Assembly (NCBI GenBank): GCA_963767985.1
Contig: CAVYGE010000006.1
Span: 128,169 to 192,168 of the forward strand
Length of the DNA stretch: 64,000 bases
DNA from: an uncultured Chloroflexia bacterium
Lineage (GTDB): Bacteria > Chloroflexota > Limnocylindria > QHBO01
Direction of reading: 5' to 3'
Part shown: piece by piece, positions 1-64,000 of the stretch
Layout: each line of letters opens with the position of its first letter
Position numbering within the stretch: the stretch's first letter is position 1
Translations under genes and position numbers: made by a program
The notes under the pieces: model-generated
Databases searched by the model: none
Told to the model about the DNA's origin: nothing
Seen by the model: only the letters and a program-made list of their open reading frames with translations

Positions 1-1
1 C

Positions 2-448
2 CTGTACGTGGGCTTCCACGCGGCCTACCTGTTCAGCTACGTGATCTTCGCCCGCACCTACGCTGCTGCGCTCGAACGCCGGATCAACGCAGGGCTCGGC
101 ACCGATGTGCTCGTCGCCCACCGTCTCGAGGAGGTGTATTTCGGCGCGCCGGGCGATCCCAAGATCGTGGCCGCATCGATCCGACGGCCGCTGACCATGC
201 TCGCGGCGGAGACCTGGCACTTCACCATTGCCGGCGCCGCATTCTTCGGGGTCGCCATATTGATCGCCAACGCGACCGTCGCTCGCATCGGCGAACCGTG
301 GTCGACATTCTTCGTTCCCGCGGTGATCGCGTGGGCTGCCGTGAACGGGCTCTACCTCGCCTGGTACTTCGGGCGCAACCGCGATCAGCGGGCGATCGAG
401 GCCCTGCTGGAGGATGCGTACCTCCTCCCGCCGGCGGACCGGTCCTGA
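2..448 (+). CDS. integral membrane protein, 5' end probably cut by window edge
   Basis: Frame is open from position 2 (listed ORF 8..448). Hydrophobic helices present (FTIAGAAFFGVAILIANATV, FFVPAVIAWAAVNGLYLAWYF). No family recognised. Confidence 0.4.
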   Translation: MYVGFHAAYLFSYVIFARTYAAALERRINAGLGTDVLVAHRLEEVYFGAPGDPKIVAASIRRPLTMLAAETWHFTIAGAAFFGVAILIANATVARIGEPWSTFFVPAVIAWAAVNGLYLAWYFGRNRDQRAIEALLEDAYLLPPADRS

Positions 449-452
449 ACCG

Positions 453-722
453 ATGCTCCCGCTGGTCCTGCTGCTCGTCGCGCTCGTGGCCGGCGCGGTC
501 GGCTTCCTCGTGGGGTGGCCCGCCTGGCGCGCATCGCAGGCCCGCGACGCGCGCGACCTCAACGCCGAGCGCTATCTCGCGTGGCGCGGCCGCGCCGTTC
601 GCGGCCAGCCCGCGCCGATCCGCGAGGGGATGACCGGCGAAGAGCGACGCCGGGTCCTGGCCGGCGCCGCGCTCGGGGTGATCGGGGCCGCGGCGCTCGT
701 CGCGTTCTTCCTGACCAGCTGA
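453..722 (+). CDS. small two-helix membrane protein
   Basis: ORF 414..722 trimmed to ATG 453, which opens directly into a hydrophobic helix (MLPLVLLLVALVAGAVGFLVGW). Second helix at the C-terminus (AALGVIGAAALVAFFL). Confidence 0.35.
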   Translation: MLPLVLLLVALVAGAVGFLVGWPAWRASQARDARDLNAERYLAWRGRAVRGQPAPIREGMTGEERRRVLAGAALGVIGAAALVAFFLTS

Positions 723-750
723 GGCCGCGGACCGCTTCCGGCCCGCGGCC
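723..750. terminator. GC-rich hairpin between convergent genes (possible bidirectional terminator)
   Basis: GGCCGCGG(a)CCG-CTTC-CGG(c)CCGCGGCC lies in the 34-nt gap between stop 722 (+) and stop 757 (-). No U-tract. Confidence 0.45.
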
Positions 751-756
751 CCGCCC

Positions 757-2163
757 TCAGCCTCGGAAGGTCTCGAGGCGGCGGATGACCTGGGCCCCGA
801 CCTTGGCGCCCTGCTCGAGGCCGATCTCGATCCCCATCGGGTAGTGGATGCCGCCGTACAGTCGGCTTCCGGCGGCCTCGTCGGCGGCGGCCTGGAACGA
901 GGCGAAGTGGCGGGTGCCCGCCGAGGGCGGCTCGGTCAGGCGGTTCGTGTCCGTGAACGCGACCTGACCGAACAGTTCGGTCAGTACGGCCGCGGCCGCC
1001 TGGGACGCCACCGAGTGGCCTGACGTGTACTCGGGGAACTGAGGGGTGTTCACGAACGAGCTCCAGGCCGGGTCGATGAGCCGCCGGATGTAGGTGATCG
1101 GCCGCAGGAGGTTGATCTCGTACTTGGCGTGCCAGCACGAGATGAATGCGTCGGCCAGGGCGACGCCCAGTCGGGCGTACATCTCGGCCGCGTCGTCGAG
1201 TCGCAGTCCCAGCTGGTCCACCAGCTGGTTGCCGATGACGAACCAGTGTCCTGCGGGCAATCCGCTTGTCAGCGGGTTGTCGCGCCAGAACATCGCGATG
1301 AAGCGCTGCTCGTCGGTGAGCGCCGCGTTGACCTCGACGACGCGGGCTGCCTGGAGGTGGAACCCGCTGCCCGGCGCTTCGTCGTACGGAACGTGGGGTG
1401 GCGGGAAGCAGGCGTCGGCCGATGGCAGAACGAACGGACGCATGCGACCCCAGTACGGCTCGATGGCCGTGCCGAAGTTCGGAGGGGTGGACTGCCACTT
1501 GTCCGGGCCGAGGGGCGGGACGTAGGTCGGTAGGGCCCGGATCTCGGCGAGACCGTCTCCGTGGGTCCAGTCCACGATCGCGCGTCCGACCGCGCGCCCA
1601 TGGGCTGCCGAGCGATCGAAGTCCGCCGCATCCACGACCGATCTCCGCTCGGAGCTGATGGCGGCTTCGAGGGCAGTGATCTCGGCGGTCGTCTGCGGTT
1701 GGGGAGTTGGGAAAAGCGCCGTGGCCATGGTGGCCATGGCACTGTTCGCGGCCGTGGGCCAGTCATGGCGACGACCGCGCTCGGCGCGTGGCGTCGGCCC
1801 CAGTCCATTGAGCTGGCCGACCAGGGAGCGGTAGCCCGGCATGCCGTCCCACACCGCTTGGTACAGCGCGACGGCCATGCAGGCGTACCCGCGGGCGGCC
1901 GCCGTGGGCGTGATGTTCTCGCGGCGCGTGGCGTCGTACAGCACGCCGACCCAGCGCTGCGCCACCGTGGCGTCATGCGCCTTGGCCAGCGGGTGCGGTG
2001 TGCGGGCCGGCCCCGCGGCCGCACGGGCTCGCGAGCCGACGACCGGTCCGAGCCCGACGACGGCGGTCCCGCCGACCACGGCTGCGGCGCCGCCCGCGCG
2101 GCGCAGGAACGATCGGCGCGAGAGAGGGTCACCGGCTCGTTGGCCGGATTGCGTGGATGTCAT
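757..2163 (-). CDS. Tat-exported PAP2 / vanadium-haloperoxidase-like phosphatase superfamily protein
   Basis: 468 aa. N-terminal twin-arginine signal (SRRSFLRRAGGAAAVVGGTAVVG). C-terminal acid-phosphatase/haloperoxidase-type motifs (FPEYTSGHS ... SRLYGGIHYPMG). Confidence 0.6.
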   Translation of the reverse strand: MTSTQSGQRAGDPLSRRSFLRRAGGAAAVVGGTAVVGLGPVVGSRARAAAGPARTPHPLAKAHDATVAQRWVGVLYDATRRENITPTAAARGYACMAVALYQAVWDGMPGYRSLVGQLNGLGPTPRAERGRRHDWPTAANSAMATMATALFPTPQPQTTAEITALEAAISSERRSVVDAADFDRSAAHGRAVGRAIVDWTHGDGLAEIRALPTYVPPLGPDKWQSTPPNFGTAIEPYWGRMRPFVLPSADACFPPPHVPYDEAPGSGFHLQAARVVEVNAALTDEQRFIAMFWRDNPLTSGLPAGHWFVIGNQLVDQLGLRLDDAAEMYARLGVALADAFISCWHAKYEINLLRPITYIRRLIDPAWSSFVNTPQFPEYTSGHSVASQAAAAVLTELFGQVAFTDTNRLTEPPSAGTRHFASFQAAADEAAGSRLYGGIHYPMGIEIGLEQGAKVGAQVIRRLETFRG

Positions 2164-2183
2164 GGTTCCCCTCCGTGCGGTGG

Positions 2184-2207
2184 CCCGGCCGGGACGACCC
2201 GGCCGGG
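2184..2207 (-). terminator. perfect 10-bp hairpin between two co-oriented minus-strand genes
   Basis: CCCGGCCGGG-ACGA-CCCGGCCGGG sits between stop 2224 and start 2163. No U-tract, so it could be a terminator or an attenuator. Confidence 0.4.
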
Positions 2208-2223
2208 TGCGCGCAATGCCGTC

Positions 2224-2943
2224 TTACCGGCTTCGCGAGCGGCTGACTTCGCTGTTGTAGCTCATCGATCCGCCCGACAGATCCGGGTCGAAGCCCATCG
2301 GCCCGAGCACGCCCGACAGCACAGCCGTTCGGTTGCTCGAGCTGTAGCGCGATGTGTAGGTGGTCGTACCGTCGGTGAAGGTCTGGCTGAAGGTCTGCTT
2401 GGCCAGCGGGCCAACGCCCGCGAACGTCACATTGATGGGCACGTTGGCCAGGAAGTCTCCGGGCCCGCCGTGCGGATCGCCTCCGCCGTAGATGCCGACC
2501 GTGACCCCCGGGCCCCCGAGCACCGCTCGGGTGAGCTTCTTGTCGATCGACAGCGGGACCAGGCCGTCGATCGCACGGAACCCGATGTGGGTGCAGGGAT
2601 TCTCCGGATCCACCGGCGCCTCCTCCTCGAGGCCGATGCCGTGACCACCACCTGGTGATGGGACGAAGTCAACCGGGCAGTTCAGGTCGGCGATCTGGCC
2701 GAAGACCCACGCCTGTCCCGAGCTGAACTCCTGGGCGAACGCAAACCCGATGTGAACGTTCCCGAACGGCCGCGAATCCATCGGCGGCAGGCGATTTCCG
2801 GCCGCGTCCCGGTCGAGCTGGATCCAGTCGAACTGGACCGCGTAGTAGGTGGAGCGATAGAACGACATGCTCCTCGCAGCGGCGGGAGCGGCCGTGCCCA
2901 GGATCAGCAGGGCAGCGGCAAGGAAAACGACCAGCCGACGCAT
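2224..2943 (-). CDS. secreted protein of unknown function
   Basis: ORF 2224..3090 trimmed to ATG 2943, which starts a classic signal peptide (MRRLVVFLAAALLILGTAAPAAARS). No family recognised. Confidence 0.45.
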   Translation of the reverse strand: MRRLVVFLAAALLILGTAAPAAARSMSFYRSTYYAVQFDWIQLDRDAAGNRLPPMDSRPFGNVHIGFAFAQEFSSGQAWVFGQIADLNCPVDFVPSPGGGHGIGLEEEAPVDPENPCTHIGFRAIDGLVPLSIDKKLTRAVLGGPGVTVGIYGGGDPHGGPGDFLANVPINVTFAGVGPLAKQTFSQTFTDGTTTYTSRYSSSNRTAVLSGVLGPMGFDPDLSGGSMSYNSEVSRSRSR

Positions 2944-3153
2944 GTCGGGACCTCCGTGCGGGGTCAGGCGGTGTGCCCCAATGGCCCCCCGTCCGCCCAA
3001 GTGATCGCTCAGACGCCGGCGAGGGACGAAACGGTGCAGAACCACCCCCCGCATGCCGTCCCGCGGATTGTCCGCCCCACGGTCAAGCATTTTGCAGACA
3101 TAGATTTTCGGCCGTTTGACGAGCCGTGGCCGCCACCCCGTCCGCCGCGCCGG

Positions 3154-3159
3154 TAGACT
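3154..3159 (+). promoter_or_regulatory. candidate -10 box TAGACT, 6 nt upstream of GTG 3166 (leaderless-type arrangement)
   Basis: TAGACT fits TANNNT. Its spacing to the start codon equals the typical -10-to-TSS distance. No -35 recognised. Confidence 0.3.
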
Positions 3160-3165
3160 GCCGTC

Positions 3166-4095
3166 GTGCTCGCCTCCGCGCTCCGCGTCTTCTTCCTGTG
3201 GCTGAGCGACCGGCGCTGGATGGCCAGCATCGCGCTCGGCACCCCGTTCCTGCGACGCATGCCCTTGCGGTTCGTGGCCGGCACGACCCTCGATGAGGCG
3301 ATCAATGCCGTACGGACCCTGAACGGCACCGGCGCCAGCGCGACCCTCGATGTGCTGGGCGAGTCGGTGGACGGCCGTCAGGCCGCCGATCGGGCCGCGG
3401 CCGCCTACGTCACCGCCATTGAGCGCATCGCGAGCGAGGGCCTCGACGCCAACGTCAGCATCAAGCTGACCCAGATGGGGCTCGAGCTGGGGGTCGACGA
3501 GTGCCTCCAGGTGCTAGCGCCCGTCGTCGCGGCGGGAGATCGGGCGAGCATCTTCGTACGGATCGACATGGAGGGCTCGGCCACCACCGATCGAACTCTC
3601 GAGATCGTCGCCCGCCTGCGTGCAGCCGGCCATGACGTGGGCCCGGTCATCCAGTCCTACCTCCATCGGTCTCCGGCCGACGTCGAGGGCCTGGCGAAGG
3701 ATCGCGCGCGGGTCAGGGTGTGCAAGGGCGCGTACGCGGAGCCGCCGGAGATCGCGCACCAGGACCGCGTGGCGATCGGTGACGCCTTCGTCATGCTGTG
3801 CGAGGAGCTGCTTCGGGCGGGCGCCTACCCCGGCGTCGCCACCCATGACCCCGACATGATCGAGCGGGTGGCAACCTTCGCGCGCGAGCACGGCATCGGC
3901 GCCGACGCCTTCGAGTTTCAGATGTTGTACGGCGTGCGCCGCGACCTCCAGCGTCAGCTGCTCGAGAGGGGATATCGGCTGCGGGTCTACGTTCCGTATG
4001 GCACCGAGTGGTACCCGTACTTCATGCGCCGGCTGGCGGAGCGCCCCGCCAACGTCCTCTTCGTGCTGCGGAGCGTCTTCGGCGAGCGTTCCTGA
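3166..4095 (+). CDS. proline dehydrogenase
   Basis: 309 aa, GTG start. Family hallmarks present: LDVLGES, ATHDPDMIE, FEFQMLYGVRRDLQ, VYVPYGTEWYPYFMRRLAERPANV. Confidence 0.8.
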   Translation: MLASALRVFFLWLSDRRWMASIALGTPFLRRMPLRFVAGTTLDEAINAVRTLNGTGASATLDVLGESVDGRQAADRAAAAYVTAIERIASEGLDANVSIKLTQMGLELGVDECLQVLAPVVAAGDRASIFVRIDMEGSATTDRTLEIVARLRAAGHDVGPVIQSYLHRSPADVEGLAKDRARVRVCKGAYAEPPEIAHQDRVAIGDAFVMLCEELLRAGAYPGVATHDPDMIERVATFAREHGIGADAFEFQMLYGVRRDLQRQLLERGYRLRVYVPYGTEWYPYFMRRLAERPANVLFVLRSVFGERS

Positions 4096-4133
4096 CGGCG
4101 ATCGGTGGCACGGCTAGACTGGGCCGACAGCCC

Positions 4134-4511
4134 ATGAGTGCCAGCAAGCGGCCGAGCACCTCGAGTCTCCGCCGATATCTCACGTCAAGGCCCTACATCG
4201 CCGTCGCGGACGTGCGGCGCCGGTTCGGCCTCGATCCCGATGCGATGAGCGTCGTCAGTCGCAACGGGACGACCGCCTTCATCGGCCTGCCGGAGCGCGA
4301 GGCGACGAAGATCCAGGATCTCTGGCAGCGCGACGAGGTCGGCGTGGAGATGTCGGTCGAAGTCCGCGCGCCGGTCGTCGTCGGGGTCTACCCGATGCGC
4401 ATCGCGCGCTTCGTGGTCGACCAGGCCACGAACGGCAGCCACCACGCGGTTCCGCCGCAGCACGACGCCGAGACCGCGCGACATCGCGCGCATCGCGGGT
4501 CGGGCGAATGA
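4134..4511 (+). CDS. hypothetical protein
   Basis: ORF 4008..4511 trimmed to ATG 4134, downstream of the proline dehydrogenase stop. TAGACT box at 4115-4120. Stop overlaps the next start (ATGA at 4508). Confidence 0.35.
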   Translation: MSASKRPSTSSLRRYLTSRPYIAVADVRRRFGLDPDAMSVVSRNGTTAFIGLPEREATKIQDLWQRDEVGVEMSVEVRAPVVVGVYPMRIARFVVDQATNGSHHAVPPQHDAETARHRAHRGSGE

Positions 4512-4920
4512 GGATCGTCGCCATCATGCACGACCTCATGCTCTTCAGCCGCATCGACGAGCCGCCGCCGCGGCGTCGGGTCGGTCCGCCGCCCGCATCG
4601 ATTCGCCGGCGTCGCTGAGCGAGGTTGACGATGTGGACCTCGTGCTCGTCGACTGGACGGAGCGAGATCCGGATTGGGCCGATGCGCTCGTCGCCCTCCG
4701 GCGCCGCGCGCCGGAGACCCGCGTGATCCTCTTCGGCCGTCACACCGACATCGAAGCGCACCGCGCGGCACGTGCTGCCGGCCTGGGTCCGATGTGGGCG
4801 CGGTCGAAGCTCGTCAGCGAGCTTCCGGGCCTCGCCGCGGGACGAGGAACGCCAGCGCCACCAGAACGACCGACCAGGCCAGCTCGGCCAGTGACAGGAG
4901 CAGCCCGCCGAACGTCGTGA
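4508..4920 (+). pseudogene. small conserved protein (possibly receiver-like), apparent frameshift near 4556
   Basis: MRIVAIMHDLMLFSRID stops after a Pro/Arg stretch. The neighbouring frame continues as ...SLSEVDDVDLVLVDWTERDPDWADALVALRRRAPETRVILFGRHTDIEAH. The 3' end overlaps convergent gene 4814..5302, so the end is uncertain. Confidence 0.3.
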
Positions 4921-5302
4921 GCCGGTCGTCCAGGGGGATGGACGGCAGGAAGACGACCGAGAGGACGAACTCTCGGCTCGTGAACGGCCACAGGGCGGCA
5001 ACGGCCGATCGGACGGTGAGAAGGTCCAGCACGATGTGCGACAGCACGGCCGCGGCGGCGAGGGCGCCGATGAGCATCGCGCGCCGGTGGCCCAGGATCC
5101 GGAAGGCGACGAAGGCGGCGACGCCGATGATCGCGGCGAACCCGATGGAGTGGGTTGGCCCGCGATGGTTGATGCCGAGCAGCAGGTCGATGTCGGGAGC
5201 CGCTGAGGCGGCGGCCAGCGCTGCCATCACGCGCAGGTCGAACGTTCGCTCGCCGGCCCGGGCAAGCGCAATGCCGGCGGCGAGATGCCCGATGGTGGCC
5301 AC
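4814..5302 (-). CDS. membrane-bound metal-dependent hydrolase (YdjM/DUF457-like)
   Basis: 162 aa, four hydrophobic helices. His-containing motifs are typical of the family (MATIGHLAAG, NHRGPTHS, VLSHIVLDLL). Confidence 0.5.
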   Translation of the reverse strand: MATIGHLAAGIALARAGERTFDLRVMAALAAASAAPDIDLLLGINHRGPTHSIGFAAIIGVAAFVAFRILGHRRAMLIGALAAAAVLSHIVLDLLTVRSAVAALWPFTSREFVLSVVFLPSIPLDDRLTTFGGLLLSLAELAWSVVLVALAFLVPRRGPEAR

Positions 5303-5305
5303 GGC

Positions 5306-6316
5306 TCAGGCCGGGATCTGCGCGCGGCAGGCGTCGAGCAGCGGACCGATGGCCGCCTCGGGAGAATGCTGGATGGTGCAGCCGGCGCGTCGGGTGTGGC
5401 CGCCACCACCGAAGTGTCCGGCGATGGCCGCGGCATCGACGCGCGGGCCCGTCCGCAGCGACACCCGCGTGGCACCGTCGAGCTCCCGCAGCAGGATCGC
5501 GATCTCGACGCCGGTGCCGCGCGCGATGAACTCGGCCACGCCCTCGGCGTCTGCATGCTCCGCGCCGCACGCATCCAGCATCTCGGGAGTGAGGACCGTC
5601 CAGGCAATCCGCCCGTCGTCCTCGATCCGGAGATCGTGCAGGAGCCGCCCGAAGAGCCGAACCGCGGCGAGTGGCATCTCGAGCAGCGTCGCTCGGTAGA
5701 CCTCCTCGAGCGCGGCTCCCGACTCGAGGGTGGCCGCGGCGGCCCGGAACGTGTCCGCCGACGTCGCGGCAGTCGAGAATCCGTGGCTGTCGCGGATGAT
5801 CCCCGCCAGGACGGCCGACGCGATGGCCGGATCCATCGGGATGCCGAGGCGCGGGAGGATCGAGGCGACGACCTGGCAGCTGGCGGCTGCCGCCGGATCA
5901 ACGAAATTCCAGCGCCCGAACTCGCTGTTGGTGATGTGATGGTCGACGTTCACGATCGACGACGCGTCGAACCATGAGCGGCAGGTATCCACGATCGACC
6001 CAACGCGCTCCAGCGTCGCGGCATCGCACACGACCGCGACGCCAGGATCGAGCGTCGGGCCCGTGTTGACGGGCAGTCCGGTGGTCAGTGCGGCGTAGGC
6101 GGCCGGGATGCCATCCACCGAGACGACCTCGACCTGGCATCCGAGGTGCGCGGCAGCGCGCGCCATCGCCACCGCCGCTCCGATCGTGTCGCCGTCGGCG
6201 TTCTCGTGGCAGATGGCCGAGACGTTCGGCCGCGAGCGCAGGGCGTCGCCGAGCTCGGCGATCTGCTGCTCAGAAGCACCACTGGTTGCCGCGTCCGCCG
6301 GCGAAGATTCGGTCAC
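5306..6316 (-). CDS. nrnA: DHH/DHHA1 phosphoesterase, NrnA-like (oligoribonuclease / pAp phosphatase family)
   Basis: 336 aa. DHH motifs (HENADGD, VNVDHHITN) and the DHHA1 GGGH motif (HFGGGGHTRRAG). Confidence 0.7.
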   Translation of the reverse strand: MTESSPADAATSGASEQQIAELGDALRSRPNVSAICHENADGDTIGAAVAMARAAAHLGCQVEVVSVDGIPAAYAALTTGLPVNTGPTLDPGVAVVCDAATLERVGSIVDTCRSWFDASSIVNVDHHITNSEFGRWNFVDPAAAASCQVVASILPRLGIPMDPAIASAVLAGIIRDSHGFSTAATSADTFRAAAATLESGAALEEVYRATLLEMPLAAVRLFGRLLHDLRIEDDGRIAWTVLTPEMLDACGAEHADAEGVAEFIARGTGVEIAILLRELDGATRVSLRTGPRVDAAAIAGHFGGGGHTRRAGCTIQHSPEAAIGPLLDACRAQIPA

Positions 6317-6346
6317 CGACTATCCTCCACTTCGACCGGGACGCGA

Positions 6347-8140
6347 ATGATACCCGGAGACATCACGGAGGACCGTTTGGGGCTGGACGCCTGGGTCACG
6401 CTGGCCGTCGTGCTGGGGGTGATCTTCATGATGGCGCGCGAGGTCGTTCCCCCCGCCCTGGCCATGCTGGGCGCGACGACCGTCCTCATGCTGCTCGGCA
6501 TCCTGTCGCCGGGGGCGGCCTTCGGCGGATTCAGCAACGAGGCGCCGATCGCGATCGCCGCTCTCCTCATCGTCGCGCGGGCAGTTGACACGTCCGGCGC
6601 CTTCCAGCCCATCGTGCGTGGCCTGTTCGGGAAGGCCGAGGGTCGCTGGCTGATCGCCCGCATCACCCTGCCGATCGCGGCACTGTCGGGCTTCGTGAAC
6701 AACACCACGCTGGTCGCCATGACCGTGCCGCCGGCCCTCGATCTGGGCCGGCGCCGGCGGCTGGCCCCATCGCGATTCCTCATGCCGATCAGCTTCGCCG
6801 CCGTGCTCGGCGGCGTCACCACGACCATCGGCACATCCACCAACCTGACCGTCAGCGGACTCCTTGCGGCATCGGACATGCGTCCGCTGTCGCTGTTCGA
6901 GCTCACGCCGGTGGGGCTGCCGATCGCGCTCGCCGGGTGCCTCGTCATGGTCGTGCTCGCCGGCCGGCTGCTCCCGGATCGTGGCGTCAATGACGCAGGC
7001 GCGGAGGGCGGGCGCGAGTTCGCCGTGAGCATGCGCGTGGTCGCCGGCGGTGCTGCCGACGGACGGTCGGTCGAGGCAGCCGGACTGCGGCATCTCACCG
7101 GCGTGTTCCTGGTCGAGATCGAGCGCGCGGGCAGGGTGATCGCGCCGGTCGCGCCCGGTGAGGTTCTCGCGGGTGCCGATGTCCTCACCTTCGTCGGGCG
7201 CGTCGACCAGGTGGTCGACCTGCAGCGCACACCAGGTCTCGAGTCGACCGAGACGCGCCAGATCGGTCGCCTCGGCGGCGCGGCCCACGAGTTCTACGAG
7301 GTGGTGGTGGCGAACAGCCTCGATCTCGTGGGTCGGACGCTCCGCGACACCGGCTTTCGCGCCCGGTATGGCGCGGCCGTCCTGGCGATCCATCGCTCCG
7401 GGCATCGGATCGACGCGAAGCTCGGCGACGTGCGCCTTCACATGGGCGACACGCTTCTCGTGCTCGCCGGACCCGACTTTCGCTCCCGGCATCGCGACGG
7501 CCCCGACTTCCTGCTCATCGCTCAGCGGCAGGGCATCAGTCCCACCCAACCGCGGAAGATCCTGACGGTGGCGGCCATCGGCTTCGCATTCATCGCCTTC
7601 GTGGCATCGGGCTTCGTGCCGCTCCTCCACGGGGCGGTGACCGCGGCGTTCCTCGTCGTCGCGACCAGGGTCGTCACGCTTCGGCAGGCGCGCGACGCGG
7701 TCGATCTGAACATCGTCATCCTGATCGCGGCCGCCTTCGGCCTCGGAGCCGCCGTGCAGCAGACCGGACTCGGGTCATCGGCCGCGGACCTGCTGGTGAG
7801 CGTGTTCGAGCCGATCGGTCCGCTCGGTGCCCTGGCGGCCGTCCTGCTGGCCACGATGGCCCTCACCGAGCTCGTCAGCAACAACGCCGCGGCCGTCCTC
7901 GTGTTCCCGATCGCGGTTGCCACGGCAACCAGCCTCGGCGTGGACCCGAGGCCGTTCGTCGTCGTGGTGGCGCTGGGCGCCAGCCTCTCGTTCCTGACCC
8001 CGATCGGCTACCAGACGAACCTCATGGTGTACGGCCTGGGCAACTACCGCTTCCTGGACTTCACCCGCCTCGGGCTCCCTGTGAACCTCGTCACCATCGG
8101 CCTCACGCTGGCGCTCGTACCATGGGCTTTCCCGTTCTAG
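6347..8140 (+). CDS. SLC13/DASS-type anion permease with two internal TrkA-C domains (candidate sulfate importer)
   Basis: ORF 6146..8140 trimmed to ATG 6347. Multiple TM helices flank two TrkA-C-like soluble repeats (..LTGVFLVEIERAGRVIAPV.., ..AAVLAIHRSGHRIDAKL..). C-terminal helices resemble SLC13 (LTELVSNNAAAVLVFPIA). The substrate is inferred only from the neighbouring cys genes. Confidence 0.6.
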   Translation: MIPGDITEDRLGLDAWVTLAVVLGVIFMMAREVVPPALAMLGATTVLMLLGILSPGAAFGGFSNEAPIAIAALLIVARAVDTSGAFQPIVRGLFGKAEGRWLIARITLPIAALSGFVNNTTLVAMTVPPALDLGRRRRLAPSRFLMPISFAAVLGGVTTTIGTSTNLTVSGLLAASDMRPLSLFELTPVGLPIALAGCLVMVVLAGRLLPDRGVNDAGAEGGREFAVSMRVVAGGAADGRSVEAAGLRHLTGVFLVEIERAGRVIAPVAPGEVLAGADVLTFVGRVDQVVDLQRTPGLESTETRQIGRLGGAAHEFYEVVVANSLDLVGRTLRDTGFRARYGAAVLAIHRSGHRIDAKLGDVRLHMGDTLLVLAGPDFRSRHRDGPDFLLIAQRQGISPTQPRKILTVAAIGFAFIAFVASGFVPLLHGAVTAAFLVVATRVVTLRQARDAVDLNIVILIAAAFGLGAAVQQTGLGSSAADLLVSVFEPIGPLGALAAVLLATMALTELVSNNAAAVLVFPIAVATATSLGVDPRPFVVVVALGASLSFLTPIGYQTNLMVYGLGNYRFLDFTRLGLPVNLVTIGLTLALVPWAFPF

Positions 8141-8158
8141 CCGAGGACCATCCACCAC

Positions 8159-8800
8159 GTGACCGACACGAACGACGACGCCGCGACGGACGCCGGTGCG
8201 GGCAGCACGCCGCAGCCGATCCTCATGGGTGGCGCGGGCACGCCGCCGCCAGGCGCGTCCACCGGCTTCACCATCTGGCTCACCGGGATGTCCGGCGCGG
8301 GCAAGAGCACGATTGCCGCGATCCTGGAGCAGCGGCTGCGCGACGCAGGGCAGCGCGTCGAGGTGCTCGACGGCGATGTGGTCCGGACGCACCTCTCGGT
8401 CGGGCTCGGGTTCAGCCGCGAGGACCGCGACGCGAACATCCGGCGCATCGGCTGGGTCTGCCATCTGCTCTCGCGGAACGACGTCATCGCCATCGCGTCG
8501 GTCATCAGCCCGTACCGAGCGGCGCGTGACGAGGTTCGCGCACTCATCGGCCGCTTCGTCGAGGTCCATGTCCAGGCGCCGATGGAGCTGCTGGTGGCGC
8601 GCGACGTGAAGGGCCTTTACCGCCGCGCCATGGCGGGCGAGATCCCGAGCTTCACGGGGATCTCGGACGACTACGAGCCCCCGCTCGCCCCCGAGGTCGT
8701 GTGCACATCGGACGGCAGCGAGACTCCCGATGACAGCGCGACACGCGTGATCGAGGCCGTGGAAGAACTCGGGTACCTGGGGACGGCGGAGCGCGGCTGA
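8159..8800 (+). CDS. cysC: adenylyl-sulfate (APS) kinase
   Basis: 213 aa, GTG start. P-loop GMSGAGKSTIA and APS-kinase core (LDGDVVRTHL, SREDRDANIRRIG, SVISPY). Confidence 0.9.
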   Translation: MTDTNDDAATDAGAGSTPQPILMGGAGTPPPGASTGFTIWLTGMSGAGKSTIAAILEQRLRDAGQRVEVLDGDVVRTHLSVGLGFSREDRDANIRRIGWVCHLLSRNDVIAIASVISPYRAARDEVRALIGRFVEVHVQAPMELLVARDVKGLYRRAMAGEIPSFTGISDDYEPPLAPEVVCTSDGSETPDDSATRVIEAVEELGYLGTAERG

Positions 8801-8801
8801 G

Positions 8802-10052
8802 TCAGTCGGCGCCGAGGATCATGCCCGCGGCAACCGTGTTGTTCGTCGACTCGTCGATGAGGATGAAGCCGCCGGTGGCACGGTTGCGGCGATAGGGATC
8901 CACGAAGAGCGGCGCCGTGGTGCGCAGGCGCACGCGTCCGACCTCGTTCAGCTTCAACCCGTCAACGCCCTCGTCCCGGTGCAGCGTGTTGACGTCCAGC
9001 CGGTACTGGAGCTCCTTGACCACGGCCCGCGCGCTCCGCGTCGTGTGCTTGATGGCCAGCTGCCGACCTGGCGCAAGCCCGCCGTCGGACATCCAGCACA
9101 GCATGGCGTCGATGTTCTGTGACGGTGTCGGCGCGTTGTTCGGGCGGCAGATCATGTCGCCCCGAGAGACGTCGAGGTCGTCTTCGAGCCGAAGGGTGAC
9201 GGACATGGGCGGGAACGCCGCGTCCACCGGTCCGGTGGGGGATTCGATCGCCGCAACGCGCGTCTCGAGGCCGCTCGGCAGGACCACCACGTCGTCGCCG
9301 ACCTGGAAGACGCCACCGGCGACGGCTCCGGCATATCCGCGGTAGTCGCGGTGTCGCTCCGACTGCGGCCGCAGGACGTACTGGACGGGGAAGCGGGCAT
9401 CGATGAGGTTGCGATCACTCGCGACGTGGACGTTCTCGAGGTGGTGGAGGAGGGAGGGGCCCTCGTACCAGGCCATCGCGGACGAGCGCGTCACGATGTT
9501 GTCGCCGCGCAGGGCCGAGATGGGAATCACGGCGAGGTCGGCGACGTCGAGCTTCGCGGCGAACGCCGTGAACTCGCCGCGAATGCCCTCGTACACGTCC
9601 TGGTCGTAGTCGACCAGGTCCATCTTGTTGACGGCGACCACGAGGTGGGGGACCCGCAGCAGCGTGGCGAGGAACGCATGGCGCCGGCTCTGCTCCAGCA
9701 TTCCCTTGCGCGCATCGACCAGGACGATCGCCAGGTCGGCGGTCGACGCGCCGGTGACCATGTTGCGCGTGTACTGGATGTGGCCCGGCGTGTCGGCAAT
9801 GATGAACTTGCGTCGCGGCGTGGCGAAGTAGCGATATGCCACGTCGATCGTGATGCCCTGCTCTCGCTCGGCGCGCAGCCCGTCCGTCAGGAGCGCGAGG
9901 TTGGTGTACTCATCGCCCATGGATCGGCTGGTGCGCTCGATCGACTCCAGCTGGTCATCGAAGATCGACTTCGTGTCGTACAGCAGGCGCCCGATCAGCG
10001 TGCTCTTGCCATCGTCGACCGATCCGGCCGTCGCAAACCGGAGGAGGTCCAT
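8802..10052 (-). CDS. cysN: sulfate adenylyltransferase subunit 1 (GTPase)
   Basis: 416 aa. G1 GSVDDGKSTLIGRLL, G3 DTPGH, G4 NKMD, followed by EF-Tu-like beta-barrel domains. No fused APS-kinase domain. Confidence 0.9.
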   Translation of the reverse strand: MDLLRFATAGSVDDGKSTLIGRLLYDTKSIFDDQLESIERTSRSMGDEYTNLALLTDGLRAEREQGITIDVAYRYFATPRRKFIIADTPGHIQYTRNMVTGASTADLAIVLVDARKGMLEQSRRHAFLATLLRVPHLVVAVNKMDLVDYDQDVYEGIRGEFTAFAAKLDVADLAVIPISALRGDNIVTRSSAMAWYEGPSLLHHLENVHVASDRNLIDARFPVQYVLRPQSERHRDYRGYAGAVAGGVFQVGDDVVVLPSGLETRVAAIESPTGPVDAAFPPMSVTLRLEDDLDVSRGDMICRPNNAPTPSQNIDAMLCWMSDGGLAPGRQLAIKHTTRSARAVVKELQYRLDVNTLHRDEGVDGLKLNEVGRVRLRTTAPLFVDPYRRNRATGGFILIDESTNNTVAAGMILGAD

Positions 10053-10963
10053 CAGAAGTACCCTTCGCGCTTGCGATCTTCCATCGCCGCCTCGCTGACC
10101 CGGTCGTCGCCGCGCGTGGCCCCCCGCTCCGTCAATCGGGTGGCGGCGACCTCGGCCACGATCTCCTCGATGGACGCGGCCTCGGATCGCACGGCGGCGG
10201 TCAGGTTCGCATCGCCCATGGTGCGATAGCGCACCCGCGCGGTGAACGTGGTCTCGCCGTCCTTCGGGAGGCAGAGGTCATTGACGGCATAGAGCATGCC
10301 ATCGCGGTCGAAGACCTCGCGGTCGCGCGAGTAGTACAGCTCGGGGATCTCGATCCGCTGGTCGCCGATGTAGTGCCACACGTCGAGCTCGGTCCAGTTC
10401 GACAGGGGAAAGACGCGCATCGACTCGCCGAGATGGATCCGGGCGTTGTAGAGGCTCCACACCTCGGGTCGCTGGTTCTTCGGATCCCACTGGCCGAATT
10501 CGTCGCGGAAGGAGAAGACGCGCTCCTTGGCGCGGGCCTTCTCCTCGTCACGTCGCGCCCCGCCGAACAGAGCGGTGAACCGATGCTCCTGCGTCGCCGC
10601 CAGCAGGACCGGAGTCTGGATGCGGTTTCGCGAGCCGTTCGGCTCGGGCGTGACCAGTCCGCGCTCGATCGCGTCGGGGACCGATGCGACGATCAGCTGG
10701 ACGTTGAGCTCGGCCGCGCGCCGGTCGCGCATGGCCAGCACCTCGGGGAAGTTCAGTCCGGTGTCCACGTGGAGGATCGGAAACGGAATGCGGGCTGGTG
10801 CGAACGCCTTCTCGGCGAGGTGGAGCATGACGATCGAGTCCTTGCCACCGGAGAACATCAGCGCCGGGCGCTCGGACTCGGCCGCAACTTCGCGGATGAT
10901 GTGCAGGGATTCGGCTTCCAGGGACTCGAGGTGGCTCAGCCGGTAGTCGGGCAGGGCAGTCAT
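10052..10963 (-). CDS. cysD: sulfate adenylyltransferase subunit 2
   Basis: 303 aa. ATP-pyrophosphatase motif FSGGKDSIVMLHL and a typical CysD C-terminus (..KREGYF). Its stop overlaps the cysN start at 10052. Confidence 0.9.
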   Translation of the reverse strand: MTALPDYRLSHLESLEAESLHIIREVAAESERPALMFSGGKDSIVMLHLAEKAFAPARIPFPILHVDTGLNFPEVLAMRDRRAAELNVQLIVASVPDAIERGLVTPEPNGSRNRIQTPVLLAATQEHRFTALFGGARRDEEKARAKERVFSFRDEFGQWDPKNQRPEVWSLYNARIHLGESMRVFPLSNWTELDVWHYIGDQRIEIPELYYSRDREVFDRDGMLYAVNDLCLPKDGETTFTARVRYRTMGDANLTAAVRSEAASIEEIVAEVAATRLTERGATRGDDRVSEAAMEDRKREGYF

Positions 10964-11045
10964 GCAGTTGCGTTCCAGGTACTTCAGGGGTGATCGGGGC
11001 GACGGATCGAATGTGCTTCGCGTCGCGGGCCCGGGTCAGGTCGGG

Positions 11046-11060
11046 TCGCATTGTATGCGA
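11046..11060. promoter_or_regulatory. 15-bp perfect palindrome TCGCAT-TGT-ATGCGA upstream of cysD (candidate operator)
   Basis: AT-enriched perfect inverted repeat about 85 nt upstream of the cysD ATG, in an otherwise GC-rich spacer. Confidence 0.25.
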
Positions 11061-11120
11061 CGATCGGCGCGGCGTCGGATGCGCGAATGAGGACCGGGGA
11101 GGTTAGGGGGTGAGAGGGGT

Positions 11121-11176
11121 GGACCGGTGCGCAAGGGCCGGTGCCCGCCGGCAACGGGGAACGCCCCATTCGGTCC
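11121..11176 (-). promoter_or_regulatory. multi-hairpin structured element in the putative cysDN leader
   Basis: Outer stem GGACCG...CGGTCC encloses two hairpins (GGGC-cggt-GCCC / CCGG..CCGG and GGGG-aacg-CCCC). A second CCCCGGTCC copy downstream on the minus strand could pair alternatively. I did not recognise any known riboswitch class. Confidence 0.2.
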
Positions 11177-11184
11177 ATAGGTCA

Positions 11185-11213
11185 TTGCACATCCGGTACT
11201 TAGGGCCTAGGGT
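11185..11213 (+). promoter_or_regulatory. candidate housekeeping-sigma promoter TTGCAC-N17-TAGGGT for the glycan operon
   Basis: Hexamers are 17 nt apart in the only lower-GC patch of the 370-nt divergent spacer. Embedded in GGTAC-N12-GTACC with two direct TAGGG copies. Confidence 0.3.
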
Positions 11214-11232
11214 ACCTTTCACCTAGCTGATT

Positions 11233-11296
11233 GGGGTCGCTGTTGCCCAACGACCCCCGCTTGGGGGGATGCTGTCTTCTTTTCATCGCGGCATCC
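11233..11296 (+). promoter_or_regulatory. three overlapping, mutually exclusive hairpins in the 5' leader of the GT2 operon
   Basis: H1 is GGGGTCG-N11-CGACCCC (11233-11257). H2 is CCCCC-GCTT-GGGGG (11254-11267). H3 is GGATGC-N18-GCATCC (11267-11296). The arms overlap, so alternative folds are possible. An SD (GAGGGAAG) follows at 11319. Confidence 0.25.
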
Positions 11297-11333
11297 ACTC
11301 GAGCGCAGCGCATATCCCGAGGGAAGCCATCCG

Positions 11334-12392
11334 ATGAACCGTCCAACGATTACCGCAATCATCCCCACTCTCAATGAGCAGGACAACCTTCCACATGTCC
11401 TGCCACGTATCCCCGACTCAGTCGACGAGGTGATCCTCGTCGACGGGCATTCGACCGACCGAACAGTCGAAGTTGCCCGCGAGCTGTTGCCCGACATCAA
11501 GGTCGTCATGCAGCAGGGTCAAGGCAAGGGCGCCGCACTCCGCAGCGGGTTCGAGGCCGCCACCGGCGACATCATCGTGATGCTCGATGCCGATGGCTCG
11601 ACGGACCCCGGCGAGATCCCGAACTTCGTGCACACGCTCCTGGGCGGTGCCGATTTCGCCAAGGGGTCACGGTTCCTGCACAGTGCCGGAACCAGCGACA
11701 TGACGTTCCACCGACGGTGGGGGAACGAGGCGTTCGTCCGCATGGTCCGCCGGCTGTACGGCGGTCGCTACACCGACCTGTGCTACGGCTACAACGCGTT
11801 CTGGCGCCGGGTGCTCCCGGTTCTCGACCTCGATGGCGACGGCTTCGAGATCGAGACCATGATGAACATTCGCGCACTGCGCGCCGGCCTGCGCGTCGTC
11901 GAAGTCCCAAGCTTCGAGGATCGACGGGTCATGGGGGTCGGACGCCTGCGCACCATCCCGGACGGATGGCGTGTGCTCCGGACCATCTGGTCCGAGCGGC
12001 GGCGTGCCGTCACGACCCTCGAGGCTGCCGAGAGCCTGAAGCATCCGCTGGCGCCGCTGGGTGCCGCCACGTCCGGTTGCAATCCCGATCGCGAACGCGT
12101 CGAGCAACGGTCACAGCAACGGCAACGGTCACAGCAACGGTCACAGCAACGGCAACGGCAACGGCCACACCAACGGCAACGGCCACAGTCACTACCCCGA
12201 CCGGATGCTCGTCGACATGGCGATCGCCGATTCGGGCGCCGAAGCGCTGTATTCCGCCGAGCGGGCCGCTCCCTCGCCGGTCGCGCCCGGAACGTGGCAG
12301 TCGCTCGCCGATGGATACGTGTCCCGGCTCGGTTCGCTCATGGGCGCCGTGAGCGGCGACGAGCTTGCGCGCGCCGTCGAGGAGCTGCGTGA
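11334..12392 (+). CDS. GT2 glycosyltransferase resembling polyprenol-phosphate sugar synthases; 3' end unresolved
   Basis: GT-A motifs (ITAIIPTLNEQDNL, VDGHSTDRT, DADGSTDP). SD 8 nt upstream of the ATG. After about 12060 the listed frame becomes Gln/Arg-rich and overlaps gmhA out of frame. The real C-terminus is therefore either near 12060 or continues into the gmhA frame via a frameshift. Confidence 0.7.
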   Translation: MNRPTITAIIPTLNEQDNLPHVLPRIPDSVDEVILVDGHSTDRTVEVARELLPDIKVVMQQGQGKGAALRSGFEAATGDIIVMLDADGSTDPGEIPNFVHTLLGGADFAKGSRFLHSAGTSDMTFHRRWGNEAFVRMVRRLYGGRYTDLCYGYNAFWRRVLPVLDLDGDGFEIETMMNIRALRAGLRVVEVPSFEDRRVMGVGRLRTIPDGWRVLRTIWSERRRAVTTLEAAESLKHPLAPLGAATSGCNPDRERVEQRSQQRQRSQQRSQQRQRQRPHQRQRPQSLPRPDARRHGDRRFGRRSAVFRRAGRSLAGRARNVAVARRWIRVPARFAHGRRERRRACARRRGAA

Positions 12393-12882
12393 GGCCCGTG
12401 ATCGCGGTGCCACGATCTTCATCGCCGGCAACGGCGGGAGCTCAGCCACGGCGGCGCACTGGGTCAACGACCTGGGCAAGGCCACGAAGCTCTCCGGCCA
12501 GCGTCCCCTGCGCGTGATGAACCTGAGCGACAACGTTCCGTGGGTCACGGCCCTCGCGAACGATGAGGGGGTCGATCGCATCTTCTCCGGACAGCTCGAG
12601 AACTTCGCGCGCCCGGACGACGTGCTCATGGTGATCTCGGCGAGCGGGAACTCGCCGAACATCCTGAGTGCGCTCGAGTCAGCCCGAACGCATGGCATGC
12701 GCACGATCGGCCTGATCGGGTTCGATGGTGGAGCGGCCATGTCGCTCCTTGACGTCGCCCTGTGGGTGGAGACCGAGAAGGGAGCCTATGGATTGGTGGA
12801 GACCGCGCACACCGCGCTGGCCGACATCATCACGAGCTGCCTGATCAACGACCGGGTATCGGTCGCCGCCGACCCGGTCTAA
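12061..12882 (+). CDS. gmhA: D-sedoheptulose-7-phosphate isomerase (SIS domain) with N-terminal NGHS-repeat extension
   Basis: SIS motifs (IFIAGNGGSSATAAHWVNDL, VLMVISASGNSPNIL, IGLIGFDGG). GTG 12061 is the first start in frame; an alternative ATG lies at 12205, after the repeat. Confidence 0.8.
   Translation: MPPRPVAIPIANASSNGHSNGNGHSNGHSNGNGNGHTNGNGHSHYPDRMLVDMAIADSGAEALYSAERAAPSPVAPGTWQSLADGYVSRLGSLMGAVSGDELARAVEELREARDRGATIFIAGNGGSSATAAHWVNDLGKATKLSGQRPLRVMNLSDNVPWVTALANDEGVDRIFSGQLENFARPDDVLMVISASGNSPNILSALESARTHGMRTIGLIGFDGGAAMSLLDVALWVETEKGAYGLVETAHTALADIITSCLINDRVSVAADPV
12103..12192 (+). repeat. imperfect tandem AACGGY / CACAGC repeat encoding (N-G-H-S)n
   Basis: agcaacggtcacagcaacggcaacggtcacagc... 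All three forward frames stay open across it. Only the gmhA frame keeps G/C/T at third positions (SNGHSNGNGHSNGHSNGNGNGHTNGNGHSH). Confidence 0.8.
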
Positions 12883-12886
12883 CCCG

Positions 12887-14104
12887 ATGCAGTCCGAGCG
12901 ACCCCGCCAGGCGGTGATCCTGGCGGGGGGTCGCGGCACGCGCATGCGGCCGCTTACTGACGATCGTCCGAAGCCGATGATCGAGTTCCATGGAAAGCCG
13001 TTTCTCGCATATCTCGTCGAGATGCTGGCCGCCCAGGGATTCGAACGCGTGGAGATGCTGCTCGGGTACCGGGCGGAGGTCATCACCGACTACTTCGGCG
13101 ACGGCGATCGGTTCGGGGTGCGCATCGGGTACACGATCTCGGATGCCGACGACCTGACCGCCAGCCGTCTCCAGCTCGTCGAGCCCCGGCTGGACCCCCT
13201 GTTCCTCATGCTCTACTGCGACAACTACTGGCCGCTCGACATGGATCGGCTGTGGGCCCACTACCAGCACGTCGGGCTCCCGGTGATGACCACGATCTAC
13301 GCCAACGCCGATGGCTACTCGCGGGACAACGTGCGGGTGGACGATGGAAGCCGCATCGAGGTGTTCGACCGGTCCAGGACGGCACCGAATCTGGCCGGGG
13401 TCGAGATCAGCTACGCCCTCATCCCGCGGGAGATGTTGAGCCTGCTCCCGGAGGACGGCAACGAGCTCGTCGAGCAGGCACTCTATCCGCGGCTGGCGGC
13501 CGACGGTCTCCTGGGTGCGAACGTGAGCGGACATCGGTACTACAGCGTCGGATCCATGCACCGCCTCCCTCTCACCGAGGCGTTCCTCGCACGAGAGCCG
13601 GCAATCATCCTCGACCGCGACGGGGTGCTGAACGAGCGTCCTCCCCGTGCGGAGTACGTCCGAACCCCGGAGCAGTTCCGGTGGCTTGACGGTGCGCTCG
13701 AGTCGCTTCGCACCCTGCGGGAGGCGGGCTTCCGAGTGATCGTGGTGTCGAACCAGGCCGGGGTGGGGCGCGGCGTGATGACCGAGGCCGACGTCGAGGC
13801 GGTCAACGAACGAATGGCCCATGACGCCGAAGCCGCCGGTGGTCACATTGACGCCGTGTACTACTGTCCGCACGATTGGGAGACGGGCTGTGACTGCCGC
13901 AAGCCGAAACCCGGCATGCTGTTCCAGGCACAGCGCGAACATCATCTGGATCTATCGAGAACAACCTTCATCGGCGACGACGAGCGCGACGGTCAGGCGG
14001 CGGACGCGGCAGGGAGCCGCTACCGCCATGTCGACGACGAGCACACTTTGTTGGCTCACGTGCGCGATCTTGTTGCGGAATCACGCGAAAGGAATCTGGC
14101 ATGA
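12887..14104 (+). CDS. fusion of sugar-1-phosphate nucleotidyltransferase (HddC-like) and D,D-heptose-1,7-bisphosphate phosphatase (GmhB-like)
   Basis: 405 aa. N-terminal NTP-transferase motif (AVILAGGRGTRMRPLTDDRPKPMIEF). C-terminal HAD phosphatase (ILDRDGVLNE, VVSNQAGVGRG, YYCPHDWETGCDCRKPKPGM, FIGDDERDGQAA). Confidence 0.75.
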   Translation: MQSERPRQAVILAGGRGTRMRPLTDDRPKPMIEFHGKPFLAYLVEMLAAQGFERVEMLLGYRAEVITDYFGDGDRFGVRIGYTISDADDLTASRLQLVEPRLDPLFLMLYCDNYWPLDMDRLWAHYQHVGLPVMTTIYANADGYSRDNVRVDDGSRIEVFDRSRTAPNLAGVEISYALIPREMLSLLPEDGNELVEQALYPRLAADGLLGANVSGHRYYSVGSMHRLPLTEAFLAREPAIILDRDGVLNERPPRAEYVRTPEQFRWLDGALESLRTLREAGFRVIVVSNQAGVGRGVMTEADVEAVNERMAHDAEAAGGHIDAVYYCPHDWETGCDCRKPKPGMLFQAQREHHLDLSRTTFIGDDERDGQAADAAGSRYRHVDDEHTLLAHVRDLVAESRERNLA

Positions 14105-15148
14105 CTGCGCAGCGTGTGCTGTTGACGGGACATCGGGGCTACGTCGGATCGGTGATGGCCCCGATCCTCATCGGGGGAGGTCATGACGTCGTCGGACTCG
14201 ACGTCGATTACTTCCGCGGCTGCGACCTCGTGGCGCCGCCGGAGATCCCGAGCATCGAAAAGGACATCCGGGATGTCACCGCCGCCGACCTCGAGGGCTT
14301 CGACGCCGTCATCCATCTTGCCGCGCTGAGCAACGATCCGATCGGCAACCTCAACAGCGGCTGGACCGGATCGATCAACGAAGAAGCCACGGGGCGGGTC
14401 GCCACGCTCGCGCGCGACGCGGGGGTCAAGCGCTTCCTCTTCGCGTCCTCCTGCATCATGTACGGCATGTCGGAGGGCGGCGCCGTCGACGAGACGTCCC
14501 CGCTCAACCCGCAGACCGACTACGCCCGCTCGAAGGTCGTCGGGGAGCGCATGTTGACCGAGCTGGCGACCGATGGCTTCTCGCCGGTTCTCGTGCGCAA
14601 CGGGACGATGTACGGCCTGTCGCCGCGCATGCGATTCGACACCGTTCTCAACAGCCTGGTCGGCGCCGCCATCAGCACCCACAAGATCACCGTCCTCGGC
14701 GACGGCGAGCCGTGGCGCCCCGTCGTCCATGTGCGCGACGTCTCGCGCGGCTTCCTCACACTGCTCGAAGCACCGGTCGAGTCGGTTCACAACCAGGCAT
14801 TCAACCTCGGCACGGAGGATCTGAACATCCAGGTGCGCGACCTCGCCAGGGCCGTGGCCGCGGCGGTGCCCGAGGCCGAGCTCGAGGTGCTCTCACGGCC
14901 GGACGCGGACCAGCGGACCTACCGAACGAGCTTCGCGAAGTTCAACGCGGCGTTCCCCGATTTCGCGTTCGAGTTCAATCCGCACACCGGGGCCGTCGAG
15001 CTGGCCGAATGCCCTGCGTTCGGTCGGCCTGACCCACTCCGACTTCGTCAGCGATCGATTCACCCGGCTGAAGCGCATCGATCGCCTGATCGCCGAGAAC
15101 CGCGTCGACGACGAGCTCCGCTGGCGGGCCGCCGAGGTGGCCGCGTGA
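14101..15148 (+). pseudogene. NAD-dependent sugar epimerase/dehydratase (extended SDR), one apparent +1 frameshift near 15009
   Basis: Rossmann motif LLTGHRGYVGS and catalytic YARSK. After ..GAVELAE the listed frame turns Arg/Pro-rich. The adjacent frame reads ALRSVGLTHSDFVSDRFTRLKRIDRLIAENRVDDELRWRAAEVAA-stop, ending in a GTGA overlap with the next gene. Confidence 0.7.
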
Positions 15149-15594
15149 TCGACGGCGTCAAGGTCGTGCCGCTGCGCCAGATCGTGGACGAGCGCGGCAA
15201 GATCATGCACATGCTCAAGGCCACCGACGAGCATTTCATCGCCTTCGGCGAGATCTACTTCTCGACGGCGTGGCCCGGCACGGTCAAGGCCTGGCACATC
15301 CACCAGACGATGACCGTCAACAACGCGGTGCTGTCGGGGCGGGCGAAGCTCGTCATGTACGACCTTCGCGAGGGCTCACCGACGCGCGGCGAGCTGCAGG
15401 AGGTCTTCATCGGCGAGGACAACTACTGCCTGGTCCAGATCCCGCCCGGCATCGCCAACGGCTACAAGGCCTACGGCGACAAGCAGGTGATCCTCGCCAA
15501 CTGCGGCACCGAGCCGCATGATCCGACCGAGATGCTGCGCATGGACCCCTTCACCGACGAGATCCCCTACGACTGGGGGCTCAGGCATGGCTGA
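15145..15594 (+). CDS. cupin-fold sugar-nucleotide epimerase/isomerase (RmlC/WxcM-like)
   Basis: 149 aa, GTG 15145. Sequence: VIDGVKVVPLRQIVDERGKIMHMLK...AWHIHQTMTVNNAVLSG...IPPGIANGYKAYGD. Confidence 0.6.
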   Translation: MIDGVKVVPLRQIVDERGKIMHMLKATDEHFIAFGEIYFSTAWPGTVKAWHIHQTMTVNNAVLSGRAKLVMYDLREGSPTRGELQEVFIGEDNYCLVQIPPGIANGYKAYGDKQVILANCGTEPHDPTEMLRMDPFTDEIPYDWGLRHG

Positions 15595-16620
15595 GACGGG
15601 CCGCCGTGGAGGACATGCCGAGCACGGCCTGGTCGTGACCCAGACGCCGCTTCGTGTGAGCTTCGCCGGTGGCGGCACCGATCTCCCGGCCTTCTACTCG
15701 ACGGATGGCGGCGCGGTCTTCAGCACGACCATCGACAAGTACGTCTACGTGACGGTGAAGCGCCATGGCCGCGTCTTCGACGAGCAGGTTCGGCTGAACT
15801 ACTCGGTGAGCGAGGCTGTTCACAGCATCGACGCCATTCGCAACGACATCGCCCGGGAGGCGCTCAAGCTCCTCGACATCGAGCCGCCGATCTACATCAG
15901 CGTGGTCAGCGACCTGCCGGACAGCTCGGGCCTGGGTGGTTCGAGCGCGTTTGCCGTGGGGCTGCTCAACGCCCTGCACACGTTCCGCGGCGAGCGAGTC
16001 ACGGCAGCGCAGCTCGCCGACGAGGCATGCCTCCTCGAGATCGAAGTCCTGGGTCAGCCGATCGGGAAGCAGGATCAGTACGCCGCCGCGCTCGGCGGCC
16101 TGAACCTGCTGAACTTCCGGCCGAGCGGTGACGTGTCGGTCGAGGCCCAGATCGCCCGTGAAGGCGCGATCCGCGGGCTGTTCGATCGCCTCGTGATGCT
16201 CTGGACGGGGCATCAGCGCAAGTCGAGCTCCGTGCTCTTCGAGCAGCGAGCGCGCACCGGCGAGCATCGGGTGTTCCTCGAGCGCATGCGGGACCAGGCG
16301 TACGAGCTGCAGGCGCTGATGCGGGAGGCCGGAGCCGGACTACGCTCGTCTCGGGCGGACGCTCGACGCCGGCTGGGAGATGAAGCGCGCCCTCGCCAGC
16401 ACCGTGTCGAACCCGGAGATCGACGCCTGGTATCGGCGCGGGCATGGAGGCCGGCGCCGACGGCGGCAAGCTGTGCGGCGCCGGCGGCGGGGGATTCCTC
16501 CTCTTCGTCGCCGATCCAGCCCATCACGACCGCGTCCGCGACGTCCTCGGCAATCTCACCAGTGTCCCGATCCGCTACGAGGCGCACGGTTCGCGCGTCC
16601 TGCTGGCGCAGGTCGACTGA
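15587..16620 (+). pseudogene. hddA: D-glycero-alpha-D-manno-heptose-7-phosphate kinase (GHMP family), two apparent frameshifts (~16337, ~16443)
   Basis: TPLRVSFAGGGTDLPAFY and the GHMP motif PDSSGLGGSSAFAVGLLNAL. The C-terminal part is recovered in two other frames (DYARLGRTLDAGWEMKRALASTVSNPEIDAWYRRG, then MEAGADGGKLCGAGGGGFLLFVADP...VLLAQVD-stop at 16620). Confidence 0.7.
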
Positions 16621-17561
16621 TGGCCCGCCCGGACCGCACCGTCCCCACTTCCTGATCGTCGGTGCTCCGCGCTGCGGGACGACGGCGATGTACGAGTACC
16701 TGCGGCAGCATCCGGAGATCTTCATGCCGGAGCACAAGGAGCCGCAGTTCTTCGGAGACGACCTGACGCATCTGCATGAGCGACTGAGCCAGCGCGACTA
16801 TCTCGACCTCTTCAAGCCCGCCGCGCCGAGCCAGCTGGTCGGAGAGGCGACCACCTGGTACCTCTCGTCGAGCAGCGCAGCCGGAGAGATCAAACGCTTC
16901 GCGCCGGACGCCAAGATCGTCGTCATGCTGCGCAACCCGGTGGACGTCATGTACTCGCTGCATCGCGAGCTCGCCTTCTACGGCGGCGAGACGATCCTTG
17001 ACTTCGAGGATGCGTTGGCAGCCGAGTCCGACCGTAGGCGAGGTCGACGCATCGGTCCCAGCCGCCGCGCCGAGCCACTCTTCTATCGGCACACCGTTCG
17101 GTTCCCCGAGCAGCTGCAGCGGTACTTCGACGAGTTCGGGCGTGACGCGGTGCACGTCATCCTGTTCGACGACTTCCTCGAGGATCTCGAAGGGACCTAT
17201 CGGCAGCTTCTCGAGTTCCTGGACGTTGATGCCGGCTTCCGTTCCGGACTTCACCCAGGTGAACGAGAGCAAGCGCCCGCGCCTCGCCGCCATCCAGGCC
17301 CTGGTCGTCCGCCCGCCCGGTCCCCTCGGCAAGCTGATTCCCGCGCTGCGGCGCCTGCCCATCGCCCACAAGCTGCGTTCCGCGATCCTGATGGCCAACA
17401 GCCGCGCCGAAGAGCGGCGACCGCTCGATCCGGCACTGCGACGTCGTCTCATCGACGACGTTCGACCCGAGGTCGAGCGGCTCGGAGCCATGCTCGATCG
17501 CGACCTTTCCTCGTGGTTGGAGATCGGCGCCGGCGCACTGCCGACCCGGGCCACCGCATGA
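16620..17561 (+). pseudogene. PAPS-dependent carbohydrate sulfotransferase (Sulfotransfer_1-like), two apparent frameshifts (~16645, ~17243)
   Basis: ATG 16620 (TGATG overlap with hddA) gives MARPDRTV. A C4 run then shifts frame into PHFLIVGAPRCGTTAMYEYL (5'-PSB). The 3'-PB is MLRNPVDVMYS. The C-terminal third is recovered in ORF 16998..17561 (PDFTQVNESKRP...). Confidence 0.7.
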
Positions 17562-18898
17562 CCGGCCGGCTCCTGGCGAGCCGGGCTGCCATCGGAGACA
17601 TTCGCTCTCGCCTCGCTCCGTTTCGACGGACCATCGGCACGACGGGTGGCCTGGTCCTCTCGACGGTGCTCACCAGCGGCACGGGGTTCGTCTTCTGGTG
17701 GCTGGCAGCTCGCCAGTTCCCGAGCGCCGCCGTCGGCCTTGCCGGTGCGGCCGTCTCGGCGATGCTCCTGCTGTCGCAGATATCGGTGATGGGACTCGGG
17801 ACCGCCATGGCCGGGGTGCTCCACCGCGAACCGCGCGCAGGTTCCATGGCCATCACCGCACTCGTCGCGGCTGGTTCCATGGGCGTCGTGACCGGTCTCG
17901 GCTTCGCCCTGATCGCGCCGGTCATCTCGGACGAGCTCGCACCGATCAGCGCTTCGCCCGTGCTGATCGCGGTATTCGCGATCGGCGTTGGCGTGACCGC
18001 GCTGTCCGCCGTGCTCGACCAGGCGCTGGTCTCTGTCTATCGCGGATCGATCCAGGTCCTGCGCAACTTCCTCTTCTCGTTCGGACGCCTGGGACTGCTC
18101 GCGCTCGCGGCGGCACTGCTGACAACGGGCATGTCCATCTATGGCGCCTGGACGGTCGCCACCATCGGCTCGATCCTGGCCATCGTCTTCGTCCCGCGGC
18201 ACCTGCACGAGCTCGGGCATGTCCTGCCGCTCGAGTGGGGCCGGTTGAGCGGCATGGCGTTCGCCGCGCTCTCCCATCACCTTCTCAACCTCACGCGCTC
18301 ATCGTCGGTGTGGCTCCTGCCGATCCTGGTCACCGCGCTCCTGTCGCGCGACGCGAACGCCGCGTTCTACGTCGCGCTGCTGCTCGCCAACTTCGTGTCG
18401 GTCGTCGGCACATCGGCCACGTTCACGCTCTACGTCGTCGGCGCGCGCGCGCCGGACCAGCTCTGGCACCAGATCAGGTTCACCATGGCGCTGACCGGTG
18501 CGATCGCCATCGGCGCCACGCTCGTGCTCCTGGTGACCGGGCGCACGATCCTCGGCCTGTTCGGCGCCTCGTATGCCGATGCTGCGTACCCCACCGTCGT
18601 CGTTCTCGCAGCGTCCACGCTGCCGTTGGCGCTGAAGGACCATTGGATCGCGATCCAGCGGGTGCGCGGCGGTGTGGGCCGAGCGGCCGCCATCGGTGTC
18701 GGTACGCTGGCTGTCGAGCTCACGGCCGCGGCCCTCGGACTTGCGCTCGCCGGCCTGGTGGGGCTCGCGCTGGCCCGGTTCGTGGTGGTGATGGGGCAGG
18801 CAGCGCTGATGGCCCCGACGGTCATCCGGTCGATGTCGCGGCCGCCGATCGGCGACGATGCCGGGGAGGCACCCCCGGCCGAGCGCTCGAATGGCTGA
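17558..18898 (+). CDS. polysaccharide/oligosaccharide flippase (MOP/Wzx-like)
   Basis: ATG 17558 (ATGA overlap with the sulfotransferase stop). 446 aa, at least 12 hydrophobic helices. It is the last part of the artefactual 1126-aa ORF. Confidence 0.6.
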   Translation: MTGRLLASRAAIGDIRSRLAPFRRTIGTTGGLVLSTVLTSGTGFVFWWLAARQFPSAAVGLAGAAVSAMLLLSQISVMGLGTAMAGVLHREPRAGSMAITALVAAGSMGVVTGLGFALIAPVISDELAPISASPVLIAVFAIGVGVTALSAVLDQALVSVYRGSIQVLRNFLFSFGRLGLLALAAALLTTGMSIYGAWTVATIGSILAIVFVPRHLHELGHVLPLEWGRLSGMAFAALSHHLLNLTRSSSVWLLPILVTALLSRDANAAFYVALLLANFVSVVGTSATFTLYVVGARAPDQLWHQIRFTMALTGAIAIGATLVLLVTGRTILGLFGASYADAAYPTVVVLAASTLPLALKDHWIAIQRVRGGVGRAAAIGVGTLAVELTAAALGLALAGLVGLALARFVVVMGQAALMAPTVIRSMSRPPIGDDAGEAPPAERSNG

Positions 18899-19860
18899 GT
18901 CAGGCACCGACTTCTCGGTCGTGATCTGCGTGTACACCGAGGAGCGATGGGACGACATCGAGGCCGCCATCGGCTCGGTCCGATCGCAGGAACCATCGGC
19001 CCGCGAGATCATCGTGGTGGTCGACCATAACCCGATGCTCGAGGAGCGGATCCGCAGGGAACATCGCAACGTGACGGTCGTGCCGAACGGCGGGCAGCAG
19101 GGGCTGTCGGATGCCCGCAACAGCGGTGTCCGGCCGCAAGTGGGGCCATCGTCGCGTTCCTCGACGATGACGCGCGGGCGGAAGCCGGCTGGCTGGCGGC
19201 GATGGCGCGGTCGTACGCCCGGCCGGAGGTGATCGGGGTCGGCGGCTCCGCCGATCCCATCTGGCCCGAGAAGGCGGGCGACCAGCCTGGTTCCCGCAGG
19301 AGTTCGATTGGGTGGTCGGATGCAGCTATCGAGGTTTACCGGAGCGGGCAGCGCCGATCCGGAACTTTCTCGGATGCAACATGAGCTTTCGACGGTCGGC
19401 GTTCGAGGCGGCGGGTGGGTTCGACACGAAGGTTGGCCGCGTGGGCACGCGACCGGTCGGGGGGGAGGAGACCGAGTTCTGCATTCGCGTCCAGCGGATC
19501 GCCCCGGACGCCGTGCTTTGGTATGAACCCGCGGCCCGCGTCAGGCACCGCGTGACCGCGACGCGGGCGAGCTGGAGCTACTACCGAGCGCGGTGCTATG
19601 CGGAGGGACTGTCGAAGGCGATCGTCACCGAGCTCGCCGGCAGTCGATCGGGTCTGGCGTCGGAGCGACGCCACGCGATGGTCACGCTGCCGCTCGGTGC
19701 CCTGCGCCAGATCGGATCCTCGGTTGTCCGGCGTGACGCCGGCGGCGTGCAGCGCGCCGCGGCCATCCTTGCGGGATTGGCGGTCACGACCGCGGGGTAC
19801 GTCGTCGGACGTTGGCAGTCACGGCGGCGGCCGCCAGCCGAGGCCGGGGAGACGTCATGA
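18891..19860 (+). pseudogene. GT2 glycosyltransferase, two apparent frameshifts (~19128, ~19276)
   Basis: FSVVICVYTEERWDDIEAAIGSVRSQ...IIVVVDHN. It continues in other frames as GAIVAFLDDDARAEAGWLAAMARSY, then PAWFPQEFDWVVGCSYRGLPE...GGEETEFCIR. The start overlaps the flippase stop by 8 nt. Confidence 0.65.
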
Positions 19861-21083
19861 CCGCTGGGGGGCGTGCGGGCATCGACCGGCCGGCCCGCAT
19901 CGTCATGGTCACGCCCCGCTTTCCCCCGTACCGCGGGGGCGTGGAGTCGCACACCGCCGAGGTCTCGCGGCGCATCGCGGCGGACCAGCGGTTCGAGGTC
20001 GCCGTGCTGGCCACCGACCTCGAGGGCCGATCGTCGCCGACCGAGCGCGTCGGCGAGGTGGACGTGACGCGCATGCCGGCCGCTCCGAAGTCGTCGGATC
20101 TGTACTACGTCCCGGGCCTGCAGCGTCGGATCGTCGACCAGCGGCCGGACCTCGTCCACGTGCAGGGCTATCACACCCTGCTGGCGCCGATGGCCATGCT
20201 TGCCGCACGACGGGCCCACATCCCGTACATGATCACGCTGCACTCGGGCGGCCACTCGTCGCGGCTGCGGACGGCCATCCGACCGGTGCAGATCAGGCTG
20301 CTTCGCCCGCTGCTGCGCCAGGCACGTCGCATCGTTGCCGTATCGACGTTCGAGGCCGAGCTGTTCGCGGTCCGCTACGGCGTTGGCGAGTCCCGGATCG
20401 TCACCATCCCGAACGGAGCGGACCTCGATCAGGCCAGCGCCGCGGACCGCCGCCGGGACCCGGACCTCATCGTGTCGATGGCCAGGCTCGAGCGCTACAA
20501 GGGTCACGAGCGCGTGATCCGGGCTCTCCCGCTCGTGCGCGCGGAGCATCCCACGGCTCGACTCACGATCATGGGCGACGGACCCGATGAGGCGAGGCTG
20601 CGCGCCCTCGTTGCCTCGCTCGATCTCAATGATGCGGTGTCGTTCGAGAGCGTTCCGCGCGCCGAGGTTGCCGGGCGCCTGGCCGAGGCGGCGATCGTGT
20701 GCCTCCTGAGTGACTACGAGTCGCAGGGACTCACCATTCACGAGGCGCTTGCGATGGGCTGTCGGGTCGTGGTCAACGACAGCTCGGCGCTGAGCGAGGT
20801 GCTTCGCTTCGAACAGGCGATCGGCGTCCCGGCGACCGCCACGACCTCCGCGGTCGCCGATGCCGTGCTCCGTCAGCTGCGGAACGGAGCGGTGCCCTCG
20901 GGCGCCGTGCCCAGTCTGCCGACCTGGGACGCCTGCGCCTCTGCGCTGGTCGGGGTGTACGCGGACGTGCTCGACCTGCCGCGCCCCCGCCCCGCAGACG
21001 ATTTCAGCGCGGACGCGCTGACGATGCGGCGCTTCACCCGTTGGAGCAGCGCCTCCGGGGCGATGAGCGCCCCCAGCCCGTAG
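19857..21083 (+). CDS. GT4 (GT-B fold) glycosyltransferase
   Basis: ATG 19857 (ATGA overlap). IVMVTPRFPPYRGGVESH and the EX7E-type motif SDYESQGLTIHEALAMG. The last ~70 codons overlap the convergent GT2. Confidence 0.75.
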   Translation: MTAGGRAGIDRPARIVMVTPRFPPYRGGVESHTAEVSRRIAADQRFEVAVLATDLEGRSSPTERVGEVDVTRMPAAPKSSDLYYVPGLQRRIVDQRPDLVHVQGYHTLLAPMAMLAARRAHIPYMITLHSGGHSSRLRTAIRPVQIRLLRPLLRQARRIVAVSTFEAELFAVRYGVGESRIVTIPNGADLDQASAADRRRDPDLIVSMARLERYKGHERVIRALPLVRAEHPTARLTIMGDGPDEARLRALVASLDLNDAVSFESVPRAEVAGRLAEAAIVCLLSDYESQGLTIHEALAMGCRVVVNDSSALSEVLRFEQAIGVPATATTSAVADAVLRQLRNGAVPSGAVPSLPTWDACASALVGVYADVLDLPRPRPADDFSADALTMRRFTRWSSASGAMSAPSP

Positions 21084-22036
21084 GCGAGCTGCATCGGCTG
21101 CAGGAACGTCCTCGGGCTCCAGCGCCAGGCGGCCCGGACATCGGCCAGGGCACCGCGCCGACCCAGGCCGCCCGCCAGGACCCGATGCTGGGCGGCGCGC
21201 TGAAGATGTGATCGGGCAATCGCGTCCCGCACCGCCTGACGCTCGGCGCGACTGACGTCACGTCGGTGGCGATGGACGTTGAGGCCGGCGAGCAATGCGA
21301 TCTCGACCGGCGTTCGATCGTCGCTCGACGAGCGGTTCATCCAGAGGCGGATCGAGCTGTCGGCGCTCTCACGCACGGTGAAATCGAGGAGCTCTTCGTC
21401 GGCGTACGCGACGCGCCCGTAGGCGGCTGCGCGCAGGGAGAGCTCGACGTCGCACGACAGGCCGACCTCGGGTCGGAAGAAGCCGCCGCTCTCGTCGATC
21501 ATCCAGCGCGCGACTGCCACCGATCCGACGTTCCACGGTGGTTGCCCGTCCGTCAGGTGGATGCGCATCCACGCGGCGGCGTCGTAGACGCCCGAGGCCA
21601 CCGGAATCCGGCGCTTCGTCCCGTACCAGATGTGATCGGCCGGTGCTCCGTCCTCGCCGACTCGCCGGCAGGCCGTGAGCGCCATGGACAGTCGCTGCTC
21701 GCCGGGCGCGTGTGTCTCGATCAGCTCCGCCAGGCGGGTGAGGCATCCCGGGCGGAGCCGGTCATCGGCGCACAGGAGCTGCACCCACGGGTGCTGGGTG
21801 AGGGCGGCCGTTCGGTTGAAGTTCTCGTCGATCGGCACATGCGTCGTCCAGCGGTGGTACCGGATCCGCGGGTCGTCGAACGAGCGGACCACGTCCTCCA
21901 CACCGTCGGTCGACACATTGTCCCCGACCACGAGCTCCCAGTCGGAGTGGTCCTGCTCGAGCACACTGGCGATCGCCCTGGGCACCCAATCGGCGTCGTT
22001 GTAGACCGGCATGAAGATCGAGATCGGGGTCGCCAT
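20873..22036 (-). CDS. GT2 glycosyltransferase
   Basis: ORF 20873..22387 trimmed to ATG 22036 (MATPISIFMPVYNDADWVPRAIASVLEQDHSDWELVVGDNVSTDG). DxD-like CADD motif present. Confidence 0.7.
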   Translation of the reverse strand: MATPISIFMPVYNDADWVPRAIASVLEQDHSDWELVVGDNVSTDGVEDVVRSFDDPRIRYHRWTTHVPIDENFNRTAALTQHPWVQLLCADDRLRPGCLTRLAELIETHAPGEQRLSMALTACRRVGEDGAPADHIWYGTKRRIPVASGVYDAAAWMRIHLTDGQPPWNVGSVAVARWMIDESGGFFRPEVGLSCDVELSLRAAAYGRVAYADEELLDFTVRESADSSIRLWMNRSSSDDRTPVEIALLAGLNVHRHRRDVSRAERQAVRDAIARSHLQRAAQHRVLAGGLGRRGALADVRAAWRWSPRTFLQPMQLAYGLGALIAPEALLQRVKRRIVSASALKSSAGRGRGRSSTSAYTPTSAEAQASQVGRLGTAPEGTAPFRS

Positions 22037-22041
22037 CGTCG

Positions 22042-23331
22042 TCAGGATCCGAACCGGGACTCCTGCTCGGCTCGGAGACGGTCCACGAGCCGACCCGCCG
22101 GCAGTTCCACGTCGGCATAGCTCAGCACCGTGTCCTTGGCGACCGGGCGCCGCAGCCGACAGCCTTCGGCGACCCCCATCGGGAGCAGCCGCTCGGCCAG
22201 CACGGCGTCCGCGTTGTCGCACTGCCCGTAGGTCATGTAGCCACCGATGCCGTCGATGACGTCGCCCTCGGAGAGGTCGCGCTTCGCCGTGGCGATGACC
22301 TCGACGACCGGGCCGCCGATCGGCGCCAGCACCGGGTCGTTGAGGAGCGCGACGCGGGCTACGGAGGTCGGGACCTCGAAGTGGCACAGGTGCTGGGGCG
22401 TGTAGAAGCTGTACAGCGGGCCGTCGCCACGCTTGTAGAGCTTCATGTAATGGCGCTCCAGCGGGTCGTCATGAGTGCCGATGACGAAGACGCCCGGCGC
22501 CGGCTTGGCACCGATCACGTAGTCCACGATTCCACCGAGCGACTCGAGCTCGTCGATGTCGTAGCGCGTGGTCAGCTCGTCGACATGGCCGTCGTGCTGC
22601 CATGCGTAGAGTCCCCTCCGCGGCGCCTTCATGCCGGTCCCGTTGGCGACGATCGCCTGCTCGAACGACACCTTGGTGCCATCCGCGAAGCTCGTGACCA
22701 TGGCGACGCCGAGGCCCCACTCGCGTGCGTATCCCTCCTGCGTGGTGGGGTTGCGATATGGATCGTGCAGGCCCTTGATGTTGCCGCAGACCAGCGGTCT
22801 CAGGCCGATTCCGCGCACGAACCGGTACAGGTTGGCCTCGACGCCGGGCTGATCGCCGTCGCACGCGCTCAGGATGACGCCCGCAGCGTCGGCGTGGGCC
22901 TTCAGGATCGGGCCGACCGTCCCGTCCAGCTCGGCGTTCATGAGGATGACGTGCTTGCCGGCGGTGATCGCGGCCTCGACGACGTGGGCCGCTTCTTCGA
23001 CCGTGCCGGTCACCTCGACGACCGCGTCGATGGCGGGCGAGGTGACGGCCAGGACAGGATCCTCGGTGACGGCAAACCGACCGGCCTGGACGGCACGCTC
23101 GAGCTCGGAGGCGCTGCTGACCGTGACGACGTCATGCATGCCGGCTTCCGTGTACGCCCGCTCGGCGTTGGCCAGGGTTCGGTTGGCGACGACCGCCAGG
23201 CGGAGACCGGGGAACGCCCGGAACATCTGGCGGGCGATGCCCCGACCCATGGCGCCGGCTCCGACCATCGCCACCTGGACCGGTTTGCCGCTAGCGGCCC
23301 GCTCCTCGAGCGCGCGGTCGACGACGATCAT
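22042..23331 (-). CDS. NAD(P)-binding oxidoreductase, homoserine-dehydrogenase-like, with C-terminal SAF domain
   Basis: ORF trimmed to ATG 23331 (ATGA overlap with the upstream gene). Rossmann motif VAMVGAGAMGRGIA. The C-terminal ..AKRDLSEGDVIDGIGGY.. is typical of SAF. The substrate is unknown. Confidence 0.5.
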   Translation of the reverse strand: MIVVDRALEERAASGKPVQVAMVGAGAMGRGIARQMFRAFPGLRLAVVANRTLANAERAYTEAGMHDVVTVSSASELERAVQAGRFAVTEDPVLAVTSPAIDAVVEVTGTVEEAAHVVEAAITAGKHVILMNAELDGTVGPILKAHADAAGVILSACDGDQPGVEANLYRFVRGIGLRPLVCGNIKGLHDPYRNPTTQEGYAREWGLGVAMVTSFADGTKVSFEQAIVANGTGMKAPRRGLYAWQHDGHVDELTTRYDIDELESLGGIVDYVIGAKPAPGVFVIGTHDDPLERHYMKLYKRGDGPLYSFYTPQHLCHFEVPTSVARVALLNDPVLAPIGGPVVEVIATAKRDLSEGDVIDGIGGYMTYGQCDNADAVLAERLLPMGVAEGCRLRRPVAKDTVLSYADVELPAGRLVDRLRAEQESRFGS

Positions 23332-23906
23332 GACGGCCCCTGCCCGGAGAGCAGCGGCCAGGCGCCGTCCTTCTCCGAGATCTCGGTCACGGCGCGCGGC
23401 CAGGAGATCCCGATCGCCGGGTCGTCGTGACGGATGCCGCCCTCCGTCTCGGGCGTGTAGAACTCGCTGACCTGGTAGATCAGCTCGGTGTCGTCTGCGA
23501 GGGTCTGCATCCCGACGGCACATCCCTCGGGGACGTACAGGCTGCGGCGGTCACCGCGGGCCAATTCGGTCGTCGTGTGCGCGAGGTGCGCGTCGCCTTC
23601 GCGCAGGTCGACCACCGCGAAGAACGCCGCTCCGCCGATGCACCGGATGAGCTTGGCCTCCTGGGCCGGCGGCGACTGGTAGTGCAGCCCGCGCAGCGTT
23701 CCGGCCGCGCGGTTGAACGAGATGTTCGTCTGGGCGACGGTGGGGTTGAGTCCATGGTCGGCGAATTCGCGAGCGCAGAAGGCCCGGGCGAAGTAGCCGC
23801 GACTGTCCTCGCGTGGTTCGAGTTCGATGATGGTCACGCCTGGCAGCGAGGTCGGGACAAAGCGCACGTTCGTGCCTTTCGGAGATCGGCTGCACCGCGC
23901 CGGCAT
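23328..23906 (-). CDS. dTDP-4-dehydrorhamnose 3,5-epimerase-like (RmlC family cupin)
   Basis: LPGVTIIELEPREDSRGYFARAF...GTLRGLHYQ...AKLIRCIGGAAFFAVVDLR...SLYVPEGCAVG...VSEFYTPETEGGIRHDDP. The true start may be an internal GTG. Confidence 0.75.
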   Translation of the reverse strand: MPARCSRSPKGTNVRFVPTSLPGVTIIELEPREDSRGYFARAFCAREFADHGLNPTVAQTNISFNRAAGTLRGLHYQSPPAQEAKLIRCIGGAAFFAVVDLREGDAHLAHTTTELARGDRRSLYVPEGCAVGMQTLADDTELIYQVSEFYTPETEGGIRHDDPAIGISWPRAVTEISEKDGAWPLLSGQGPS

Positions 23907-23949
23907 GGCGAAGCCATGGTCGCGATGGAGATGCGGGAATTGGGTTGAG

Positions 23950-23977
23950 CACCGGGGACCTTGGACGGCCCCCGGTG
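23950..23977 (-). terminator. 8-bp perfect hairpin just after the stop of the surface-protein gene
   Basis: CACCGGGG-N12-CCCCGGTG, 8 nt downstream of stop 23985 in the minus direction. No U-tract. Confidence 0.35.
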
Positions 23978-23984
23978 TCTCAGA

Positions 23985-24813
23985 CTAGCAGCGGGCGCGT
24001 GCTACCTGCAGCCGCCGAGCGGCGAGCAGGACAAGACCAACCACGACGAGCAGGGCAAGTCCCTGCGCCGGGGTACCGGCAGTGCCCTGGCTCTCGAACA
24101 TGCTGGTGTTCGGCAGCTCACCGGCTGGGGTCGGGGTCGGGTTGCCGCCCTGGGTCCCCTCGCTCGGCTTCGGGGTCGGGGTCGGGTTGCCGCCCTGGGT
24201 CCCCTCGCTCGGGCTCGGAGTCGGTGTCGGGGTCGCCTCGGCAATCGAGCACTCGTCCGCACCGACGATCCGCGCGCGGATCTGTCGACCGTCGTAGCGA
24301 TCCTCGAAGGTCAGCTCCTCGATGGCGGGTCCGAACACGAAGTCGTACTGAGACCAGCAGCCGGCCGCATCACCCTCGCGCGGAAGTGCCGCGGTGAGCG
24401 TATGCGTCCCGTTGCCGAACACGCCGGTGTCCGAGTCGAACAGGGTCTGCGGATAGCTGAAGGCGCCCTCGGCCAGCTCGTACGTGGCCAGCGTCAGCTC
24501 GCAGCTCGGCGTCGCCTTCGCCGCCGGCCAGGGTGAACTCGACGGTGACGTACCAGTCGGTCGAGTCAGCGGGCATCTCGACGGTGGTGGCGTAGCTCGT
24601 CAGCCAGCCGGTGCCCGCGTCGGCCGGGCATGCGATGTCCGGCTCGGGGTTGGTCGGCACGCGCACCGCGAGCACGGGGGCGGCCATGAGAATGAGTGCA
24701 GAGATGGACAGGATGCCGGTCCACGCCGATCGGCGTCGCCGGCTTGCCGGAACACGAATCACGAGTCTCCCTTTCCGCGTTGCGTGGTCGGCACGCTGTG
24801 ACGCGATGATCAA
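23985..24813 (-). pseudogene. secreted surface protein with tandem PSEGTQGGNPTPTPK repeat and C-terminal sorting-signal-like tail; apparent frameshift near 24500
   Basis: N-terminal signal (RRRRSAWTGILSISALILMAAPVLA) in ORF 24370..24813. The body and tail are in ORF 23985..24422. The tail is ELPNTS + spacer + LALLVVVGLVLLAA + RRLQVARARC. Confidence 0.45.
24127..24216. repeat. 45-bp tandem duplication (2 copies) inside the surface-protein gene
   Basis: ggggtcggggtcgggttgccgccctgggtcccctcgctcgg occurs at 24127 and again at 24172. It encodes PSEGTQGGNPTPTPK twice on the minus strand. Confidence 0.8.
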
Positions 24814-25039
24814 TATGAGGTTGACACACTAGCCGATGCCCAGTACTTCTGGGAAGCCTCCTCGGAGTGCGCTCTGGTGTGGTCCGGGGCGCTCCCCGAA
24901 CGTACGCGGTGACGTAGCGTTGACGGCGGTCACCACAAGGTACCGCCACGCAGCCGGTACGGCGGTACTGGCTCCATCGGCCGGTTTGGACAGACCGGCG
25001 GGAAGGGCTAGACTTCGGGTCTTCCCTGTTCGAGTGCTC

Positions 25040-26206
25040 ATGTTCAGTTCCATGCTCTCGGCGCGGCACCGTGCCCACGACGTGCCCCGGCGCCGACCCC
25101 GGTTCACCGCGCGGCCTGGCGCGGCCTTCGCCACCCTGATCACCCTCACCATCATCCTGACCGCCTGCGGGCTGCAGCCCAACGTCCCGGATGACTCGGT
25201 CGACCGGCCTCCGGTCTGCATCGCCATCGATCTCGGCGACCGAGCCCGTGGCCGCCGAAGTGACGTTCGGGCCCCTCGTCTCCTCATCGCCATCGCCGAC
25301 CGCGGACGACATCCAGACGATCATCCCAGTGGCACGAAGCCTCGTCACGCCGACCGCCACGGCCAGCGCGCCGGAGGCGCCGACGACCGCTCCGACGCCG
25401 GGGGTCGCCGTTGCCGCCGTTCCCAAACCGCCCGCAGCGACGGCAGCGCCGACGGCCGCGCCGAAGCCGCCGACCGGCGGTGGCGGCTGCGGCGGTATGG
25501 CTGCTGCCACCGGCCGGCTGGACGCGGCGCATCGCAAGCAGCTTCGACGAGGTCACCGCGCTCGGCTCGTGGCCCGGGCCGATCGCGGCGAAGTCCTGGA
25601 AGAACCGCCAGCGCGGGCCGGACAGCAGCGGACGAGGCACCTACGACTCATCGAAGACCGTCAGCGAGCACGATGGCCTGCTGGATGTGTGGGTCCACTC
25701 CGAGGGCGACCGTCGCTATGTTGCGGCGCCGGTCTCGAACATCGGCGCGACCGTTGGCGCGCGCATCTCGATCTGCATGCGCGCCGATGCGATCCCCGGA
25801 TACAAGATCGCGTTCCTCCTGTGGCCGACGGAGGGCAGCGGCAACTCGATGGGGGAGATCGACTTTCCTGAGGCTCAGCTGAAGCCGAGCGCCACGGCCC
25901 ACGCCTTCATGCACTACGCGCCCGAGCCGCCGAGCGATCCGAAGCAGGACCCCTATGACAGTGGCGCGTCGCTGCAGGAGTGGCACAGCTACACCATCGA
26001 GTGGAATCCCCGCGCGAGTCAGCCGTATGTGAAGTTCTTCGCCGACGGCCGGCTCATCGGGCACTCGACGCAGGTTCATCCCCAGCGTATCGATGTTCTA
26101 CGTGATGCAGATTGAGACCCTGCTGTCCGGGGACCCGCTGCCGCCGCCGGCACAGGGACACGTCCTGGTCGATTGGGTGACTCTCGATACGCCCGGAGCT
26201 CCATGA
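25040..26206 (+). pseudogene. GH16-like (concanavalin-A-like glucanase fold) lipoprotein with Pro/Thr/Ala linker; three apparent frameshifts (~25210, ~25500, ~26075)
   Basis: Lipobox (TLTIILTACG). A linker follows in the next frame (..TPTATASAPEAPTTAPTP..KPPTGGGG). The catalytic domain is in a third frame (GWTRRIASSFDE..., GEIDFPE resembling the GH16 ExDxxE motif, EWHSYTIEW). The tail is in a fourth frame (SVSMFYVMQIETLLSG...VDWVTLDTPGAP-stop). Confidence 0.55.
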
Positions 26207-27552
26207 CGGAACGTCCGGCGCGTCCCAGTGCGCGGCGCGGCCGCGGGCTGGCTGTGGGCTCGATCGTCGTGTTGACCGTCGGCCTGGCCGTCGCCGTCGC
26301 ATGGGCGCTGAGCCTCCAGGCCCGGGTGGACGAGCTGGCGTCCGGGTCGCCAACGGAAACCCCGTCGACCTCGACCGCATCGAGCACTCCGTCGACAACC
26401 GGCGGCTCGCCCGATGCAACGCCCGGCCCGTCGGTCCTGCCCAGCGGCCCGGCGGAGCTGGCCGGCGCCGTCTGGTATCCGGCGCCGCAGGCATCGGCGT
26501 TTGCGCTGGTGGCCGCATCGAACAGCAGCGCGGAGAACCGGGATCGGGCCGACTACGTCGTGGACGGCGCGGCGGAGGACGAGATCAACGCCGCACTGGC
26601 CGAGCTCGGAGCCATCGGTGGTGGCCAGGTGATGCTGCTCGAGGGCAGCTATGAGCTCGATGCATCGATCCGGATCGAGCACGACGGACTCGCGCTCGTC
26701 GGCGTGAACGTCGGCAATGGCGCCGGCTACAGCGATGCCGCGCTCGGTTCGCAGATCGTGCCGTCGGATGCCTTCCCCGAAGACGACTTCCTGGTCACGA
26801 CGACGCCGGAAGCCTACGGTCCGATGATCAGCCTGATCCATCTCGACGGGCTCGACCGGGCGTCCGGAATGAACGTCGAGAGCCGCCGACCGACGGTGAC
26901 GCTGAATGCCGTCACCCAGGCCGCCGACGTCGGGATCCGGTTCGCCGGCGAGAGCACCGGCAACCGACCCTATGACGGGTTCGTCCTCTTCAACCGGGTA
27001 TTCGACGGCGGGGGCATCGGCGTCCTCAATGACACGCGCTCGGGCGACATGCTCATCGAAGGGAACATGGTGTTCCGAAACGACGGTGATGGGTTCCGCT
27101 GTCTCGGCGCAAGCCAGATGTACCGCGTGAACCACGCCTACAACAACGGTGGCGTCGGTCTCCGCATCATTCCCGGGTGTGTGCGGACTCGCCTGTCGAG
27201 CAACAAGTGGGAGGGCAACATCTCGGGAGGGATCAGCATCGAGGGTGGCTCGGGCTTCACGATCGTCGGCGACACCTTCGCCCACAACGAGGACAACCAG
27301 GCCGAGCTCCCGGCGCACATCGAGCTCGGCGTGCGTGGCGACAGCGACACGATCGGCGTCATGATGTGGGGTCTGTCGTTCGGGAAGGGGAGCGACGACA
27401 ACCCGCATCTCGTCCACGTCGGCAGTCGCGCGCAGGAGGTCCACCTCGGACCGGTTCACTCAGCGCGCGGCGCCACCGGCGACCCCGTCCGCGTCGATGC
27501 AGGGGGCGAGATCCAGTACTACGAGGCCATCCCCGACCTGGTCTACGAGTGA
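26203..27552 (+). CDS. membrane-anchored right-handed beta-helix protein (pectate-lyase-3 / GH28-like)
   Basis: ATG 26203 (ATGA overlap with the previous gene). N-terminal anchor helix LAVGSIVVLTVGLAVAVAWAL and a Ser/Thr/Pro linker. ADYVVDGAAEDEINAALAELGAIGGGQVMLLEGSY, then repeated GN/NN beta-helix turns. Confidence 0.55.
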   Translation: MTERPARPSARRGRGLAVGSIVVLTVGLAVAVAWALSLQARVDELASGSPTETPSTSTASSTPSTTGGSPDATPGPSVLPSGPAELAGAVWYPAPQASAFALVAASNSSAENRDRADYVVDGAAEDEINAALAELGAIGGGQVMLLEGSYELDASIRIEHDGLALVGVNVGNGAGYSDAALGSQIVPSDAFPEDDFLVTTTPEAYGPMISLIHLDGLDRASGMNVESRRPTVTLNAVTQAADVGIRFAGESTGNRPYDGFVLFNRVFDGGGIGVLNDTRSGDMLIEGNMVFRNDGDGFRCLGASQMYRVNHAYNNGGVGLRIIPGCVRTRLSSNKWEGNISGGISIEGGSGFTIVGDTFAHNEDNQAELPAHIELGVRGDSDTIGVMMWGLSFGKGSDDNPHLVHVGSRAQEVHLGPVHSARGATGDPVRVDAGGEIQYYEAIPDLVYE

Positions 27553-27579
27553 CGAGTACCCCCGTCGTCTAGGCCCATC

Positions 27580-27603
27580 GGCCGAACCACTTCGGCCCGT
27601 TTG
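27580..27603 (+). terminator. intrinsic terminator candidate
   Basis: GGCCGAA-CCAC-TTCGGCC followed by CGTTTG, 28 nt after stop 27552. Confidence 0.5.
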
Positions 27604-27668
27604 CCCCATGTTCAGGGTGCAGGTCTGCCCGTAGCGTCGGCGCTCTCACACCATCACGGGAGAGCTCG

Positions 27669-29198
27669 ATGCGGTCGCGCATGCTTCGGATTCGAACCTC
27701 GGTCGGCATCCTCGCCGCTGCCATCGCGCTCCAGGGGCTGGCCCCGACCCTCGCCGAGCCCGGCGCCCACGCCGTCCTCGCCCAGGTCGCGGCCGCCGGC
27801 CCCGACACGTCGATCTCCGCAATGAGCGAGAGCGCGGCCGCCAAGGGTCGCGCTCCGAACCCGCAGCCCTCAAAGAAGCCACGCCCGACGCCAAAGCCGA
27901 CGCCCGCCCCGACGGCGCAGCCGCCAGCTCCCCCGACGCCGACGCCAACCGCAACGCCGACCCCCGCGCCGACGGGGAACCCCAGCCCCACGACGACTCC
28001 ACGCCCCTCTGCCACGGCGTCTCCGACGCCAGCGGCCAGCTCGACGCCGACCGCGGCACCGACGCCGACGGCTCCCGCCGGGCCGACGGTGCATGTCTAC
28101 GCGGGTGATCCGGTGCAGGCACGAATCGACGGGGCCGCGCCGGGCACGGTCTTCGCGCTTCACGCCGGCAGCTATTCGAAGCTGAAGCTTCGCTCCGGCA
28201 TCACGCTCCAGCCGGCCGGCGACGGTGAGGTCGTGATCAGCGGTGGAACGGGATCGTGGGACGCCGGTCTGTGGATCAAGGAGGTGTCGAATGTCACCAT
28301 TCGCGGCCTCACCGTGCGCGGCAACACCCTCGGGATCTTCCTGCGCGACGCACCCGGCGCCGTGATCGAGGACAACCTCATCACCGACAACGCGTTCGGG
28401 CTGGAGATCCACGCCTCCACGGCGGGTTCGGTGATCCGCAACAACCGCATCCACGACAACGACCGGTATCTCGATCCGGGCCGTAAGGCGGGCGGCATGA
28501 ACCTGTTCAACACGCACGGTGGAATCACCGTCGCGGGCAATTCGATCCTCAACAACGACTCCGTCGGCATCGAGATCTACGGTACGGACGATGCGCTGAT
28601 CACCCAGAACGTGATCGCCGGATCGAGCGATGCCATCGAGACGGGGACGGCCACCGGAGGCGACTGCAAGAACAACGTCATCAGCCGCAACGTCATCTAC
28701 GGGGCCGGCCATCGATCCGAAGAGCGCGGCATCTGGCTGCGCTGCCTGAGCAACTCGGTCGTGGCGCACAACACCATCTACGGCATGGACAAGTTCGGGA
28801 TCGGCGTCACGGCCTCGGGACAGTTCTCGGGTCCGATCACGAACCTGCGGATCCTGAACAACGCCATCGCCAACGGCCGGGCGTTCTGGCTCGGCAGCGG
28901 CCTGCCGTCGAGCATCGTCATCGACTACAACAATGCGTCCCCGTGCATCGCCTCGTCATGTCCGGCCTTTGGTCATCTCGTCGCGACCCTGGGAACGACG
29001 AACTACGCGTCGCTGACCGCATTCCAGGCGGGCACTCCCTACATGGACCACGGTCTGTCGGTCGACCCCTACATCCTCGATCCGGATGCGCGCGACTTCC
29101 GCCTCACGTGGTCGTCGCCGCTGGTGGACCGCGGCACGGACCTCGGATGGGGACATCTCGGGTCCGCGCCCGACATCGGCAGGCACGAGACGCGCTAG
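27669..29198 (+). CDS. secreted parallel beta-helix repeat (PbH1/NosD-like) protein with long Pro/Thr linker
   Basis: Signal peptide (MRSRMLRIRTSVGILAAAIALQGLAPTLA) and an ~80-aa P/T/A linker. Repeats follow: VTIRGLTVRGNTLGIFL, IEDNLITDNAFGLEI, IRNNRIHDND, VAGNSILNNDSVGIEI, ISRNVIYG, VAHNTIYG. Confidence 0.6.
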   Translation: MRSRMLRIRTSVGILAAAIALQGLAPTLAEPGAHAVLAQVAAAGPDTSISAMSESAAAKGRAPNPQPSKKPRPTPKPTPAPTAQPPAPPTPTPTATPTPAPTGNPSPTTTPRPSATASPTPAASSTPTAAPTPTAPAGPTVHVYAGDPVQARIDGAAPGTVFALHAGSYSKLKLRSGITLQPAGDGEVVISGGTGSWDAGLWIKEVSNVTIRGLTVRGNTLGIFLRDAPGAVIEDNLITDNAFGLEIHASTAGSVIRNNRIHDNDRYLDPGRKAGGMNLFNTHGGITVAGNSILNNDSVGIEIYGTDDALITQNVIAGSSDAIETGTATGGDCKNNVISRNVIYGAGHRSEERGIWLRCLSNSVVAHNTIYGMDKFGIGVTASGQFSGPITNLRILNNAIANGRAFWLGSGLPSSIVIDYNNASPCIASSCPAFGHLVATLGTTNYASLTAFQAGTPYMDHGLSVDPYILDPDARDFRLTWSSPLVDRGTDLGWGHLGSAPDIGRHETR

Positions 29199-29272
29199 CG
29201 GCCCGGGACGCGGACGCCGCAATGCCCTAGGCTGACGCCTCCGTTCGAAGGTCGTCAGTCCGGCGAGGTCAC

Positions 29273-30199
29273 GTGCGCAGCAATCAAGCTCAGGGCGGGG
29301 ATCCCCAGGTCCTCTTCATCGGCGGATCGGGCCGCAGCGGAAGCACGTTGCTCGATCGGATCATCGGCCAGCTGCCGGGGTACGTATCGGCCGGGGAGAT
29401 TCGCGATGTGTGGCGAGCGGGCGTCCGGGAGAATCGGCTGTGCGGCTGCGGTCGTCCTTTCTCCGACTGCGACTTCTGGACTCGGGTGGGGGAGACTGCC
29501 TTCGGCGGGTGGTCGAATGTCGACGTCGACGCCGCCGATCGATGGATGGGTTCGTACGGGTATCGCGATGCGCTGACCGGTGCCGATGCCGCAGCGCACG
29601 AGCAGCGCTCCGCACTGGTCCGGAGCCTCTATCGCGCAGTCTCCGATGCCGCGGACGGCGCGACCGTCGTGGATTCGTCGAAGTCACCGCCGTACGGCGC
29701 GATGCTCGCAACGACCCTGCCGGGATCGGTGCGGGCCATCCACCTGGTCCGGGACAGTCGGGGCGTGGCCTTCTCGTGGGGGAAGCACGTGAAGCGACCG
29801 GACACGCCAGGTCGGGACGTCGAGATGCATCGCCTCGGCCCGGTGCCGGTCGCAACGCGATGGGTCGTCCACAACCTGATCATGGAGGGACTCGGCAGGC
29901 GCGTGCCGTCAGCCCGCGCACGCTACGAGACGTTGATGGTGGAGCCGCGGCGCGAGATCGACCGCGTGATGGAACGCATCGGGGCGCCGGTCGGCCCCGA
30001 TGGGCTCGACTTCATCGCGGGCAGCCAGGCGCAACTCCGGCCCAATCACACGGTCATGGGAAATCCGATGAGGATGGCGGTCGGGCCGGTCGATCTGCGC
30101 CTGGACGATGCCTGGACGTCGAAGATGGCAACACGCGATCGGCTGACGGTCACGGCGATCACCTGGCCGATGCTGCTTCGCTACGGCTACCGACCCTGA
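29273..30199 (+). CDS. sulfotransferase family protein (Sulfotransfer_3-like), distinct from the other two
   Basis: GTG start. 5'-PSB-like FIGGSGRSGSTLL, 3'-PB-like HLVRDSRGVAFSW, and a Cys cluster CGCGRPFSDCDFW. TAGGCT box at 29228. Confidence 0.65.
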   Translation: MRSNQAQGGDPQVLFIGGSGRSGSTLLDRIIGQLPGYVSAGEIRDVWRAGVRENRLCGCGRPFSDCDFWTRVGETAFGGWSNVDVDAADRWMGSYGYRDALTGADAAAHEQRSALVRSLYRAVSDAADGATVVDSSKSPPYGAMLATTLPGSVRAIHLVRDSRGVAFSWGKHVKRPDTPGRDVEMHRLGPVPVATRWVVHNLIMEGLGRRVPSARARYETLMVEPRREIDRVMERIGAPVGPDGLDFIAGSQAQLRPNHTVMGNPMRMAVGPVDLRLDDAWTSKMATRDRLTVTAITWPMLLRYGYRP

Positions 30200-30203
30200 C
30201 GGA

Positions 30204-30965
30204 TCAGATTCCGGGGTCGTACTGGATGACCAGGCGCATCAGCAGGTGGGCGCCGAGCACACCCCACAGCGAGCCGGTGCGCCACGCCGCGGCCCCGAAC
30301 AGGATGCCGATGCCACCCATGGCGATGGCGATGGCCCCGGAGCCGGACCCGAGATACATGGCCGCATACAGGACGTTCGGGATCAGGATCCCGAGGTTGG
30401 GCGCCCGGACGAGCGCGACGTGCTGCAGCAGTCCGCGGAACGTGAGCTCCTCCAGGAAGACGACGAACAAGGGCACCACCAGGAGGAACATCGCGGCGTT
30501 CGGCTCGCCGCCGATGGCGAGGCTGGGCCCCATCGTCCCCCCCAGCAGGAGCCCGAGCGGCACTCCGGTCGCGGCGATCCCGACGGTGACCCATGGCTGT
30601 GCCGGCATCCCGAGGCCGAGAGACCGGACATCGAGACCGAGCGCCCGGGCGATGCCGATGACGCCGATGAGGGCGGGCGCCCCCACCAGGACGTAGGCCG
30701 CCAGCGGATCGAGGCCCCCGATGGGCATGACGAGGCTGAGGATGCGGATCAGCGGAACGACCATCAGGGCCGGGATCTGCGGGTCCTTGGGAACGCTGCT
30801 GAAGGCGTTGTGGCCCGCCAGCACGACGAGAAGCGAGGCATGGATCGCCGCCGCGGCGCCGGTCCCGACCAGCGCCAGCCCGATCTCGGCCGCGACCACC
30901 ACGCTTCCGTAGACGAGCAGCCAGTTCGGGACGGCCCTCGTGTGGCGATTGGCCGCGAGGCTCAT
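30204..30965 (-). CDS. CPBP-family intramembrane glutamic endopeptidase
   Basis: Motif 1 is FLEELTFRGLLQ (EExxxR). The later FGAAAWRTGSLWGVLGAHLLMR carries the conserved His. Multiple TM helices. Confidence 0.65.
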   Translation of the reverse strand: MSLAANRHTRAVPNWLLVYGSVVVAAEIGLALVGTGAAAAIHASLLVVLAGHNAFSSVPKDPQIPALMVVPLIRILSLVMPIGGLDPLAAYVLVGAPALIGVIGIARALGLDVRSLGLGMPAQPWVTVGIAATGVPLGLLLGGTMGPSLAIGGEPNAAMFLLVVPLFVVFLEELTFRGLLQHVALVRAPNLGILIPNVLYAAMYLGSGSGAIAIAMGGIGILFGAAAWRTGSLWGVLGAHLLMRLVIQYDPGI

Positions 30966-31219
30966 CAGGAGAGCAGGTCCAGGAAGCGGCGGAAGGTGAT
31001 GGTCGCCCAGGCGATCACCAGGGGAAATGCCATGGCCGTGAGGCCCGCCGCGCCGGCCTGGGCCCAGAGCGCGCGCCGGGTGCGCAGGCTCTCGCGCTGG
31101 AGCAAGACGGCTGCAAGTGTCACTATGGTGACCACTTCGGCGAACGCACGGAAGCCGCCGAGGGCGGCGCTCAGCTCGACGGTATAGATTCCAACAGTGG
31201 TGGTCATGGCACCGCCCAT
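30965..31219 (-). CDS. small membrane protein
   Basis: 84 aa, two to three hydrophobic helices. Its stop overlaps the CPBP start at 30965. Confidence 0.35.
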   Translation of the reverse strand: MGGAMTTTVGIYTVELSAALGGFRAFAEVVTIVTLAAVLLQRESLRTRRALWAQAGAAGLTAMAFPLVIAWATITFRRFLDLLS

Positions 31220-31237
31220 CCTATCGGTGACACGCGC

Positions 31238-33128
31238 GTGGTACGAATGAGACTTGACTCCCGCTCAGCCGTCCAACGGCCGGCGGGACCGCTGGGTGTC
31301 TGGGGACGGCTGGACGTCACCCGGGTCATTCCGTTCCCGCGATCGGTTCTGATCGCTGCGCTCGGAGCGGTGATCCTCATCGTCCTGGTGGGGTGGATCT
31401 GGACGGTTCGTGATCTCGATCCGCGGGCCCTCACCGACATCGGCCTCATCTCGATCCTGCCCGTGACCGCATACGGGCTGGTGGGTGTGCTGGCCGTGTC
31501 ATTCGTGCTGGCCCTGCGCATGGGGCGCCTCTCCGAGACGCTTCTCCTGGCGCACGTCCTGGGCCTGATCTTCATGCTGTATGGAGCGACATCGTTGTTC
31601 GAGGAGCTGCCGCGCTTCTTGACAGCCTGGCTCCACGTCGGGTTCGTCGAGAGCATCGCCCGTACCGGTGAGCTCCACCCGTTCCGCGACGCGCGATTCG
31701 ACTGGCCAGGGTTCTTCGTGCTGTTCGCCTTCCTGCAGAACGTGGCGCGCATGGACAGCCTGCTCCCGATCATCGCCTGGGTGCCGGTCGTGCTCGTGGC
31801 ACTCTACCTGCCGCCGCTGTACCTCATCTATCGGTCCGCGACGGCCGACCTGCGGCTCGTGTGGCTCGGGCTGTGGATCTTCGTGATGGTCAACTGGGTC
31901 GGGCAGGAGTATTTCTCGCCGCAGGGCATGAACATCCTTCTCTTCCTCACGATCGTCGCTGCCCTGGTCACGTGGTTCCGGGCCGACCCATCGCGCACCT
32001 CGAGGCTGTCGCAGCTCGTGGCGCGCATCCCGGGCATGCGCGGCCGTGAGCGCGTCCTGGTGGATCCGAACGCGGAAACCGAGGGCGGCCCCCGCGCCTG
32101 GGTGTCGGATCATCAGCAGATTGGCCTCGTGGCGATCATCACGCTGGTCTTCGGACTGTCGGTGGCAAGCCACCAGCTGACGCCGTTCGCACTGGTGGGC
32201 GCGCTCGTGCTCCTCGTGATGACGCGCCGGCTGACGCTGTGGGGCATCCCGATCATCATGATGGTGTTCCTCAGCGCGTGGCTCACCTTCATGGCGGCGA
32301 CGTTCCTGGAGGGCCACCTTGCCGGCCTGCTCGAGGACCTGGGACGCCCGGACCAGTTTGCCGCGTCGAACGTATCGGGTCGGCTCCAGGGCAGCCCCGG
32401 TCACCTGTGTGGCGCTCCAGGCCCGTCTCGCCTTCACGTTCCTCATCTGGATCGTCGCTCTCGTGGGCGGCGTCCGGCGGATCCGGGCAGGCCGGCTCGA
32501 TCTGACGCTTGCCATGCTTGCCATCGCACCGTTCGGCCTGATCCTGCTGCAGGGGTACGGGGGCGAGATGCTGCTGCGGATCTTCCTATTCGGGATCGCC
32601 TTCATGGCCTTCTTCGTCGCAGCGGCGCTGCTTCCGACCGAGCGGGCGATGTCGTGGAAGCTCAGCGGCGGCGTCGTGGTCGCGTCCGTCTTCCTGGCCT
32701 TCGGGTTCCTCTTCACGCACAACGGAAACGAGCGGTCGGACATCATCAGCGTGCGCGAATTCGAGGCACTCGAGTTCCTGACCGACACCGCAGCGGACGG
32801 CGACACGATCGCCCGCATCAACCACCAGGTCCCGGTCGGCTATCGCGAGTGGGAGCAGATGCGCGTGGTCTCGATCAACTCCGAGTTCATGGAACCGGAC
32901 ATGCAGGCCCTGACCGATGAGCTCCGCCTGCGAACCCGCGAAGGGCAGGACGCCTACATCATCGTGTCGCGCAGCAACGAGGCGTACGCCATCATGTTCC
33001 AGGGCATGACGCTCGACGCGTGGCATGAGCATCTCCGCCTCCTGCTGTCCGAGGTCGACCTCGAGGAGATCTACCGCAACGAAGACGCGGTGGTGTATCG
33101 CTGGCTGCAGACCGATCTCGAGACATGA
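31238..33128 (+). pseudogene. large polytopic membrane protein with C-terminal soluble domain (candidate GT-C-type glycosyltransferase or polymerase); apparent frameshift near 32395
   Basis: More than 12 hydrophobic helices spread over ORFs 31238..32920 and 32319..33128. An acidic DLD lies just after helix 1 (VRDLDPRALTD). A ~170-aa hydrophilic C-terminal domain follows. No family confidently recognised. Confidence 0.4.
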
Positions 33129-33535
33129 ACCGCGAGATCGGGCCCCGAATCGCCGTGGTCGTCGCGCTTGCCCTCGCCGCGAGCATCCACCTCCAGGAGT
33201 GGTCGTTTCCGTTCAGCCAATGGATCGTGGTCGGTGTGTTGCTCACGGTCCCGGGGTTCGTCGTGACGAGGCTGGCGGGAATCCGCGAGCCGATCGTCAC
33301 CGTGCTCCTGCTCGTGCCGGTGAGCCTGGCGGTCAACGGGTTGGTCGCGACCGCCGCGATCTATCTCGGGGTCTGGTCGACGGAGCTCATCTTGCTGGTC
33401 GTGATCGCCATCACGTTGGTCGCCTCCGCCCTCTCCTCCAATCGACGGAGCTCGCGCGGCGTGCTCCTGTCGCTGGCGCTCCTGCCCGGGCTGGTGCTGA
33501 TCGCCGCCGCGGCCTCCACGGCTGCCCCGAGTTGA
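33125..33535 (+). CDS. membrane protein
   Basis: 136 aa, four hydrophobic helices. ATGA overlap with the preceding gene. Confidence 0.4.
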   Translation: MNREIGPRIAVVVALALAASIHLQEWSFPFSQWIVVGVLLTVPGFVVTRLAGIREPIVTVLLLVPVSLAVNGLVATAAIYLGVWSTELILLVVIAITLVASALSSNRRSSRGVLLSLALLPGLVLIAAAASTAAPS

Positions 33536-33614
33536 CGGATCGCTGTTTTCCCCCGAGCCTTGTGCGTCGCACGGAACATCCGAAGCCCGCGACTGTCTAT
33601 GAGGGAGCCCATCC

Positions 33615-34785
33615 TTGACCCTGGACCAGGACGAATCACCAGCTGAATCCCGCGCGATCGGCGTGGCGCGAGTCGGGCAGACGGCCCTCGAGGCGCCGCG
33701 TCTCGGCGTCGGGACCGTCCCGCTCGGCAACATGCTCGGCGAGGTCGGCATCACCGTGGATGACGACGAGGCACGGGCCATCGTCGAGACGGCGCATCGG
33801 CTCGGCGCCCGACTGGTCGACACCGCCCCCCAGTACGGGACGGGCCTCGCCGAGCGACGCGTCGGAACCGCACTGGCCGAGCTGCCTCGCGACGAGCTGA
33901 TCATCTCGACGAAGGTCGGCCGGCTCCTGCGTCCGGTGACCACGCTCCAGAAGGTCGCCGGTGTGCTTCGCCAGACCGTCTCGGGGCCCGAGCGTGGCCC
34001 GGCCCTCCTTGGACGTCACATCGCGCGCGCAGCTCGCCGGCTCGCCGGAAAGGATCCGGCCTACGGCCTTGGATTCCCGTTCGACCGCGGCGACGAGCGC
34101 TCGCTGGAGGCGTACTTCGACTTCAGCTACGACGGTGTCATGCGTTCGGTGGAAGGCAGTTTCGAGCGGCTCGGCGTTGACCGGCTGGACATGCTCTTCA
34201 TCCACGACCCCGATGATCACTATGAGGAGGCCCTCTCGGGCGCCTTCAAGGCTCTCGACCGGCTTGCGCGCCGAAGGCTCCGTCACCGCGATCGGCGTCG
34301 GCATGAACCAATCCGAGATGCTCACCCGCTTTGCCACGGATGCAGCCTTCGACTGCTTCCTGCTGGCCGGCAAGTACTCGCTCTTGAACCAGGCCGGGCT
34401 CGAGGACCTGCTGCCGGCGGCAGCCGAGCGTGGCATGACGGTCAACATCGGTGGGGTCTTCAACAGCGGGTTGCTGGCCGACCCCCGTCCGGGCGTCGCG
34501 TTCGACTACCACGCGGTCGGGTCGAACTCGGAGCCGCTGCGCCGCGCCCTTCGGCTCAAGGACGTCTGCGATCGGCACGGAGTCCCGTTGGCCGCGGCAG
34601 CGGTGCAGTTCCCGCTGGGCCATCCGGCCGTAGGGACCGTGCTCGTCGGCGTGCGCTCGGCCGCGGAGCTGACCGAGAACGTCCAGCACTTCACCCACCC
34701 GATTCCGCTCGACCTCTGGAAGGAGCTGCGGCATGAGGGGCTCGTGCCGGGTCACGTTCCGCTGCCGGGGCTCCCGCCCGCCTGA
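33615..34785 (+). pseudogene. aldo/keto reductase, apparent frameshift near 34265
   Basis: LGVGTVPLG, VDTAPQYGTGLAERRVG, IISTKVG, LDMLFIHDPD. The next frame continues as GSVTAIGVGMNQ..., VFNSGLLA, VLVGVRSAAELTENV. Confidence 0.7.
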
Positions 34786-34823
34786 CGTGGTGCGTGCTGG
34801 CACCCTGTGGCCGCCGAACGTAC

Positions 34824-34852
34824 TGGACGGAATCGGGACGTCCGTGTAGGCT
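34824..34852 (+). promoter_or_regulatory. candidate promoter TGGACG-N17-TAGGCT upstream of the CWB2 gene
   Basis: Hexamers have 17-nt spacing. A strong SD (AAAGGGGG) lies 5 nt before GTG 34905. Confidence 0.25.
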
Positions 34853-34904
34853 GCGCCGGAATTCGATCTCATCCTCACCAGAGCCTGTCCACAAAGGGGG
34901 AACA

Positions 34905-36687
34905 GTGTCGACGCTGCATCCACACGCCCATTCGCGTCGCCGTAGCGGCGTGGCCGCACTGGCCGTCGCGACGCTGGTCGCATCAGTATCCATCTCGATG
35001 TTCGCCGTGCCGCCCGTTCAGGCGGCGGCAAGCGATGTGTCGCGCCAGAGCGGTGCCAACCGCTTCGCGACCGCAGCCGATATCTCGAAGAAGACCTTCG
35101 CGCCCGGCGTGGGCGTGGTGTACGTCGCCAACGGCATCGAGGGCATCCCGGACGCGCTCGCCGCGGGACCCGCCGCTGCCAAGCTCGGCGGACCGACCCT
35201 GCTGGTCACGAAGACCAGCATCCCGTCCGAGACGCGCGTCGAGATTGACCGGCTGAACCCGGCCAAGATCGTCGTCGTGGGCGGCACCGGAGTTGTGTCG
35301 TCGGCCGTTCAGTCGGCCCTGGCACCCTACGCCGGTGGCGGGGGCGTTTCGCGCCAGAGCGGTGCCAACCGCTTCGCCACCGCAGCCGATATCTCCAAGA
35401 AGACCTTCGCGCCCGGCGTGGGCGTGGTGTACGTCGCCAACGGCATCGAGGGCATCCCGGACGCGCTCGCCGCGGGACCCGCCGCTGCCAAGCTCGGCGG
35501 ACCGACCCTGCTGGTCACGAAGACCAGCATCCCGTCCGAGACGCGCGTCGAGATTGACCGGCTGAACCCGGCCAAGATCGTCGTCGTGGGCGGCACCGGA
35601 GTTGTGTCGTCGGCCGTCCAGTCGGCCCTGGCACCCTACGCCGGTGGCGGGGGCGTTTCGCGCCAGAGCGGTGCCAACCGCTTCGCCACCGCAGCCGATA
35701 TCTCCAAGAAGACCTTCGCGCCCGGCGTGGGCGTGGTGTACGTCGCCAACGGCATCGAGGGCATCCCGGACGCGCTCGCCGCGGGACCCGCCGCTGCCAA
35801 GCGCGGCGGACCGACCCTGCTGGTCACGAAGACCAGCATCCCGGCCGAGACGCGCGTCGAGCTCGACCGACTGAACCCGGCCAAGATCGTCGTGGTCGGC
35901 GGCACGGGCGTGGTGTCGAGCTCGGTCCAGAACGCACTGGTGCCGTACATCGTGACTCCGACGCCAACTCCCACGCCGACTCCGACGCCAACTCCGACAC
36001 CGACCCCGGCGCCAGGCGTCTCGGCGCCGTTCGTGCGCAACTTCAACGGCGGGGAGGGCGAGACTCCTCGACGCCGGCTTCGACGGACTGATGACCGGCG
36101 CGACGCTGGATGGTGACGTGCATCTTTCGGGCGGCGGCTCGTCAATCCGACGGTTGCCGAGGGGGACGCATTCAATGGAGGAAATGACCAGAAGGACGCG
36201 CTCCTGGTGGACATGACCGTTCCCGCGGGCAACTTCACCGTCCACGGCGTGGTGTGCTCGCCGTACCCGCCACGAGGAGTTCGCTTCGGCTGGGGATCTT
36301 CTTCGGCACGGGCGACCAGGACAACTACGTCAAGGCGGTCGTCAGCTGGAGCCCGGACCTCGATACGACCCAGGTGCACGATACCCGGGAGGTCGGCGGG
36401 GACGGTTTCGGGATCGCCGACAAGGCGGATGCGAACATCCTGTCCGATCCGTGCCTCGACCTGTACCTCACGGTGAACAAGGCAGCGATGACGTACGCAC
36501 CGGCGTACTCGTTGGACGGCGGCAGCACGAAGATCGGCTTCGGCGGCGTTTGCGGCGGCTGCGCACGATCCCGGCCTCGTGGCTGGATGGCTCGAACCCG
36601 CTCGCCATCGGCGTCATCGCGACGTCGCAGGGACCGGCCGCACCGTTCAGCGCCTCGTGGGATCTCCTCGAGGTGACCATTCCGTAG
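34905..36687 (+). pseudogene. surface protein: signal peptide, 3 x cell-wall-binding repeat 2 (CWB2), (PT)n linker, C-terminal concanavalin-A-like lectin domain; C-terminal third has at least 4 frameshifts
   Basis: Signal peptide (VAALAVATLVASVSISMFAVPPVQA). Three 103-aa repeats: RQSGANRFATAADISKKTF...ALAAGPAAAKLGGPTLLVTK...IVVVGGTGVVS. TPTPTPTPTPTPTPTPTPAP linker. The lectin-like tail is spread over several frames (..GDQDNYVKAVVSWSP.., ..AYSLDGGSTKIGFGG.., ..LAIGVIATSQGPAAPFSASWDLLEV). Confidence 0.7.
35036..35962 (+). repeat. three tandem 309-bp repeats, near-identical at nucleotide level
   Basis: The anchor string cgcgccagag recurs at 35041, 35350 and 35659 (period 309). Only scattered substitutions separate the copies. 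In frame, one unit equals one CWB2 module. Confidence 0.9.
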
Positions 36688-36694
36688 GCTGCGT

Positions 36695-36724
36695 GACCCT
36701 CGGACGCGTCGCCGTCCGAGGGTC
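36695..36724 (+). terminator. perfect 12-bp hairpin 8 nt after stop 36687
   Basis: GACCCTCGGACG-CGTCGC-CGTCCGAGGGTC. No U-tract (I-shaped type). Confidence 0.45.
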
Positions 36725-36861
36725 GTCTACCACGCCGATCGCTTGATGGGTCGGCGGCGAGCCGTCTGGTATCGTTCGGCGAGGACGGTCGATGGTCGGG
36801 GCCGGGTGGCTGGACGCGGCGACCTGCCTCAACCCATATCCTCGCCCAGGATCGACAACGT

Positions 36862-38155
36862 ATGCCCGAGCATCTCCATCCCGGCCTGCGAGGAGCTGGT
36901 CCGGCGTTTCGAAGCCGCATCGGTCCGCTGGGCGTTGCTGCGGCTCCCCGCCGACCTCCTTCGTCCGCGGCGGGGATATCGACCTGCTCGTGCATCCGGA
37001 GGACCGGTCGCTGGCGCGACGAGGCATGCATCGACCTTGGATTCGTTCGCATCGCCGCGTCCGGCGCGAGTACGCCCTACGTGCTCTACCACCGATCGAC
37101 GGGGACGTGGCTGCACTCGATCTCGCCTCGAGCCCGCTTCCGGATGGTTGGGCGGTACGGTGATCTCGCCGCGAGCGGCGCCGGCACGGGTCCTCGCGCG
37201 TTCGATCGCCGAGGACGGAATTCGACGCCTGCACCGCGACGACGAATTCTGGGGGCTAATGCTTCATCTCGCCGATGGCGCCCGCCAGGTCGCCCGATCG
37301 TCACTGGGCAACCCTGCGCAGCAACGCGGAGTTCGCAACGATGATGTCCGCCATCGTCCAGGCCGTTCGATCGCAGCGACCCGACGCCCCGGTCGTTCTC
37401 GAGCGCGCACGTGCGGCCGTGCTGGCGAACGATCACGTCCTGCATTCGCGACACTCCTGGGCGAGCTCGCGACCATGGCGGGCACCCGGAGCTGGATCCG
37501 CAACCTGCCGCGCCTCGTTTCGCGGCCGTGGCGGGCGTGGCATCATCGAGGTCTGAGCGTTGCCCTCCTCGGGCCGGATGGTGCCGGGAAATCCTCCCTG
37601 GCCCAGTGCCTGGTGGGTCGGTCGTTCTTTCCGACGAGCGTCGTGTACATGGGGACCGGCATCCCGGGCGACGTCATGGCGCGCCCCGCCGCGCTGCGCT
37701 GGATGCGGGGCCCGGTGCTGTTTCCGATCGGAGGCACACTCGTCCAGTGGGACCGGTACCTTCGCGCCCTTGGCGAAAGGGTGCGCGGGAAGATGATCAT
37801 CTTCGATCGCTATACCGAGGAAGCACTCCTGCCCCCACCCGACTCCGATCCGAGCTGGAAACGGCTCACACGTGGCGTTCGACGCGCGTTGGCGTGCCCC
37901 ACGCCGCAGATCACCATCGTCCTCGACGCTCCGGGAAGCGTGATGTTCGACCGCAAGGGCGAGCATGACGGCCCGTGGCTGGAGGCTCAGCGGCACCGCT
38001 ACCGCGCTCTGGCCGAGCACCTCCCCGGTGCGGTGATCATCGATGCCGAGCAGCCGCGCGATGCCGTCTGCGCGGAGGCCATGGCCGCGATCTGGGCCGC
38101 GTTCGCGGGTCGGCATGAGCGCCGCCGCAGCCAGATGGAGCGAGCCACCGGATGA
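36862..38155 (+). pseudogene. nucleotidyltransferase-like N-domain (GGDIDLLV type) fused to P-loop thymidylate-kinase-like domain; at least 6 frameshifts in the first 600 nt
   Basis: Fragments in alternating frames: CEELVRRFEAASVRWALLRLP / RGGDIDLLVHPEDRSLA / IDLGFVRIAASGASTPYVLYHRSTGTWLH / VISPRAAPARVLARSIAEDGIRRLHRDDEFWGLMLH / HWATLRSNAEFATMMSAIVQAV. An intact tail follows with the P-loop LLGPDGAGKSSLAQ. Confidence 0.4.
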
Positions 38156-39000
38156 AGACCGCGGCGCCATTTGGGCGGCTCAACGGTGGAGGGAGCACCA
38201 CTCCGGATGTGGTGAGCAGGCCCGTGCGACGCGTCTACATCCTGGGAGGAGAGGGCAGCGGCAAGACAACCCTCGCGCAGCGGATCCATGACACGCTCGG
38301 CCTGAGCGTGCATCAGCTCGACTATGTCGCCTGGCGCGGTGCGGAAGAAGGAACGGTGCCGCTGTTCGACCCCCGCTACCAGCCGCCGACCCGCCTCATC
38401 CCGCGCCCCGTCGAGGAGCGGCTGGCCCTCATCGAGGAGATCGCGGCCACAGAATCGTGGGTCGCCGAGGGGAAGCATCTGTGGTGGACCGAGGGTCTGC
38501 TGCGGCAGGCGGATCTCGTCGTGTGGCTCGACCATGTTCCATTCCCACGAGCGGCCTCACGCGTCATGCGGCGCGCGGCGCGCAGCGGCGGGCGGAGCTT
38601 CCGCAGCCATCGAGGGCGTCGGAAGTTCACGCGGTTCCGTGACTACGCACGCCATGGACGGTCTCTCTTCCGGCAGCTCCGCAACCTTCTGCTGTACTAC
38701 GTCGCACCGCTGTCGTCGAAGCCGCCGGATCTCACGGACTACTGGCCCATCGTCACCCGATCGGCCACCCAGGAGTTCCTCCGGCCCTATGCCGTCAAGG
38801 TCGTGAGCATCAAGCACACGTCCGAGCTCGACACGTTGATCGCGGCATTGAGCGATTCCGTCGACGCACCTGCTCCGTCGAGGCGGAACGCTAGCAGTCG
38901 TCAGGCCGCGCGCGGCGCGGCCTTCGGTGGCATGGCCGACTCGAACACCGGCTTGGCGACGAAGGCGGCCTGGATGGTCACGGCGATGAGCCATCCGTAG
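38152..39000 (+). CDS. P-loop NTPase/kinase (adenylate-kinase / FlaR-like)
   Basis: ATGA overlap with the previous gene. P-loop VYILGGEGSGKTTLAQRI. The 3' ~100 nt overlap the convergent flippase pseudogene, so the true end is uncertain. Confidence 0.45.
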   Translation: MKTAAPFGRLNGGGSTTPDVVSRPVRRVYILGGEGSGKTTLAQRIHDTLGLSVHQLDYVAWRGAEEGTVPLFDPRYQPPTRLIPRPVEERLALIEEIAATESWVAEGKHLWWTEGLLRQADLVVWLDHVPFPRAASRVMRRAARSGGRSFRSHRGRRKFTRFRDYARHGRSLFRQLRNLLLYYVAPLSSKPPDLTDYWPIVTRSATQEFLRPYAVKVVSIKHTSELDTLIAALSDSVDAPAPSRRNASSRQAARGAAFGGMADSNTGLATKAAWMVTAMSHP

Positions 39001-40197
39001 GCCAGGCCCTCCAGTCCGCCCATGACGGCACCGACCGAGGACAGTCCGACTTCGAGCCCAGCGCCCACCCAGCCGAAGAGCGCGGCCTTGCCCAGTCCGC
39101 TTCGAATGCGCTGGATCGCCACCCAGTGATCCTTGATGAGCAGCGGGAAGCCACGCACGGCCAGGATCGCGATGGCGGGATAGGCGGAGTCCGCGTAGGC
39201 GCTCCCGAAGACGGACAGCACGAGCTGGCCGGCCAGGAGAAAGACCAGGCTGCCGCCGATCGCGGAAGCAGCCGACATGGCCATGGTCACGCGGACCTGC
39301 TTCCACAGCTGGTCAGGATCCTTGGCGCCGACGGCGAACAGCGTCAGCGTGGCGGACTGTCCCGACGAGACTGACGTAGTTCGACAGCAGAAGGGCGATG
39401 TAGAACGCTGCGTTGTCGGCCCGGGTCAGGATGACCGGGACGATGATCGGGAGCATCGATGCCGGAGCGAAGCGGGAGACGTTCAGCAGGTGGTGCATCA
39501 GGGCCTTGCGCGCCAGGCCGAAGAACTTGTCCCAGACCAGCGGACGCCAGCCGTTGTCGAGACCGCGATGGCGGATGTACCACGCCATGTAGACGAGCGA
39601 CAGCAGGATGCCGAACTGCCACGCGACGTAGATCGCCATCCCCTCGTTCCCGAGCCACAGGCCGGCCAGGACGAGGATCACCAGCTTTGCCATCGAGAAG
39701 ATCACGTTCCGAATCAGCTGGAGGGCACTGCGGAAGAGCCCGACCAGCACCTGGTCCAAGCACGGCGGTTGCAGCCGTCAGGCTCACGCCGACCGCGAAG
39801 ATGAAGATGCGGAGCGGGTCGCTGCCGATCGGTGCAAGGTCGCTGAACAGCGACGGTGCAAGAGCGGCAAAGACGATCCCCATCGCGCCGCCGATGGCAA
39901 CGGTTGCGGTCAGCGACGTCAGGATCAGCCTGCGCCGGCCGCGGCTCATCGTCGGCAGTTCACCGAGGAGCGTCGTGCCCAGGCCGACCAGCGCGATCCT
40001 TCCCAGGAACAGCATGGCGGAGATGGCCGATGCCGCGATTCCCGACGGCGTCCGGCGAGAACGCCCGCGCAGCGGCGTACCAGAAGAGGAAGCCCGACCG
40101 CTCCGTTGAGGAGCGAGACGGCGATGAGCGAGCCGGTCATCTTCATGACCGCGCTACTCTTCGGCAGCCTGGACATCAGCCGCCGGGCGAAGGTCAC
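38901..40197 (-). pseudogene. second MOP/Wzx-like flippase, paralog of 17558..18898; at least 3 frameshifts
   Basis: Four ORF fragments (39946..40197, 39344..40015, 39313..39759, 38901..39290) align colinearly with the first flippase. For example, LMHHLLNVSRFAPASMLPIIVPVILTRADNAAFYIALLLSNYVS matches LSHHLLNLTRSSSVWLLPILVTALLSRDANAAFYVALLLANFVS. An extra g near 39349 breaks ..VGT|SATLTLFAVGAKDPDQLW. Confidence 0.6.
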
Positions 40198-41121
40198 CTA
40201 TCCGGCGACCTCGGCGCGATCCACCTGGGACGCGATCCAGGAGTCGAGATTCCAGCCGGTGATCTGCGCCAGTTCCCGGACCTCGTCGGCCACGTCGGCC
40301 TCGAGTCGCGCGCGCAGCTGGTCGTCCATGGGCGGGCGTTGGTCCTTGCGGCTGTTCATGGCGACGAGCGATCCGCGAAGCCGATGCAGGATGGGCGCCC
40401 GCCGCAGAAGCGGAATCAGCCGATCGAGGGGAAACGGTGGCCGAACCAGGAGGTCCTGGACAGGCCGCTCTTCGGCTGCTTCGTCTCGTTGACGCGCTCG
40501 AAGGACGGAACGAACGTGGTGTCCGCGCCGATGAACGCGAGGATGTCGAGGTAGACCGCCCTCGGATCGGACCGCAGGTCGTCGTAGTTCACGAGTTTGA
40601 CCTGCTCGGCGTGGGAAGGTGTCGAGATAGCGCCGGACCTGGTCCGGGAAGCGCACGGCGTTGCGGTAGCAGAGGGTCTCGACGCGTCGCACCCCCCTGG
40701 GCACACGGCGTCCGGCGAGTCGATCCGGCTCGGCCGCGAGCGCCGCGGCGAAATCACGGATCGTTTCGGCCCGGTAGAAGACCATCTCGCGGTGGAGCGA
40801 GTGCATGACGTCCACCGGACTGCGCAGCATGATGACGATGCGTGCGTCGGGATTCGCCTCCTTGATCTCGCCAGCGGCCAACCGCGAATAGAGCGACCAG
40901 GTGGAGGCCTCGCCGATGAGCTGGCCCGGCAGAGCGGCCGCAAACAGACGCTCGTACTCCGTGCGCGTCAGGCGGCCGTGCCGATGGTGGAGATCTGCGC
41001 CGAAGTAGTTCGGCTCCTTGTGCTCTGGCATGTAGATGCCGGGATGCTGCTTCAGGTAGTCGTACATCGCGGTCGTCCCGCAGCGTGGCGCGCCGACGAT
41101 GAGAAAGTCCGGAAGGGTCAA
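40198..41121 (-). pseudogene. second PAPS-dependent carbohydrate sulfotransferase, paralog of 16620..17561; two frameshifts (~40614, ~40460)
   Basis: LPDFLIVGAPRCGTTAMYDYL (5'-PSB) and MLRSPVDVMHS (3'-PB). The middle segment is in ORF 40416..40943 (HAEQVKLVNYDDLRSDPRAVYLDILAFIGADTTFVPSFERVNETKQP). Confidence 0.65.
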
Positions 41122-41184
41122 AGAGTCACCATGGGGTAGGGTTCGGTGCGGATGATGGGGGTGGCGGAGCGGAGCAGATCGTAC

Positions 41185-41190
41185 TAGGGT
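41185..41190 (+). promoter_or_regulatory. candidate -10 box TAGGGT (within CTAGGGTAC) upstream of the large exoprotein gene
   Basis: Fits TANNNT. The same 9-mer occurs at 11207. An SD-like GGGGA at 41217 precedes an alternative TTG start at 41232. Confidence 0.25.
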
Positions 41191-41192
41191 AC

Positions 41193-44100
41193 GTGTCGGC
41201 TGTGTCCTGCCACGACCGGGGAATCATCCGCTTGTCCTCATCTGCCCAGCGTCGGAGTCTCGTCCGACGATTTGCGCTCATTCTCGCGACATTCGCCCTG
41301 CTCGCGTCGGGGTTGCCGGCGCTGGTGCCCGTCGTGTCGGGTGTCTCGGAGATCGCCTTTGCGCCGGTCGCCGACGCTTGGGTGGATCAAGGCACCCCGA
41401 CGGCGAACGCGGGAGCCGGCCCCGATCTGCAGGTGGACGGCGATAGCGGCGGAGGCATGGACTACCAGTCCTTCCTGCGGTTCGACGTCAGCGGCGTCAC
41501 GGGCACGATCCAGGGGGTGAGCCTCCGGTTCAGCGTTCTCAACGGCACGGTCGACGGGCCGGCCGTGTATCAGACGGCCAGCACGTGGACCGAGTCGACG
41601 GTGAACTGGCAGAGCCGGCCGGCGATCACTACGGCGGCCATCGACGACCTCGGCCGAATCACGACCGGACAGACGATCAACTACAACGTCACCTCCACGG
41701 TAACGGGCAACGGGACGTACTCCTTCGGGCTCGTGAGCACGTCGGCGGATGGGCTCGATGTCTCCTCACGTGAGGGCGTGACACCGCCCCAGCTGATCCT
41801 GACGGTCGCCCCCGCATCGACGGACCTGACCTTCGGCTCGACCGCCGACGCGTACGTCGACGAGGGGAACTTCTCCCAGAACTACGGGTCAGCGTCGACG
41901 CTCGAGGTCGACGCGGATCGCGGGTTCGGCTACGACCGGGAGGCGTACCTGAAGTTCGATGTCACCGGACTGGGCGGTCCGGCGCAGGCAGCGACCGTCC
42001 GCCTCTACGTGACGAACGGGACCGCGAATGGGCCGAAGATCTCGAGCGTGGGGACGAGTTGGGGCGAGTCCACGATCACCTGGGCGAATCGCCCGGTCGT
42101 GACGAGCGGAGTCCTGGACGATCGGGGAACGATCGCGGCGTCCACCTACGTGGACTTCAACGTGACCTCGGCCATCTCGGGCAATGGCACCTTCGCATTC
42201 GCCCTGAAACCGGACTCGAACGACGGACTCGACGTGTACTCGCGCGAGGGCGGGATACCTCCAAGGCTGATCATCACCCCGTCGACCACGTCGACGCCGA
42301 CGCCCACGGCCACGATCCCATCGGCCACTCCGACACCGACCGCGACCGTCACGCCAACCCCTACCGCGACCGCGACGCCGACGCCGACCGCGACGCCGAC
42401 GCCGACGCCGACGCCGGGATCGGGTGACCCGGTTCTCGTCGGCGCCGGGGACATCGGCGTGTGTGGCAGCCCGTACGACGAGGCGACCGCCGACCTCCTC
42501 GACGGTATCGCCGGCACGGTCTTCACGGTGGGCGACAACGTCTACCCGAATGGGACGGCCGACGAGTTCGCGAACTGCTACGACCCGAGCTGGGGCAGGC
42601 ACAAGTCACGGACCCGGCCCACGCCGGGCAACCACGACTACAACACATCGGATGCGGCGCCGTACTACGCGTACTTCGGCGCTTCTGCCGGTGATCCCAC
42701 CAAGGGGTACTACAGCTACGACGTACCGAACTGGCACGTCGTCGTCCTGAACTCCGAGTGCGCCAGAATCGGCGGCTGCGGTCCTGGCTCGCCGCAGGAG
42801 ACCTGGCTGCGGGCGGATCTTGCGGCCAGCCCGACGAACAACATCCTGGCAATGATCCACCATCCGCGATTCACCTCCGGTCTCAGGGGGAACTACGTGA
42901 TCTCAGACGCCCTGTGGACGGCCCTGTACGAATTCGGTGCGGACGTCGTTCTGAGCGGACATGAGCACTTCTACGAGCGCTTCGCGCCGCAGAGCCCTGC
43001 CGGAGTCGCCGATCCGGCGTACGGCATTCGCGAGTTCATCGTGGGGACCGGCGGCGCCTCTCTGAGTGGCGCCGGCGCTCCGGCGCCGAACAGCCAGGTG
43101 CTGAACGCTTCAAGCTACGGCGTTCTGAAGCTCACCCTCCACCCGAGCGCGTACAGCTGGCAGTTCGTGCCGATCGCCGGTCAGACATTCACGGACTCGG
43201 GCACTGCCGCCACGCATCCCGCTCCGGTGATCGCCACGACCAGCGTGACGGCAGGCGCGGATGCAACCGTGGACCAGTCGCTGCCATCGCAGAACTTCGG
43301 CTCGGCGCTGGACCTCCTCGTCGACGGTGACACCGGGGCGGGACTTGACGATGAGAGCTACCTGCGGTTCACGGTGTCCGGGACGAGCGGCACCGTCAGC
43401 AGGGCGCTGCTGCGCGTCTGGGTCACGAACGGGACCGGCAACGGACCGAAGGTTCACCGCGTCACCGGTGCGTGGACGGAGTCCGCGATCACATGGGCAA
43501 ACCGCCCGCCCCCCGTCGGCTCCGTCCTCGATGATCTCGGGGCTGTGCCCGCCGGTGCCTTCGTGGACTTCGACGTGACATCCGCGGTCACGGGCAACGG
43601 GGACTACAGCTTCGTGCTGATGCCGACCAGCAGTGACGGCCTGGACGCCATGTCGCGCGAGGCCGCGACGCCGCCCCGGCTCCTGGTCACCACGGTCGGC
43701 GGGTCTCCCAGCCCGACGCCCAGCCCGACGCCCACCGCCACCGTGACACCGACGCCCACCGCCACCGTGACACCGACGCCGACTGCCACACCGACGCAGA
43801 CCGCCACACCAACGCCCACCGTGACCCCAACGCCCACCCCGACGCCGACGCCCACCACCGGCTTCGTCATGGGCATCGACTTCAACGGCTCCGGTGGTTC
43901 GATCGGCGGACGAACCTGGCAGTCCTACGCCAGCGCGCTTGCCTCGGGCTTGAGCGTGTCCGCCTCCACGACGACATCGTCACGAACGCCGGTGCCGGCG
44001 GTCGATGCGGCAACGGCCGCGATGCTCAACTCGGCGATCTGGCAGCCGCGTGGTGACCTGGTCATGTCGCAGACGCTGTCGAATGGGTCATACCAGGTGT

Positions 44101-44321
44101 ACCTGTGGGTGATGGAGAACCATAAGACGAACTTCCGCTCGTTCGGCGTGAAGCTCGAGGGATCGACGGTCGCGACTGGCATCGGCACCATGCCGCTGTC
44201 GTCCTGGCAGCGCTACGGTCCGTACTCGGCGACCGTTGCGGATGGACGCCTCGACGTCGTCCTGGTCGACGGCCAGGCGGCCCCGCACATCATGGGGCTC
44301 GAGATCCACAACGCACCATGA
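41193..44321 (+). CDS. large secreted multidomain protein: 3 x DNRLRE-type beta-sandwich domains, calcineurin-like metallophosphoesterase, C-terminal malectin-like domain
   Basis: 1042 aa and intact. Signal peptide (RRFALILATFALLASGLPALVPVVSG). Three copies of the pattern ADA[WY]VD..L.VD...SFLRFDV.G...V.LR..V.NGT..GP......W.ES..TW..RP. The metallophosphoesterase motifs are GDIGVCG, GDNVYPNG, GNHDY, HHP and GHEHFYERF. Two PT linkers. C-terminal GIDFNGSGG...YQVYLWVMENH...GLEIHN. The start may be TTG 41232. Confidence 0.7.
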   Translation: MSAVSCHDRGIIRLSSSAQRRSLVRRFALILATFALLASGLPALVPVVSGVSEIAFAPVADAWVDQGTPTANAGAGPDLQVDGDSGGGMDYQSFLRFDVSGVTGTIQGVSLRFSVLNGTVDGPAVYQTASTWTESTVNWQSRPAITTAAIDDLGRITTGQTINYNVTSTVTGNGTYSFGLVSTSADGLDVSSREGVTPPQLILTVAPASTDLTFGSTADAYVDEGNFSQNYGSASTLEVDADRGFGYDREAYLKFDVTGLGGPAQAATVRLYVTNGTANGPKISSVGTSWGESTITWANRPVVTSGVLDDRGTIAASTYVDFNVTSAISGNGTFAFALKPDSNDGLDVYSREGGIPPRLIITPSTTSTPTPTATIPSATPTPTATVTPTPTATATPTPTATPTPTPTPGSGDPVLVGAGDIGVCGSPYDEATADLLDGIAGTVFTVGDNVYPNGTADEFANCYDPSWGRHKSRTRPTPGNHDYNTSDAAPYYAYFGASAGDPTKGYYSYDVPNWHVVVLNSECARIGGCGPGSPQETWLRADLAASPTNNILAMIHHPRFTSGLRGNYVISDALWTALYEFGADVVLSGHEHFYERFAPQSPAGVADPAYGIREFIVGTGGASLSGAGAPAPNSQVLNASSYGVLKLTLHPSAYSWQFVPIAGQTFTDSGTAATHPAPVIATTSVTAGADATVDQSLPSQNFGSALDLLVDGDTGAGLDDESYLRFTVSGTSGTVSRALLRVWVTNGTGNGPKVHRVTGAWTESAITWANRPPPVGSVLDDLGAVPAGAFVDFDVTSAVTGNGDYSFVLMPTSSDGLDAMSREAATPPRLLVTTVGGSPSPTPSPTPTATVTPTPTATVTPTPTATPTQTATPTPTVTPTPTPTPTPTTGFVMGIDFNGSGGSIGGRTWQSYASALASGLSVSASTTTSSRTPVPAVDAATAAMLNSAIWQPRGDLVMSQTLSNGSYQVYLWVMENHKTNFRSFGVKLEGSTVATGIGTMPLSSWQRYGPYSATVADGRLDVVLVDGQAAPHIMGLEIHNAP
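42281..42417 (+). repeat. low-complexity ACSCCSAC repeat encoding a Thr/Pro/Ala linker
   Basis: STTSTPTPTATIPSATPTPTATVTPTPTATATPTPTATPTPTPTP. Confidence 0.6.
43707..43859 (+). repeat. low-complexity Thr/Pro linker repeat with a 24-nt direct duplication
   Basis: acgcccaccgccaccgtgacaccg occurs twice in tandem. The region encodes SPTPSPTPTATVTPTPTATVTPTPTATPTQTATPTPTVTPTPTPTPTPTT. Confidence 0.6.
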
Positions 44322-44762
44322 GGCCCCAGCGCGCCAGCGCCTGACCGGCCGCATTCTTCGCGGACGAGTCCCGATTCGCCCCGTGGACCGCGAGCCGTTG
44401 TGTGAGGGTGGGAATTCCTCCTGATCCGCTCCGGGTGGTGCGCGCCGGCACCACACGACGGTACGAAAGTACTGGACAAGCGACACCCCCATGCCCATCA
44501 TCGCGAATCAGTCGGTCGCATGCGCCGTTGTACCGAGTCCGGCATCTGGCGAGTGGGGGACCGACACGGAGGTAGGGACCGTGCGTCGCGCGACGATGCG
44601 CCGTGCCGGCCGGCGTGCCGCTGCGGCGACCGAGAATCATCGATCGAGCCAGCTGGGACTGGCAATGAGCCCGTTGCTGCCTGTCAGCGCCACGGGTTGT
44701 CCGTCGAGTCTCGGGCACGTGGTGCTGGCGAGTCGGCCCCCGGACGCACCGGTGCTCTTGCC

Positions 44763-47700
44763 ATGATGGGCGCCATCGTGGCGTGGAGCGTCCGGTTCCG
44801 CAGGCTGGTCGTCGCACTTGCCGCCGCCACCCTGGTCTTCGGCTTCGCCCAACTGCCGAACGCCGCGGTGGACACGCTGCCCGAGTTCTCCCCGACATAC
44901 GTCGAGGTCCAGACCGAGGCGCTGGGGCTCTCCGCGCAGGAAGTCGAGCAGCTGATCACCGTGCCTCTCGAGGCTGATCTGCTCAACGGTGTCGCGTGGC
45001 TCGACTCGATCGAGTCGCAGTCCGTGCAGGGCCTGTCATCCATCGTCATGACGTTCGAGCCGGGAACAGATCCCAACCGAGCTCGGCAGGTCGTCGCCGA
45101 GCGGCTCACCCAGGCACACGCTCTTCCGAACGTATCGAAGCCGCCAGTGATGCTGCAGCCGCTGTCATCCTCGAATCGACTGATGATGATGAGCCTCTCG
45201 TCCGACGAGCTCTCGCTCATCGACATGTCCGTCCTGGCCCGATGGACCGTCAAGCCGCGGCTCCTTGGCGTTCCGGGCGTCGCCAACGTATCGATCTGGG
45301 GACAGCGCGAGCGTCAGCTGCAGGTCCTTGTCGACCCGCACCACCTGCGCGCAACCGGGGTCACGCTCGAGGAAGTCGTCGAGACCGCCGGCAACGCGCT
45401 CTGGGTCTCGCCGCTCAGCTTCCTCGAGGCATCGACCCCGGGCACCGGTGGATTCATCGACACGCCCAACCAGCGGCTCGGAGTGCAGCACGTGCTCCCC
45501 ATCGACTCCGCGGAGCAGCTTGCCGACGTGACCGTTGCGAGCGACGAGTCACGCTACCGGCTGTCGGACGTCGCGACCGTGGTGGAGGATCACCAGCCGC
45601 TGATCGGTGACGCCGTGGTCGAGGCGGGGAACGGCCTGCTGATCGTGGTCGAGAAGTTCCCCGGTGCGAACACGCTCGCCGTCACCCAGGGCGTCGAGGA
45701 TGCCATGGCTGACCTGGCACCGGCGATCGGCGGCATCAGCGTCGACACCACCCTCTTCCGTCCGGCCACGTTCCTGGCACAGGCCGTCGATAACGTCACG
45801 CTTGCGGTCGTCATCGGGCTCATCCTCGCGATCGCTGTCATCGCAGGCATCCTCCGCGACTGGCGCGCCGGAGTCATCAGCCTCGTGACCATCCCGCTCT
45901 CGCTGGTCGTCGCAGGCCTCGTCCTCCATGCGCTCGGAGCAACGTTCAACGCCATGGTCGCCGCGGGCCTCATCGTGGGCTTGGCGCTCATCATCGACGA
46001 GGCGGTCACGACGAGCGCCAGCGTTCGTTCGAGCGCGGTCGCGGGGGGAGCCGATCGCGACGACGTCGCGCGCACCCTGCACGTCGTGCGCGGCGTGATC
46101 GCGGCCCGCGGGGCCACCGTCTACGCCTTCGTCGTCCTGGCGCTCAGCCTGGTGCCGCTGTTCCTCATCGGCGCGGAGACCGGGGCCCTGCTCCCGTCGC
46201 TGGCGACCGCATTCATCATTGCCCTGCTGGCATCCATGGTCGTCTCGCTCACCGTGGCTCCCGCCATGGCTCACCTCCTGCTGAGCGTCTCTGCGGCGAC
46301 ACCCGGAGACTCTCGGCTGGTTGGTCGGCTGCAGGCGGGCTACGGCGCGATTCTCAGCCGCCTGACGACACGAGCGCGGCCGGTGCTCATGATCGTATCT
46401 GCGGTCACCGTCGCGGCGGTGGTCGCCTTCGGCGTCTCGCTTGCGCCCGGCATCGGCCATGCCGCCGCGCCGGCATTCCGGGATCGCAACGTCCTGATCC
46501 ACTGGGATGGACCGCCTGGTGCGTCACATGCCGCCATGCGGCGCATCGTCGGTGAGGCGAGCCGCGAGCTCGGGACGATCGCCGGCGTGCACAGCGTGGG
46601 AGCTCACATCGGCCGTGCGATCTTTTCCGACCAGGTCGGCGGGATCAATGAGGGTGAGATCTGGTTGACGATTGCGCCCGATGCCGACTACGAGCAGACG
46701 ATTGCCGCTGTCGAAGATGCCGTTTCCGGTTACCCCGGCATGGGCCGCACCGTGGCAACCTACGGTGCCGAGCGGGTGGCCGAGATCGTGGGCTCCGACC
46801 GGGACGACGTCGTCGTCCGTGTCTACGGTGACGACCAGGTCGTCCTCCAGGCGAAGGCGGACGAGGTACTCCGGGCGGTGCGTGACGTCGATGGCGTGGC
46901 CGCCGCAGCGATCGACGCGCCGGAAATGGAGCCAACGGTGCAGATCACCGTGGACCTCGCCGCTGCCGAGCGGCACGGCCTCACCCCCGGAGAGATCCGC
47001 CGTACGAGCACGACCCTGCTTTCCGGTCTCGAGGTCGGCAGCCTGTTCGAGGGCCAGAAGGTCTTCGAGGTAGTTGTGTGGGGCGCTCCCGAGCTGCGCA
47101 GGAACCTGTCGTCCATTCAAGAGCTTCCCCTCGAGTCGGCCACTGGGCGATTGGTGCCGCTCGCCGATGTTGCCGACATCCGGATCGAACCCGCCCCGGT
47201 CAGCATCCGACGTGAGGGAGTGCAGCGCATCCTGGATGTGGCCGTCACCGTCTCCGAGAGAGACGTGAGCAGCGTGCTCGCCGATGTCGAGGTCGCACTG
47301 GGCGGCATATCGTTCCCCGTCGAGACCCACGCGGAAGTTCTCGGGCACACAGCCGAGCGTGAGGCGCAGCAGGGAGCTCTGCTTGCGGTTGGGGCGGCTG
47401 CACTGATCGGCATCTTCCTGGTTCTGCAGGCCGCGCTGGTGAGCTGGCGGATCGCGGCTCTCGTGCTCCTCAGCCTTCCCGCCGCGCTCTCCGGCGGGAT
47501 CGTGGTGGCGCTGATGCTCGGTGCCTCCGCGACGTTCGGTGCCCTGCTCGGACTCCTTGCCGTCCTGGGCATCGCAGTGAAGCAGGGCCTGCTCCTGATG
47601 GACCACTACCGAGAGCTCGAAGCCGGCGGCGCCGTGGTCGACAAATGGCTGGTGATCCGCGGGGCTCGCGAGCGGATGGTGCCGACCCTCGCCACCGCCG

Positions 47701-47927
47701 CGGCCGTCGCGGTGGCCCTCCTGCCGTTCGCACTGCTCGGAGCTCGGGCCGGGGCCGAGATCATCCACCCGATGTCCCTGGTGATCCTGGGCGGGCTCGG
47801 AACGACGCTCCTGGTGAACCTCCTCTTCCTGCCGTCGCTCGTGACTCCCACCCCGAAGGCGCCGGAGACCGAGACGGTGGCAATCCCGGTCGAGCAGGCC
47901 GACCGCCAAGTGATCGGAGCAAGCTGA
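44763..47927 (+). CDS. RND efflux permease, CusA/CzcA-like (copy 1)
   Basis: ORF 44520..47927 trimmed to ATG 44763 (MMGAIVAWSVRFRRLVVALAAATLVFG). Typical RND N-terminus (DTLPEFSPTYVEVQTEALGLSAQEVEQLITVPLE). 12-TM/2-loop architecture; 1054 aa. Confidence 0.85.
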   Translation: MMGAIVAWSVRFRRLVVALAAATLVFGFAQLPNAAVDTLPEFSPTYVEVQTEALGLSAQEVEQLITVPLEADLLNGVAWLDSIESQSVQGLSSIVMTFEPGTDPNRARQVVAERLTQAHALPNVSKPPVMLQPLSSSNRLMMMSLSSDELSLIDMSVLARWTVKPRLLGVPGVANVSIWGQRERQLQVLVDPHHLRATGVTLEEVVETAGNALWVSPLSFLEASTPGTGGFIDTPNQRLGVQHVLPIDSAEQLADVTVASDESRYRLSDVATVVEDHQPLIGDAVVEAGNGLLIVVEKFPGANTLAVTQGVEDAMADLAPAIGGISVDTTLFRPATFLAQAVDNVTLAVVIGLILAIAVIAGILRDWRAGVISLVTIPLSLVVAGLVLHALGATFNAMVAAGLIVGLALIIDEAVTTSASVRSSAVAGGADRDDVARTLHVVRGVIAARGATVYAFVVLALSLVPLFLIGAETGALLPSLATAFIIALLASMVVSLTVAPAMAHLLLSVSAATPGDSRLVGRLQAGYGAILSRLTTRARPVLMIVSAVTVAAVVAFGVSLAPGIGHAAAPAFRDRNVLIHWDGPPGASHAAMRRIVGEASRELGTIAGVHSVGAHIGRAIFSDQVGGINEGEIWLTIAPDADYEQTIAAVEDAVSGYPGMGRTVATYGAERVAEIVGSDRDDVVVRVYGDDQVVLQAKADEVLRAVRDVDGVAAAAIDAPEMEPTVQITVDLAAAERHGLTPGEIRRTSTTLLSGLEVGSLFEGQKVFEVVVWGAPELRRNLSSIQELPLESATGRLVPLADVADIRIEPAPVSIRREGVQRILDVAVTVSERDVSSVLADVEVALGGISFPVETHAEVLGHTAEREAQQGALLAVGAAALIGIFLVLQAALVSWRIAALVLLSLPAALSGGIVVALMLGASATFGALLGLLAVLGIAVKQGLLLMDHYRELEAGGAVVDKWLVIRGARERMVPTLATAAAVAVALLPFALLGARAGAEIIHPMSLVILGGLGTTLLVNLLFLPSLVTPTPKAPETETVAIPVEQADRQVIGAS

Positions 47928-47929
47928 CG

Positions 47930-48370
47930 ATGCCCACGCGCAATCTCCTGCCCATCGCCTTCCTCCTCGTCGTGGTACCGCTGGCTGGCTGTGCACAGGA
48001 ACCGGGACAGGGCGGAGTCGAGCAACCGGCGGTCCTTGAACCGATCGGCGGTGACGACGGCCTGCTCCGCGTCCGACTGACGGAATCCGCCGCCGGCCGG
48101 CTGGCAATCGAGACGGCAGAGATCGAAGCAGGTGGGAACGGCACGATGACGATCCCCTACGGAGCCATCTTCTACGGGACGGACGGAGCGACCTGGGTGT
48201 ACGTGAGCCCCGAGCCGCTCGTTTTCGTACGCGAGCTCGTGGTCGTCGACCGGATCGAGGACGGCCAGGCCTTCCTTTCCCAGGCGCCGGAAGTCGGAAC
48301 TGCGGTTGCCACGGTTGGCGTGGCGGAGCTGTTCGGCACCGAGATCGGCATGGGCGGCGCCGCCCACTGA
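47930..48370 (+). CDS. small lipoprotein, possibly a minimal RND adaptor (beta-barrel/membrane-proximal part only)
   Basis: ATG 47930, 2 nt after the RND stop. Lipobox LAGC. 146 aa. TIPYGAIFYGTDGATWVYV...FVRELVVVDRIEDGQAFLS...GTAVATVGVAELFG resembles the C-terminal half of HlyD-type adaptors. The homology is my inference. Confidence 0.35.
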   Translation: MPTRNLLPIAFLLVVVPLAGCAQEPGQGGVEQPAVLEPIGGDDGLLRVRLTESAAGRLAIETAEIEAGGNGTMTIPYGAIFYGTDGATWVYVSPEPLVFVRELVVVDRIEDGQAFLSQAPEVGTAVATVGVAELFGTEIGMGGAAH

Positions 48371-48405
48371 CGTAACCGACACGCACGAGGACGCGGGCCA
48401 CCGCC

Positions 48406-51400
48406 ATGCGCGCCATCATCTCCGCCAGTCTCCGCTTCCGCTACATCATCGTCGCCCTGGCAGCGGCGCTGATGGTGTTCGGCATCGGGGAGGTGCGCGC
48501 CATGCCGGTGGACGTCTTCCCCGAGTTTGCTCCGCCGCGCGTCGAGATCCAGACACCGTCGCTTGGCCTGTCGGCGGCCGACGTCGAGGAGCTGGTCACC
48601 GTGCCGCTCGAGGAAGTGCTGGCGGGCGTCGACGGACTCGATGCGATCCGATCCAAGTCGGTTCGTGACCTCTCCTCGGTGCTGTTGATCTTCGAACCGG
48701 GGACGGATCTGCTGCAAGCGCGTCAGCTCGTCCAGGAGCGAGTCAACCAGGTGACGCCATCACTGCCCACGTGGGCCAGCCCGCCGTTCATGCTGCAGCC
48801 GCTGTCCTCAACCAGTCGCGTGATGAAGATCGGCATGACCTCGGAGTCTCGCTCGCTGATGGACATGTCGATGACCGCCTACTGGAAGGTGCGCGCCCGG
48901 CTGCTGGGTGTGACGGGCGTGGCCCACGTCGCAATCTGGGGCGAGCGGCTGCAGATGCTGCAGGTCCAGATGGACCCGGTGCGGATGGCGCGCCATCGGG
49001 TGACGGTGGCCGAGGTCATGGAGTCCACGGCCGCTTCGCTGGACGAGGGAATCCTGCAGTTCAGCGATGGGAACATCATCGGGACCGGCGGGTTCATCGA
49101 TACCCCGAACCAGCGCCTGGCCATCGCCCACGAGCCACCCATCAAGCACCCAGACGACCTGCGCCACGTCGTCGTGGAGACCCGCGATGGACGGCGGATC
49201 AGCATCACCGAGGTTGCCGACCTCGTCGAGGGCCACCAGCCCCTGGTCGGCGATGCGGTCATCAACGACGGCCCCGGGCTCATGCTGATCATCGAGAAGT
49301 TCCCGTGGGCGAACACCCTTGATGTGACCCGGGGCGTGGAGGCGGCGCTCGCCGAGCTCGAGCCCGCGCTCGGTGGCATCGAGGTCGACGCCGAGATCTT
49401 CCGGCCCGCGACCTTCATCGAGACCGCGCTCGAGAACCTGACCCGGGCGCTGCTCCTCGGATCGCTGCTGGTGGTGCTGGTCCTGCTCCTCTTCCTGTTC
49501 GAGTGGCGCACCGCGCTCATCAGTGTCATCGCCATCCCGACCTCGCTGATGGCCGCCGCCCTGGTCCTGAGCTGGCAGGGCGCGACCATCAACACGATGG
49601 TGCTCGCCGGCTTTGTGATCTCCGTCGGAGTCGTCGTGGACGACGCAATCATCGACATCGAGAACATCGTGCGCCGCCTGCGCCAGCACCGCCTGGCAGG
49701 CAGCACGAAGTCCACGACGTCGATCGTCATCGAATCGTCCCTCGAGGTTCGAAGTGCCATCCTGTACGCCACGCTGATCGACGTCGTCGCCGTGGCGCCG
49801 ATCTTCTTCATCGGTGGGCTGTCCGGCGCGTTCTTCCAGCCCCTGATCCTCGCGTACGCACTGGCCATCCTGGCATCGATGGTCGTGGCGCTCACGATCA
49901 CGCCCGCTCTCGCCTACCTCCTGCTGCGGCGTGCGCCGATGGAGCACCGCGAATCGCCGATCGCCGAACGGCTGCGGCGCGGCTACACGGCCCTCCTGTC
50001 GAAGATCATCGTCACGCCGCGCAGCGCCTACCTGGCAGTCGGATCGGTGATGCTCGCCGGCGCGCTGGTCTACCCGCAGCTCGGTCAGTCGCTGCTGCCG
50101 GACTTCAAGGAGCGAGACTTCCTGATGCACTGGCTGACGGCCCCGGGCACGTCGCTGCCCGAAGAGGTGCGGATCTCGGAGAGGGCCTGCATCGAGCTCA
50201 GGACGATCCCGGGGGTGCGGAACTGCGGCTCGCACATCGGCCAGGCGTTGCTGATGGACGAAGTGGTGGGCGTCGACTTCGGAGAGAACTGGATCAGCGT
50301 CGACCCGGCGGTGGATTACGGGGCGACACTGGCCTCGGTCCAGGGTGTCGTGGACGGCTACCCGGGCCTCGTTCGCGACGTGCAGACCTACCTCAAGGAG
50401 CGCATCCGCGAAGTCCTCACCGGATCCAGCGATGCGATCGTGGTACGGATCCACGGGCGCGATCTGGATGTGCTCCGTGACGTGGCGGACGACGTCGAGG
50501 AGGCCATGGCATCCATCGAGGGCCTGGTGGACCTCCACGTCGAACGACAGCGCGAGATCCCGGAGATCACGGTCGAGGTCGACCTGGACGCGGCACTGGT
50601 CCACGGAATCAAGCCCGGTGACGTGCGGCGCGTCGCGTCCACCCTCATCGCCGGCGAGGAGGTCGGCGACATCTTCTTCGGGGGGAGGGCGTATGACGTC
50701 CAGGCATGGAGCACCCCCGAGACGAGGTCCGACCTCACGAGCATCGAGCAACTCCTGATCGACACACCTTCCGGTGACCGGATACCGCTCGGTGAGGTCG
50801 CCACCATCTCGATCGCTCCCACGCCGAACGCCATCTTCCACGAGGGTCTGACGCGCCGTCTGCACGTGGAGGCGAACGTTCGCGGCCGCGACCTCGGGTC
50901 GGTCGTGGAGGACGTCGAGGCCGCCCTCGCGCGCGTCGAGTTCCCGCAGGAGTATCACCCCGAGCTCCTGGGTGAGCTGCAGGAACGTGAGGCAGCGGAG
51001 AGCCGGCTCCTCCTCTTCGGCATCGGCGCCGCGCTCGGGATCTTCCTGCTGCTCGTCACCTCCTTCGGGGTGGTGCGCGTCGCGATCCTCTCCTTCCTGA
51101 CGCTGCCCTCGGCCCTGGTCGGGGGCGTGCTCGCTGCGTGGATCGGCGGCGGAGTCATCTCCCTGGGTTCCCTGGTCGGGTTCTTCACCATCCTGGGAAT
51201 CGCGGCGAGGAACGGGATCATGATGATCAATCACTTCCAGCACCTCGAGCGCTACGAGGGAGAGACGTTCGGGCCGGAGCTCGTCATCCGCGGAGCGCGG
51301 GAGCGCCTGGCGCCGATCCTCATGACCGCATCGGCGACGGGACTGGCGCTCATCCCGCTGGTGATCGCCGGCGACCTCCCTGGCCACGAGATCGAGCATC

Positions 51401-51543
51401 CGCTGGCCATCGTCATCCTTGGAGGGCTCGTGACTTCGACGCTTCTCAACCTGTTCGTCGTTCCCTCGCTCTATCTGCGCTTTGCCCGCGGCTGGGACCG
51501 GCACGGACCTGGCGGTGGCCCCGTCGCGGAAGCGGCGTCGTGA
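48406..51543 (+). CDS. RND efflux permease, CusA/CzcA-like (copy 2, paralog of copy 1)
   Basis: 1045 aa and intact. N-terminus is colinear with copy 1 (DVFPEFAPPRVEIQTPSLGLSAADVEELVTVPLE; GTGGFIDTPNQRL is shared). Confidence 0.85.
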   Translation: MRAIISASLRFRYIIVALAAALMVFGIGEVRAMPVDVFPEFAPPRVEIQTPSLGLSAADVEELVTVPLEEVLAGVDGLDAIRSKSVRDLSSVLLIFEPGTDLLQARQLVQERVNQVTPSLPTWASPPFMLQPLSSTSRVMKIGMTSESRSLMDMSMTAYWKVRARLLGVTGVAHVAIWGERLQMLQVQMDPVRMARHRVTVAEVMESTAASLDEGILQFSDGNIIGTGGFIDTPNQRLAIAHEPPIKHPDDLRHVVVETRDGRRISITEVADLVEGHQPLVGDAVINDGPGLMLIIEKFPWANTLDVTRGVEAALAELEPALGGIEVDAEIFRPATFIETALENLTRALLLGSLLVVLVLLLFLFEWRTALISVIAIPTSLMAAALVLSWQGATINTMVLAGFVISVGVVVDDAIIDIENIVRRLRQHRLAGSTKSTTSIVIESSLEVRSAILYATLIDVVAVAPIFFIGGLSGAFFQPLILAYALAILASMVVALTITPALAYLLLRRAPMEHRESPIAERLRRGYTALLSKIIVTPRSAYLAVGSVMLAGALVYPQLGQSLLPDFKERDFLMHWLTAPGTSLPEEVRISERACIELRTIPGVRNCGSHIGQALLMDEVVGVDFGENWISVDPAVDYGATLASVQGVVDGYPGLVRDVQTYLKERIREVLTGSSDAIVVRIHGRDLDVLRDVADDVEEAMASIEGLVDLHVERQREIPEITVEVDLDAALVHGIKPGDVRRVASTLIAGEEVGDIFFGGRAYDVQAWSTPETRSDLTSIEQLLIDTPSGDRIPLGEVATISIAPTPNAIFHEGLTRRLHVEANVRGRDLGSVVEDVEAALARVEFPQEYHPELLGELQEREAAESRLLLFGIGAALGIFLLLVTSFGVVRVAILSFLTLPSALVGGVLAAWIGGGVISLGSLVGFFTILGIAARNGIMMINHFQHLERYEGETFGPELVIRGARERLAPILMTASATGLALIPLVIAGDLPGHEIEHPLAIVILGGLVTSTLLNLFVVPSLYLRFARGWDRHGPGGGPVAEAAS

Positions 51544-52475
51544 GCATCGGGGGCGCGCCAACGCGTGGGCTGGTGGGCGGGATCATGCTGGCCGTGCTGC
51601 TCGCCGCGTGCGCGTCGGCCGTGGCCCCGACGCCACCGGCGGCAACCCAAACGCCTCGTGCATCGGTGTCGGCGCAGCCCACGGCGAGCGCATCCATGCC
51701 GGTCAGCAACCTCCCGCCCGACTTCCCGCGCGAGGCGGCGAGCGACCCGACCGCGATCGACAACCCGTACCTGCCGATGCGACCGGGAACGTACTGGAGG
51801 TGGGATGGCGTCACCGTCGAGGACGGCGAGGAGATCCCCCACACGGTCCTCACCATGATCACCGACATGACGAAGGAGATCGATGGCATCCCGACCGTCG
51901 TCGGCTATGACGAGGACTGGGCCGATGGCGAGCTGGTCGAGGCGGAGATCTTCTTTGCGCTCCAGGATGACGACGGCAACGTCTGGAGGTTCGGGGAGTA
52001 CCCGGAGGAGTACGAGAATGGCGAGGTGGTCGCCACTCCGGCGTGGATTGCCGGTGCTGAGGACGCGCGCGCCGGAATCATGATGCCTGCGCACCCCATG
52101 CGCGACGAGGAGAGCTATGCGCAGGGATGGGGCCCGGCGGTCGGATGGGCCGACCGCGGGTGGGTGATCATCGACGGCGATCGCGACTGCGTCGCGGCCG
52201 GATGTCACGAGGACGTCATCGTGGTCGAGGAGTGGGACATCGCCGAGCCGCTCGCGCGCCAGCTGAAGTTCCATGCCCCCAGGGTCGGCGTGATCCGCGT
52301 CGACTGGTCCGGCAGCGCCGACCAGAGCCAGGAGTCGCTGGAGCTGATCGAGTTCCGTCGTCTCACCGATGACGAGATGGCCGAGCTCCGCGCGAAGGCA
52401 ATCGCGCTCGAGGAGCGGGCCCACCAGCGGCTGCCGGATCTGTTCGCGGATTCGCCGCTCATGCAACCCATCTGA
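51540..52475 (+). CDS. lipoprotein of unknown function, translationally coupled to RND copy 2
   Basis: GTG 51540 (GTGA overlap). Signal/lipobox LAVLLAACAS, a Pro/Ala/Thr linker, then an acidic globular domain. An alternative ATG lies at 51585. Confidence 0.45.
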   Translation: MSIGGAPTRGLVGGIMLAVLLAACASAVAPTPPAATQTPRASVSAQPTASASMPVSNLPPDFPREAASDPTAIDNPYLPMRPGTYWRWDGVTVEDGEEIPHTVLTMITDMTKEIDGIPTVVGYDEDWADGELVEAEIFFALQDDDGNVWRFGEYPEEYENGEVVATPAWIAGAEDARAGIMMPAHPMRDEESYAQGWGPAVGWADRGWVIIDGDRDCVAAGCHEDVIVVEEWDIAEPLARQLKFHAPRVGVIRVDWSGSADQSQESLELIEFRRLTDDEMAELRAKAIALEERAHQRLPDLFADSPLMQPI

Positions 52476-52488
52476 ACCAGGGTCAGCG

Positions 52489-52509
52489 CTCGATCAGTCG
52501 CTGATCGAG
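52489..52509. terminator. 9-bp perfect hairpin between convergent genes, overlapping the cysS stop
   Basis: CTCGATCAG-TCG-CTGATCGAG. The 3-nt loop is tight and there is no U-tract. Confidence 0.3.
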
Positions 52510-53903
52510 GTCTCCTGGCCGTCGGACGTGTCGCGCACCTCGACCCCCAGCGCTGCGAGCTCATCGCGGAGCGCATCCGATGTCGCCCAGTCGCGCGCTG
52601 CCCGGGCGGCGGCACGTCGCTCGAGCAGGTCAGAGGCACCGTCCGGCAACGACTGGTTGGCGGGCGGCGCGTCGAGCGAGAGGCCGAGCACGCGATCGAA
52701 GTCGAGCAGCACCGCCCGTCGCTGCGCCGCGCTGAGGCTGCGGTCGGCGGCAACCTCGTGCGCGATCGCCAGGGCGCGCGGGGTGGCGAGGTCGTCGGCC
52801 ACGGCATCGGCGAATCGGGCTCGATAGCCGGACATCGGCTCCGATGACAGGTCCGCGTCGCCCTCCGGCCCTTCCGCAGCCCGTCGAAGACGTGCGAGCC
52901 CCGATCTCGCGGCGTGCATCGCCGCGTCGGTGAAGTCGAGCTTCGAGCGGTAGTGTGCCGTCAGCGCCAGGTACCGGAAGGCGAGTGGCTCGAATCCCTG
53001 CGAGGGCAGATCGGCGACACGGATGATGTTGCCGGCGCTCTTCGCCATCTTCGCGTCATCGAGCGTGAGGAACTCTCCGTGCAGCCACGTTCCGACGACA
53101 CGGTGGCCGAGCGCGCCCTCGGACTGGGCGATCTCGTCCTCATGATGCGGGAACTTCAGGTCGATCCCGCCGGTATGGATGTCGAACCGCTCGCCAAGGT
53201 GCTTGATGCTCATGGCCGAGCACTCGATGTGCCAGCCGGGGAATCCGTCGCCCCAGGGAGATGGCCACCTCATGAGCCGATGATCGCCGGCTCGCTTCCA
53301 GAGCGCGAAGTCTGCGGGATTGCGCTTGTCCGTCTCCACCTCGACTCGGTGCCCAGGGTGGGTCTCCGCCACCTTCTGCCCTGAGAGCTGCCCGTACGCC
53401 GGAAACGCGGAGACGTCGAAGTAGATCGTGCCATCCACCTCGTATGCCAGCCCCTGCTCGATCAGGCGTGCGGTGAGCTCGATCATCTCGGGGATGTGGT
53501 CGCTCGCCTTCGGCATGAGGTCGGCCGGCAGGATGTTGAGGAGGGCCTCGTCCTCCAGCCAGGCGTCCGTGTAGAAGGCCGCGATCTCGGCCGGCGTCTT
53601 GCCCTCGGTCTCGGCCGCCCGCTCGACCTTGTCCTCACCGTCGAGCGCGTCGAGCTGGTCGTCGCGCATGTGCCCGACATCGGTGATGTTCTTCACGTAA
53701 CGCACCTCGTAGCCGAGGTACTCGAGCGTGCGATGCAGGACGTCGCCGAAGAGGTACGTGCGCAGGTTGCCGATATGGGCGTATTTGTAGACGGTGCTGC
53801 CACAGGTGTAGACGGTCATTCGCCCGGGATCGACGGGCTCGAGCGGCTCGGTGCGGCGCGTGAGCGTGTTGTGCAGCCGCACCTGCGGCAGGGGATCACT
53901 CAT
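52494..53903 (-). CDS. cysS: cysteine--tRNA ligase
   Basis: 469 aa. Class-I HIGH motif ([10 protein letters not shown]), KMSKS variant (KMAKSAGN), and Zn-site context TCGSTVY. The length fits CysS rather than MshC. Confidence 0.8.
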
Positions 53904-53912
53904 GGCCCGCGC

Positions 53913-53918
53913 ATTGTA
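53913..53918 (-). promoter_or_regulatory. candidate -10 box TACAAT, 9 nt upstream of the cysS ATG (near-leaderless)
   Basis: Plus-strand attgta equals minus-strand TACAAT. It sits immediately downstream of the 53926-53945 hairpin. Confidence 0.3.
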
Positions 53919-53925
53919 GCGACGG

Positions 53926-53945
53926 TTCCGGCGGAGTGGCCGGAA
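53926..53945 (-). terminator. 7-bp hairpin after the cNMP-binding protein gene
   Basis: TTCCGGC-GGAGTG-GCCGGAA, 3 nt beyond stop 53948. Confidence 0.35.
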
Positions 53946-53947
53946 GG

Positions 53948-54370
53948 TCAGTGGACGCCCTCGCGGTCGAGCGAACGCAGCCGATGCGCGACGGCATCGA
54001 GCACCTGGACCCGCACCTCGGGGAACTCGTCCATCAGGGTGTGGAACTCGCGGCGTGCGAGGACGAGCAGACGGGAGTCGGCAGCCAGCGTCACGCTCGC
54101 CGTCCGTGGGCCGCCATCGATCAGCGCGATCTCGCCGAGCACCGTGCCGGGGCCGCGCTCACCGAGCGACTCGCCATCGCGCTCGACGCGGGCGTTCCCG
54201 CTGACCATCACGAACATCTCTGCGCCGCGCTCGCCCTGGGTCATGATCCGACGCTCTGCGGGCAGGTCGACGATGTCAGCCAGGGCACCGATCCGCTCGA
54301 GATCGCGTTCGCTCAGGCCGCCGAAGAGGGGGACGGTGCGCAGGAGGTCAAGCTTCTCGTCGTGCGCCAC
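53948..54370 (-). CDS. stand-alone cyclic-nucleotide-binding domain protein
   Basis: 140 aa. LLRTVPLFGGLSERDL...GERGAEMFVMVSG...GPGTVLGEIALIDGGPRTASV. No DNA-binding or other output domain. Confidence 0.7.
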   Translation of the reverse strand: MAHDEKLDLLRTVPLFGGLSERDLERIGALADIVDLPAERRIMTQGERGAEMFVMVSGNARVERDGESLGERGPGTVLGEIALIDGGPRTASVTLAADSRLLVLARREFHTLMDEFPEVRVQVLDAVAHRLRSLDREGVH

Positions 54371-54412
54371 GGTGAACTCCGATGCTCGAGGGTTTCGTGC
54401 GCTAGGGTAGCG

Positions 54413-54418
54413 CGCCCT
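54413..54418 (+). promoter_or_regulatory. candidate -10 box TAGGGT (within CTAGGGTA) upstream of the NUDIX gene
   Basis: Fits TANNNT, 44 nt before ATG 54462. An SD-like AAGAGGGAG lies at 54431. Confidence 0.25.
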
Positions 54419-54461
54419 CGATCCGCGCGGAAGAGGGAGTTTACGGCGCTACCATGCCGGC

Positions 54462-55052
54462 ATGCCGCAACGCAACGCGAGTGCCGAGTTTCCGCTGACG
54501 CTCGGCGAGGATCCGACATTCTGCCCGGCCTGCGGCGGTGCGCTGACGGAGCGTGTCCTCGAAGCCGACCATCGCGCGCGTCTCGTCTGCAGCCTCGGCC
54601 ACGTCACGTGGCGCAACCCTCGCGTCGTGGTCGGCACCCTGCCCATCACGGGGGGAACGGTGATCCTGGCGCGGCGGGATATCGAGCCTGCACGGCATCG
54701 CTGGACCTATCCCGCCGGCTTCCTCGAGGTGGGGGAGTCGGTGCAGGAGGGAGCGCGTCGGGAGACCGAGGAAGAGACGGAGCTGCGGGTCGAGGTCGGC
54801 CAGCTGCTCGGAATCTATTCGCGGCCGCAGGCGGGGATCGTGGCCGTGGTGTTCGAGGCGGCCGTCGTCGGCGGACGTCCGGCGCCCGCCGCCGAGACGA
54901 GCGAGGTGCGGGCGTTCGGGCCCGACGAGATTCCCTGGGACGAGCTCGCCTTCAGTACGGTCGACAGTGCACTGCGCGACTGGGTGGCGTCACTCCCCGG
55001 GCGCGGCCGTCGCCGTGAGCCCGAGCTCTACGTCGAGGGTGACCCGGCGTAG
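54462..55052 (+). CDS. NUDIX hydrolase with N-terminal zinc-ribbon
   Basis: CPACGG...CSLGH ribbon and the Nudix box GFLEVGESVQEGARRETEEETEL. Confidence 0.75.
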   Translation: MPQRNASAEFPLTLGEDPTFCPACGGALTERVLEADHRARLVCSLGHVTWRNPRVVVGTLPITGGTVILARRDIEPARHRWTYPAGFLEVGESVQEGARRETEEETELRVEVGQLLGIYSRPQAGIVAVVFEAAVVGGRPAPAAETSEVRAFGPDEIPWDELAFSTVDSALRDWVASLPGRGRRREPELYVEGDPA

Positions 55053-55501
55053 CGCGTGACCTCGGCGCGAACCGGCACGCCGGCACCGAGCAGCAGCCCG
55101 TACGCCAGCGATGCGACGGCCGGGATCGGATGGCTGGCAAAGCTCGCGATGCCGATGTCTCGCGCCACGGCAGCTCCCACCACGCCCCATACCAGCAGCG
55201 CCACGATCGGGGCCGCGATCGCCACCGTTGAACGGACCGTGAAGAATCGGCCGAAGAAGTACGCGAACGTCATGCCGAACAGTGCGCCGCCGGCCTGGAC
55301 CGCCGCGAGCCCGAGCACGAACCCCAGCTCGGGCGACACCGCCAGCGGAGACAGCGCCAGGGCAATGGGGCGCAGCGGCGCGAGCGGATCGCCCAGCGTC
55401 AGCGCGGCGAGTGCCATGGCGACGGCGGCCCACACGTAGCCACCGGCCAGGCCGGCGACGAGGCCGCGATACGCCAATCGGAGTCCGTTGATCTCGGTCA
55501 C
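55028..55501 (-). CDS. membrane protein
   Basis: 157 aa, four to five hydrophobic helices. No family recognised. Confidence 0.4.
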   Translation of the reverse strand: MTEINGLRLAYRGLVAGLAGGYVWAAVAMALAALTLGDPLAPLRPIALALSPLAVSPELGFVLGLAAVQAGGALFGMTFAYFFGRFFTVRSTVAIAAPIVALLVWGVVGAAVARDIGIASFASHPIPAVASLAYGLLLGAGVPVRAEVTRYAGSPST

Positions 55502-55582
55502 GATTCCGAGCCTAGGGGCTGGGGGGACGTGATCGGAGCGGATCGAAGGTCCGGTCCGCCCCCGTACACGTGGCGGCCGGAC

Positions 55583-56848
55583 CTAGCCGCGGTAGCGACG
55601 GAAGACGCTGACGGCGTTCTGTCCACCGAAGCCGAAGCCGTTCGCGATCGCCACGTCGACATCCATGGCACGAGCCTCGTTCGGCACGTAGTCGAGATCG
55701 CAGGCAGGATCGGGCGTCTCGAGGTTGATGGTCGGTGGCACGAGACCGTCGCGGATCGCGAGCACGGCGGCCAATCCGGAGATCGCACCGGCAGCGCCGA
55801 GCGTGTGGCCGACCATGCTCTTGTTGCTGCTCACCGCCAGGCGGTCGGCGTGGGCCCCGAACGCGGCCCGAATGGCCTTCGTCTCGGTGGCGTCGTTCAG
55901 CGGCGTGGAGGTTCCGTGCGCGACGACGTAATCGACCTCGTCCATCTCGAGGTGCGCGTCCTGGACCGCCCGCTGCATGGCGATGGTGGCGCCGTATCCG
56001 GCCGGGTCGGGCGCCGAGATGTGGAACGCGTCGCCGCTCAGCGCGCCGCCGGCCACCTCGCCCAAGATCTCCGCTCCGCGGGCCTCGGCATGGTCCGCCG
56101 CCTCGATGACCATCACGACGGCTGCCTCGCCGAACACGAAGCCGTCGCGGTTGGCGTCGAAGGGCCTCGATGCGCGCTCCGGGTCCTCGTTGCGCTTGGA
56201 GAGCGCGCCCATGTTCGCCAGGGCCGCGAACGAGACCGGCATGATCGCGCTCTCCGTGCCGCCGGTGACCACGACGTCCACGTCGCCGTGTTCGATGAGC
56301 CGCTGTGCCTCCACGAACGCCTGGATACCGGATGCGCAGGCGGCGACCGAGGTGATGACCGGCCCGCGGATGCCGTTCTGGATGCTCACCTGGCAGGCGG
56401 CCATGGACGGCGACATCATCGGCACCATGAACGGGCTCACCCGTTCCGGTCCCTTCGTCGCCAACGTCATCTCGCCCACGGCAACCTCCTGCAGGCCGCC
56501 ACCGCCGGTGTTGATCACCACCGCCACGTCATCGCGGTTGTGGTCGCCGATCTCGAGCCTCGACTCGTCGAGCGCCTGGCGTGCCGCCGCGACGGCGAGC
56601 TGCGAGAAGCGGCTCATGCGCCGCGCCTGCTTGAAGTCGATCCAGTCCCGGGGGTCGAAGCCCTTGACCTCGGCAGCGATCTGCACTTCGAGGTCGGATG
56701 GGTCGAAGAGGCTGATGCGGGCGACCCCGGACACGCCGCCGGTCAGGTTCTGCCAGAAGGTGGCGACGTCGTTGCCGATCGGCGTGATGGCTCCCATGCC
56801 GGTCACGACGGCGCGACGCGCCGGGTCTCGCGGCGGCGGCGGTCTCAT
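55583..56848 (-). CDS. fabF: beta-ketoacyl-ACP synthase II
   Basis: 421 aa. Cys-His-His triad contexts (AACASGIQAF, VVAHGTSTPLND, SNKSMVGHTLGAAG). Confidence 0.85.
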   Translation of the reverse strand: MRPPPPRDPARRAVVTGMGAITPIGNDVATFWQNLTGGVSGVARISLFDPSDLEVQIAAEVKGFDPRDWIDFKQARRMSRFSQLAVAAARQALDESRLEIGDHNRDDVAVVINTGGGGLQEVAVGEMTLATKGPERVSPFMVPMMSPSMAACQVSIQNGIRGPVITSVAACASGIQAFVEAQRLIEHGDVDVVVTGGTESAIMPVSFAALANMGALSKRNEDPERASRPFDANRDGFVFGEAAVVMVIEAADHAEARGAEILGEVAGGALSGDAFHISAPDPAGYGATIAMQRAVQDAHLEMDEVDYVVAHGTSTPLNDATETKAIRAAFGAHADRLAVSSNKSMVGHTLGAAGAISGLAAVLAIRDGLVPPTINLETPDPACDLDYVPNEARAMDVDVAIANGFGFGGQNAVSVFRRYRG

Positions 56849-56911
56849 TCCGCGGCGTGGGCAGGGTGGCAGACCGCGCCGTGAGCGCCGCGCCGGGTTC
56901 GATCGATCAGG

Positions 56912-58192
56912 CTACCCATCGAAGCGACGCAGGATCACGGTCGAGTTGTGTCCGCCCAGGCCCATCGAGTTCGACAGGGCAACCTGGACATCCACCGCGC
57001 GCGCCTCGTTCGGCACGTAGTCGAGCGTGAGCTCAGGATCGGGGTGGCGGTAGTTGATGGTCGGCGGGATGCAGCCGGTCGCGATGACCTTGGCGCACAC
57101 GAAGGCCTCGATCGCCCCAGCCGCTCCCATGGCGTGGCCCGTCATCGACTTCGTGCTGCTCACGGCCAGCGCGTCGGCATGCTCGCCGAAGACGTCGCGG
57201 ATTGCCATCGTCTCGTACCGGTCGTTGAGCGGCGTGCTGGTGCCGTGGGCGTTGATGTAGCCCACCGCGGACGGCTCGATCCCGGCGCGCGCCAGGGCCG
57301 CGCGCATCGCTCGCTGGTTGCCCTCGCCCCGTTCGGCCGGCGCGGCCATGTCGAATGCGTCCGCGGAGGAGCCGTAGCCGATGAGCTCCGCGATCGGCCG
57401 CGCGCCGCGCGCCAATGCGTGCTCCAGCTCCTCGATCACGAGGACGGCGGATCCCTCCGCGACCACGAACCCATCGCGGGTGGCGTCGAAGGGGCGCGAC
57501 GCCATCGGCGCGCTGTACTCGCCCGTGTCGGGGTCCTTCGGCGTCCCGAGTGCCCGCATCTGGCCGAAGCCGGCGAACGCCAGGGGCACGAGCGGTGCCT
57601 CCGTCCCGGCCCCGAGCATGATGTCCGCCTGGCCGCGCACGATCGCCTCCATCGCCTCGCCGATGGCGTGGCCACCGGTCGCGCAGGCGCTGACCACGGC
57701 CATGTTCGGCCCGCGGATGCCGTACTCGATGGCGACCTGGCCCGAGGCGGAGTCCGGAAGCATGTGCGGCAGCATGAACGGGGAGACGCGCCGCGGACCA
57801 CGCTCGAGGAGCGTCCGGTGACCGTCGAGCATCATGCCGATGCCCCCGATCCCGGTCCCGAACACCATCCCGAAGCGGTCGGCATCGACATCGGCTGTGA
57901 CGTGTCCGTTCGCGCCGAGCAGTCCGGCGTCGCGCAGCGCCTCACCGCTGGCCGCGACGGCGAAGTGGGTGTTGCGATCGTGGCGACGCACGTCCTTGGC
58001 ATCCATGTATCGCGTCGCATCGAAGCCCTTGACCTCGCCGGCCACGCGGACCTCGAACGGGGACGCGTCGAACAGCGTGATGTCCGCGATGCCGGAGCGC
58101 CCCGAGACCAGCGCGTCCCAGGTCGCATCGGCCCCGATCCCGACCGGTGAGACGATCCCCAGCCCGGTCACCACGGCGCGCCGCAGGCTCAC
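56912..58192 (-). CDS. beta-ketoacyl-ACP synthase (KAS I/II type), second tandem copy
   Basis: 426 aa. Triad contexts SACATGGHAI, INAHGTSTPLND, STKSMTGHAMGAAG. Confidence 0.85.
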   Translation of the reverse strand: MSLRRAVVTGLGIVSPVGIGADATWDALVSGRSGIADITLFDASPFEVRVAGEVKGFDATRYMDAKDVRRHDRNTHFAVAASGEALRDAGLLGANGHVTADVDADRFGMVFGTGIGGIGMMLDGHRTLLERGPRRVSPFMLPHMLPDSASGQVAIEYGIRGPNMAVVSACATGGHAIGEAMEAIVRGQADIMLGAGTEAPLVPLAFAGFGQMRALGTPKDPDTGEYSAPMASRPFDATRDGFVVAEGSAVLVIEELEHALARGARPIAELIGYGSSADAFDMAAPAERGEGNQRAMRAALARAGIEPSAVGYINAHGTSTPLNDRYETMAIRDVFGEHADALAVSSTKSMTGHAMGAAGAIEAFVCAKVIATGCIPPTINYRHPDPELTLDYVPNEARAVDVQVALSNSMGLGGHNSTVILRRFDG

Positions 58193-59184
58193 GCCGGCAG
58201 CTCGCGCAGGGTCGCCAGGAACGATCGATCCCGCGGTCCATCGGCGACGTGCGTCTCGGCCTCAGGGCTGATGCGCCGGATCAGGCCCGACAGGACGCGG
58301 CCGGGGCCGATCTCGACGAAGTCGGTCACTCCATCGGCGGCCAGGCGTCGCACCGTTTCCGTCCACTGCACGCCGTGGACGAGGTGTTCGCTGAGCTCAC
58401 TGCGAAGGCCCTCCGCGGTGTTGATGACCGTGGCGTGGACGTTGCCGAGCATGGGGACCTGCGGGTCGCGGAACGGGACCTTGCTCAGGATCTTTCCGAA
58501 TTCGTCGCGCGCTCGTCGCATGAGGGGGGAGTGGCTGGCGACGCTGACCGTCAGACGGGCCGCCTTGCGCGCTCCGACGGTCTTGCTCATCTCGAGGGCA
58601 AAGACGAGCGCGGGGATGACGCCCGACAGGACGATCTGACCCGGCGCGTTCGCGTTCGCCACGCTGATCTCGCCGTGCTGGCGGGCCTCGGCCACGATCT
58701 CGTGGACCTGCTCGTCGCTGAGGCCGATCACGGCGCCCATGCCGCCCTCGATCCCGCGCTCCTGCATGATCCGGCCGCGCTCACGAACCAGGCGCAGGGC
58801 GTCGGCAAAATCGATTGCGTCGGCCGCGACCGCCGCTGCGTACTGTCCGGCCGAGTGGCCGGCCATCGCGGTGGGCCGAATGTCAACTCCCGCGTCACGG
58901 GCCTCGGCCCGGATCGCTTCGAGGAACGCGACGCTTGTCGCCAGGATGGCCGGCTGCGCATTCACGGTCTCGTTGAGCTCGTCGGCCGGTCCCTCGAGAA
59001 TGAGGCGCGAGAGCGGCATGCCGAGCGCCGCATCGGCGCGGGCAAAGGCATCGGCTGCCGACGGTGAGTGAGCGATCAGCTCGGCGCCCATTCCCACGTA
59101 CTGGGAACCCTGGCCGGGAAACACGAAGGCGAGCGTGCGTGTGCGCAGCTCGGCCCCCTCGTCGGTGGTGTACGTCATATCCAT
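58189..59184 (-). CDS. fabD: ACP S-malonyltransferase
   Basis: ORF trimmed to ATG 59184 (alternative 59178). FVFPGQGSQYVGMG, active-site GHSAGQY, VSVASHSPLM. The stop overlaps the KAS start. Confidence 0.85.
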   Translation of the reverse strand: MDMTYTTDEGAELRTRTLAFVFPGQGSQYVGMGAELIAHSPSAADAFARADAALGMPLSRLILEGPADELNETVNAQPAILATSVAFLEAIRAEARDAGVDIRPTAMAGHSAGQYAAAVAADAIDFADALRLVRERGRIMQERGIEGGMGAVIGLSDEQVHEIVAEARQHGEISVANANAPGQIVLSGVIPALVFALEMSKTVGARKAARLTVSVASHSPLMRRARDEFGKILSKVPFRDPQVPMLGNVHATVINTAEGLRSELSEHLVHGVQWTETVRRLAADGVTDFVEIGPGRVLSGLIRRISPEAETHVADGPRDRSFLATLRELPA

Positions 59185-59239
59185 ACCCAGAATGCACGCG
59201 CGAGTATAGCCGAGCACGCTCGGAGCGGCGACGCCCGCT

Positions 59240-60634
59240 TCAGGCGGCGACGAAGCGCCGAACGACCTCGAACAGCACCGGAAGCCCAAACTCGATGGCG
59301 CTCACCGGCACGCGCTCATCATGACCGTGGAAGAGCTCGAGGAAGGGGAAGTCCGGCTCCAGGCGCAGCGGGGCGAACCCGTAGCATGGGATTCCGATCT
59401 GGGCGAGGGCCTTGGCGTCGGTGCCGGGCGTGATCATCATCGGCAACGGGATGCCCTCGGGATCGGCGTCACGCAGGACATCCCGCATGTGCGTGACGAT
59501 CTCCGCGTCGGCGGGCCACACGATCGCGGGCAGGGCCACGACGGGCTCGACCGAGGCGTCATCCCCGACGATCGCGCGCAGATGGTCGAGCAGGGCCTCC
59601 TGGTCCGTGCCCGGCAGGGTCCTCACGTCAAGCTCGGCCTCGCCGCCCCCCGGCATGACGTTGACCTTCTTGCCGGAGCGCAGGACGGTCGGGGTGACGG
59701 TGTCGCGCAGCATCGCGTCGAGGGAACGGCGGGTCACGGAGTCCGCGACCCGCTCCTCGAGCACGGCGCGCGCCGCGCCAGGATCAGAGGTGGCGAGGTC
59801 CGCAACATCGGCCAGGCCGATGGCTCCGAGCATCTCCGCCACGAGCGGCGTGACGACCGCGGATCGATGCTCCTGGTCGACGGCGATGGCGGCGACGGCT
59901 CGCGCGAGCTTGACGGCGGCGTTGTCGGTGTGTGGCATCGACGCGTGACCCGGTGCGCCGGAGGCGCTGAGCCTGGTCCACACGATCCCCTTCTCCGCCA
60001 CCTGGATGGTGTAGAAGCGACGCGACCCGACCGTCATCGAGTACCCGCCCACCTCGTTGAGCGCCGCGGCCGCCCGACGGCCGCGAGCGTCGTGGAACAG
60101 GTCCGGACGGCGTTCGACGAGGCCGCGGGCGCCAAACTCCCCGCCGGCCTCCTCGTCGGCGACCGCCGCGAAGATCACGTCGCGCCGCAGTGGGACCCGA
60201 CCGCGGCTGAGGGCAAGCATGACCGCCAGCTCCATGGCGACCATGTCCTTCATGTCCACCGCGCCGCGGCCCCACACCTCGCCGTCCAGCAGGTCACCCC
60301 CGAACGGATCGCGGGACCACGACTCGACATCCACCGGCACGACATCCAGATGGCTCAGCAGGATCAGGGGCGGGTCAGGATCGGGGACGGTGGCGCTCAG
60401 CCGAGCCACGCAGCTGCCCCGCCCGGGCTCGATCTCGACGATCTCGGCCGCGATTCCGCCAGCCGCGAGGACGTCCGCGCAGTATTCCGCCGCGCGGAGC
60501 TCTCCGCCCGCCGAGTCGCGACCCGCGGCTGCGTCGGGAACACCCGGTGGGTTGACCGACGGGATGCGGATCAGGGCACGCAGGTGCTCGATGCACTCGT
60601 CGAGATCGAGCGAGGTGGACGGATCGCGGGTCAC
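59240..60634 (-). CDS. M20-family metallopeptidase/deacylase
   Basis: 464 aa. LLSHLDVVP, GRGAVDMKD, ADEEAGGEFG, GAPGHASMP. Confidence 0.75.
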   Translation of the reverse strand: MTRDPSTSLDLDECIEHLRALIRIPSVNPPGVPDAAAGRDSAGGELRAAEYCADVLAAGGIAAEIVEIEPGRGSCVARLSATVPDPDPPLILLSHLDVVPVDVESWSRDPFGGDLLDGEVWGRGAVDMKDMVAMELAVMLALSRGRVPLRRDVIFAAVADEEAGGEFGARGLVERRPDLFHDARGRRAAAALNEVGGYSMTVGSRRFYTIQVAEKGIVWTRLSASGAPGHASMPHTDNAAVKLARAVAAIAVDQEHRSAVVTPLVAEMLGAIGLADVADLATSDPGAARAVLEERVADSVTRRSLDAMLRDTVTPTVLRSGKKVNVMPGGGEAELDVRTLPGTDQEALLDHLRAIVGDDASVEPVVALPAIVWPADAEIVTHMRDVLRDADPEGIPLPMMITPGTDAKALAQIGIPCYGFAPLRLEPDFPFLELFHGHDERVPVSAIEFGLPVLFEVVRRFVAA

Positions 60635-60672
60635 GTCGGGGAGAGTAGCGGGTCAGCCCGGGGCCGGGCGGC

Positions 60673-61557
60673 TCACGGGTGCCGGCGCGCGGCGAGCCAC
60701 GCGAGCGGGAGCTCCGCGGCCAGCATGGCGATCGCGACGACCAGGAGGACGGGCTGGCTGGTTGCGAGCCCGAGCACGATCAGCGCACCGAGAAAGAAGC
60801 CGTGGATGGCGAGACGGGTCGCGAACGCCAGGCGCAGGTCGAGGATCGCCGAGCTCGACCCATCGGGCCTTCCGCGATCCGGCCCGAAGATGGCCCAGGC
60901 AGCAAGCCCGACGAACGCGGACAGCGTGAGCCAGAACAGGAGGAGGCCACCGCCGGGATCCGGGTCCACCAGCGGCTTGACGATGGTGAACGGGACGAGG
61001 CTGACGAGGAGAATCACGAAGGCAGGCACCGGGACGAGGAGCTGCAGCCAGTCCATGCTGGGCCGGCGTGGGGAGCGGCTGCGAATCCAGCGCGTCAGGA
61101 CGCTGAAGGCGAGGGTCACGAACAACCACGCGTAGAAGTTGCCGGCCGGCACGCCGAACCAGCCGTCGGCCGGGCCGACGTCGCGCCAGGTCCAGAGCCC
61201 CATCCGGATCGCGACCGCGTCGAACGCGAGGTCGAGCATGATCGCCAGGACGCTGTCGACGACAGGGGCGTACCGGCGGCGCACGCCGAGGGCATCGGTG
61301 ATGCGCATGGCGCCGGCGATGATCAGCGCCCAGGTCAGCCCGATGACGATCGGTGCGCGGTCGATGGCGAGGACCCAGCTGTCCGAGTACTGGTAGGTCT
61401 CGAAGATCAGCTGGTCACCCTCCTCGAGAAGCAGGCCGAAGAGCGCGGCGCTGATGAGCTCGAGAAACGGCAGTCGCCCACGTCGCAGTGCCAGGGCGGC
61501 CGCGACGACGAAGAACGCGGCAGCGGCGACCTCGAGCAGGAGGTACAGGGGATCCAT
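60673..61557 (-). CDS. polytopic membrane protein, carotenoid-biosynthesis-protein (DUF422)-like
   Basis: ORF trimmed to ATG 61557 (MDPLYLLLEVAAAAFFVVAA). Seven to eight helices. The family call is from overall resemblance only. Confidence 0.4.
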   Translation of the reverse strand: MDPLYLLLEVAAAAFFVVAAALALRRGRLPFLELISAALFGLLLEEGDQLIFETYQYSDSWVLAIDRAPIVIGLTWALIIAGAMRITDALGVRRRYAPVVDSVLAIMLDLAFDAVAIRMGLWTWRDVGPADGWFGVPAGNFYAWLFVTLAFSVLTRWIRSRSPRRPSMDWLQLLVPVPAFVILLVSLVPFTIVKPLVDPDPGGGLLLFWLTLSAFVGLAAWAIFGPDRGRPDGSSSAILDLRLAFATRLAIHGFFLGALIVLGLATSQPVLLVVAIAMLAAELPLAWLAARRHP

Positions 61558-61624
61558 CGATCGATGATACGGAGCGGATGCCCGATCGAATCTCCCGTCG
61601 CACGGGTCGCACGCCATCCGATCG

Positions 61625-61630
61625 TAGAAT
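61625..61630 (+). promoter_or_regulatory. candidate -10 box TAGAAT, 7 nt upstream of ATG 61638 (leaderless-type arrangement)
   Basis: TAGAAT fits TANNNT and its spacing to the start codon equals the -10-to-TSS distance. Confidence 0.3.
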
Positions 61631-61637
61631 GCGGTCC

Positions 61638-62021
61638 ATGCGCCCAAGCCAGCCGACGAGCGAGCCCACGCCCTCCGTGCGCTATGCGCGCGTCGTTACC
61701 GCTGACGAGCTGCGTGACGGAGAGCTGCTGCCGGTGGAGATCGACGGCACGCCGCTCGTTCTCGTGCGCCACGCGGGTGAGTTCTTCGCGGTGCAGAACA
61801 ACTGCAGCCATCGGGACTTCCCGCTGTCGGAAGCCGGATTCGATCCTCGCGACGGCGTCCTCGTCTGCGCCTGGCACGGTGGGTGCTTCGACGTGCGATC
61901 GGGTCGCGCCGTCGTGCCTCCGGCGACCGAGCCGGTCGAGACGTTTCCGGTTCGCGTCCGCGCCGGCTGGGTCGAGATCGGACTGATCGGTAGCCTTGCG
62001 CCCGAGCGTGGGGCAGCCTGA
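61638..62021 (+). CDS. Rieske [2Fe-2S] ferredoxin-type protein
   Basis: ORF trimmed to ATG 61638. Cluster ligand motifs CSHRDFPL and CAWHGGCF. Confidence 0.7.
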   Translation: MRPSQPTSEPTPSVRYARVVTADELRDGELLPVEIDGTPLVLVRHAGEFFAVQNNCSHRDFPLSEAGFDPRDGVLVCAWHGGCFDVRSGRAVVPPATEPVETFPVRVRAGWVEIGLIGSLAPERGAA

Positions 62022-62023
62022 GG

Positions 62024-62803
62024 ATGCGAATCGAGGCGCTGCCATTCGTCAACTGGATCTTCTGGGCCGGCCTGGCCTCCGGGACCATGATCGTGGTGGG
62101 TCTGACGGAGCTGCTCGGGGGCACGACGCGAGGCTATCGGCTGTTCATGGCCTGGCTGCTCGGCGTGTTCGCCGTGGTCCTCGTGCTGAGCGAGATGGCA
62201 CTCCCGTCCGATGCCATCGCGGCCGCGACGTCCGGCCTGCGCCGCCCGCTGGCGCTTGCCGTGGCGACCGGATGCGGCGCCTACGTGGTGGCCTCGATCG
62301 CGGGCTGGCCACGTGCCGGGCTGGCCGTCGTCACCGGCGCCATCGGCCTGGCCGCGCTCGTCGTCCTCGCGGCGGCCGGAGGCAGCCTCAGCACGCCGAT
62401 CTTCGCCGCCCAGCTCGTGCTGAGCGCGCTGGCCCTCGGGGCCGCCACGGCGGCGATGCTGCTGGGCCATTGGTATCTCGTCACGCCCCAGCTGGCGCCG
62501 ACGCCCCTGCGGCGGATGATGTGGCTTCTCGGGCTCGTTCTGGCGGTCCAGGGGCTCCTGTTCGGGGTTGCCCTGCTCGTCATCGGCGCCGAGCCGTTGG
62601 TCGGGGGCATGGCGTGGCTGGCGTGGCTGCGACTCGGCGTCGGCATCCTGCTGCCGATCGTCATCACCGTGCTGGCGATGCTTGCCTCGCGCGCGGCGTC
62701 GCTCCAGGCGTCGACCGGGCTGCTCTACATCGGCCTGGCGCTGATCATGGCCGGCTCCATCGCCGGCTCGAGCATCACCTACCTCTCCGGCGTCCCGGTC
62801 TAG
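62024..62803 (+). CDS. polytopic membrane protein
   Basis: 259 aa, about 8 helices, starting 3 nt after the Rieske stop. No family recognised. Confidence 0.4.
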   Translation: MRIEALPFVNWIFWAGLASGTMIVVGLTELLGGTTRGYRLFMAWLLGVFAVVLVLSEMALPSDAIAAATSGLRRPLALAVATGCGAYVVASIAGWPRAGLAVVTGAIGLAALVVLAAAGGSLSTPIFAAQLVLSALALGAATAAMLLGHWYLVTPQLAPTPLRRMMWLLGLVLAVQGLLFGVALLVIGAEPLVGGMAWLAWLRLGVGILLPIVITVLAMLASRAASLQASTGLLYIGLALIMAGSIAGSSITYLSGVPV

Positions 62804-62807
62804 GCCG

Positions 62808-63462
62808 ATGCGGATCGAGGTGCGATGCTTCGCAACGCTGCGCGAGGCCGCGGCGGCCCGGTGCGAGCTCACGCTGCCGGCCGGCGCCGCGATCTCCGAT
62901 GCCTGGGATAGCCTCGCCACGCGCCATCCCGGCCTCGTCCCGCACCGCGCATACGTGCGCGCCGCGCGGAACGGCGTATACGCACCATGGGACACCGAGC
63001 TGGCCGATGACGACGTGATTGCCTTCCTGCCCCCGGTGAGCGGGGGAGCCACGACGGCGCTGGTCGACGGGCCGATCGACGCTGGCCGCGCTCGAGCGCA
63101 GCGTGACCGATGCCGGCCACGGTGCCGTCGTCAGCTTCGTTGGCCGCGCCCGAAATCGCGCCGACGACCTGCGCGAAGTCGTCGAGCTCGAATACGAGGT
63201 CTATCCCGAGATGGCCGGCACGGTCCTGGCCGAGATCGCCGTTGAGGCGGAGGAGCGCTGGAGCTGCGCCGTCGCCGTCGTGCATCGCCACGGCGTCGTC
63301 CCCATCGGCGAGGCGGCCGTGGCCATCGTCAGCGCTGCGCCACACCGCGCCGAGGCCTACGAGGCGAACCGCTTCGTCATCGAGGCCATCAAGCAGCGCC
63401 TGCCGATCTGGAAGCGCGAGCGATTCGCGGACGGCAGCGAATGGAAGCGTCCGGGCGCATGA
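62808..63462 (+). pseudogene. MoaD-MoaE fusion (molybdopterin synthase small and large subunit in one ORF), apparent frameshift near 63080
   Basis: The MoaD part is MRIEVRCFATLRE...DDDVIAFLPPVSGG. It continues without a stop into ATTALVDGPID. The next frame reads LAALERSVTDAGHGAVVSFVGRAR...VHRHGVVPIGEAAVAIVSAAPHRAEAYEANRFVIEAIKQRLPIWKRE (MoaE). Confidence 0.7.
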
Positions 63463-64000
63463 CCCGTCGCGTCCTGATCGGCCTGGGGGTCGTCGTCGGC
63501 GCCTTCGCCGCGCTCATCGCCGCGGAGCTGTATCTCCTGTCGCGGCGCGACTATCTGCCGACAGATCCGGGCTATCGGGTCGACGCGCGGAGCGAGCCGA
63601 TGGCTCCCGTCGACGGCGAGCTCGGTGCGGATCGCCGTGCTCGGCGACTCGACCGTGGCCGGCGTCGGCGCACCGACCGAGGCCGAGTCGCTGCCGGTCC
63701 TCATCGCCCAGCTGCTCGCCGACCGGATGGGCGTGCCGGTCGACGTCGTCGGGTTCGGAGTGAGCGGCGCGCGCAGCGCGGACGTCGCCGATCAGCTGGC
63801 ACGCGTCGGCTCCGGCTTCGACGGCGTCGTCGTCGTGATCGGCTCGAACGACGCGACGCATGCCACGCCATGGCCCGACGTCCGCCGGCAGACCGAGCTG
63901 GCACTCCGGCAGGCAGCCGATCGCGACGTCGCGGTGGTCCTGGCCGGAACGCCGCGCTTCAGCGGCACGCAGATCATCCCGGAACCGCTGCGCACGGCCG
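63459..64000 (+). pseudogene. SGNH/GDSL hydrolase, 3' end cut by the window; apparent frameshift near 63615
   Basis: ATGA overlap with the MoaE stop. N-terminal anchor MTRRVLIGLGVVVGAFAALIAA. The next frame gives RIAVLGDSTVAG (block I), GVSGARS and VVIGSNDA (block III). Confidence 0.55.

Follow-up and report, generated by a model that had tools for sequence, protein, structure and literature searches.

The frame breaks that cluster in the surface-glycan gene island of this uncultured Chloroflexia bacterium are, with a probability of about 0.93, insertion-type consensus errors in an assembly of the long-read style, rather than mutations of the organism. Such errors are patchy across the whole genome, and the living organism therefore most likely has an intact glycan gene cluster. 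The lesions are present in the deposited sequence, genome-wide and in essential genes; accurate reads of the same or a sister strain lack them, and their pattern goes with the assembly instead of the lineage. The clustering in the island mirrors this genome-wide patchiness, not a decay specific to the island, and there is no new biology in these frame breaks.

The window, a stretch of 64,000 nucleotides, belongs to a highly contiguous metagenome-assembled genome (MAG) of 2.75 Mb in 7 contigs. Its CheckM completeness is 84% despite the small number of contigs, as expected if broken marker genes lower the estimate. The island encodes a GT2 with GmhA (SIS), a nucleotidyltransferase with HAD, an SDR epimerase, a cupin epimerase, the GHMP kinase HddA, sulfotransferase-1, flippase-1, and further GT2 and GT4 enzymes. 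RmlC-like, DRL oxidoreductase, and GT2 genes follow on the minus strand, then a GH16-like gene, two beta-helix proteins, a sulfotransferase, a CPBP protease, a polytopic membrane protein, an aldo/keto reductase, and a surface protein with three CWB2 repeats and a lectin part (CWB2x3-lectin), while flippase-2 and sulfotransferase-2 are encoded on the minus strand. The initial annotation had reported frameshifts throughout this island. Independent evidence supports 27 frame breaks of one base each from 12.07 to 40.61 kb (Table 1), and these sit at, or a few bases from, nearly all of the positions that it had given, as judged from a sister strain, near-identical contigs, a paralogue, Pfam domains, and a Viterbi gene model. 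Two breaks reported outside the island, at 63080 and 63615, were recovered by the gene model as well.

Table 1. Positions of the island and of the frame breaks in the window (runs are designated X; "model" is the frameshift-aware gene model).
Feature	Position	Strand	Evidence
Surface-glycan gene island	11487-41121		Viterbi gene map and Pfam on products joined across frames
Extra base, GT2/GmhA gene	12070-12076	+	Sister strain 1 base shorter at 12070; +1 model event at 12076
Extra base, SDR epimerase	15008-15011	+	Four of four runs (X1-X4) 1 base shorter at 15011; model event at 15008
Extra base, hddA	16327-16329	+	Sister strain 1 base shorter at 16327; model event at 16329
Extra base, hddA	16437-16441	+	Sister strain 1 base shorter at 16437; model event at 16441; GHMP_kinases_C unbroken over the junction
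Missing base, sulfotransferase-1 near the 5' end	16622-16645	+	Sister strain with an additional T after 16624
Extra base, sulfotransferase-1	17238-17239	+	Four of four runs (X1-X4) 1 base shorter at 17239; model event at 17238
Missing base, GT2	19130-19131	+	Near-identical Illumina contig (196 nt, 1 mismatch) with an additional A after 19131; model events; GT2 Pfam domain (1-165 of 168) runs over 19130
Second frame break, GT2	19276-19285	+	Model events at 19285; GT2 domain unbroken; absent among the sister-strain indels listed
Extra base, PT-rich secreted or anchored protein gene	24499-24507	-	97.9%-identical contig (328 nt, 7 mismatches) 1 base shorter at 24507; model event at 24499
Extra base 5' of the GH16-like domain	25200	+	Sister strain 1 base shorter; stretch too fragmented for the gene model
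Extra base, 3' end of the GH16-like gene	26070-26090	+	Sister strain 1 base shorter at 26070/26072; low-penalty model event at 26090
Extra base, polytopic membrane protein	32394-32409	+	Sister strain 1 base shorter at 32409; model event at 32394
Extra base, aldo/keto reductase	34266-34267	+	Four of four runs (X1-X4) 1 base shorter at 34266; model event at 34267; Aldo_ket_red (2-286 of 291) spans the site
Six lesions, lectin part of the CWB2x3 surface protein gene	36063-36557	+	Extra at 36063, 36273, 36292, 36552, and 36557 (sister strain 1 base shorter); missing at 36135 (1 base longer); model events at 36064, 36138, 36290, and 36559
At least 4 lesions, weak frame-hopping coding signal	36890-37437		36890 and 36967, relatives in X5/X1 1 base shorter; one within 37173-37314, X19 contig with 1 mismatch and 1 gap; 37437, X20 contig 1 base shorter
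Extra base, flippase-2	39360-39361	-	X5 1 base shorter at 39360; model event at 39361; frame switch in tblastn with flippase-1
Frame break, flippase-2	39755-39762	-	Abutting tblastn HSPs in different frames; +1 model event at 39755
Compensated pair, sulfotransferase-2	40461-40615	-	Missing base at 40461, 98.8%-identical X19 contig (166 nt aligned, 2 mismatches) with an additional A; extra base at ~40610, X1 1 base shorter; model events at 40461 and 40615
Two +1 events outside the island, MoaD/MoaE region	63079-63628	+	Gene model only (events at 63079 and 63628)

Several of these sites can be followed at the protein level. In sulfotransferase-1, the ATG at 16620 starts MARPDRTVP, and joining it to HFLIVGAPRCGTT takes one more base. 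Compared by tblastn with its paralogue flippase-1, flippase-2 changes frame near 39360 and again near 39760, so that its match occupies three frames. The alignment of sulfotransferase-2 with its paralogue drops out between 40461 and 40615 and resumes in another frame; the two errors compensate each other, so that a 307-aa open reading frame stays open with about 50 residues out of frame. For the stretches at 18.85-19.4, 24.6-25.6, and 36.65-37.7 kb, blastx against all predicted proteins of the genome gave no helpful paralogues, and a Pfam search of the raw frame pieces of 36.7-38.2 and 24.6-26.1 kb returned the known GH16 match alone. Within the island, the errors fall into distinct sub-patches, whose limits do not follow its functional borders.

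The frameshift-aware gene model, a home-made 3-periodic 5th-order Markov Viterbi detector that recovered 67% of simulated insertions and mislabelled some gene junctions, gave 753 filtered events over the 2.75 Mb of the genome, or 0.27 per kb. They comprise 594 +1 and 159 -1 events and affect 527 of the 2,425 gene chains. This detector was adopted because a Viterbi model using codon usage alone, which was dropped, confused strands and produced spurious junctions too often at 70% GC. The initial annotation had argued that a uniform error rate does not account for the clustering, and this holds, because the events are over-dispersed (variance/mean of 2.1 to 2.4 in bins of 5 to 10 kb), with 11 event-free gaps longer than 30 kb, where 0.9 were expected, and a two-state model that fits better than a single rate by 143 log-likelihood units. 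The link that it drew to the glycan island is not supported: +1 lesions reach an equal or higher local density in about 80 patches spread over the genome, whatever the function of the genes. Of all 28.6-kb stretches, 9.8% match or exceed the island in number when all events are counted and 15.3% when only +1 events are. The contrast that it drew with the clean stretches at 19.9-23.9, 26.2-32.3, and 41.2-63.0 kb is real, but it does not exceed what chance gives in this genome, as 16% of the 35.4-kb stretches are as clean as the island flanks.

Essential single-copy genes carry lesions of the same type. In leuS, a single-copy gene, six +1 events fall within 850 bp, and at five of them a base is missing from the short-read contigs of a relative. 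There are 11 events in 2.3 kb of dnaE; this gene taken alone proves nothing, because an intact dnaE paralogue lies at C6:245571, and leuS was therefore taken instead. The FtsW-MurG-MurB-Ddl block, a UvrD-type helicase, and GcvT are also affected, and all of these broken genes, dnaE and leuS included, show full-length Pfam architectures after joining.

Accurate reads disagree with the assembly wherever they cross a claimed site. Five sites (19131, 24507, one in 37173-37314, 37437, and 40461) are crossed by soil contigs that are 97.9 to 99.5% identical to the assembly over 141 to 328 nt and are marked as Illumina-derived by Nextera adapter remnants. These contigs contradict the assembly by one base at five of the five sites, and among the near-identical contigs examined, none backs an assembly indel. 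The initial annotation had named the restoration of frames by accurate reads as the outcome that speaks against a biological reading, and this is what was found at each site crossed. Near-identical coverage is very thin (2-6x, in contigs of 140 to 330 nt), with the five crossings all outside leuS, where near-identical soil runs searched at 97% gave zero contigs over the indel sites. A search for the source reads of the assembly found no run that contains them, the best share of sampled words being 0.15, and X19 and X20 may come not from the source sample but from another sampling of the same population.

A strain about 95% identical to the assembly (runs X1-X4, with relatives in X5 and X1) restores the frame at no fewer than about 20 island sites, a count taken from the best-supported indels. 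This sister strain is one base shorter than the assembly at most of these sites and one base longer at 16624 and 36135. In the clean flanks, the sister-strain indels listed fall in non-coding spacers on the gene map or form compensated pairs. Substitutions between the strains lie at multiples of three (e.g., 27060-27273), which suggests that the genes are under purifying selection. One option of the initial annotation supposed strain heterogeneity at such loci; from 11 to 36.7 kb, the relative carries the island genes, with most pieces at roughly flank-like identity, which does not bear out a special variability of the island.

Genomes of the same genus show that the load follows the type of assembly and not phylogeny. 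A fragmented congener assembly (G002, 50 contigs, 96% complete) had 0.059 events per kb, with 1 +1 event and 12 -1 events in 220 kb, while another in 20 contigs (G008, 56% complete) had 0.45 per kb, with 81 +1 and 18 -1 events; the present genome lies between them. Given this background in G002, the true excess is almost purely +1, and nearly all the -1 calls are detector background. Direct DNA comparison with genomes of the genus was useless for placing indels, the best identity being 66 to 72%.

An organism that really carries about 30 fresh indels and has very recently switched off its glycan pathway would explain the higher density of lesions in the island, with 16 filtered events against 3 in the flanks, and why the pieces on either side of each break are still open, as expected for very young breaks. 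The initial annotation had called the lesions recent or artefactual; they are artefactual rather than old, and recent inactivation of the island is very improbable. The island ranks only in the top 10 to 15% of the genome, so that lesions are neither confined to a dispensable locus nor strongly enriched in it, and leuS, the cell-wall genes, and dnaE carry identical lesions at equal or higher density. A pseudogenised island should also present a mixed lesion spectrum and relaxed selection, whereas here only 1-bp indels occur, about 85% of them insertions where the direction was resolved, the joined island products contain no internal nonsense codons, larger deletions and IS elements are absent, and the 3-nt periodicity relative to the sister strain is maintained. 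Moreover, the lesion is absent in all five near-identical contig crossings, and a congener assembled in this style carries the same load. Two other biological readings are more improbable still. The strong +1 bias (594 versus 159) and the full-length products obtained after skipping one base would fit real extra bases read through +1 programmed frameshifting, quadruplet decoding, or RNA editing, and slipped-strand mispairing at simple repeats would fit the classic role of surface-glycan genes as targets of phase variation and the GG/GGG and C4/C5 runs noted earlier at three sites. Sequence context rejects both homopolymer slippage and motif-directed recoding: genome-wide, no motif is shared by the events (best k-mer odds ratio of 1.75, at 13% of sites), slippery or quadruplet motifs included, and homopolymers of 4 or more are not enriched at them (12.8% against 13.0%). 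A GC-driven effect was also rejected, the difference being negligible (0.703 around events versus 0.695 genome-wide). Recoding is further contradicted by the absence of the bases from the 95% sister strain and from near-identical reads, by the near lack of +1 events in the well-assembled congener, and by several deletions (16624, 19131, 36135, and 40461). For phase variation, most sites lie outside runs and lack repeats at the shift, and about 30 loci off at once, together with housekeeping genes, do not fit.

There is a minority chance that the errors arose where co-existing strains differ and the consensus caller kept spurious bases, so that patches mark microdiverse segments. This would be a sub-variant of the artefact and not an alternative to it, and it was the first option of the initial annotation, whose poor consensus and locally low coverage belong to the right family of explanations. 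Related strains at ~90 to 96% and 98 to 100% identity do co-occur in the same studies, and the leuS patch coincides with a stretch to which contigs of many related organisms are recruited, at a depth in the hundreds; however, other strongly recruiting stretches are error-free (e.g., window positions 9601-10752, depth of 400 to 1200). On the preferred reading of consensus error, the assembly holds several hundred context-free single-base errors, overwhelmingly extra bases. They are bunched in ~80 patches, each about as long as a read (~5 kb) and with ~0.8 events per kb, with ~12 kb clean between them, and the island overlaps three or four of these patches. The cause may be that long reads gave thin or strain-mixed support locally when the consensus was built and polished. 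It is barely conceivable that the extra bases beyond the five read-checked sites are real, in a Limnocylindrales-type lineage tolerating hundreds of context-free +1 insertions through a recoding or editing step, or, in a milder form, that a few genuine inactivating indels of the island are hidden among assembly errors.

These results concern the use of this genome and of similar few-contig MAGs of the genus with low "completeness." Over roughly a quarter of the assembly length, gene calls, pseudogene counts, apparent fusions, and completeness estimates are unreliable, and the apparent MoaD-MoaE fusion near 63.08 kb is an example not to be trusted. Compensated double errors such as that of sulfotransferase-2 escape length-based quality control, because the reading frames stay open. 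The glycan island, with its heptose activation, sulfotransferases, flippases, GT2/GT4, and CWB2-lectin genes, is best treated as probably functional.

In phase-variable contingency loci, slipped-strand mispairing acts on glycan genes of Neisseria, Haemophilus, and Campylobacter. The present breaks resemble them in being on/off frameshifts of glycosyltransferase-type genes, but the sites lack repeat tracts and the lesions are not confined to surface genes. The many adjoining frameshifted genes of a glycan locus also recall the pseudogenisation, or reductive decay, of surface-polysaccharide loci, from which this case differs by its insertion-biased 1-bp indels only, the involvement of essential genes, the contradiction by accurate reads, and the purifying selection suggested relative to the sister strain. 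The closest likeness is to indel errors of long-read assemblies. Frameshifts caused by indels, dependent on coverage, are documented in the consensus of long-read MAGs, and the classic artefact is homopolymer-associated (PMC9262707); the problem is measured by the IDEEL test and remedied by short-read polishing or frameshift-correction tools (PMC9262707, PMC12007338). The error process here is atypical of that description because it is not associated with homopolymers, and it also differs by ~80% or more insertions and a strong patchiness at ~5 kb. As in such assemblies, hundreds of genes, some of them essential, are cut short or divided by single-base indels, CheckM completeness is lowered although contiguity is high, and accurate short reads lack the indels, whose load belongs to the assembly rather than the lineage.

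The genome (G000; 2.745 Mb in 7 contigs, 69.5% GC) has a CheckM completeness of merely 84% although it is contiguous, and the relatives of the window (C6:128169-192168) are MAGs of Chloroflexota and Candidatus Limnocylindrales. Long spurious ORFs occur in all frames of the window at such GC, so that frameshifts are not demonstrable from ORF lists alone. Frame breaks were sought along four independent lines of evidence: a sister strain, near-identical short-read contigs, homology, and a purpose-written gene model (a 3-periodic fifth-order Markov Viterbi with explicit frameshift transitions). The model events fell a few bases from the frameshifts reported by the initial annotation in the surface-glycan island. 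Taken together, the lines of evidence gave 27 independently supported lesions between 12.07 and 40.61 kb (at least 20 extra and 4 missing bases).

The sister strain, about 90 to 96% identical to the window, was present in Logan contigs from hot-spring runs (X1-X4), which also showed a depth spike of 190-310 across 12068-12601. Two soil runs (X19/X20) matched the window at 99 to 100% in pieces, one of 613 nt having a single mismatch and one of 151 nt having none, and Nextera adapter remnants at the loose ends of their contigs indicate Illumina data. Five of the claimed sites were crossed by X19/X20 contigs (five contigs, 141-328 nt, 97.9-99.5% identity), all of which were exactly one base off the assembly, and an assembly indel was supported by none. 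The depth of the population in these runs was only 2-6x, compatible with low abundance. Paired +1/-1 differences from the sister strain, 4-6 nt apart, were also seen within genes at 29590-29596 and 32888-32892, and may be genuine two-codon variants or alignment effects.

Differences between the window and related contigs (X1-X5, X19 and X20, sequencing runs)
Difference	Compared with	Window positions	Basis
Extra base in window	Sister strain (X1-X4)	12070, 15011, 16327, 16437, 17239	Contig alignment
Extra base in window	Sister strain (X1-X4)	25200, 26070/72, 32409, 34266	Contig alignment
Extra base in window	Sister strain (X1-X4)	36063, 36273, 36292, 36552, 36557	Contig alignment
Base missing from window	Sister strain (X1-X4)	16624, 36135	Contig alignment
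Further sites in 36.7-41 kb	X5/X1 contigs	36890, 36967, 39360, 40610	Contig alignment
X19/X20 relative to assembly	X19/X20 contigs	19131 (+A), 24507 (-1), 37437 (-1), 40461 (+A), one gap within 37173-37314	Contig alignment
Spacer indels	Sister strain	53932, 54373, 54456, 55502-55581, 56854-56873, 62022	Non-coding in gene map
Spacer indels	Sister strain	3042-3141, 10968, 11036	Non-coding in gene map

Homology ran across the breaks. The Pfam domains GT2 (1-165/168), GHMP_kinases_C and Aldo_ket_red (2-286/291) were continuous over 19130 and 19285, 16441, and 34267, respectively, and the flippase paralogue alignment stayed contiguous over three frames, switching frame near 39360 and 39760. The ATG overlapping the hddA stop at 16.6 kb starts MARPDRTVP, and one added base is needed to join the sulfotransferase P-loop HFLIVGAPRCGTT. 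Sulfotransferase-2 (40198-41121, minus strand) has an uninterrupted ORF of 307 aa in which a central stretch of about 50 residues lacks any paralogue similarity. Since similarity resumes in another frame, 40461/40615 is a compensated pair: a base is lost at 40461 and another gained at about 40610, which leaves the roughly 50 residues between them out of frame. Such compensated double errors slip past any ORF-length or pseudogene check. Between 36.88 and 37.45 kb, where at least six frameshifts had been counted, four read-supported indels were found, all in the 36690-37600 stretch. There, the coding signal, weak in all six frames, hops +1, +0, +1, +2, +1; an open frame (+1) extends over 36743-38155, and Pfam and paralogue searches gave no match.

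The island also carries a sulfotransferase and flippase pair twice, inverted, at its two ends (16688-18898, plus strand; 38901-41121, minus strand), with amino acid identities of about 48% for the sulfotransferases and 42-48% for the flippases. Three near-identical 103-aa CWB2 modules, each matched by Pfam CW_binding_2, precede a (PT)9 linker and a lectin-like domain at 34950-35900, and a low-complexity Asn/Gly/His/Ser-rich linker (SNGHSNGNGHSNGHSNGNGNGHTNGNGHSH) joins the GT2 and GmhA(SIS) parts at 12090-12190.

The clustering of the lesions, which had been taken as specific to the island, is not special for this genome. The model called 821 events genome-wide, 753 after filtering (0.27 per kb; 594 +1 and 159 -1), affecting 527 of 2,425 gene chains. 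They were over-dispersed throughout (variance/mean of 2.1-2.4 in 5-10 kb bins): 30% had a neighbor within 300 nt (12% expected), and 11 event-free gaps exceeded 30 kb (0.9 expected). A two-state Poisson model raised the log-likelihood by 143 units over that of one uniform rate, with a clean state (0.07 events per kb, mean run of 12 kb) and a dense state (0.77 per kb, mean run of 5 kb) forming about 80 patches over 22-29% of the genome. With its 16 filtered events (+1 in 12 cases), the island is equaled or exceeded by 9.8% of 28.6-kb stretches (15.3% for +1 only; maximum, 25), and the model marks separate sub-patches within it rather than one unit; 16% of 35.4-kb stretches are as clean as its flanks.

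Recent inactivation of the island would account for frame breaks in its genes, but essential genes carry the same lesions and accurate reads disagree with them. Joining the most-affected chains across frames restored full-length architectures of DnaE (11 events), LeuS (6 events), the FtsW-MurG-MurB-Ddl block, a UvrD-PD-(D/E)XK helicase and GcvT. Two Pol III alpha homologs are present, one in an intact 1278-aa frame (C6:245571-246794) and one with 11 frame breaks (C3:438722-442435); because of the intact paralog, leuS served as the test gene. It is single copy, and two frames share its editing domain. All six of its events are +1, and five coincide with bases without counterpart in the sister-strain contigs (1602/1605, 1972, 2095, 2204 and 2452/3 of its locus, L013), while no indel near the sixth (1849) was among the sister-strain indels listed. 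No cell would be viable with six frameshifts in its sole leuS. Substitutions between strains are spaced at multiples of three (27060-27273), which suggests purifying selection on the island genes, and the flank indels listed against the sister strain (43-63 kb, 1-11.5 kb) lie in non-coding spacers or form compensated pairs, the latter in minor contigs. Slipped-strand phase variation, motif-directed frameshifting and quadruplet decoding were excluded by the lack of homopolymer enrichment and motif: island sites are mostly outside homopolymers, runs of at least four bases were as frequent near +1 events genome-wide (12.8%) as at control positions (13.0%), and the best k-mer, CGGGC (odds ratio, 1.75), occurred at 13% of sites.

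Scanning 220 kb of each of two same-genus genomes revealed that the load tracks assembly, not lineage. G002 (96% complete, 50 contigs) had 13 events (0.059 per kb; 1 +1 and 12 -1), the clean-state rate of G000. This rate explains essentially all -1 calls of G000, which are gene-junction artifacts, so that the true excess is almost purely +1. G008 (56% complete by CheckM, 20 contigs; C10:1-220000, L105-L115) had 99 events (0.45 per kb; 81 +1 and 18 -1), the same insertion-biased signature as G000. The detector recovered 67% (80/120) of simulated random insertions, which puts the likely true error count of G000 near 900. Two +1 model events also fall at 63079 and 63628, so that an assembly error probably underlies the apparent single MoaD-MoaE frame (62808-63700), which may be no genuine fusion.

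The lesions thus exist, but they lie genome-wide, strike essential genes, are contradicted by accurate reads and are specific to certain assemblies; the artifact reading of the initial annotation is supported, the island-specific and biological readings find no support, and the island frameshifts are not a real biological feature. They are consensus errors of the insertion type in a long-read-style MAG, packed in read-length-scale patches, probably caused by locally thin or strain-mixed read support. Chiefly, they call for caution with this assembly and those of its congeners. Published work (PMC9262707, PMC12007338) describes indel frameshifts in long-read MAG consensus, their dependence on coverage and the consequences for gene calling; that literature stresses homopolymers, whereas the pattern in G000 has no such association.

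Follow-up and report, generated by a model that had tools for sequence, protein, structure and literature searches.

A CWB2-type surface-protein gene with near-identical repeats and a frameshifted lectin-like domain beside sulfotransferase and glycan genes in a Limnocylindria-type Chloroflexota genome

Organization of the gene and its neighborhood

Between positions 34905 and 36687 of the window (the 64-kb stretch of DNA that was analyzed) lies a gene that comprises a putative signal peptide, three CWB2 modules, a Thr-Pro linker and a C-terminal beta-sandwich domain of 225 amino acids (Table 1). It is a fairly ordinary surface-protein gene in which a known anchor type is fused to a lectin-like domain, and it may be decaying or mis-assembled. 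The open reading frame (ORF) as it stands ends at a TGA (36114-36116) that is preceded by 18 out-of-frame codons (36060-36113). Its GTG start yields an N-terminus that aligns in length with those of the orthologs P0006 and L005 gene 1. An earlier note on this DNA had described a strong SD and a (PT)9 linker, both of which are indeed present; at the position of the linker, the orthologs carry a different one (PPDTDGDGIND...). The promoter-like box from the same note was not confirmed, as a promoter scan found no sigma-70-like box. Its 12-bp terminator hairpin is perfect as a hairpin, but the U-tract of an intrinsic (Rho-independent) terminator is missing: no T-tract follows the stem, and the terminator scan makes no call. 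The hairpin is possibly a tail-less terminator. No conservation of its sequence was seen downstream of the orthologs, and Rfam and tRNA scans of the window gave no matches.

Table 1. Features of the CWB2 gene and its upstream neighbors, with positions in the window.
Feature	Position	Strand	Basis and remarks
Sulfotransferase	29273-30199	+	Pfam
Rce1-like	30204-31220	-	Pfam
X607	31238-33128	+	One frameshift near 32391
X152 membrane protein	33125-33535	+	Conserved neighborhood order
Aldo-keto reductase (AKR)	33615-34785	+	One frameshift near 34262; Pfam
SD-like AAAGGGGGA	34893-34901	+	4 nt 5' of GTG 34905; read directly from sequence
ORF as it stands	34905-36116	+	403 codons; ORF list and translation
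Probable Sec-type signal peptide	34905-35024	+	RRR n-region, hydrophobic core GVAALAVATLVASVSISMFAV, VQA/A cleavage motif; by inspection of translation
CWB2 module 1 = unit 1	35034-35342	+	PF04122 stretches; unit comparison; Cwp6 5j72 alignment
CWB2 module 2 = unit 2	35343-35651	+	6 nt differ from unit 1; proteins identical except first residue
CWB2 module 3 = unit 3	35652-35960	+	First 151 nt identical to unit 2
(Thr-Pro)9 linker	35955-36008	+	Sequence and translation
C-terminal domain, predicted ConA-like beta-sandwich, no Pfam family	36009-36687	+	Three-frame translations, tblastn of intact homologs, alignment A1, homolog fold
C-terminal domain pieces (frame)	36009-36059 (0), 36064-36138 (+1), 36138-36269 (0), 36271-36294 (+1), 36296-36559 (+2), 36559-36684 (+1)	+	Stop TAG 36685-36687
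Frameshifts	~36060-63 (+1), 36136-38 (-1), 36270 (+1), 36295 (+1, G4 run), 36557-59 (-1)	+	Exact piece coordinates
Perfect GC-rich hairpin, 12-bp stem, 6-nt loop	36695-36724	+	8 nt past stop; -30 kcal/mol, z -3.2

The order sulfotransferase-Rce1-X607-X152-AKR-CWB2 recurs in the P0009 contig, L005 and L007, i.e., in at least three related genomes of the Chloroflexota. By position, the CWB2 gene of the window is orthologous to genes that are intact in its relatives, with orthologs around 54% identical in protein. As these intact orthologs keep the gene order, the link between the CWB2 gene and the glycan locus is conserved. As for the sulfated heptoglycan that the earlier note had placed around the CWB2 gene, the locus comprises genes for CysN/CysD (PAPS synthesis), three to four sulfotransferases, GT2/GT4 glycosyltransferases, and GmhA-, GmhB/HddC- and HddA-like enzymes, the heptose enzymes scoring below their equivalog cut-offs. 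The downstream context is not conserved. In relatives, this side comprises a second CWB2 paralog along with a DAO (FAD-dependent oxidoreductase) gene, and in L001/L005 also Wzy, flippase and GT genes, while in the window around 750 nt without a clear gene are followed by P-loop genes. No credible match to remnants of the second paralog or the DAO gene was found at 36.7-38.3 kb. The label 'flippase' for a stitched minus-strand membrane protein at 38.95-40.1 kb was dropped, as Pfam does not support it. Regarding the evidence for a functional link, the conserved placement is better than what the earlier note had at its disposal.

Family and predicted fold of the CWB2 triplet

The CWB2 assignment, which had been put forward as refutable by an HMM search, is backed by the Pfam HMM, by sequence matches and by a predicted trefoil. 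PF04122 (CW_binding_2) matches the protein in three stretches with an E-value of 1.1e-56 and a score of 189.7 bits against a gathering cut-off of 24.9, in agreement with the three modules of 103 amino acids described before and with the three 103-aa units found here. The orthologs L005 gene 1 and L007 likewise match this profile. The triplet aligns end to end with the solved proteins Cwp6 (5j72; E 6e-32) and Cwp8 (5j6q). Its AlphaFold model (pLDDT 97.6, pTM 0.92) superimposes on 5j72_A with a TMq of 0.90 and an rmsd of 2.1 Å over 310 columns (Foldseek), with corresponding TMq values of 0.87 for 5j6q and 0.86 for 7acy_B, and scores of 0.83-0.86 for SlpA HMW chains. In silico, the model shows the three CWB2 modules in a predicted Cwp6/Cwp8-type trefoil with a toprim-like fold and pseudo-trimer packing.

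Each CWB2 module carries a conserved P[ILV][ILV][LV] ('PILL') motif (PMC4973711). At the equivalent site, all three modules of the window read G-P-T-L-L-V, aligned to APILLA of Cwp6, i.e., with a threonine in place of the first aliphatic residue (PTLL). The same variant occurs in P0016 and P0018. By homology with Clostridioides difficile, the trefoil would hold the protein on a secondary cell-wall polymer. Taken as a whole, the region probably encodes a surface protein that is secreted and anchored non-covalently to the wall, in a metagenome-assembled genome (MAG) of a Limnocylindria-type Chloroflexota bacterium.

Homogenization of the 309-bp repeats

The modules are encoded by a tandem array (35040-35918; period 309, 2.8 copies, 97% matches, no indels) that is the sole high-scoring tandem repeat in the window. 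That the units differ by only a handful of substitutions, as previously stated, holds for units 1 and 2 and for the 5' half of unit 3, but not for the remainder of unit 3. The 31 nucleotide differences between units 2 and 3 spare the first 151 nt, and most of them fall within the last 100 nt. In DNA, the units of the window are 91-99% identical (94-100% for the modules in protein), compared to 75-84% among the units within each ortholog and 62-74% between genomes. This difference points to recent intragenic recombination rather than assembly collapse, and bears out the recent duplication or gene conversion that had been proposed. The mosaic pattern of differences suggests unequal crossover or gene conversion as the mechanism, in which unit 2 would be the duplication product, composed of the 3' part of unit 1 and the 5' part of unit 3. 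Homogenization of CWB2 triplets recurs within the clade, as seen in P0024, whose modules are 99-100% identical to each other; three 300-bp units at 99% encode an independent protein in the closed MAG of a relative.

Short-read assembly is notoriously prone to errors at 309-bp repeat units with 97-99% identity, and the earlier note had warned of a wrong copy number for this reason. Nonetheless, it is very improbable that the near-identical repeats are an assembly artefact, be it through a collapsed or expanded copy number or through homogenization of the units by polishing. The array of 927 bp is far below long-read size on a source contig of 0.93 Mb (931,794 bp), the whole array stays in frame, and the mosaic of differences is the expected trace of a single 309-bp duplication or conversion. 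Three modules are also present in L005 genes 1 and 2, L002/P0009, P0010 and P0006, and three are needed for the trefoil (PMC4973711). The triplet of the closed related MAG likewise argues against an artefact. The positional ortholog in L007 comprises two CWB2 modules and a Big_9 domain (tblastn, followed by Pfam); its two-module count may be genuine or may stem from collapse in a short-read assembly. The near-identical modules of the window represent a natural experiment on the need for asymmetric modules in CWB2 triplets.

The C-terminal domain

The C-terminal domain, which the earlier note had described as concanavalin-A-like, is real and conserved, with homologs at 35-55% identity (E-values down to 1e-70), intact ones among them, and its profile covers 1241 representative clusters at 50% identity. 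It falls, however, outside the curated families. Apart from a chance PelB match, Pfam gave no match at E<=10, an NCBIfam search returned nothing usable, and neither phmmer nor a profile found a PDB sequence match. Support for the fold comes from the modeled C-terminus of the 61%-identical homolog P0001. At E<=1e-3, this all-beta model (pLDDT 85.9) yields 263 matches in the PDB, and GH43 C-terminal domains, GH16 and the legume lectin 2sba (soybean agglutinin) head the list, with a Foldseek E-value of 1.6e-8, TMq values of 0.59-0.66 and 11-21% identity to the structural matches. In silico, the domain is shown as a two-sheet beta-sandwich (jelly-roll) with a concanavalin-A-like fold, predicted on this homolog and not on the broken sequence of the window itself. 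In distant relatives, its partners are malectin, Kelch, Ig and a T9SS tail. Judging from the fold and these partners, the outward-facing beta-sandwich would bind carbohydrate. The domain constitutes a widespread extracellular ConA-like domain without a Pfam family. In scans of genome contigs, the reconstructed protein as a query found no relative, whereas alignment A2 as a query did.

Frameshifts: decay or consensus error

Three-frame translations and tblastn of intact homologs trace the C-terminal domain along the frames 0>1>0>1>2>1, i.e., through five ±1 frameshifts, in line with the 'at least 4' counted earlier. The lectin-like domain is untranslatable as sequenced because these five indels break it. 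While the window lacks an uninterrupted frame over the conserved domains, the orthologs P0009, P0010, L005 (6713-8530) and L007 (3059-4822) are intact. At least 11 frameshifts, these five included, cluster at 32.4-41.1 kb between intact flanks. Outside the CWB2 gene, this 9-kb cluster affects the AKR, X607, a membrane protein and a sulfotransferase, with indels near 32391, 34262 and 39370 and at 40.2-41.1 kb. The frameshifts are hence not peculiar to the CWB2 gene, a point that was missed in the earlier note. A Viterbi frame tracking based on GC3 and codon usage reproduces the frame path in the gene, yet it also flips inside intact ORFs and serves as a pointer only. Programmed frameshifting or phase variation was rejected, given five shifts of mixed sign of which only one lies in a G4 run.

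Whether the cluster reflects real decay or long-read consensus error is about evenly balanced. There is an even chance that the frameshifts arose as errors of assembly or consensus calling in a strain-variable island of a long-read MAG, and that the gene is intact in the cell and encodes a protein of around 590 amino acids. The changes are exclusively indels, with at least 11 frameshifts and not a single nonsense codon in the corrected frames, and the corrected domain retains 43 of the 47 highly conserved columns, as many as intact homologs do. The length of the source contig suggests a long-read assembly. Related long-read contigs are frameshifted in genes under clear purifying selection: the AKR of L001 shows 85 synonymous versus 12 non-synonymous codon differences, and CysS of L006 is split over three frames. 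In L001 and L005, the identity jumps from around 99% to around 90% at the same locus, which marks a strain-variable island. Every short-read (Logan) contig of the nearest relative, which is around 89% identical, breaks off at 31.99-32.30 kb; with the first frameshift at 32.39 kb, an independent short-read check on these contigs stops just ahead of this site. On the other hand, consensus errors would be confined to 9 kb, with around 45 kb of flanks free of detected frameshifts. The three near-identical repeats, which are the hardest part to assemble, are clean, and just one of seven inspected sites lies in a homopolymer of at least four bases.

The chance that the gene is a genuine recent pseudogene in a decaying glycan island is just short of even. 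Under uniform placement over the gene, the chance that all five frameshifts fall within the 3' part is around (650/1780)^5 = 0.006, and their location from the first one downstream is as expected if selection were kept only on the translated 5' part. Frameshifts also cluster in the neighboring island genes. The nearest database relative has no close homolog, the best match being 62% identical for the full-length query and 55% for the lectin-like domain, compared to around 89% DNA identity for the flanking genes. The source annotation gives no protein for the CWB2 or AKR fragments. Yet, neither nonsense mutations nor an excess loss of conserved residues are observed, five indels with so few substitutions form an unusual spectrum for natural decay, and a close relative keeps the neighboring membrane-protein gene in a single frame where the window shifts. 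The ORF product was absent from the protein collection for all five in-frame starts tried, although the products of neighbors are present, and exact look-ups of the ORF and of the CysS of the window found neither on record. Real frameshifts would mean that the organism does not make the protein described here; a truncated product, composed of the signal peptide, the CWB2 triplet, the linker and 18 out-of-frame residues as a tail, may persist and occupy wall-binding sites. On the practical side, the locus shows how a frameshift cluster in a MAG can mimic pseudogenization.

Candidate ligands of the triplet

The binding of a sulfated polymer by the CWB2 triplet is pure analogy, drawn from C. difficile, where triple CWB2 repeats anchor surface proteins to PSII, as the earlier note correctly stated (PMC4973711). 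We consider it unlikely, though worth weighing, that gene and locus form a matched polymer-anchor pair, in which the triplet specifically binds the sulfated heptose-containing glycan of the locus and the lectin domain reads or displays this glycan. Such a pair would agree with the CysN/CysD, heptose-type, sulfotransferase and GT2/GT4 genes of the locus and with the place of the CWB2 gene in the P0009 contig, L005 and L007, where it stays beside a sulfotransferase gene and glycan genes. The cwp cluster of C. difficile directly borders the PSII (AP) locus, which also includes cwp19 (PMC4973711, PMC5842191). The triplet of the window is also basic, with a net charge of +10 (pI 9.9). The triplets of the syntenic orthologs, however, are strongly acidic (net charge of -13 to -16), which speaks against charge matching with a sulfated polymer as a general principle of pairing. 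Moreover, the close homologs in L004 and L006 sit in unrelated contexts, and the heptose assignments stay under their cut-offs. CWB2 proteins are numerous in these genomes, with at least three in OY969424.1 alone, and a common ligand need not come from the locus.

A more general ligand is a serious possibility, somewhat below an even chance: the triplet would bind a general constituent of the wall, be it peptidoglycan or a polymer synthesized elsewhere, and the position of the gene would reflect historical linkage and no relationship between anchor and ligand. Throughout these genomes and their various contexts, CWB2 proteins are combined with a wide range of passenger domains. Among close homologs, the net charge of the triplet ranges from -16 to +27, which suggests a recognition that is independent of bulk charge. 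Against a general wall ligand stand the synteny kept across relatives with orthologs of around 54% identity and the precedent of co-location in C. difficile (PMC4973711).

A bolder combination, which we regard as quite improbable, is that Limnocylindria-type CWB2 triplets undergo ongoing intragenic recombination that keeps them nearly identical and makes them truly three-fold-symmetric anchors, in contrast to the asymmetric triplets of C. difficile, with a locus-encoded, PAPS-dependent sulfated heptose-containing wall polymer as their ligand. If true, this CWB2 receptor would belong to a chemically new class of secondary cell-wall polymers. If the link to the locus holds, CWB2/wall-polymer anchoring would extend from Firmicutes to soil Chloroflexota, with a sulfated polymer pointed to as the receptor.

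Comparison with known systems

The closest parallel is the Cwp family of C. difficile. Cwp6, Cwp8, the SlpA HMW subunit and Cwp19 comprise three tandem PF04122 modules in a toprim-fold trefoil, as predicted for the window. The Cwp proteins are equally modular, with anchor and passenger domain at opposite ends, and their genes also lie at or in a wall-glycopolymer locus, as described above for the cwp cluster and cwp19. In contrast, the modules of C. difficile triplets are only around 27% identical and experimentally not interchangeable (PMC4973711), compared to 94-100% identity in the window; this divergence is a property of the studied Cwp members and not of the Pfam family. The protein of the window further differs from these Firmicutes proteins by its Chloroflexota background, PTLL instead of P[ILV][ILV][LV], a ConA-like passenger domain without a Pfam family, and a reading frame that is shifted in the assembly. 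By analogy, its candidate ligand would be sulfated rather than phosphodiester-linked.

SLH-domain proteins of Bacillus anthracis and Paenibacillus alvei, which bind a pyruvylated polymer, follow the same logic of three repeats in a pseudo-trimer that binds non-covalently to a peptidoglycan-linked polymer (PMC6081394). In fold and family they are unrelated to CWB2, and Pfam scans of the window genes found neither an SLH domain nor a CsaB-type pyruvyl transferase. With ConA-like lectin/glucanase modules (GH43 C-terminal domains, GH16, legume lectins), the C-terminal domain shares its predicted fold and an extracellular, carbohydrate-related setting. Unlike these families, it has no curated sequence membership, and no catalytic or sugar-binding residues are assignable. 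Finally, the repeats resemble the concerted evolution of tandem repeats in other surface proteins, with units closer within a gene than between orthologs, a mosaic identity and a variable module arrangement (L007). In contrast to free variation in copy number, the trefoil constrains the repeat number of the window to three, so homogenization must preserve this count.

The CWB2 Triplet and Its Gene

Between the stop codon of an aldo-keto reductase gene (AKR; 34785) and a hairpin (36695-36724), the window (G+C about 68-70%) carries a single plus-strand gene with three tandem CWB2 modules, i.e., cell-wall-binding modules of Pfam family PF04122. The profile matches in three stretches (E 1.1e-56), and an end-to-end alignment of the 309-aa triplet is obtained with the triplets of Clostridioides difficile Cwp6 (5j72, E 6e-32), Cwp8 (5j6q, E 1e-27) and SlpA HMW chains. 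An AlphaFold model computed from 21 aligned triplets (pLDDT 97.6, pTM 0.92) superposes on Cwp6 with a TMq of 0.90 and an rmsd of 2.1 Å, while structure comparison returned no unrelated fold close to it. Given the Pfam match, the end-to-end alignments and the predicted superposition, membership of the CWB2 family is as firm as computation allows, and the profile search thus upholds the assignment of the earlier note. The 'PILL' motif, which is required for trefoil formation (PMC4973711, PMC5842191), has the form PTLL in all three modules of the window.

Read by eye from the translation, the N-terminus (RRR, a hydrophobic core and VQA|A) is a plausible Sec signal. By homology, the protein would be exported and its trefoil would dock non-covalently on a wall polymer. 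The Thr-Pro linker may space the anchor and passenger parts, with the acidic ConA-like module (net charge -19) probably facing outward and binding carbohydrate. The hairpin and a gap of 119 nt on the upstream side make a monocistronic unit plausible. The hairpin, previously described as a terminator, is real (-30 kcal/mol, z -3.2), but the terminator scan found no U-tract behind it and its sequence is not conserved downstream of orthologs. The promoter-like box that had been proposed was not confirmed, as a search for sigma-70-type promoters, a consensus from which those of Chloroflexota may deviate, found none for this gene.

Features of the CWB2 gene and of the surrounding locus (window coordinates)
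Feature	Position	Strand	Remark
SD-like AAAGGGGGA	4 nt upstream of GTG 34905	+	
ORF as it stands	34905 to TGA 36114-36116	+	403 codons
309-bp unit 1 / 103-aa module	35034-35342	+	
309-bp unit 2 / 103-aa module	35343-35651	+	
309-bp unit 3 / 103-aa module	35652-35960	+	
(Thr-Pro)9 linker	35955-36008	+	after the CWB2 units
C-terminal domain pieces	36009-36059, 36064-36138, 36138-36269, 36271-36294, 36296-36559, 36559-36684	+	tblastn
HddA-like GHMP sugar kinase (residues 39-252) + sulfotransferase (376-571) fusion	15518-18898	+	1126 aa; in heptose/PAPS gene set
Three CBM96 modules (E 3e-93) + calcineurin-like metallophosphoesterase	41193-44321	+	1042 aa; immediately follows the frameshifted island
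Tandem full-length AcrB/AcrD/AcrF-type RND transporters	44520-47927, 48406-51543	+	E 8e-155, 4e-210

A C-Terminal ConA-Like Domain

Past the linker no frame stays open, and three frames jointly encode a domain of 225 aa. Searching with the stitched domain retrieved only five proteins at E<=1e-3 (best 55% identity, E 1e-70). The full-length query identified P0009 (561 aa, 54% identity, 92% coverage) and P0010, two intact proteins with this domain layout, next to a sister architecture with an extra Big_9/cadherin-like module (P0006-P0008, P0011-P0013). The domain matches no Pfam family and, by sequence, no PDB entry. The fold was predicted for the C-terminus of P0001, a 61% identical homolog, from a 16-sequence alignment, yielding an all-beta structure (pLDDT 85.9, pTM 0.87) with 263 PDB matches at E<=1e-3 in Foldseek. 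The C-terminal beta-sandwich of GH43 beta-xylosidases ranks first (E 1.6e-8, TMq about 0.6), ahead of GH16 glucanases and legume lectins. The 'concanavalin-A-like' label was therefore right at the fold level; the lectin function is putative.

A profile search extends the family to 1241 representative clusters (50% identity; 342 at E<=1e-30), mostly within giant extracellular proteins of 1,000-7,500 aa. The domain there adjoins malectin, Kelch and Ig modules and T9SS tails in Bacteroidota, Planctomycetota, Thermoleophilia and one haloarchaeon, a partner profile that would fit an extracellular glycan-binding module. The family, which has no Pfam model, is spread over Bacteroidota, Planctomycetota, Actinomycetota, Chloroflexota and haloarchaea (window 36009-36687; loci L004-L082).

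A Cluster of Frameshifts

Aligning intact homologs to the window by tblastn gives a frame path of 0>1>0>1>2>1 for the CWB2 gene, i.e., five frameshifts (+1, -1, +1, +1, -1) where at least four had been suspected. They belong to a cluster of at least 11 in about 9 kb (32391-41121). The homolog of X607, an upstream neighbor, is shifted near 32391 and occupies a single frame in L005 (OY969424.1). AKR is split by an inserted G at about 34262, its Pfam profile being covered from 2 to 127 in one frame and from 127 to 286 in another. A minus-strand membrane protein (38953-40106) has its coding spread over three frames, and the Pfam match of a sulfotransferase (40198-41121) is restored only with two shifts. 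No frameshift was detected in about 45 kb of flanks, comprising CysDN, the heptose genes, GTs, both beta-helix proteins, sulfotransferase 1, Rce1, the 1042-aa CBM96 protein, two RND pumps of >1000 aa and CysS.

Genuine decay of the glycan island and consensus errors at a strain-variable island explain these shifts about equally well. Decay is favored by the clustering itself, by the position of all five CWB2-gene shifts 3' of the first one, by the fact that just one of seven inspected sites lies in a G4 run, and by a nearest relative without a close ortholog of the CWB2 gene. Pointing to consensus errors, nonsense codons are absent and the corrected domain retains 43 of 47 highly conserved columns, like intact homologs. 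Moreover, genes that are plainly under purifying selection are frameshifted in related long-read assemblies. Between the AKR alleles of loci L001 and L005, 85 synonymous stand against 12 non-synonymous differences, so selection acted on the L001 allele even though it looks frameshifted. In L006 (2527-3683, minus strand), a related long-read MAG (MFD02840.bin.2.48) has CysS broken into pieces in three reading frames, and assemblies of the clade thus carry such errors even in essential genes. Consensus error also agrees with a strain-variable hotspot, as L001/L005 identity falls from ~99% to ~90% exactly at the locus, and with short-read contigs whose ends all lie just upstream of the first frameshift.

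The identity drop between these two strains (L001 1-4000 vs. L005 4353-8350) follows ~99% over 12 kb, includes ~40 indels and spans X607-X152-AKR and CWB2 gene 1, the latter with 34 synonymous vs. 33 non-synonymous differences and one stop. The short-read contigs (L084-L087, Logan, four samples) come from a ~89%-identical relative. They align to 25316-32301 and all end within 31027-32301, three stopping at 31989-32301, so that a hypervariable boundary may lie just upstream of 32391. At 28.5-32.3 kb, where the window aligns to short-read contigs of this relative, its ORFs are intact. The source annotation lists proteins for the intact neighbors but leaves the AKR and CWB2 fragments without any; this gap is compatible with pseudogene flagging under either cause. 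The integrity of the assembly is doubtful in the region where the reading frame is broken.

Near-Identical Repeat Units

The 309-bp array is the sole strong tandem repeat of the window (Tandem Repeats Finder: period 309, 2.8 copies, 97% matches, no indels). Six nucleotides separate unit 1 from unit 2. Unit 3 matches unit 2 exactly for its first 151 nt and then departs from it at 31 positions, most of which fall within the final 100 nt. Among themselves the window units are 91-99% identical in DNA, against only 62-74% with any ortholog unit, as the earlier reading of a recent duplication or gene conversion would have it. Ortholog units within one gene are 75-84% identical, and at the protein level intra-gene exceeds inter-gene module identity in most close homologs. 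Traces of positional orthology persist between L005 gene 1 and locus L002 (r1-r1 82%, r2-r2 79%, r3-r3 80%). Near-identical triplets recur in the clade: P0024, a separate CWB2 protein with GSDH and PKD passenger domains from the OY969424.1 MAG of a related organism (L083 8219-9110), has three 300-bp units at 99% identity. The window units form a mosaic in which the 3' part of unit 1 resembles that of unit 2 and the 5' part of unit 2 equals that of unit 3; one 309-bp duplication or conversion tract with a half-unit offset would leave this pattern. This mosaic and the higher identity within than between genes point to a recent unequal crossover inside the gene or to gene conversion, events that probably recur in the clade.

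The suspected assembly collapse is unlikely, because the array lies on a 931,794-bp contig, is in frame throughout and has the copy number that three-module orthologs have and that the trefoil structure requires. In L007 (3059-4822), from a short-read MAG of Limnocylindria, the positional ortholog has only two CWB2 modules, then Big_9/cadherin-like and ConA-like domains, which is either a real two-module variant or a repeat collapse of that assembly.

Synteny and the Ligand Question

Among genomes with the C-terminal domain, the closest are MAGs labeled Candidatus Limnocylindria and 'uncultured Chloroflexia'; CysS of the window, on the same contig, is 83% identical to Chloroflexota MAG proteins. 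In L005, from a 2.09-Mb single-contig ('chromosome') MAG, the order is beta-helix, sulfotransferase, Rce1-like, X607, X152, AKR, CWB2 gene 1 (605 aa, intact), CWB2 gene 2 (699 aa), DAO (FAD-dependent oxidoreductase), AsnB, Wzy, flippase and GT. The P0009 contig (JGI, 10 kb) and L007 repeat the upstream order, so the window gene is a positional ortholog of the intact genes, in a neighborhood that is conserved in relatives with proteins about 54% identical. Where relatives have a second CWB2 paralog or DAO, the window has ~750 nt (36688-37441) without convincing coding signal and no detectable remnants of either gene.

Upstream, CysN and CysD score above subfamily cut-offs, but the GmhA-, GmhB/HddC- and HddA-like enzymes all fall below equivalog cut-offs. 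GT2/GT4 glycosyltransferases and sugar epimerases are encoded there as well. The locus can fairly be read as one for a putative 'sulfated heptose-containing glycan'. That the triplet binds this polymer, as had been proposed, seems doubtful. The window triplet (35037-35954) is indeed basic (net +10, pI 9.9), yet the triplets of its syntenic orthologs P0009 and P0010 are strongly acidic (net -13 and -16, pI about 4.2), and other close homologs occur in unrelated contexts. Over 115 homologous triplets, net charge spans -16 to +27. The observations of the earlier note are confirmed, its interpretation only in part.

Some ligand relationship between triplet and locus is plausible by analogy, as the conserved place of the CWB2 gene in a glycan locus parallels C. 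difficile, where cwp genes are paired with the AP locus of the wall polymer PSII and cwp19 lies inside it (PMC4973711, PMC5842191). The gene represents a CWB2 wall protein of an under-studied phylum, with a Pfam-less ConA-like passenger and unusually homogenized modules. The latter are the main biological curiosity here: CWB2 modules of C. difficile are ~27% identical and not interchangeable (PMC4973711), whereas the trefoil of the window would be built from near-identical ones.
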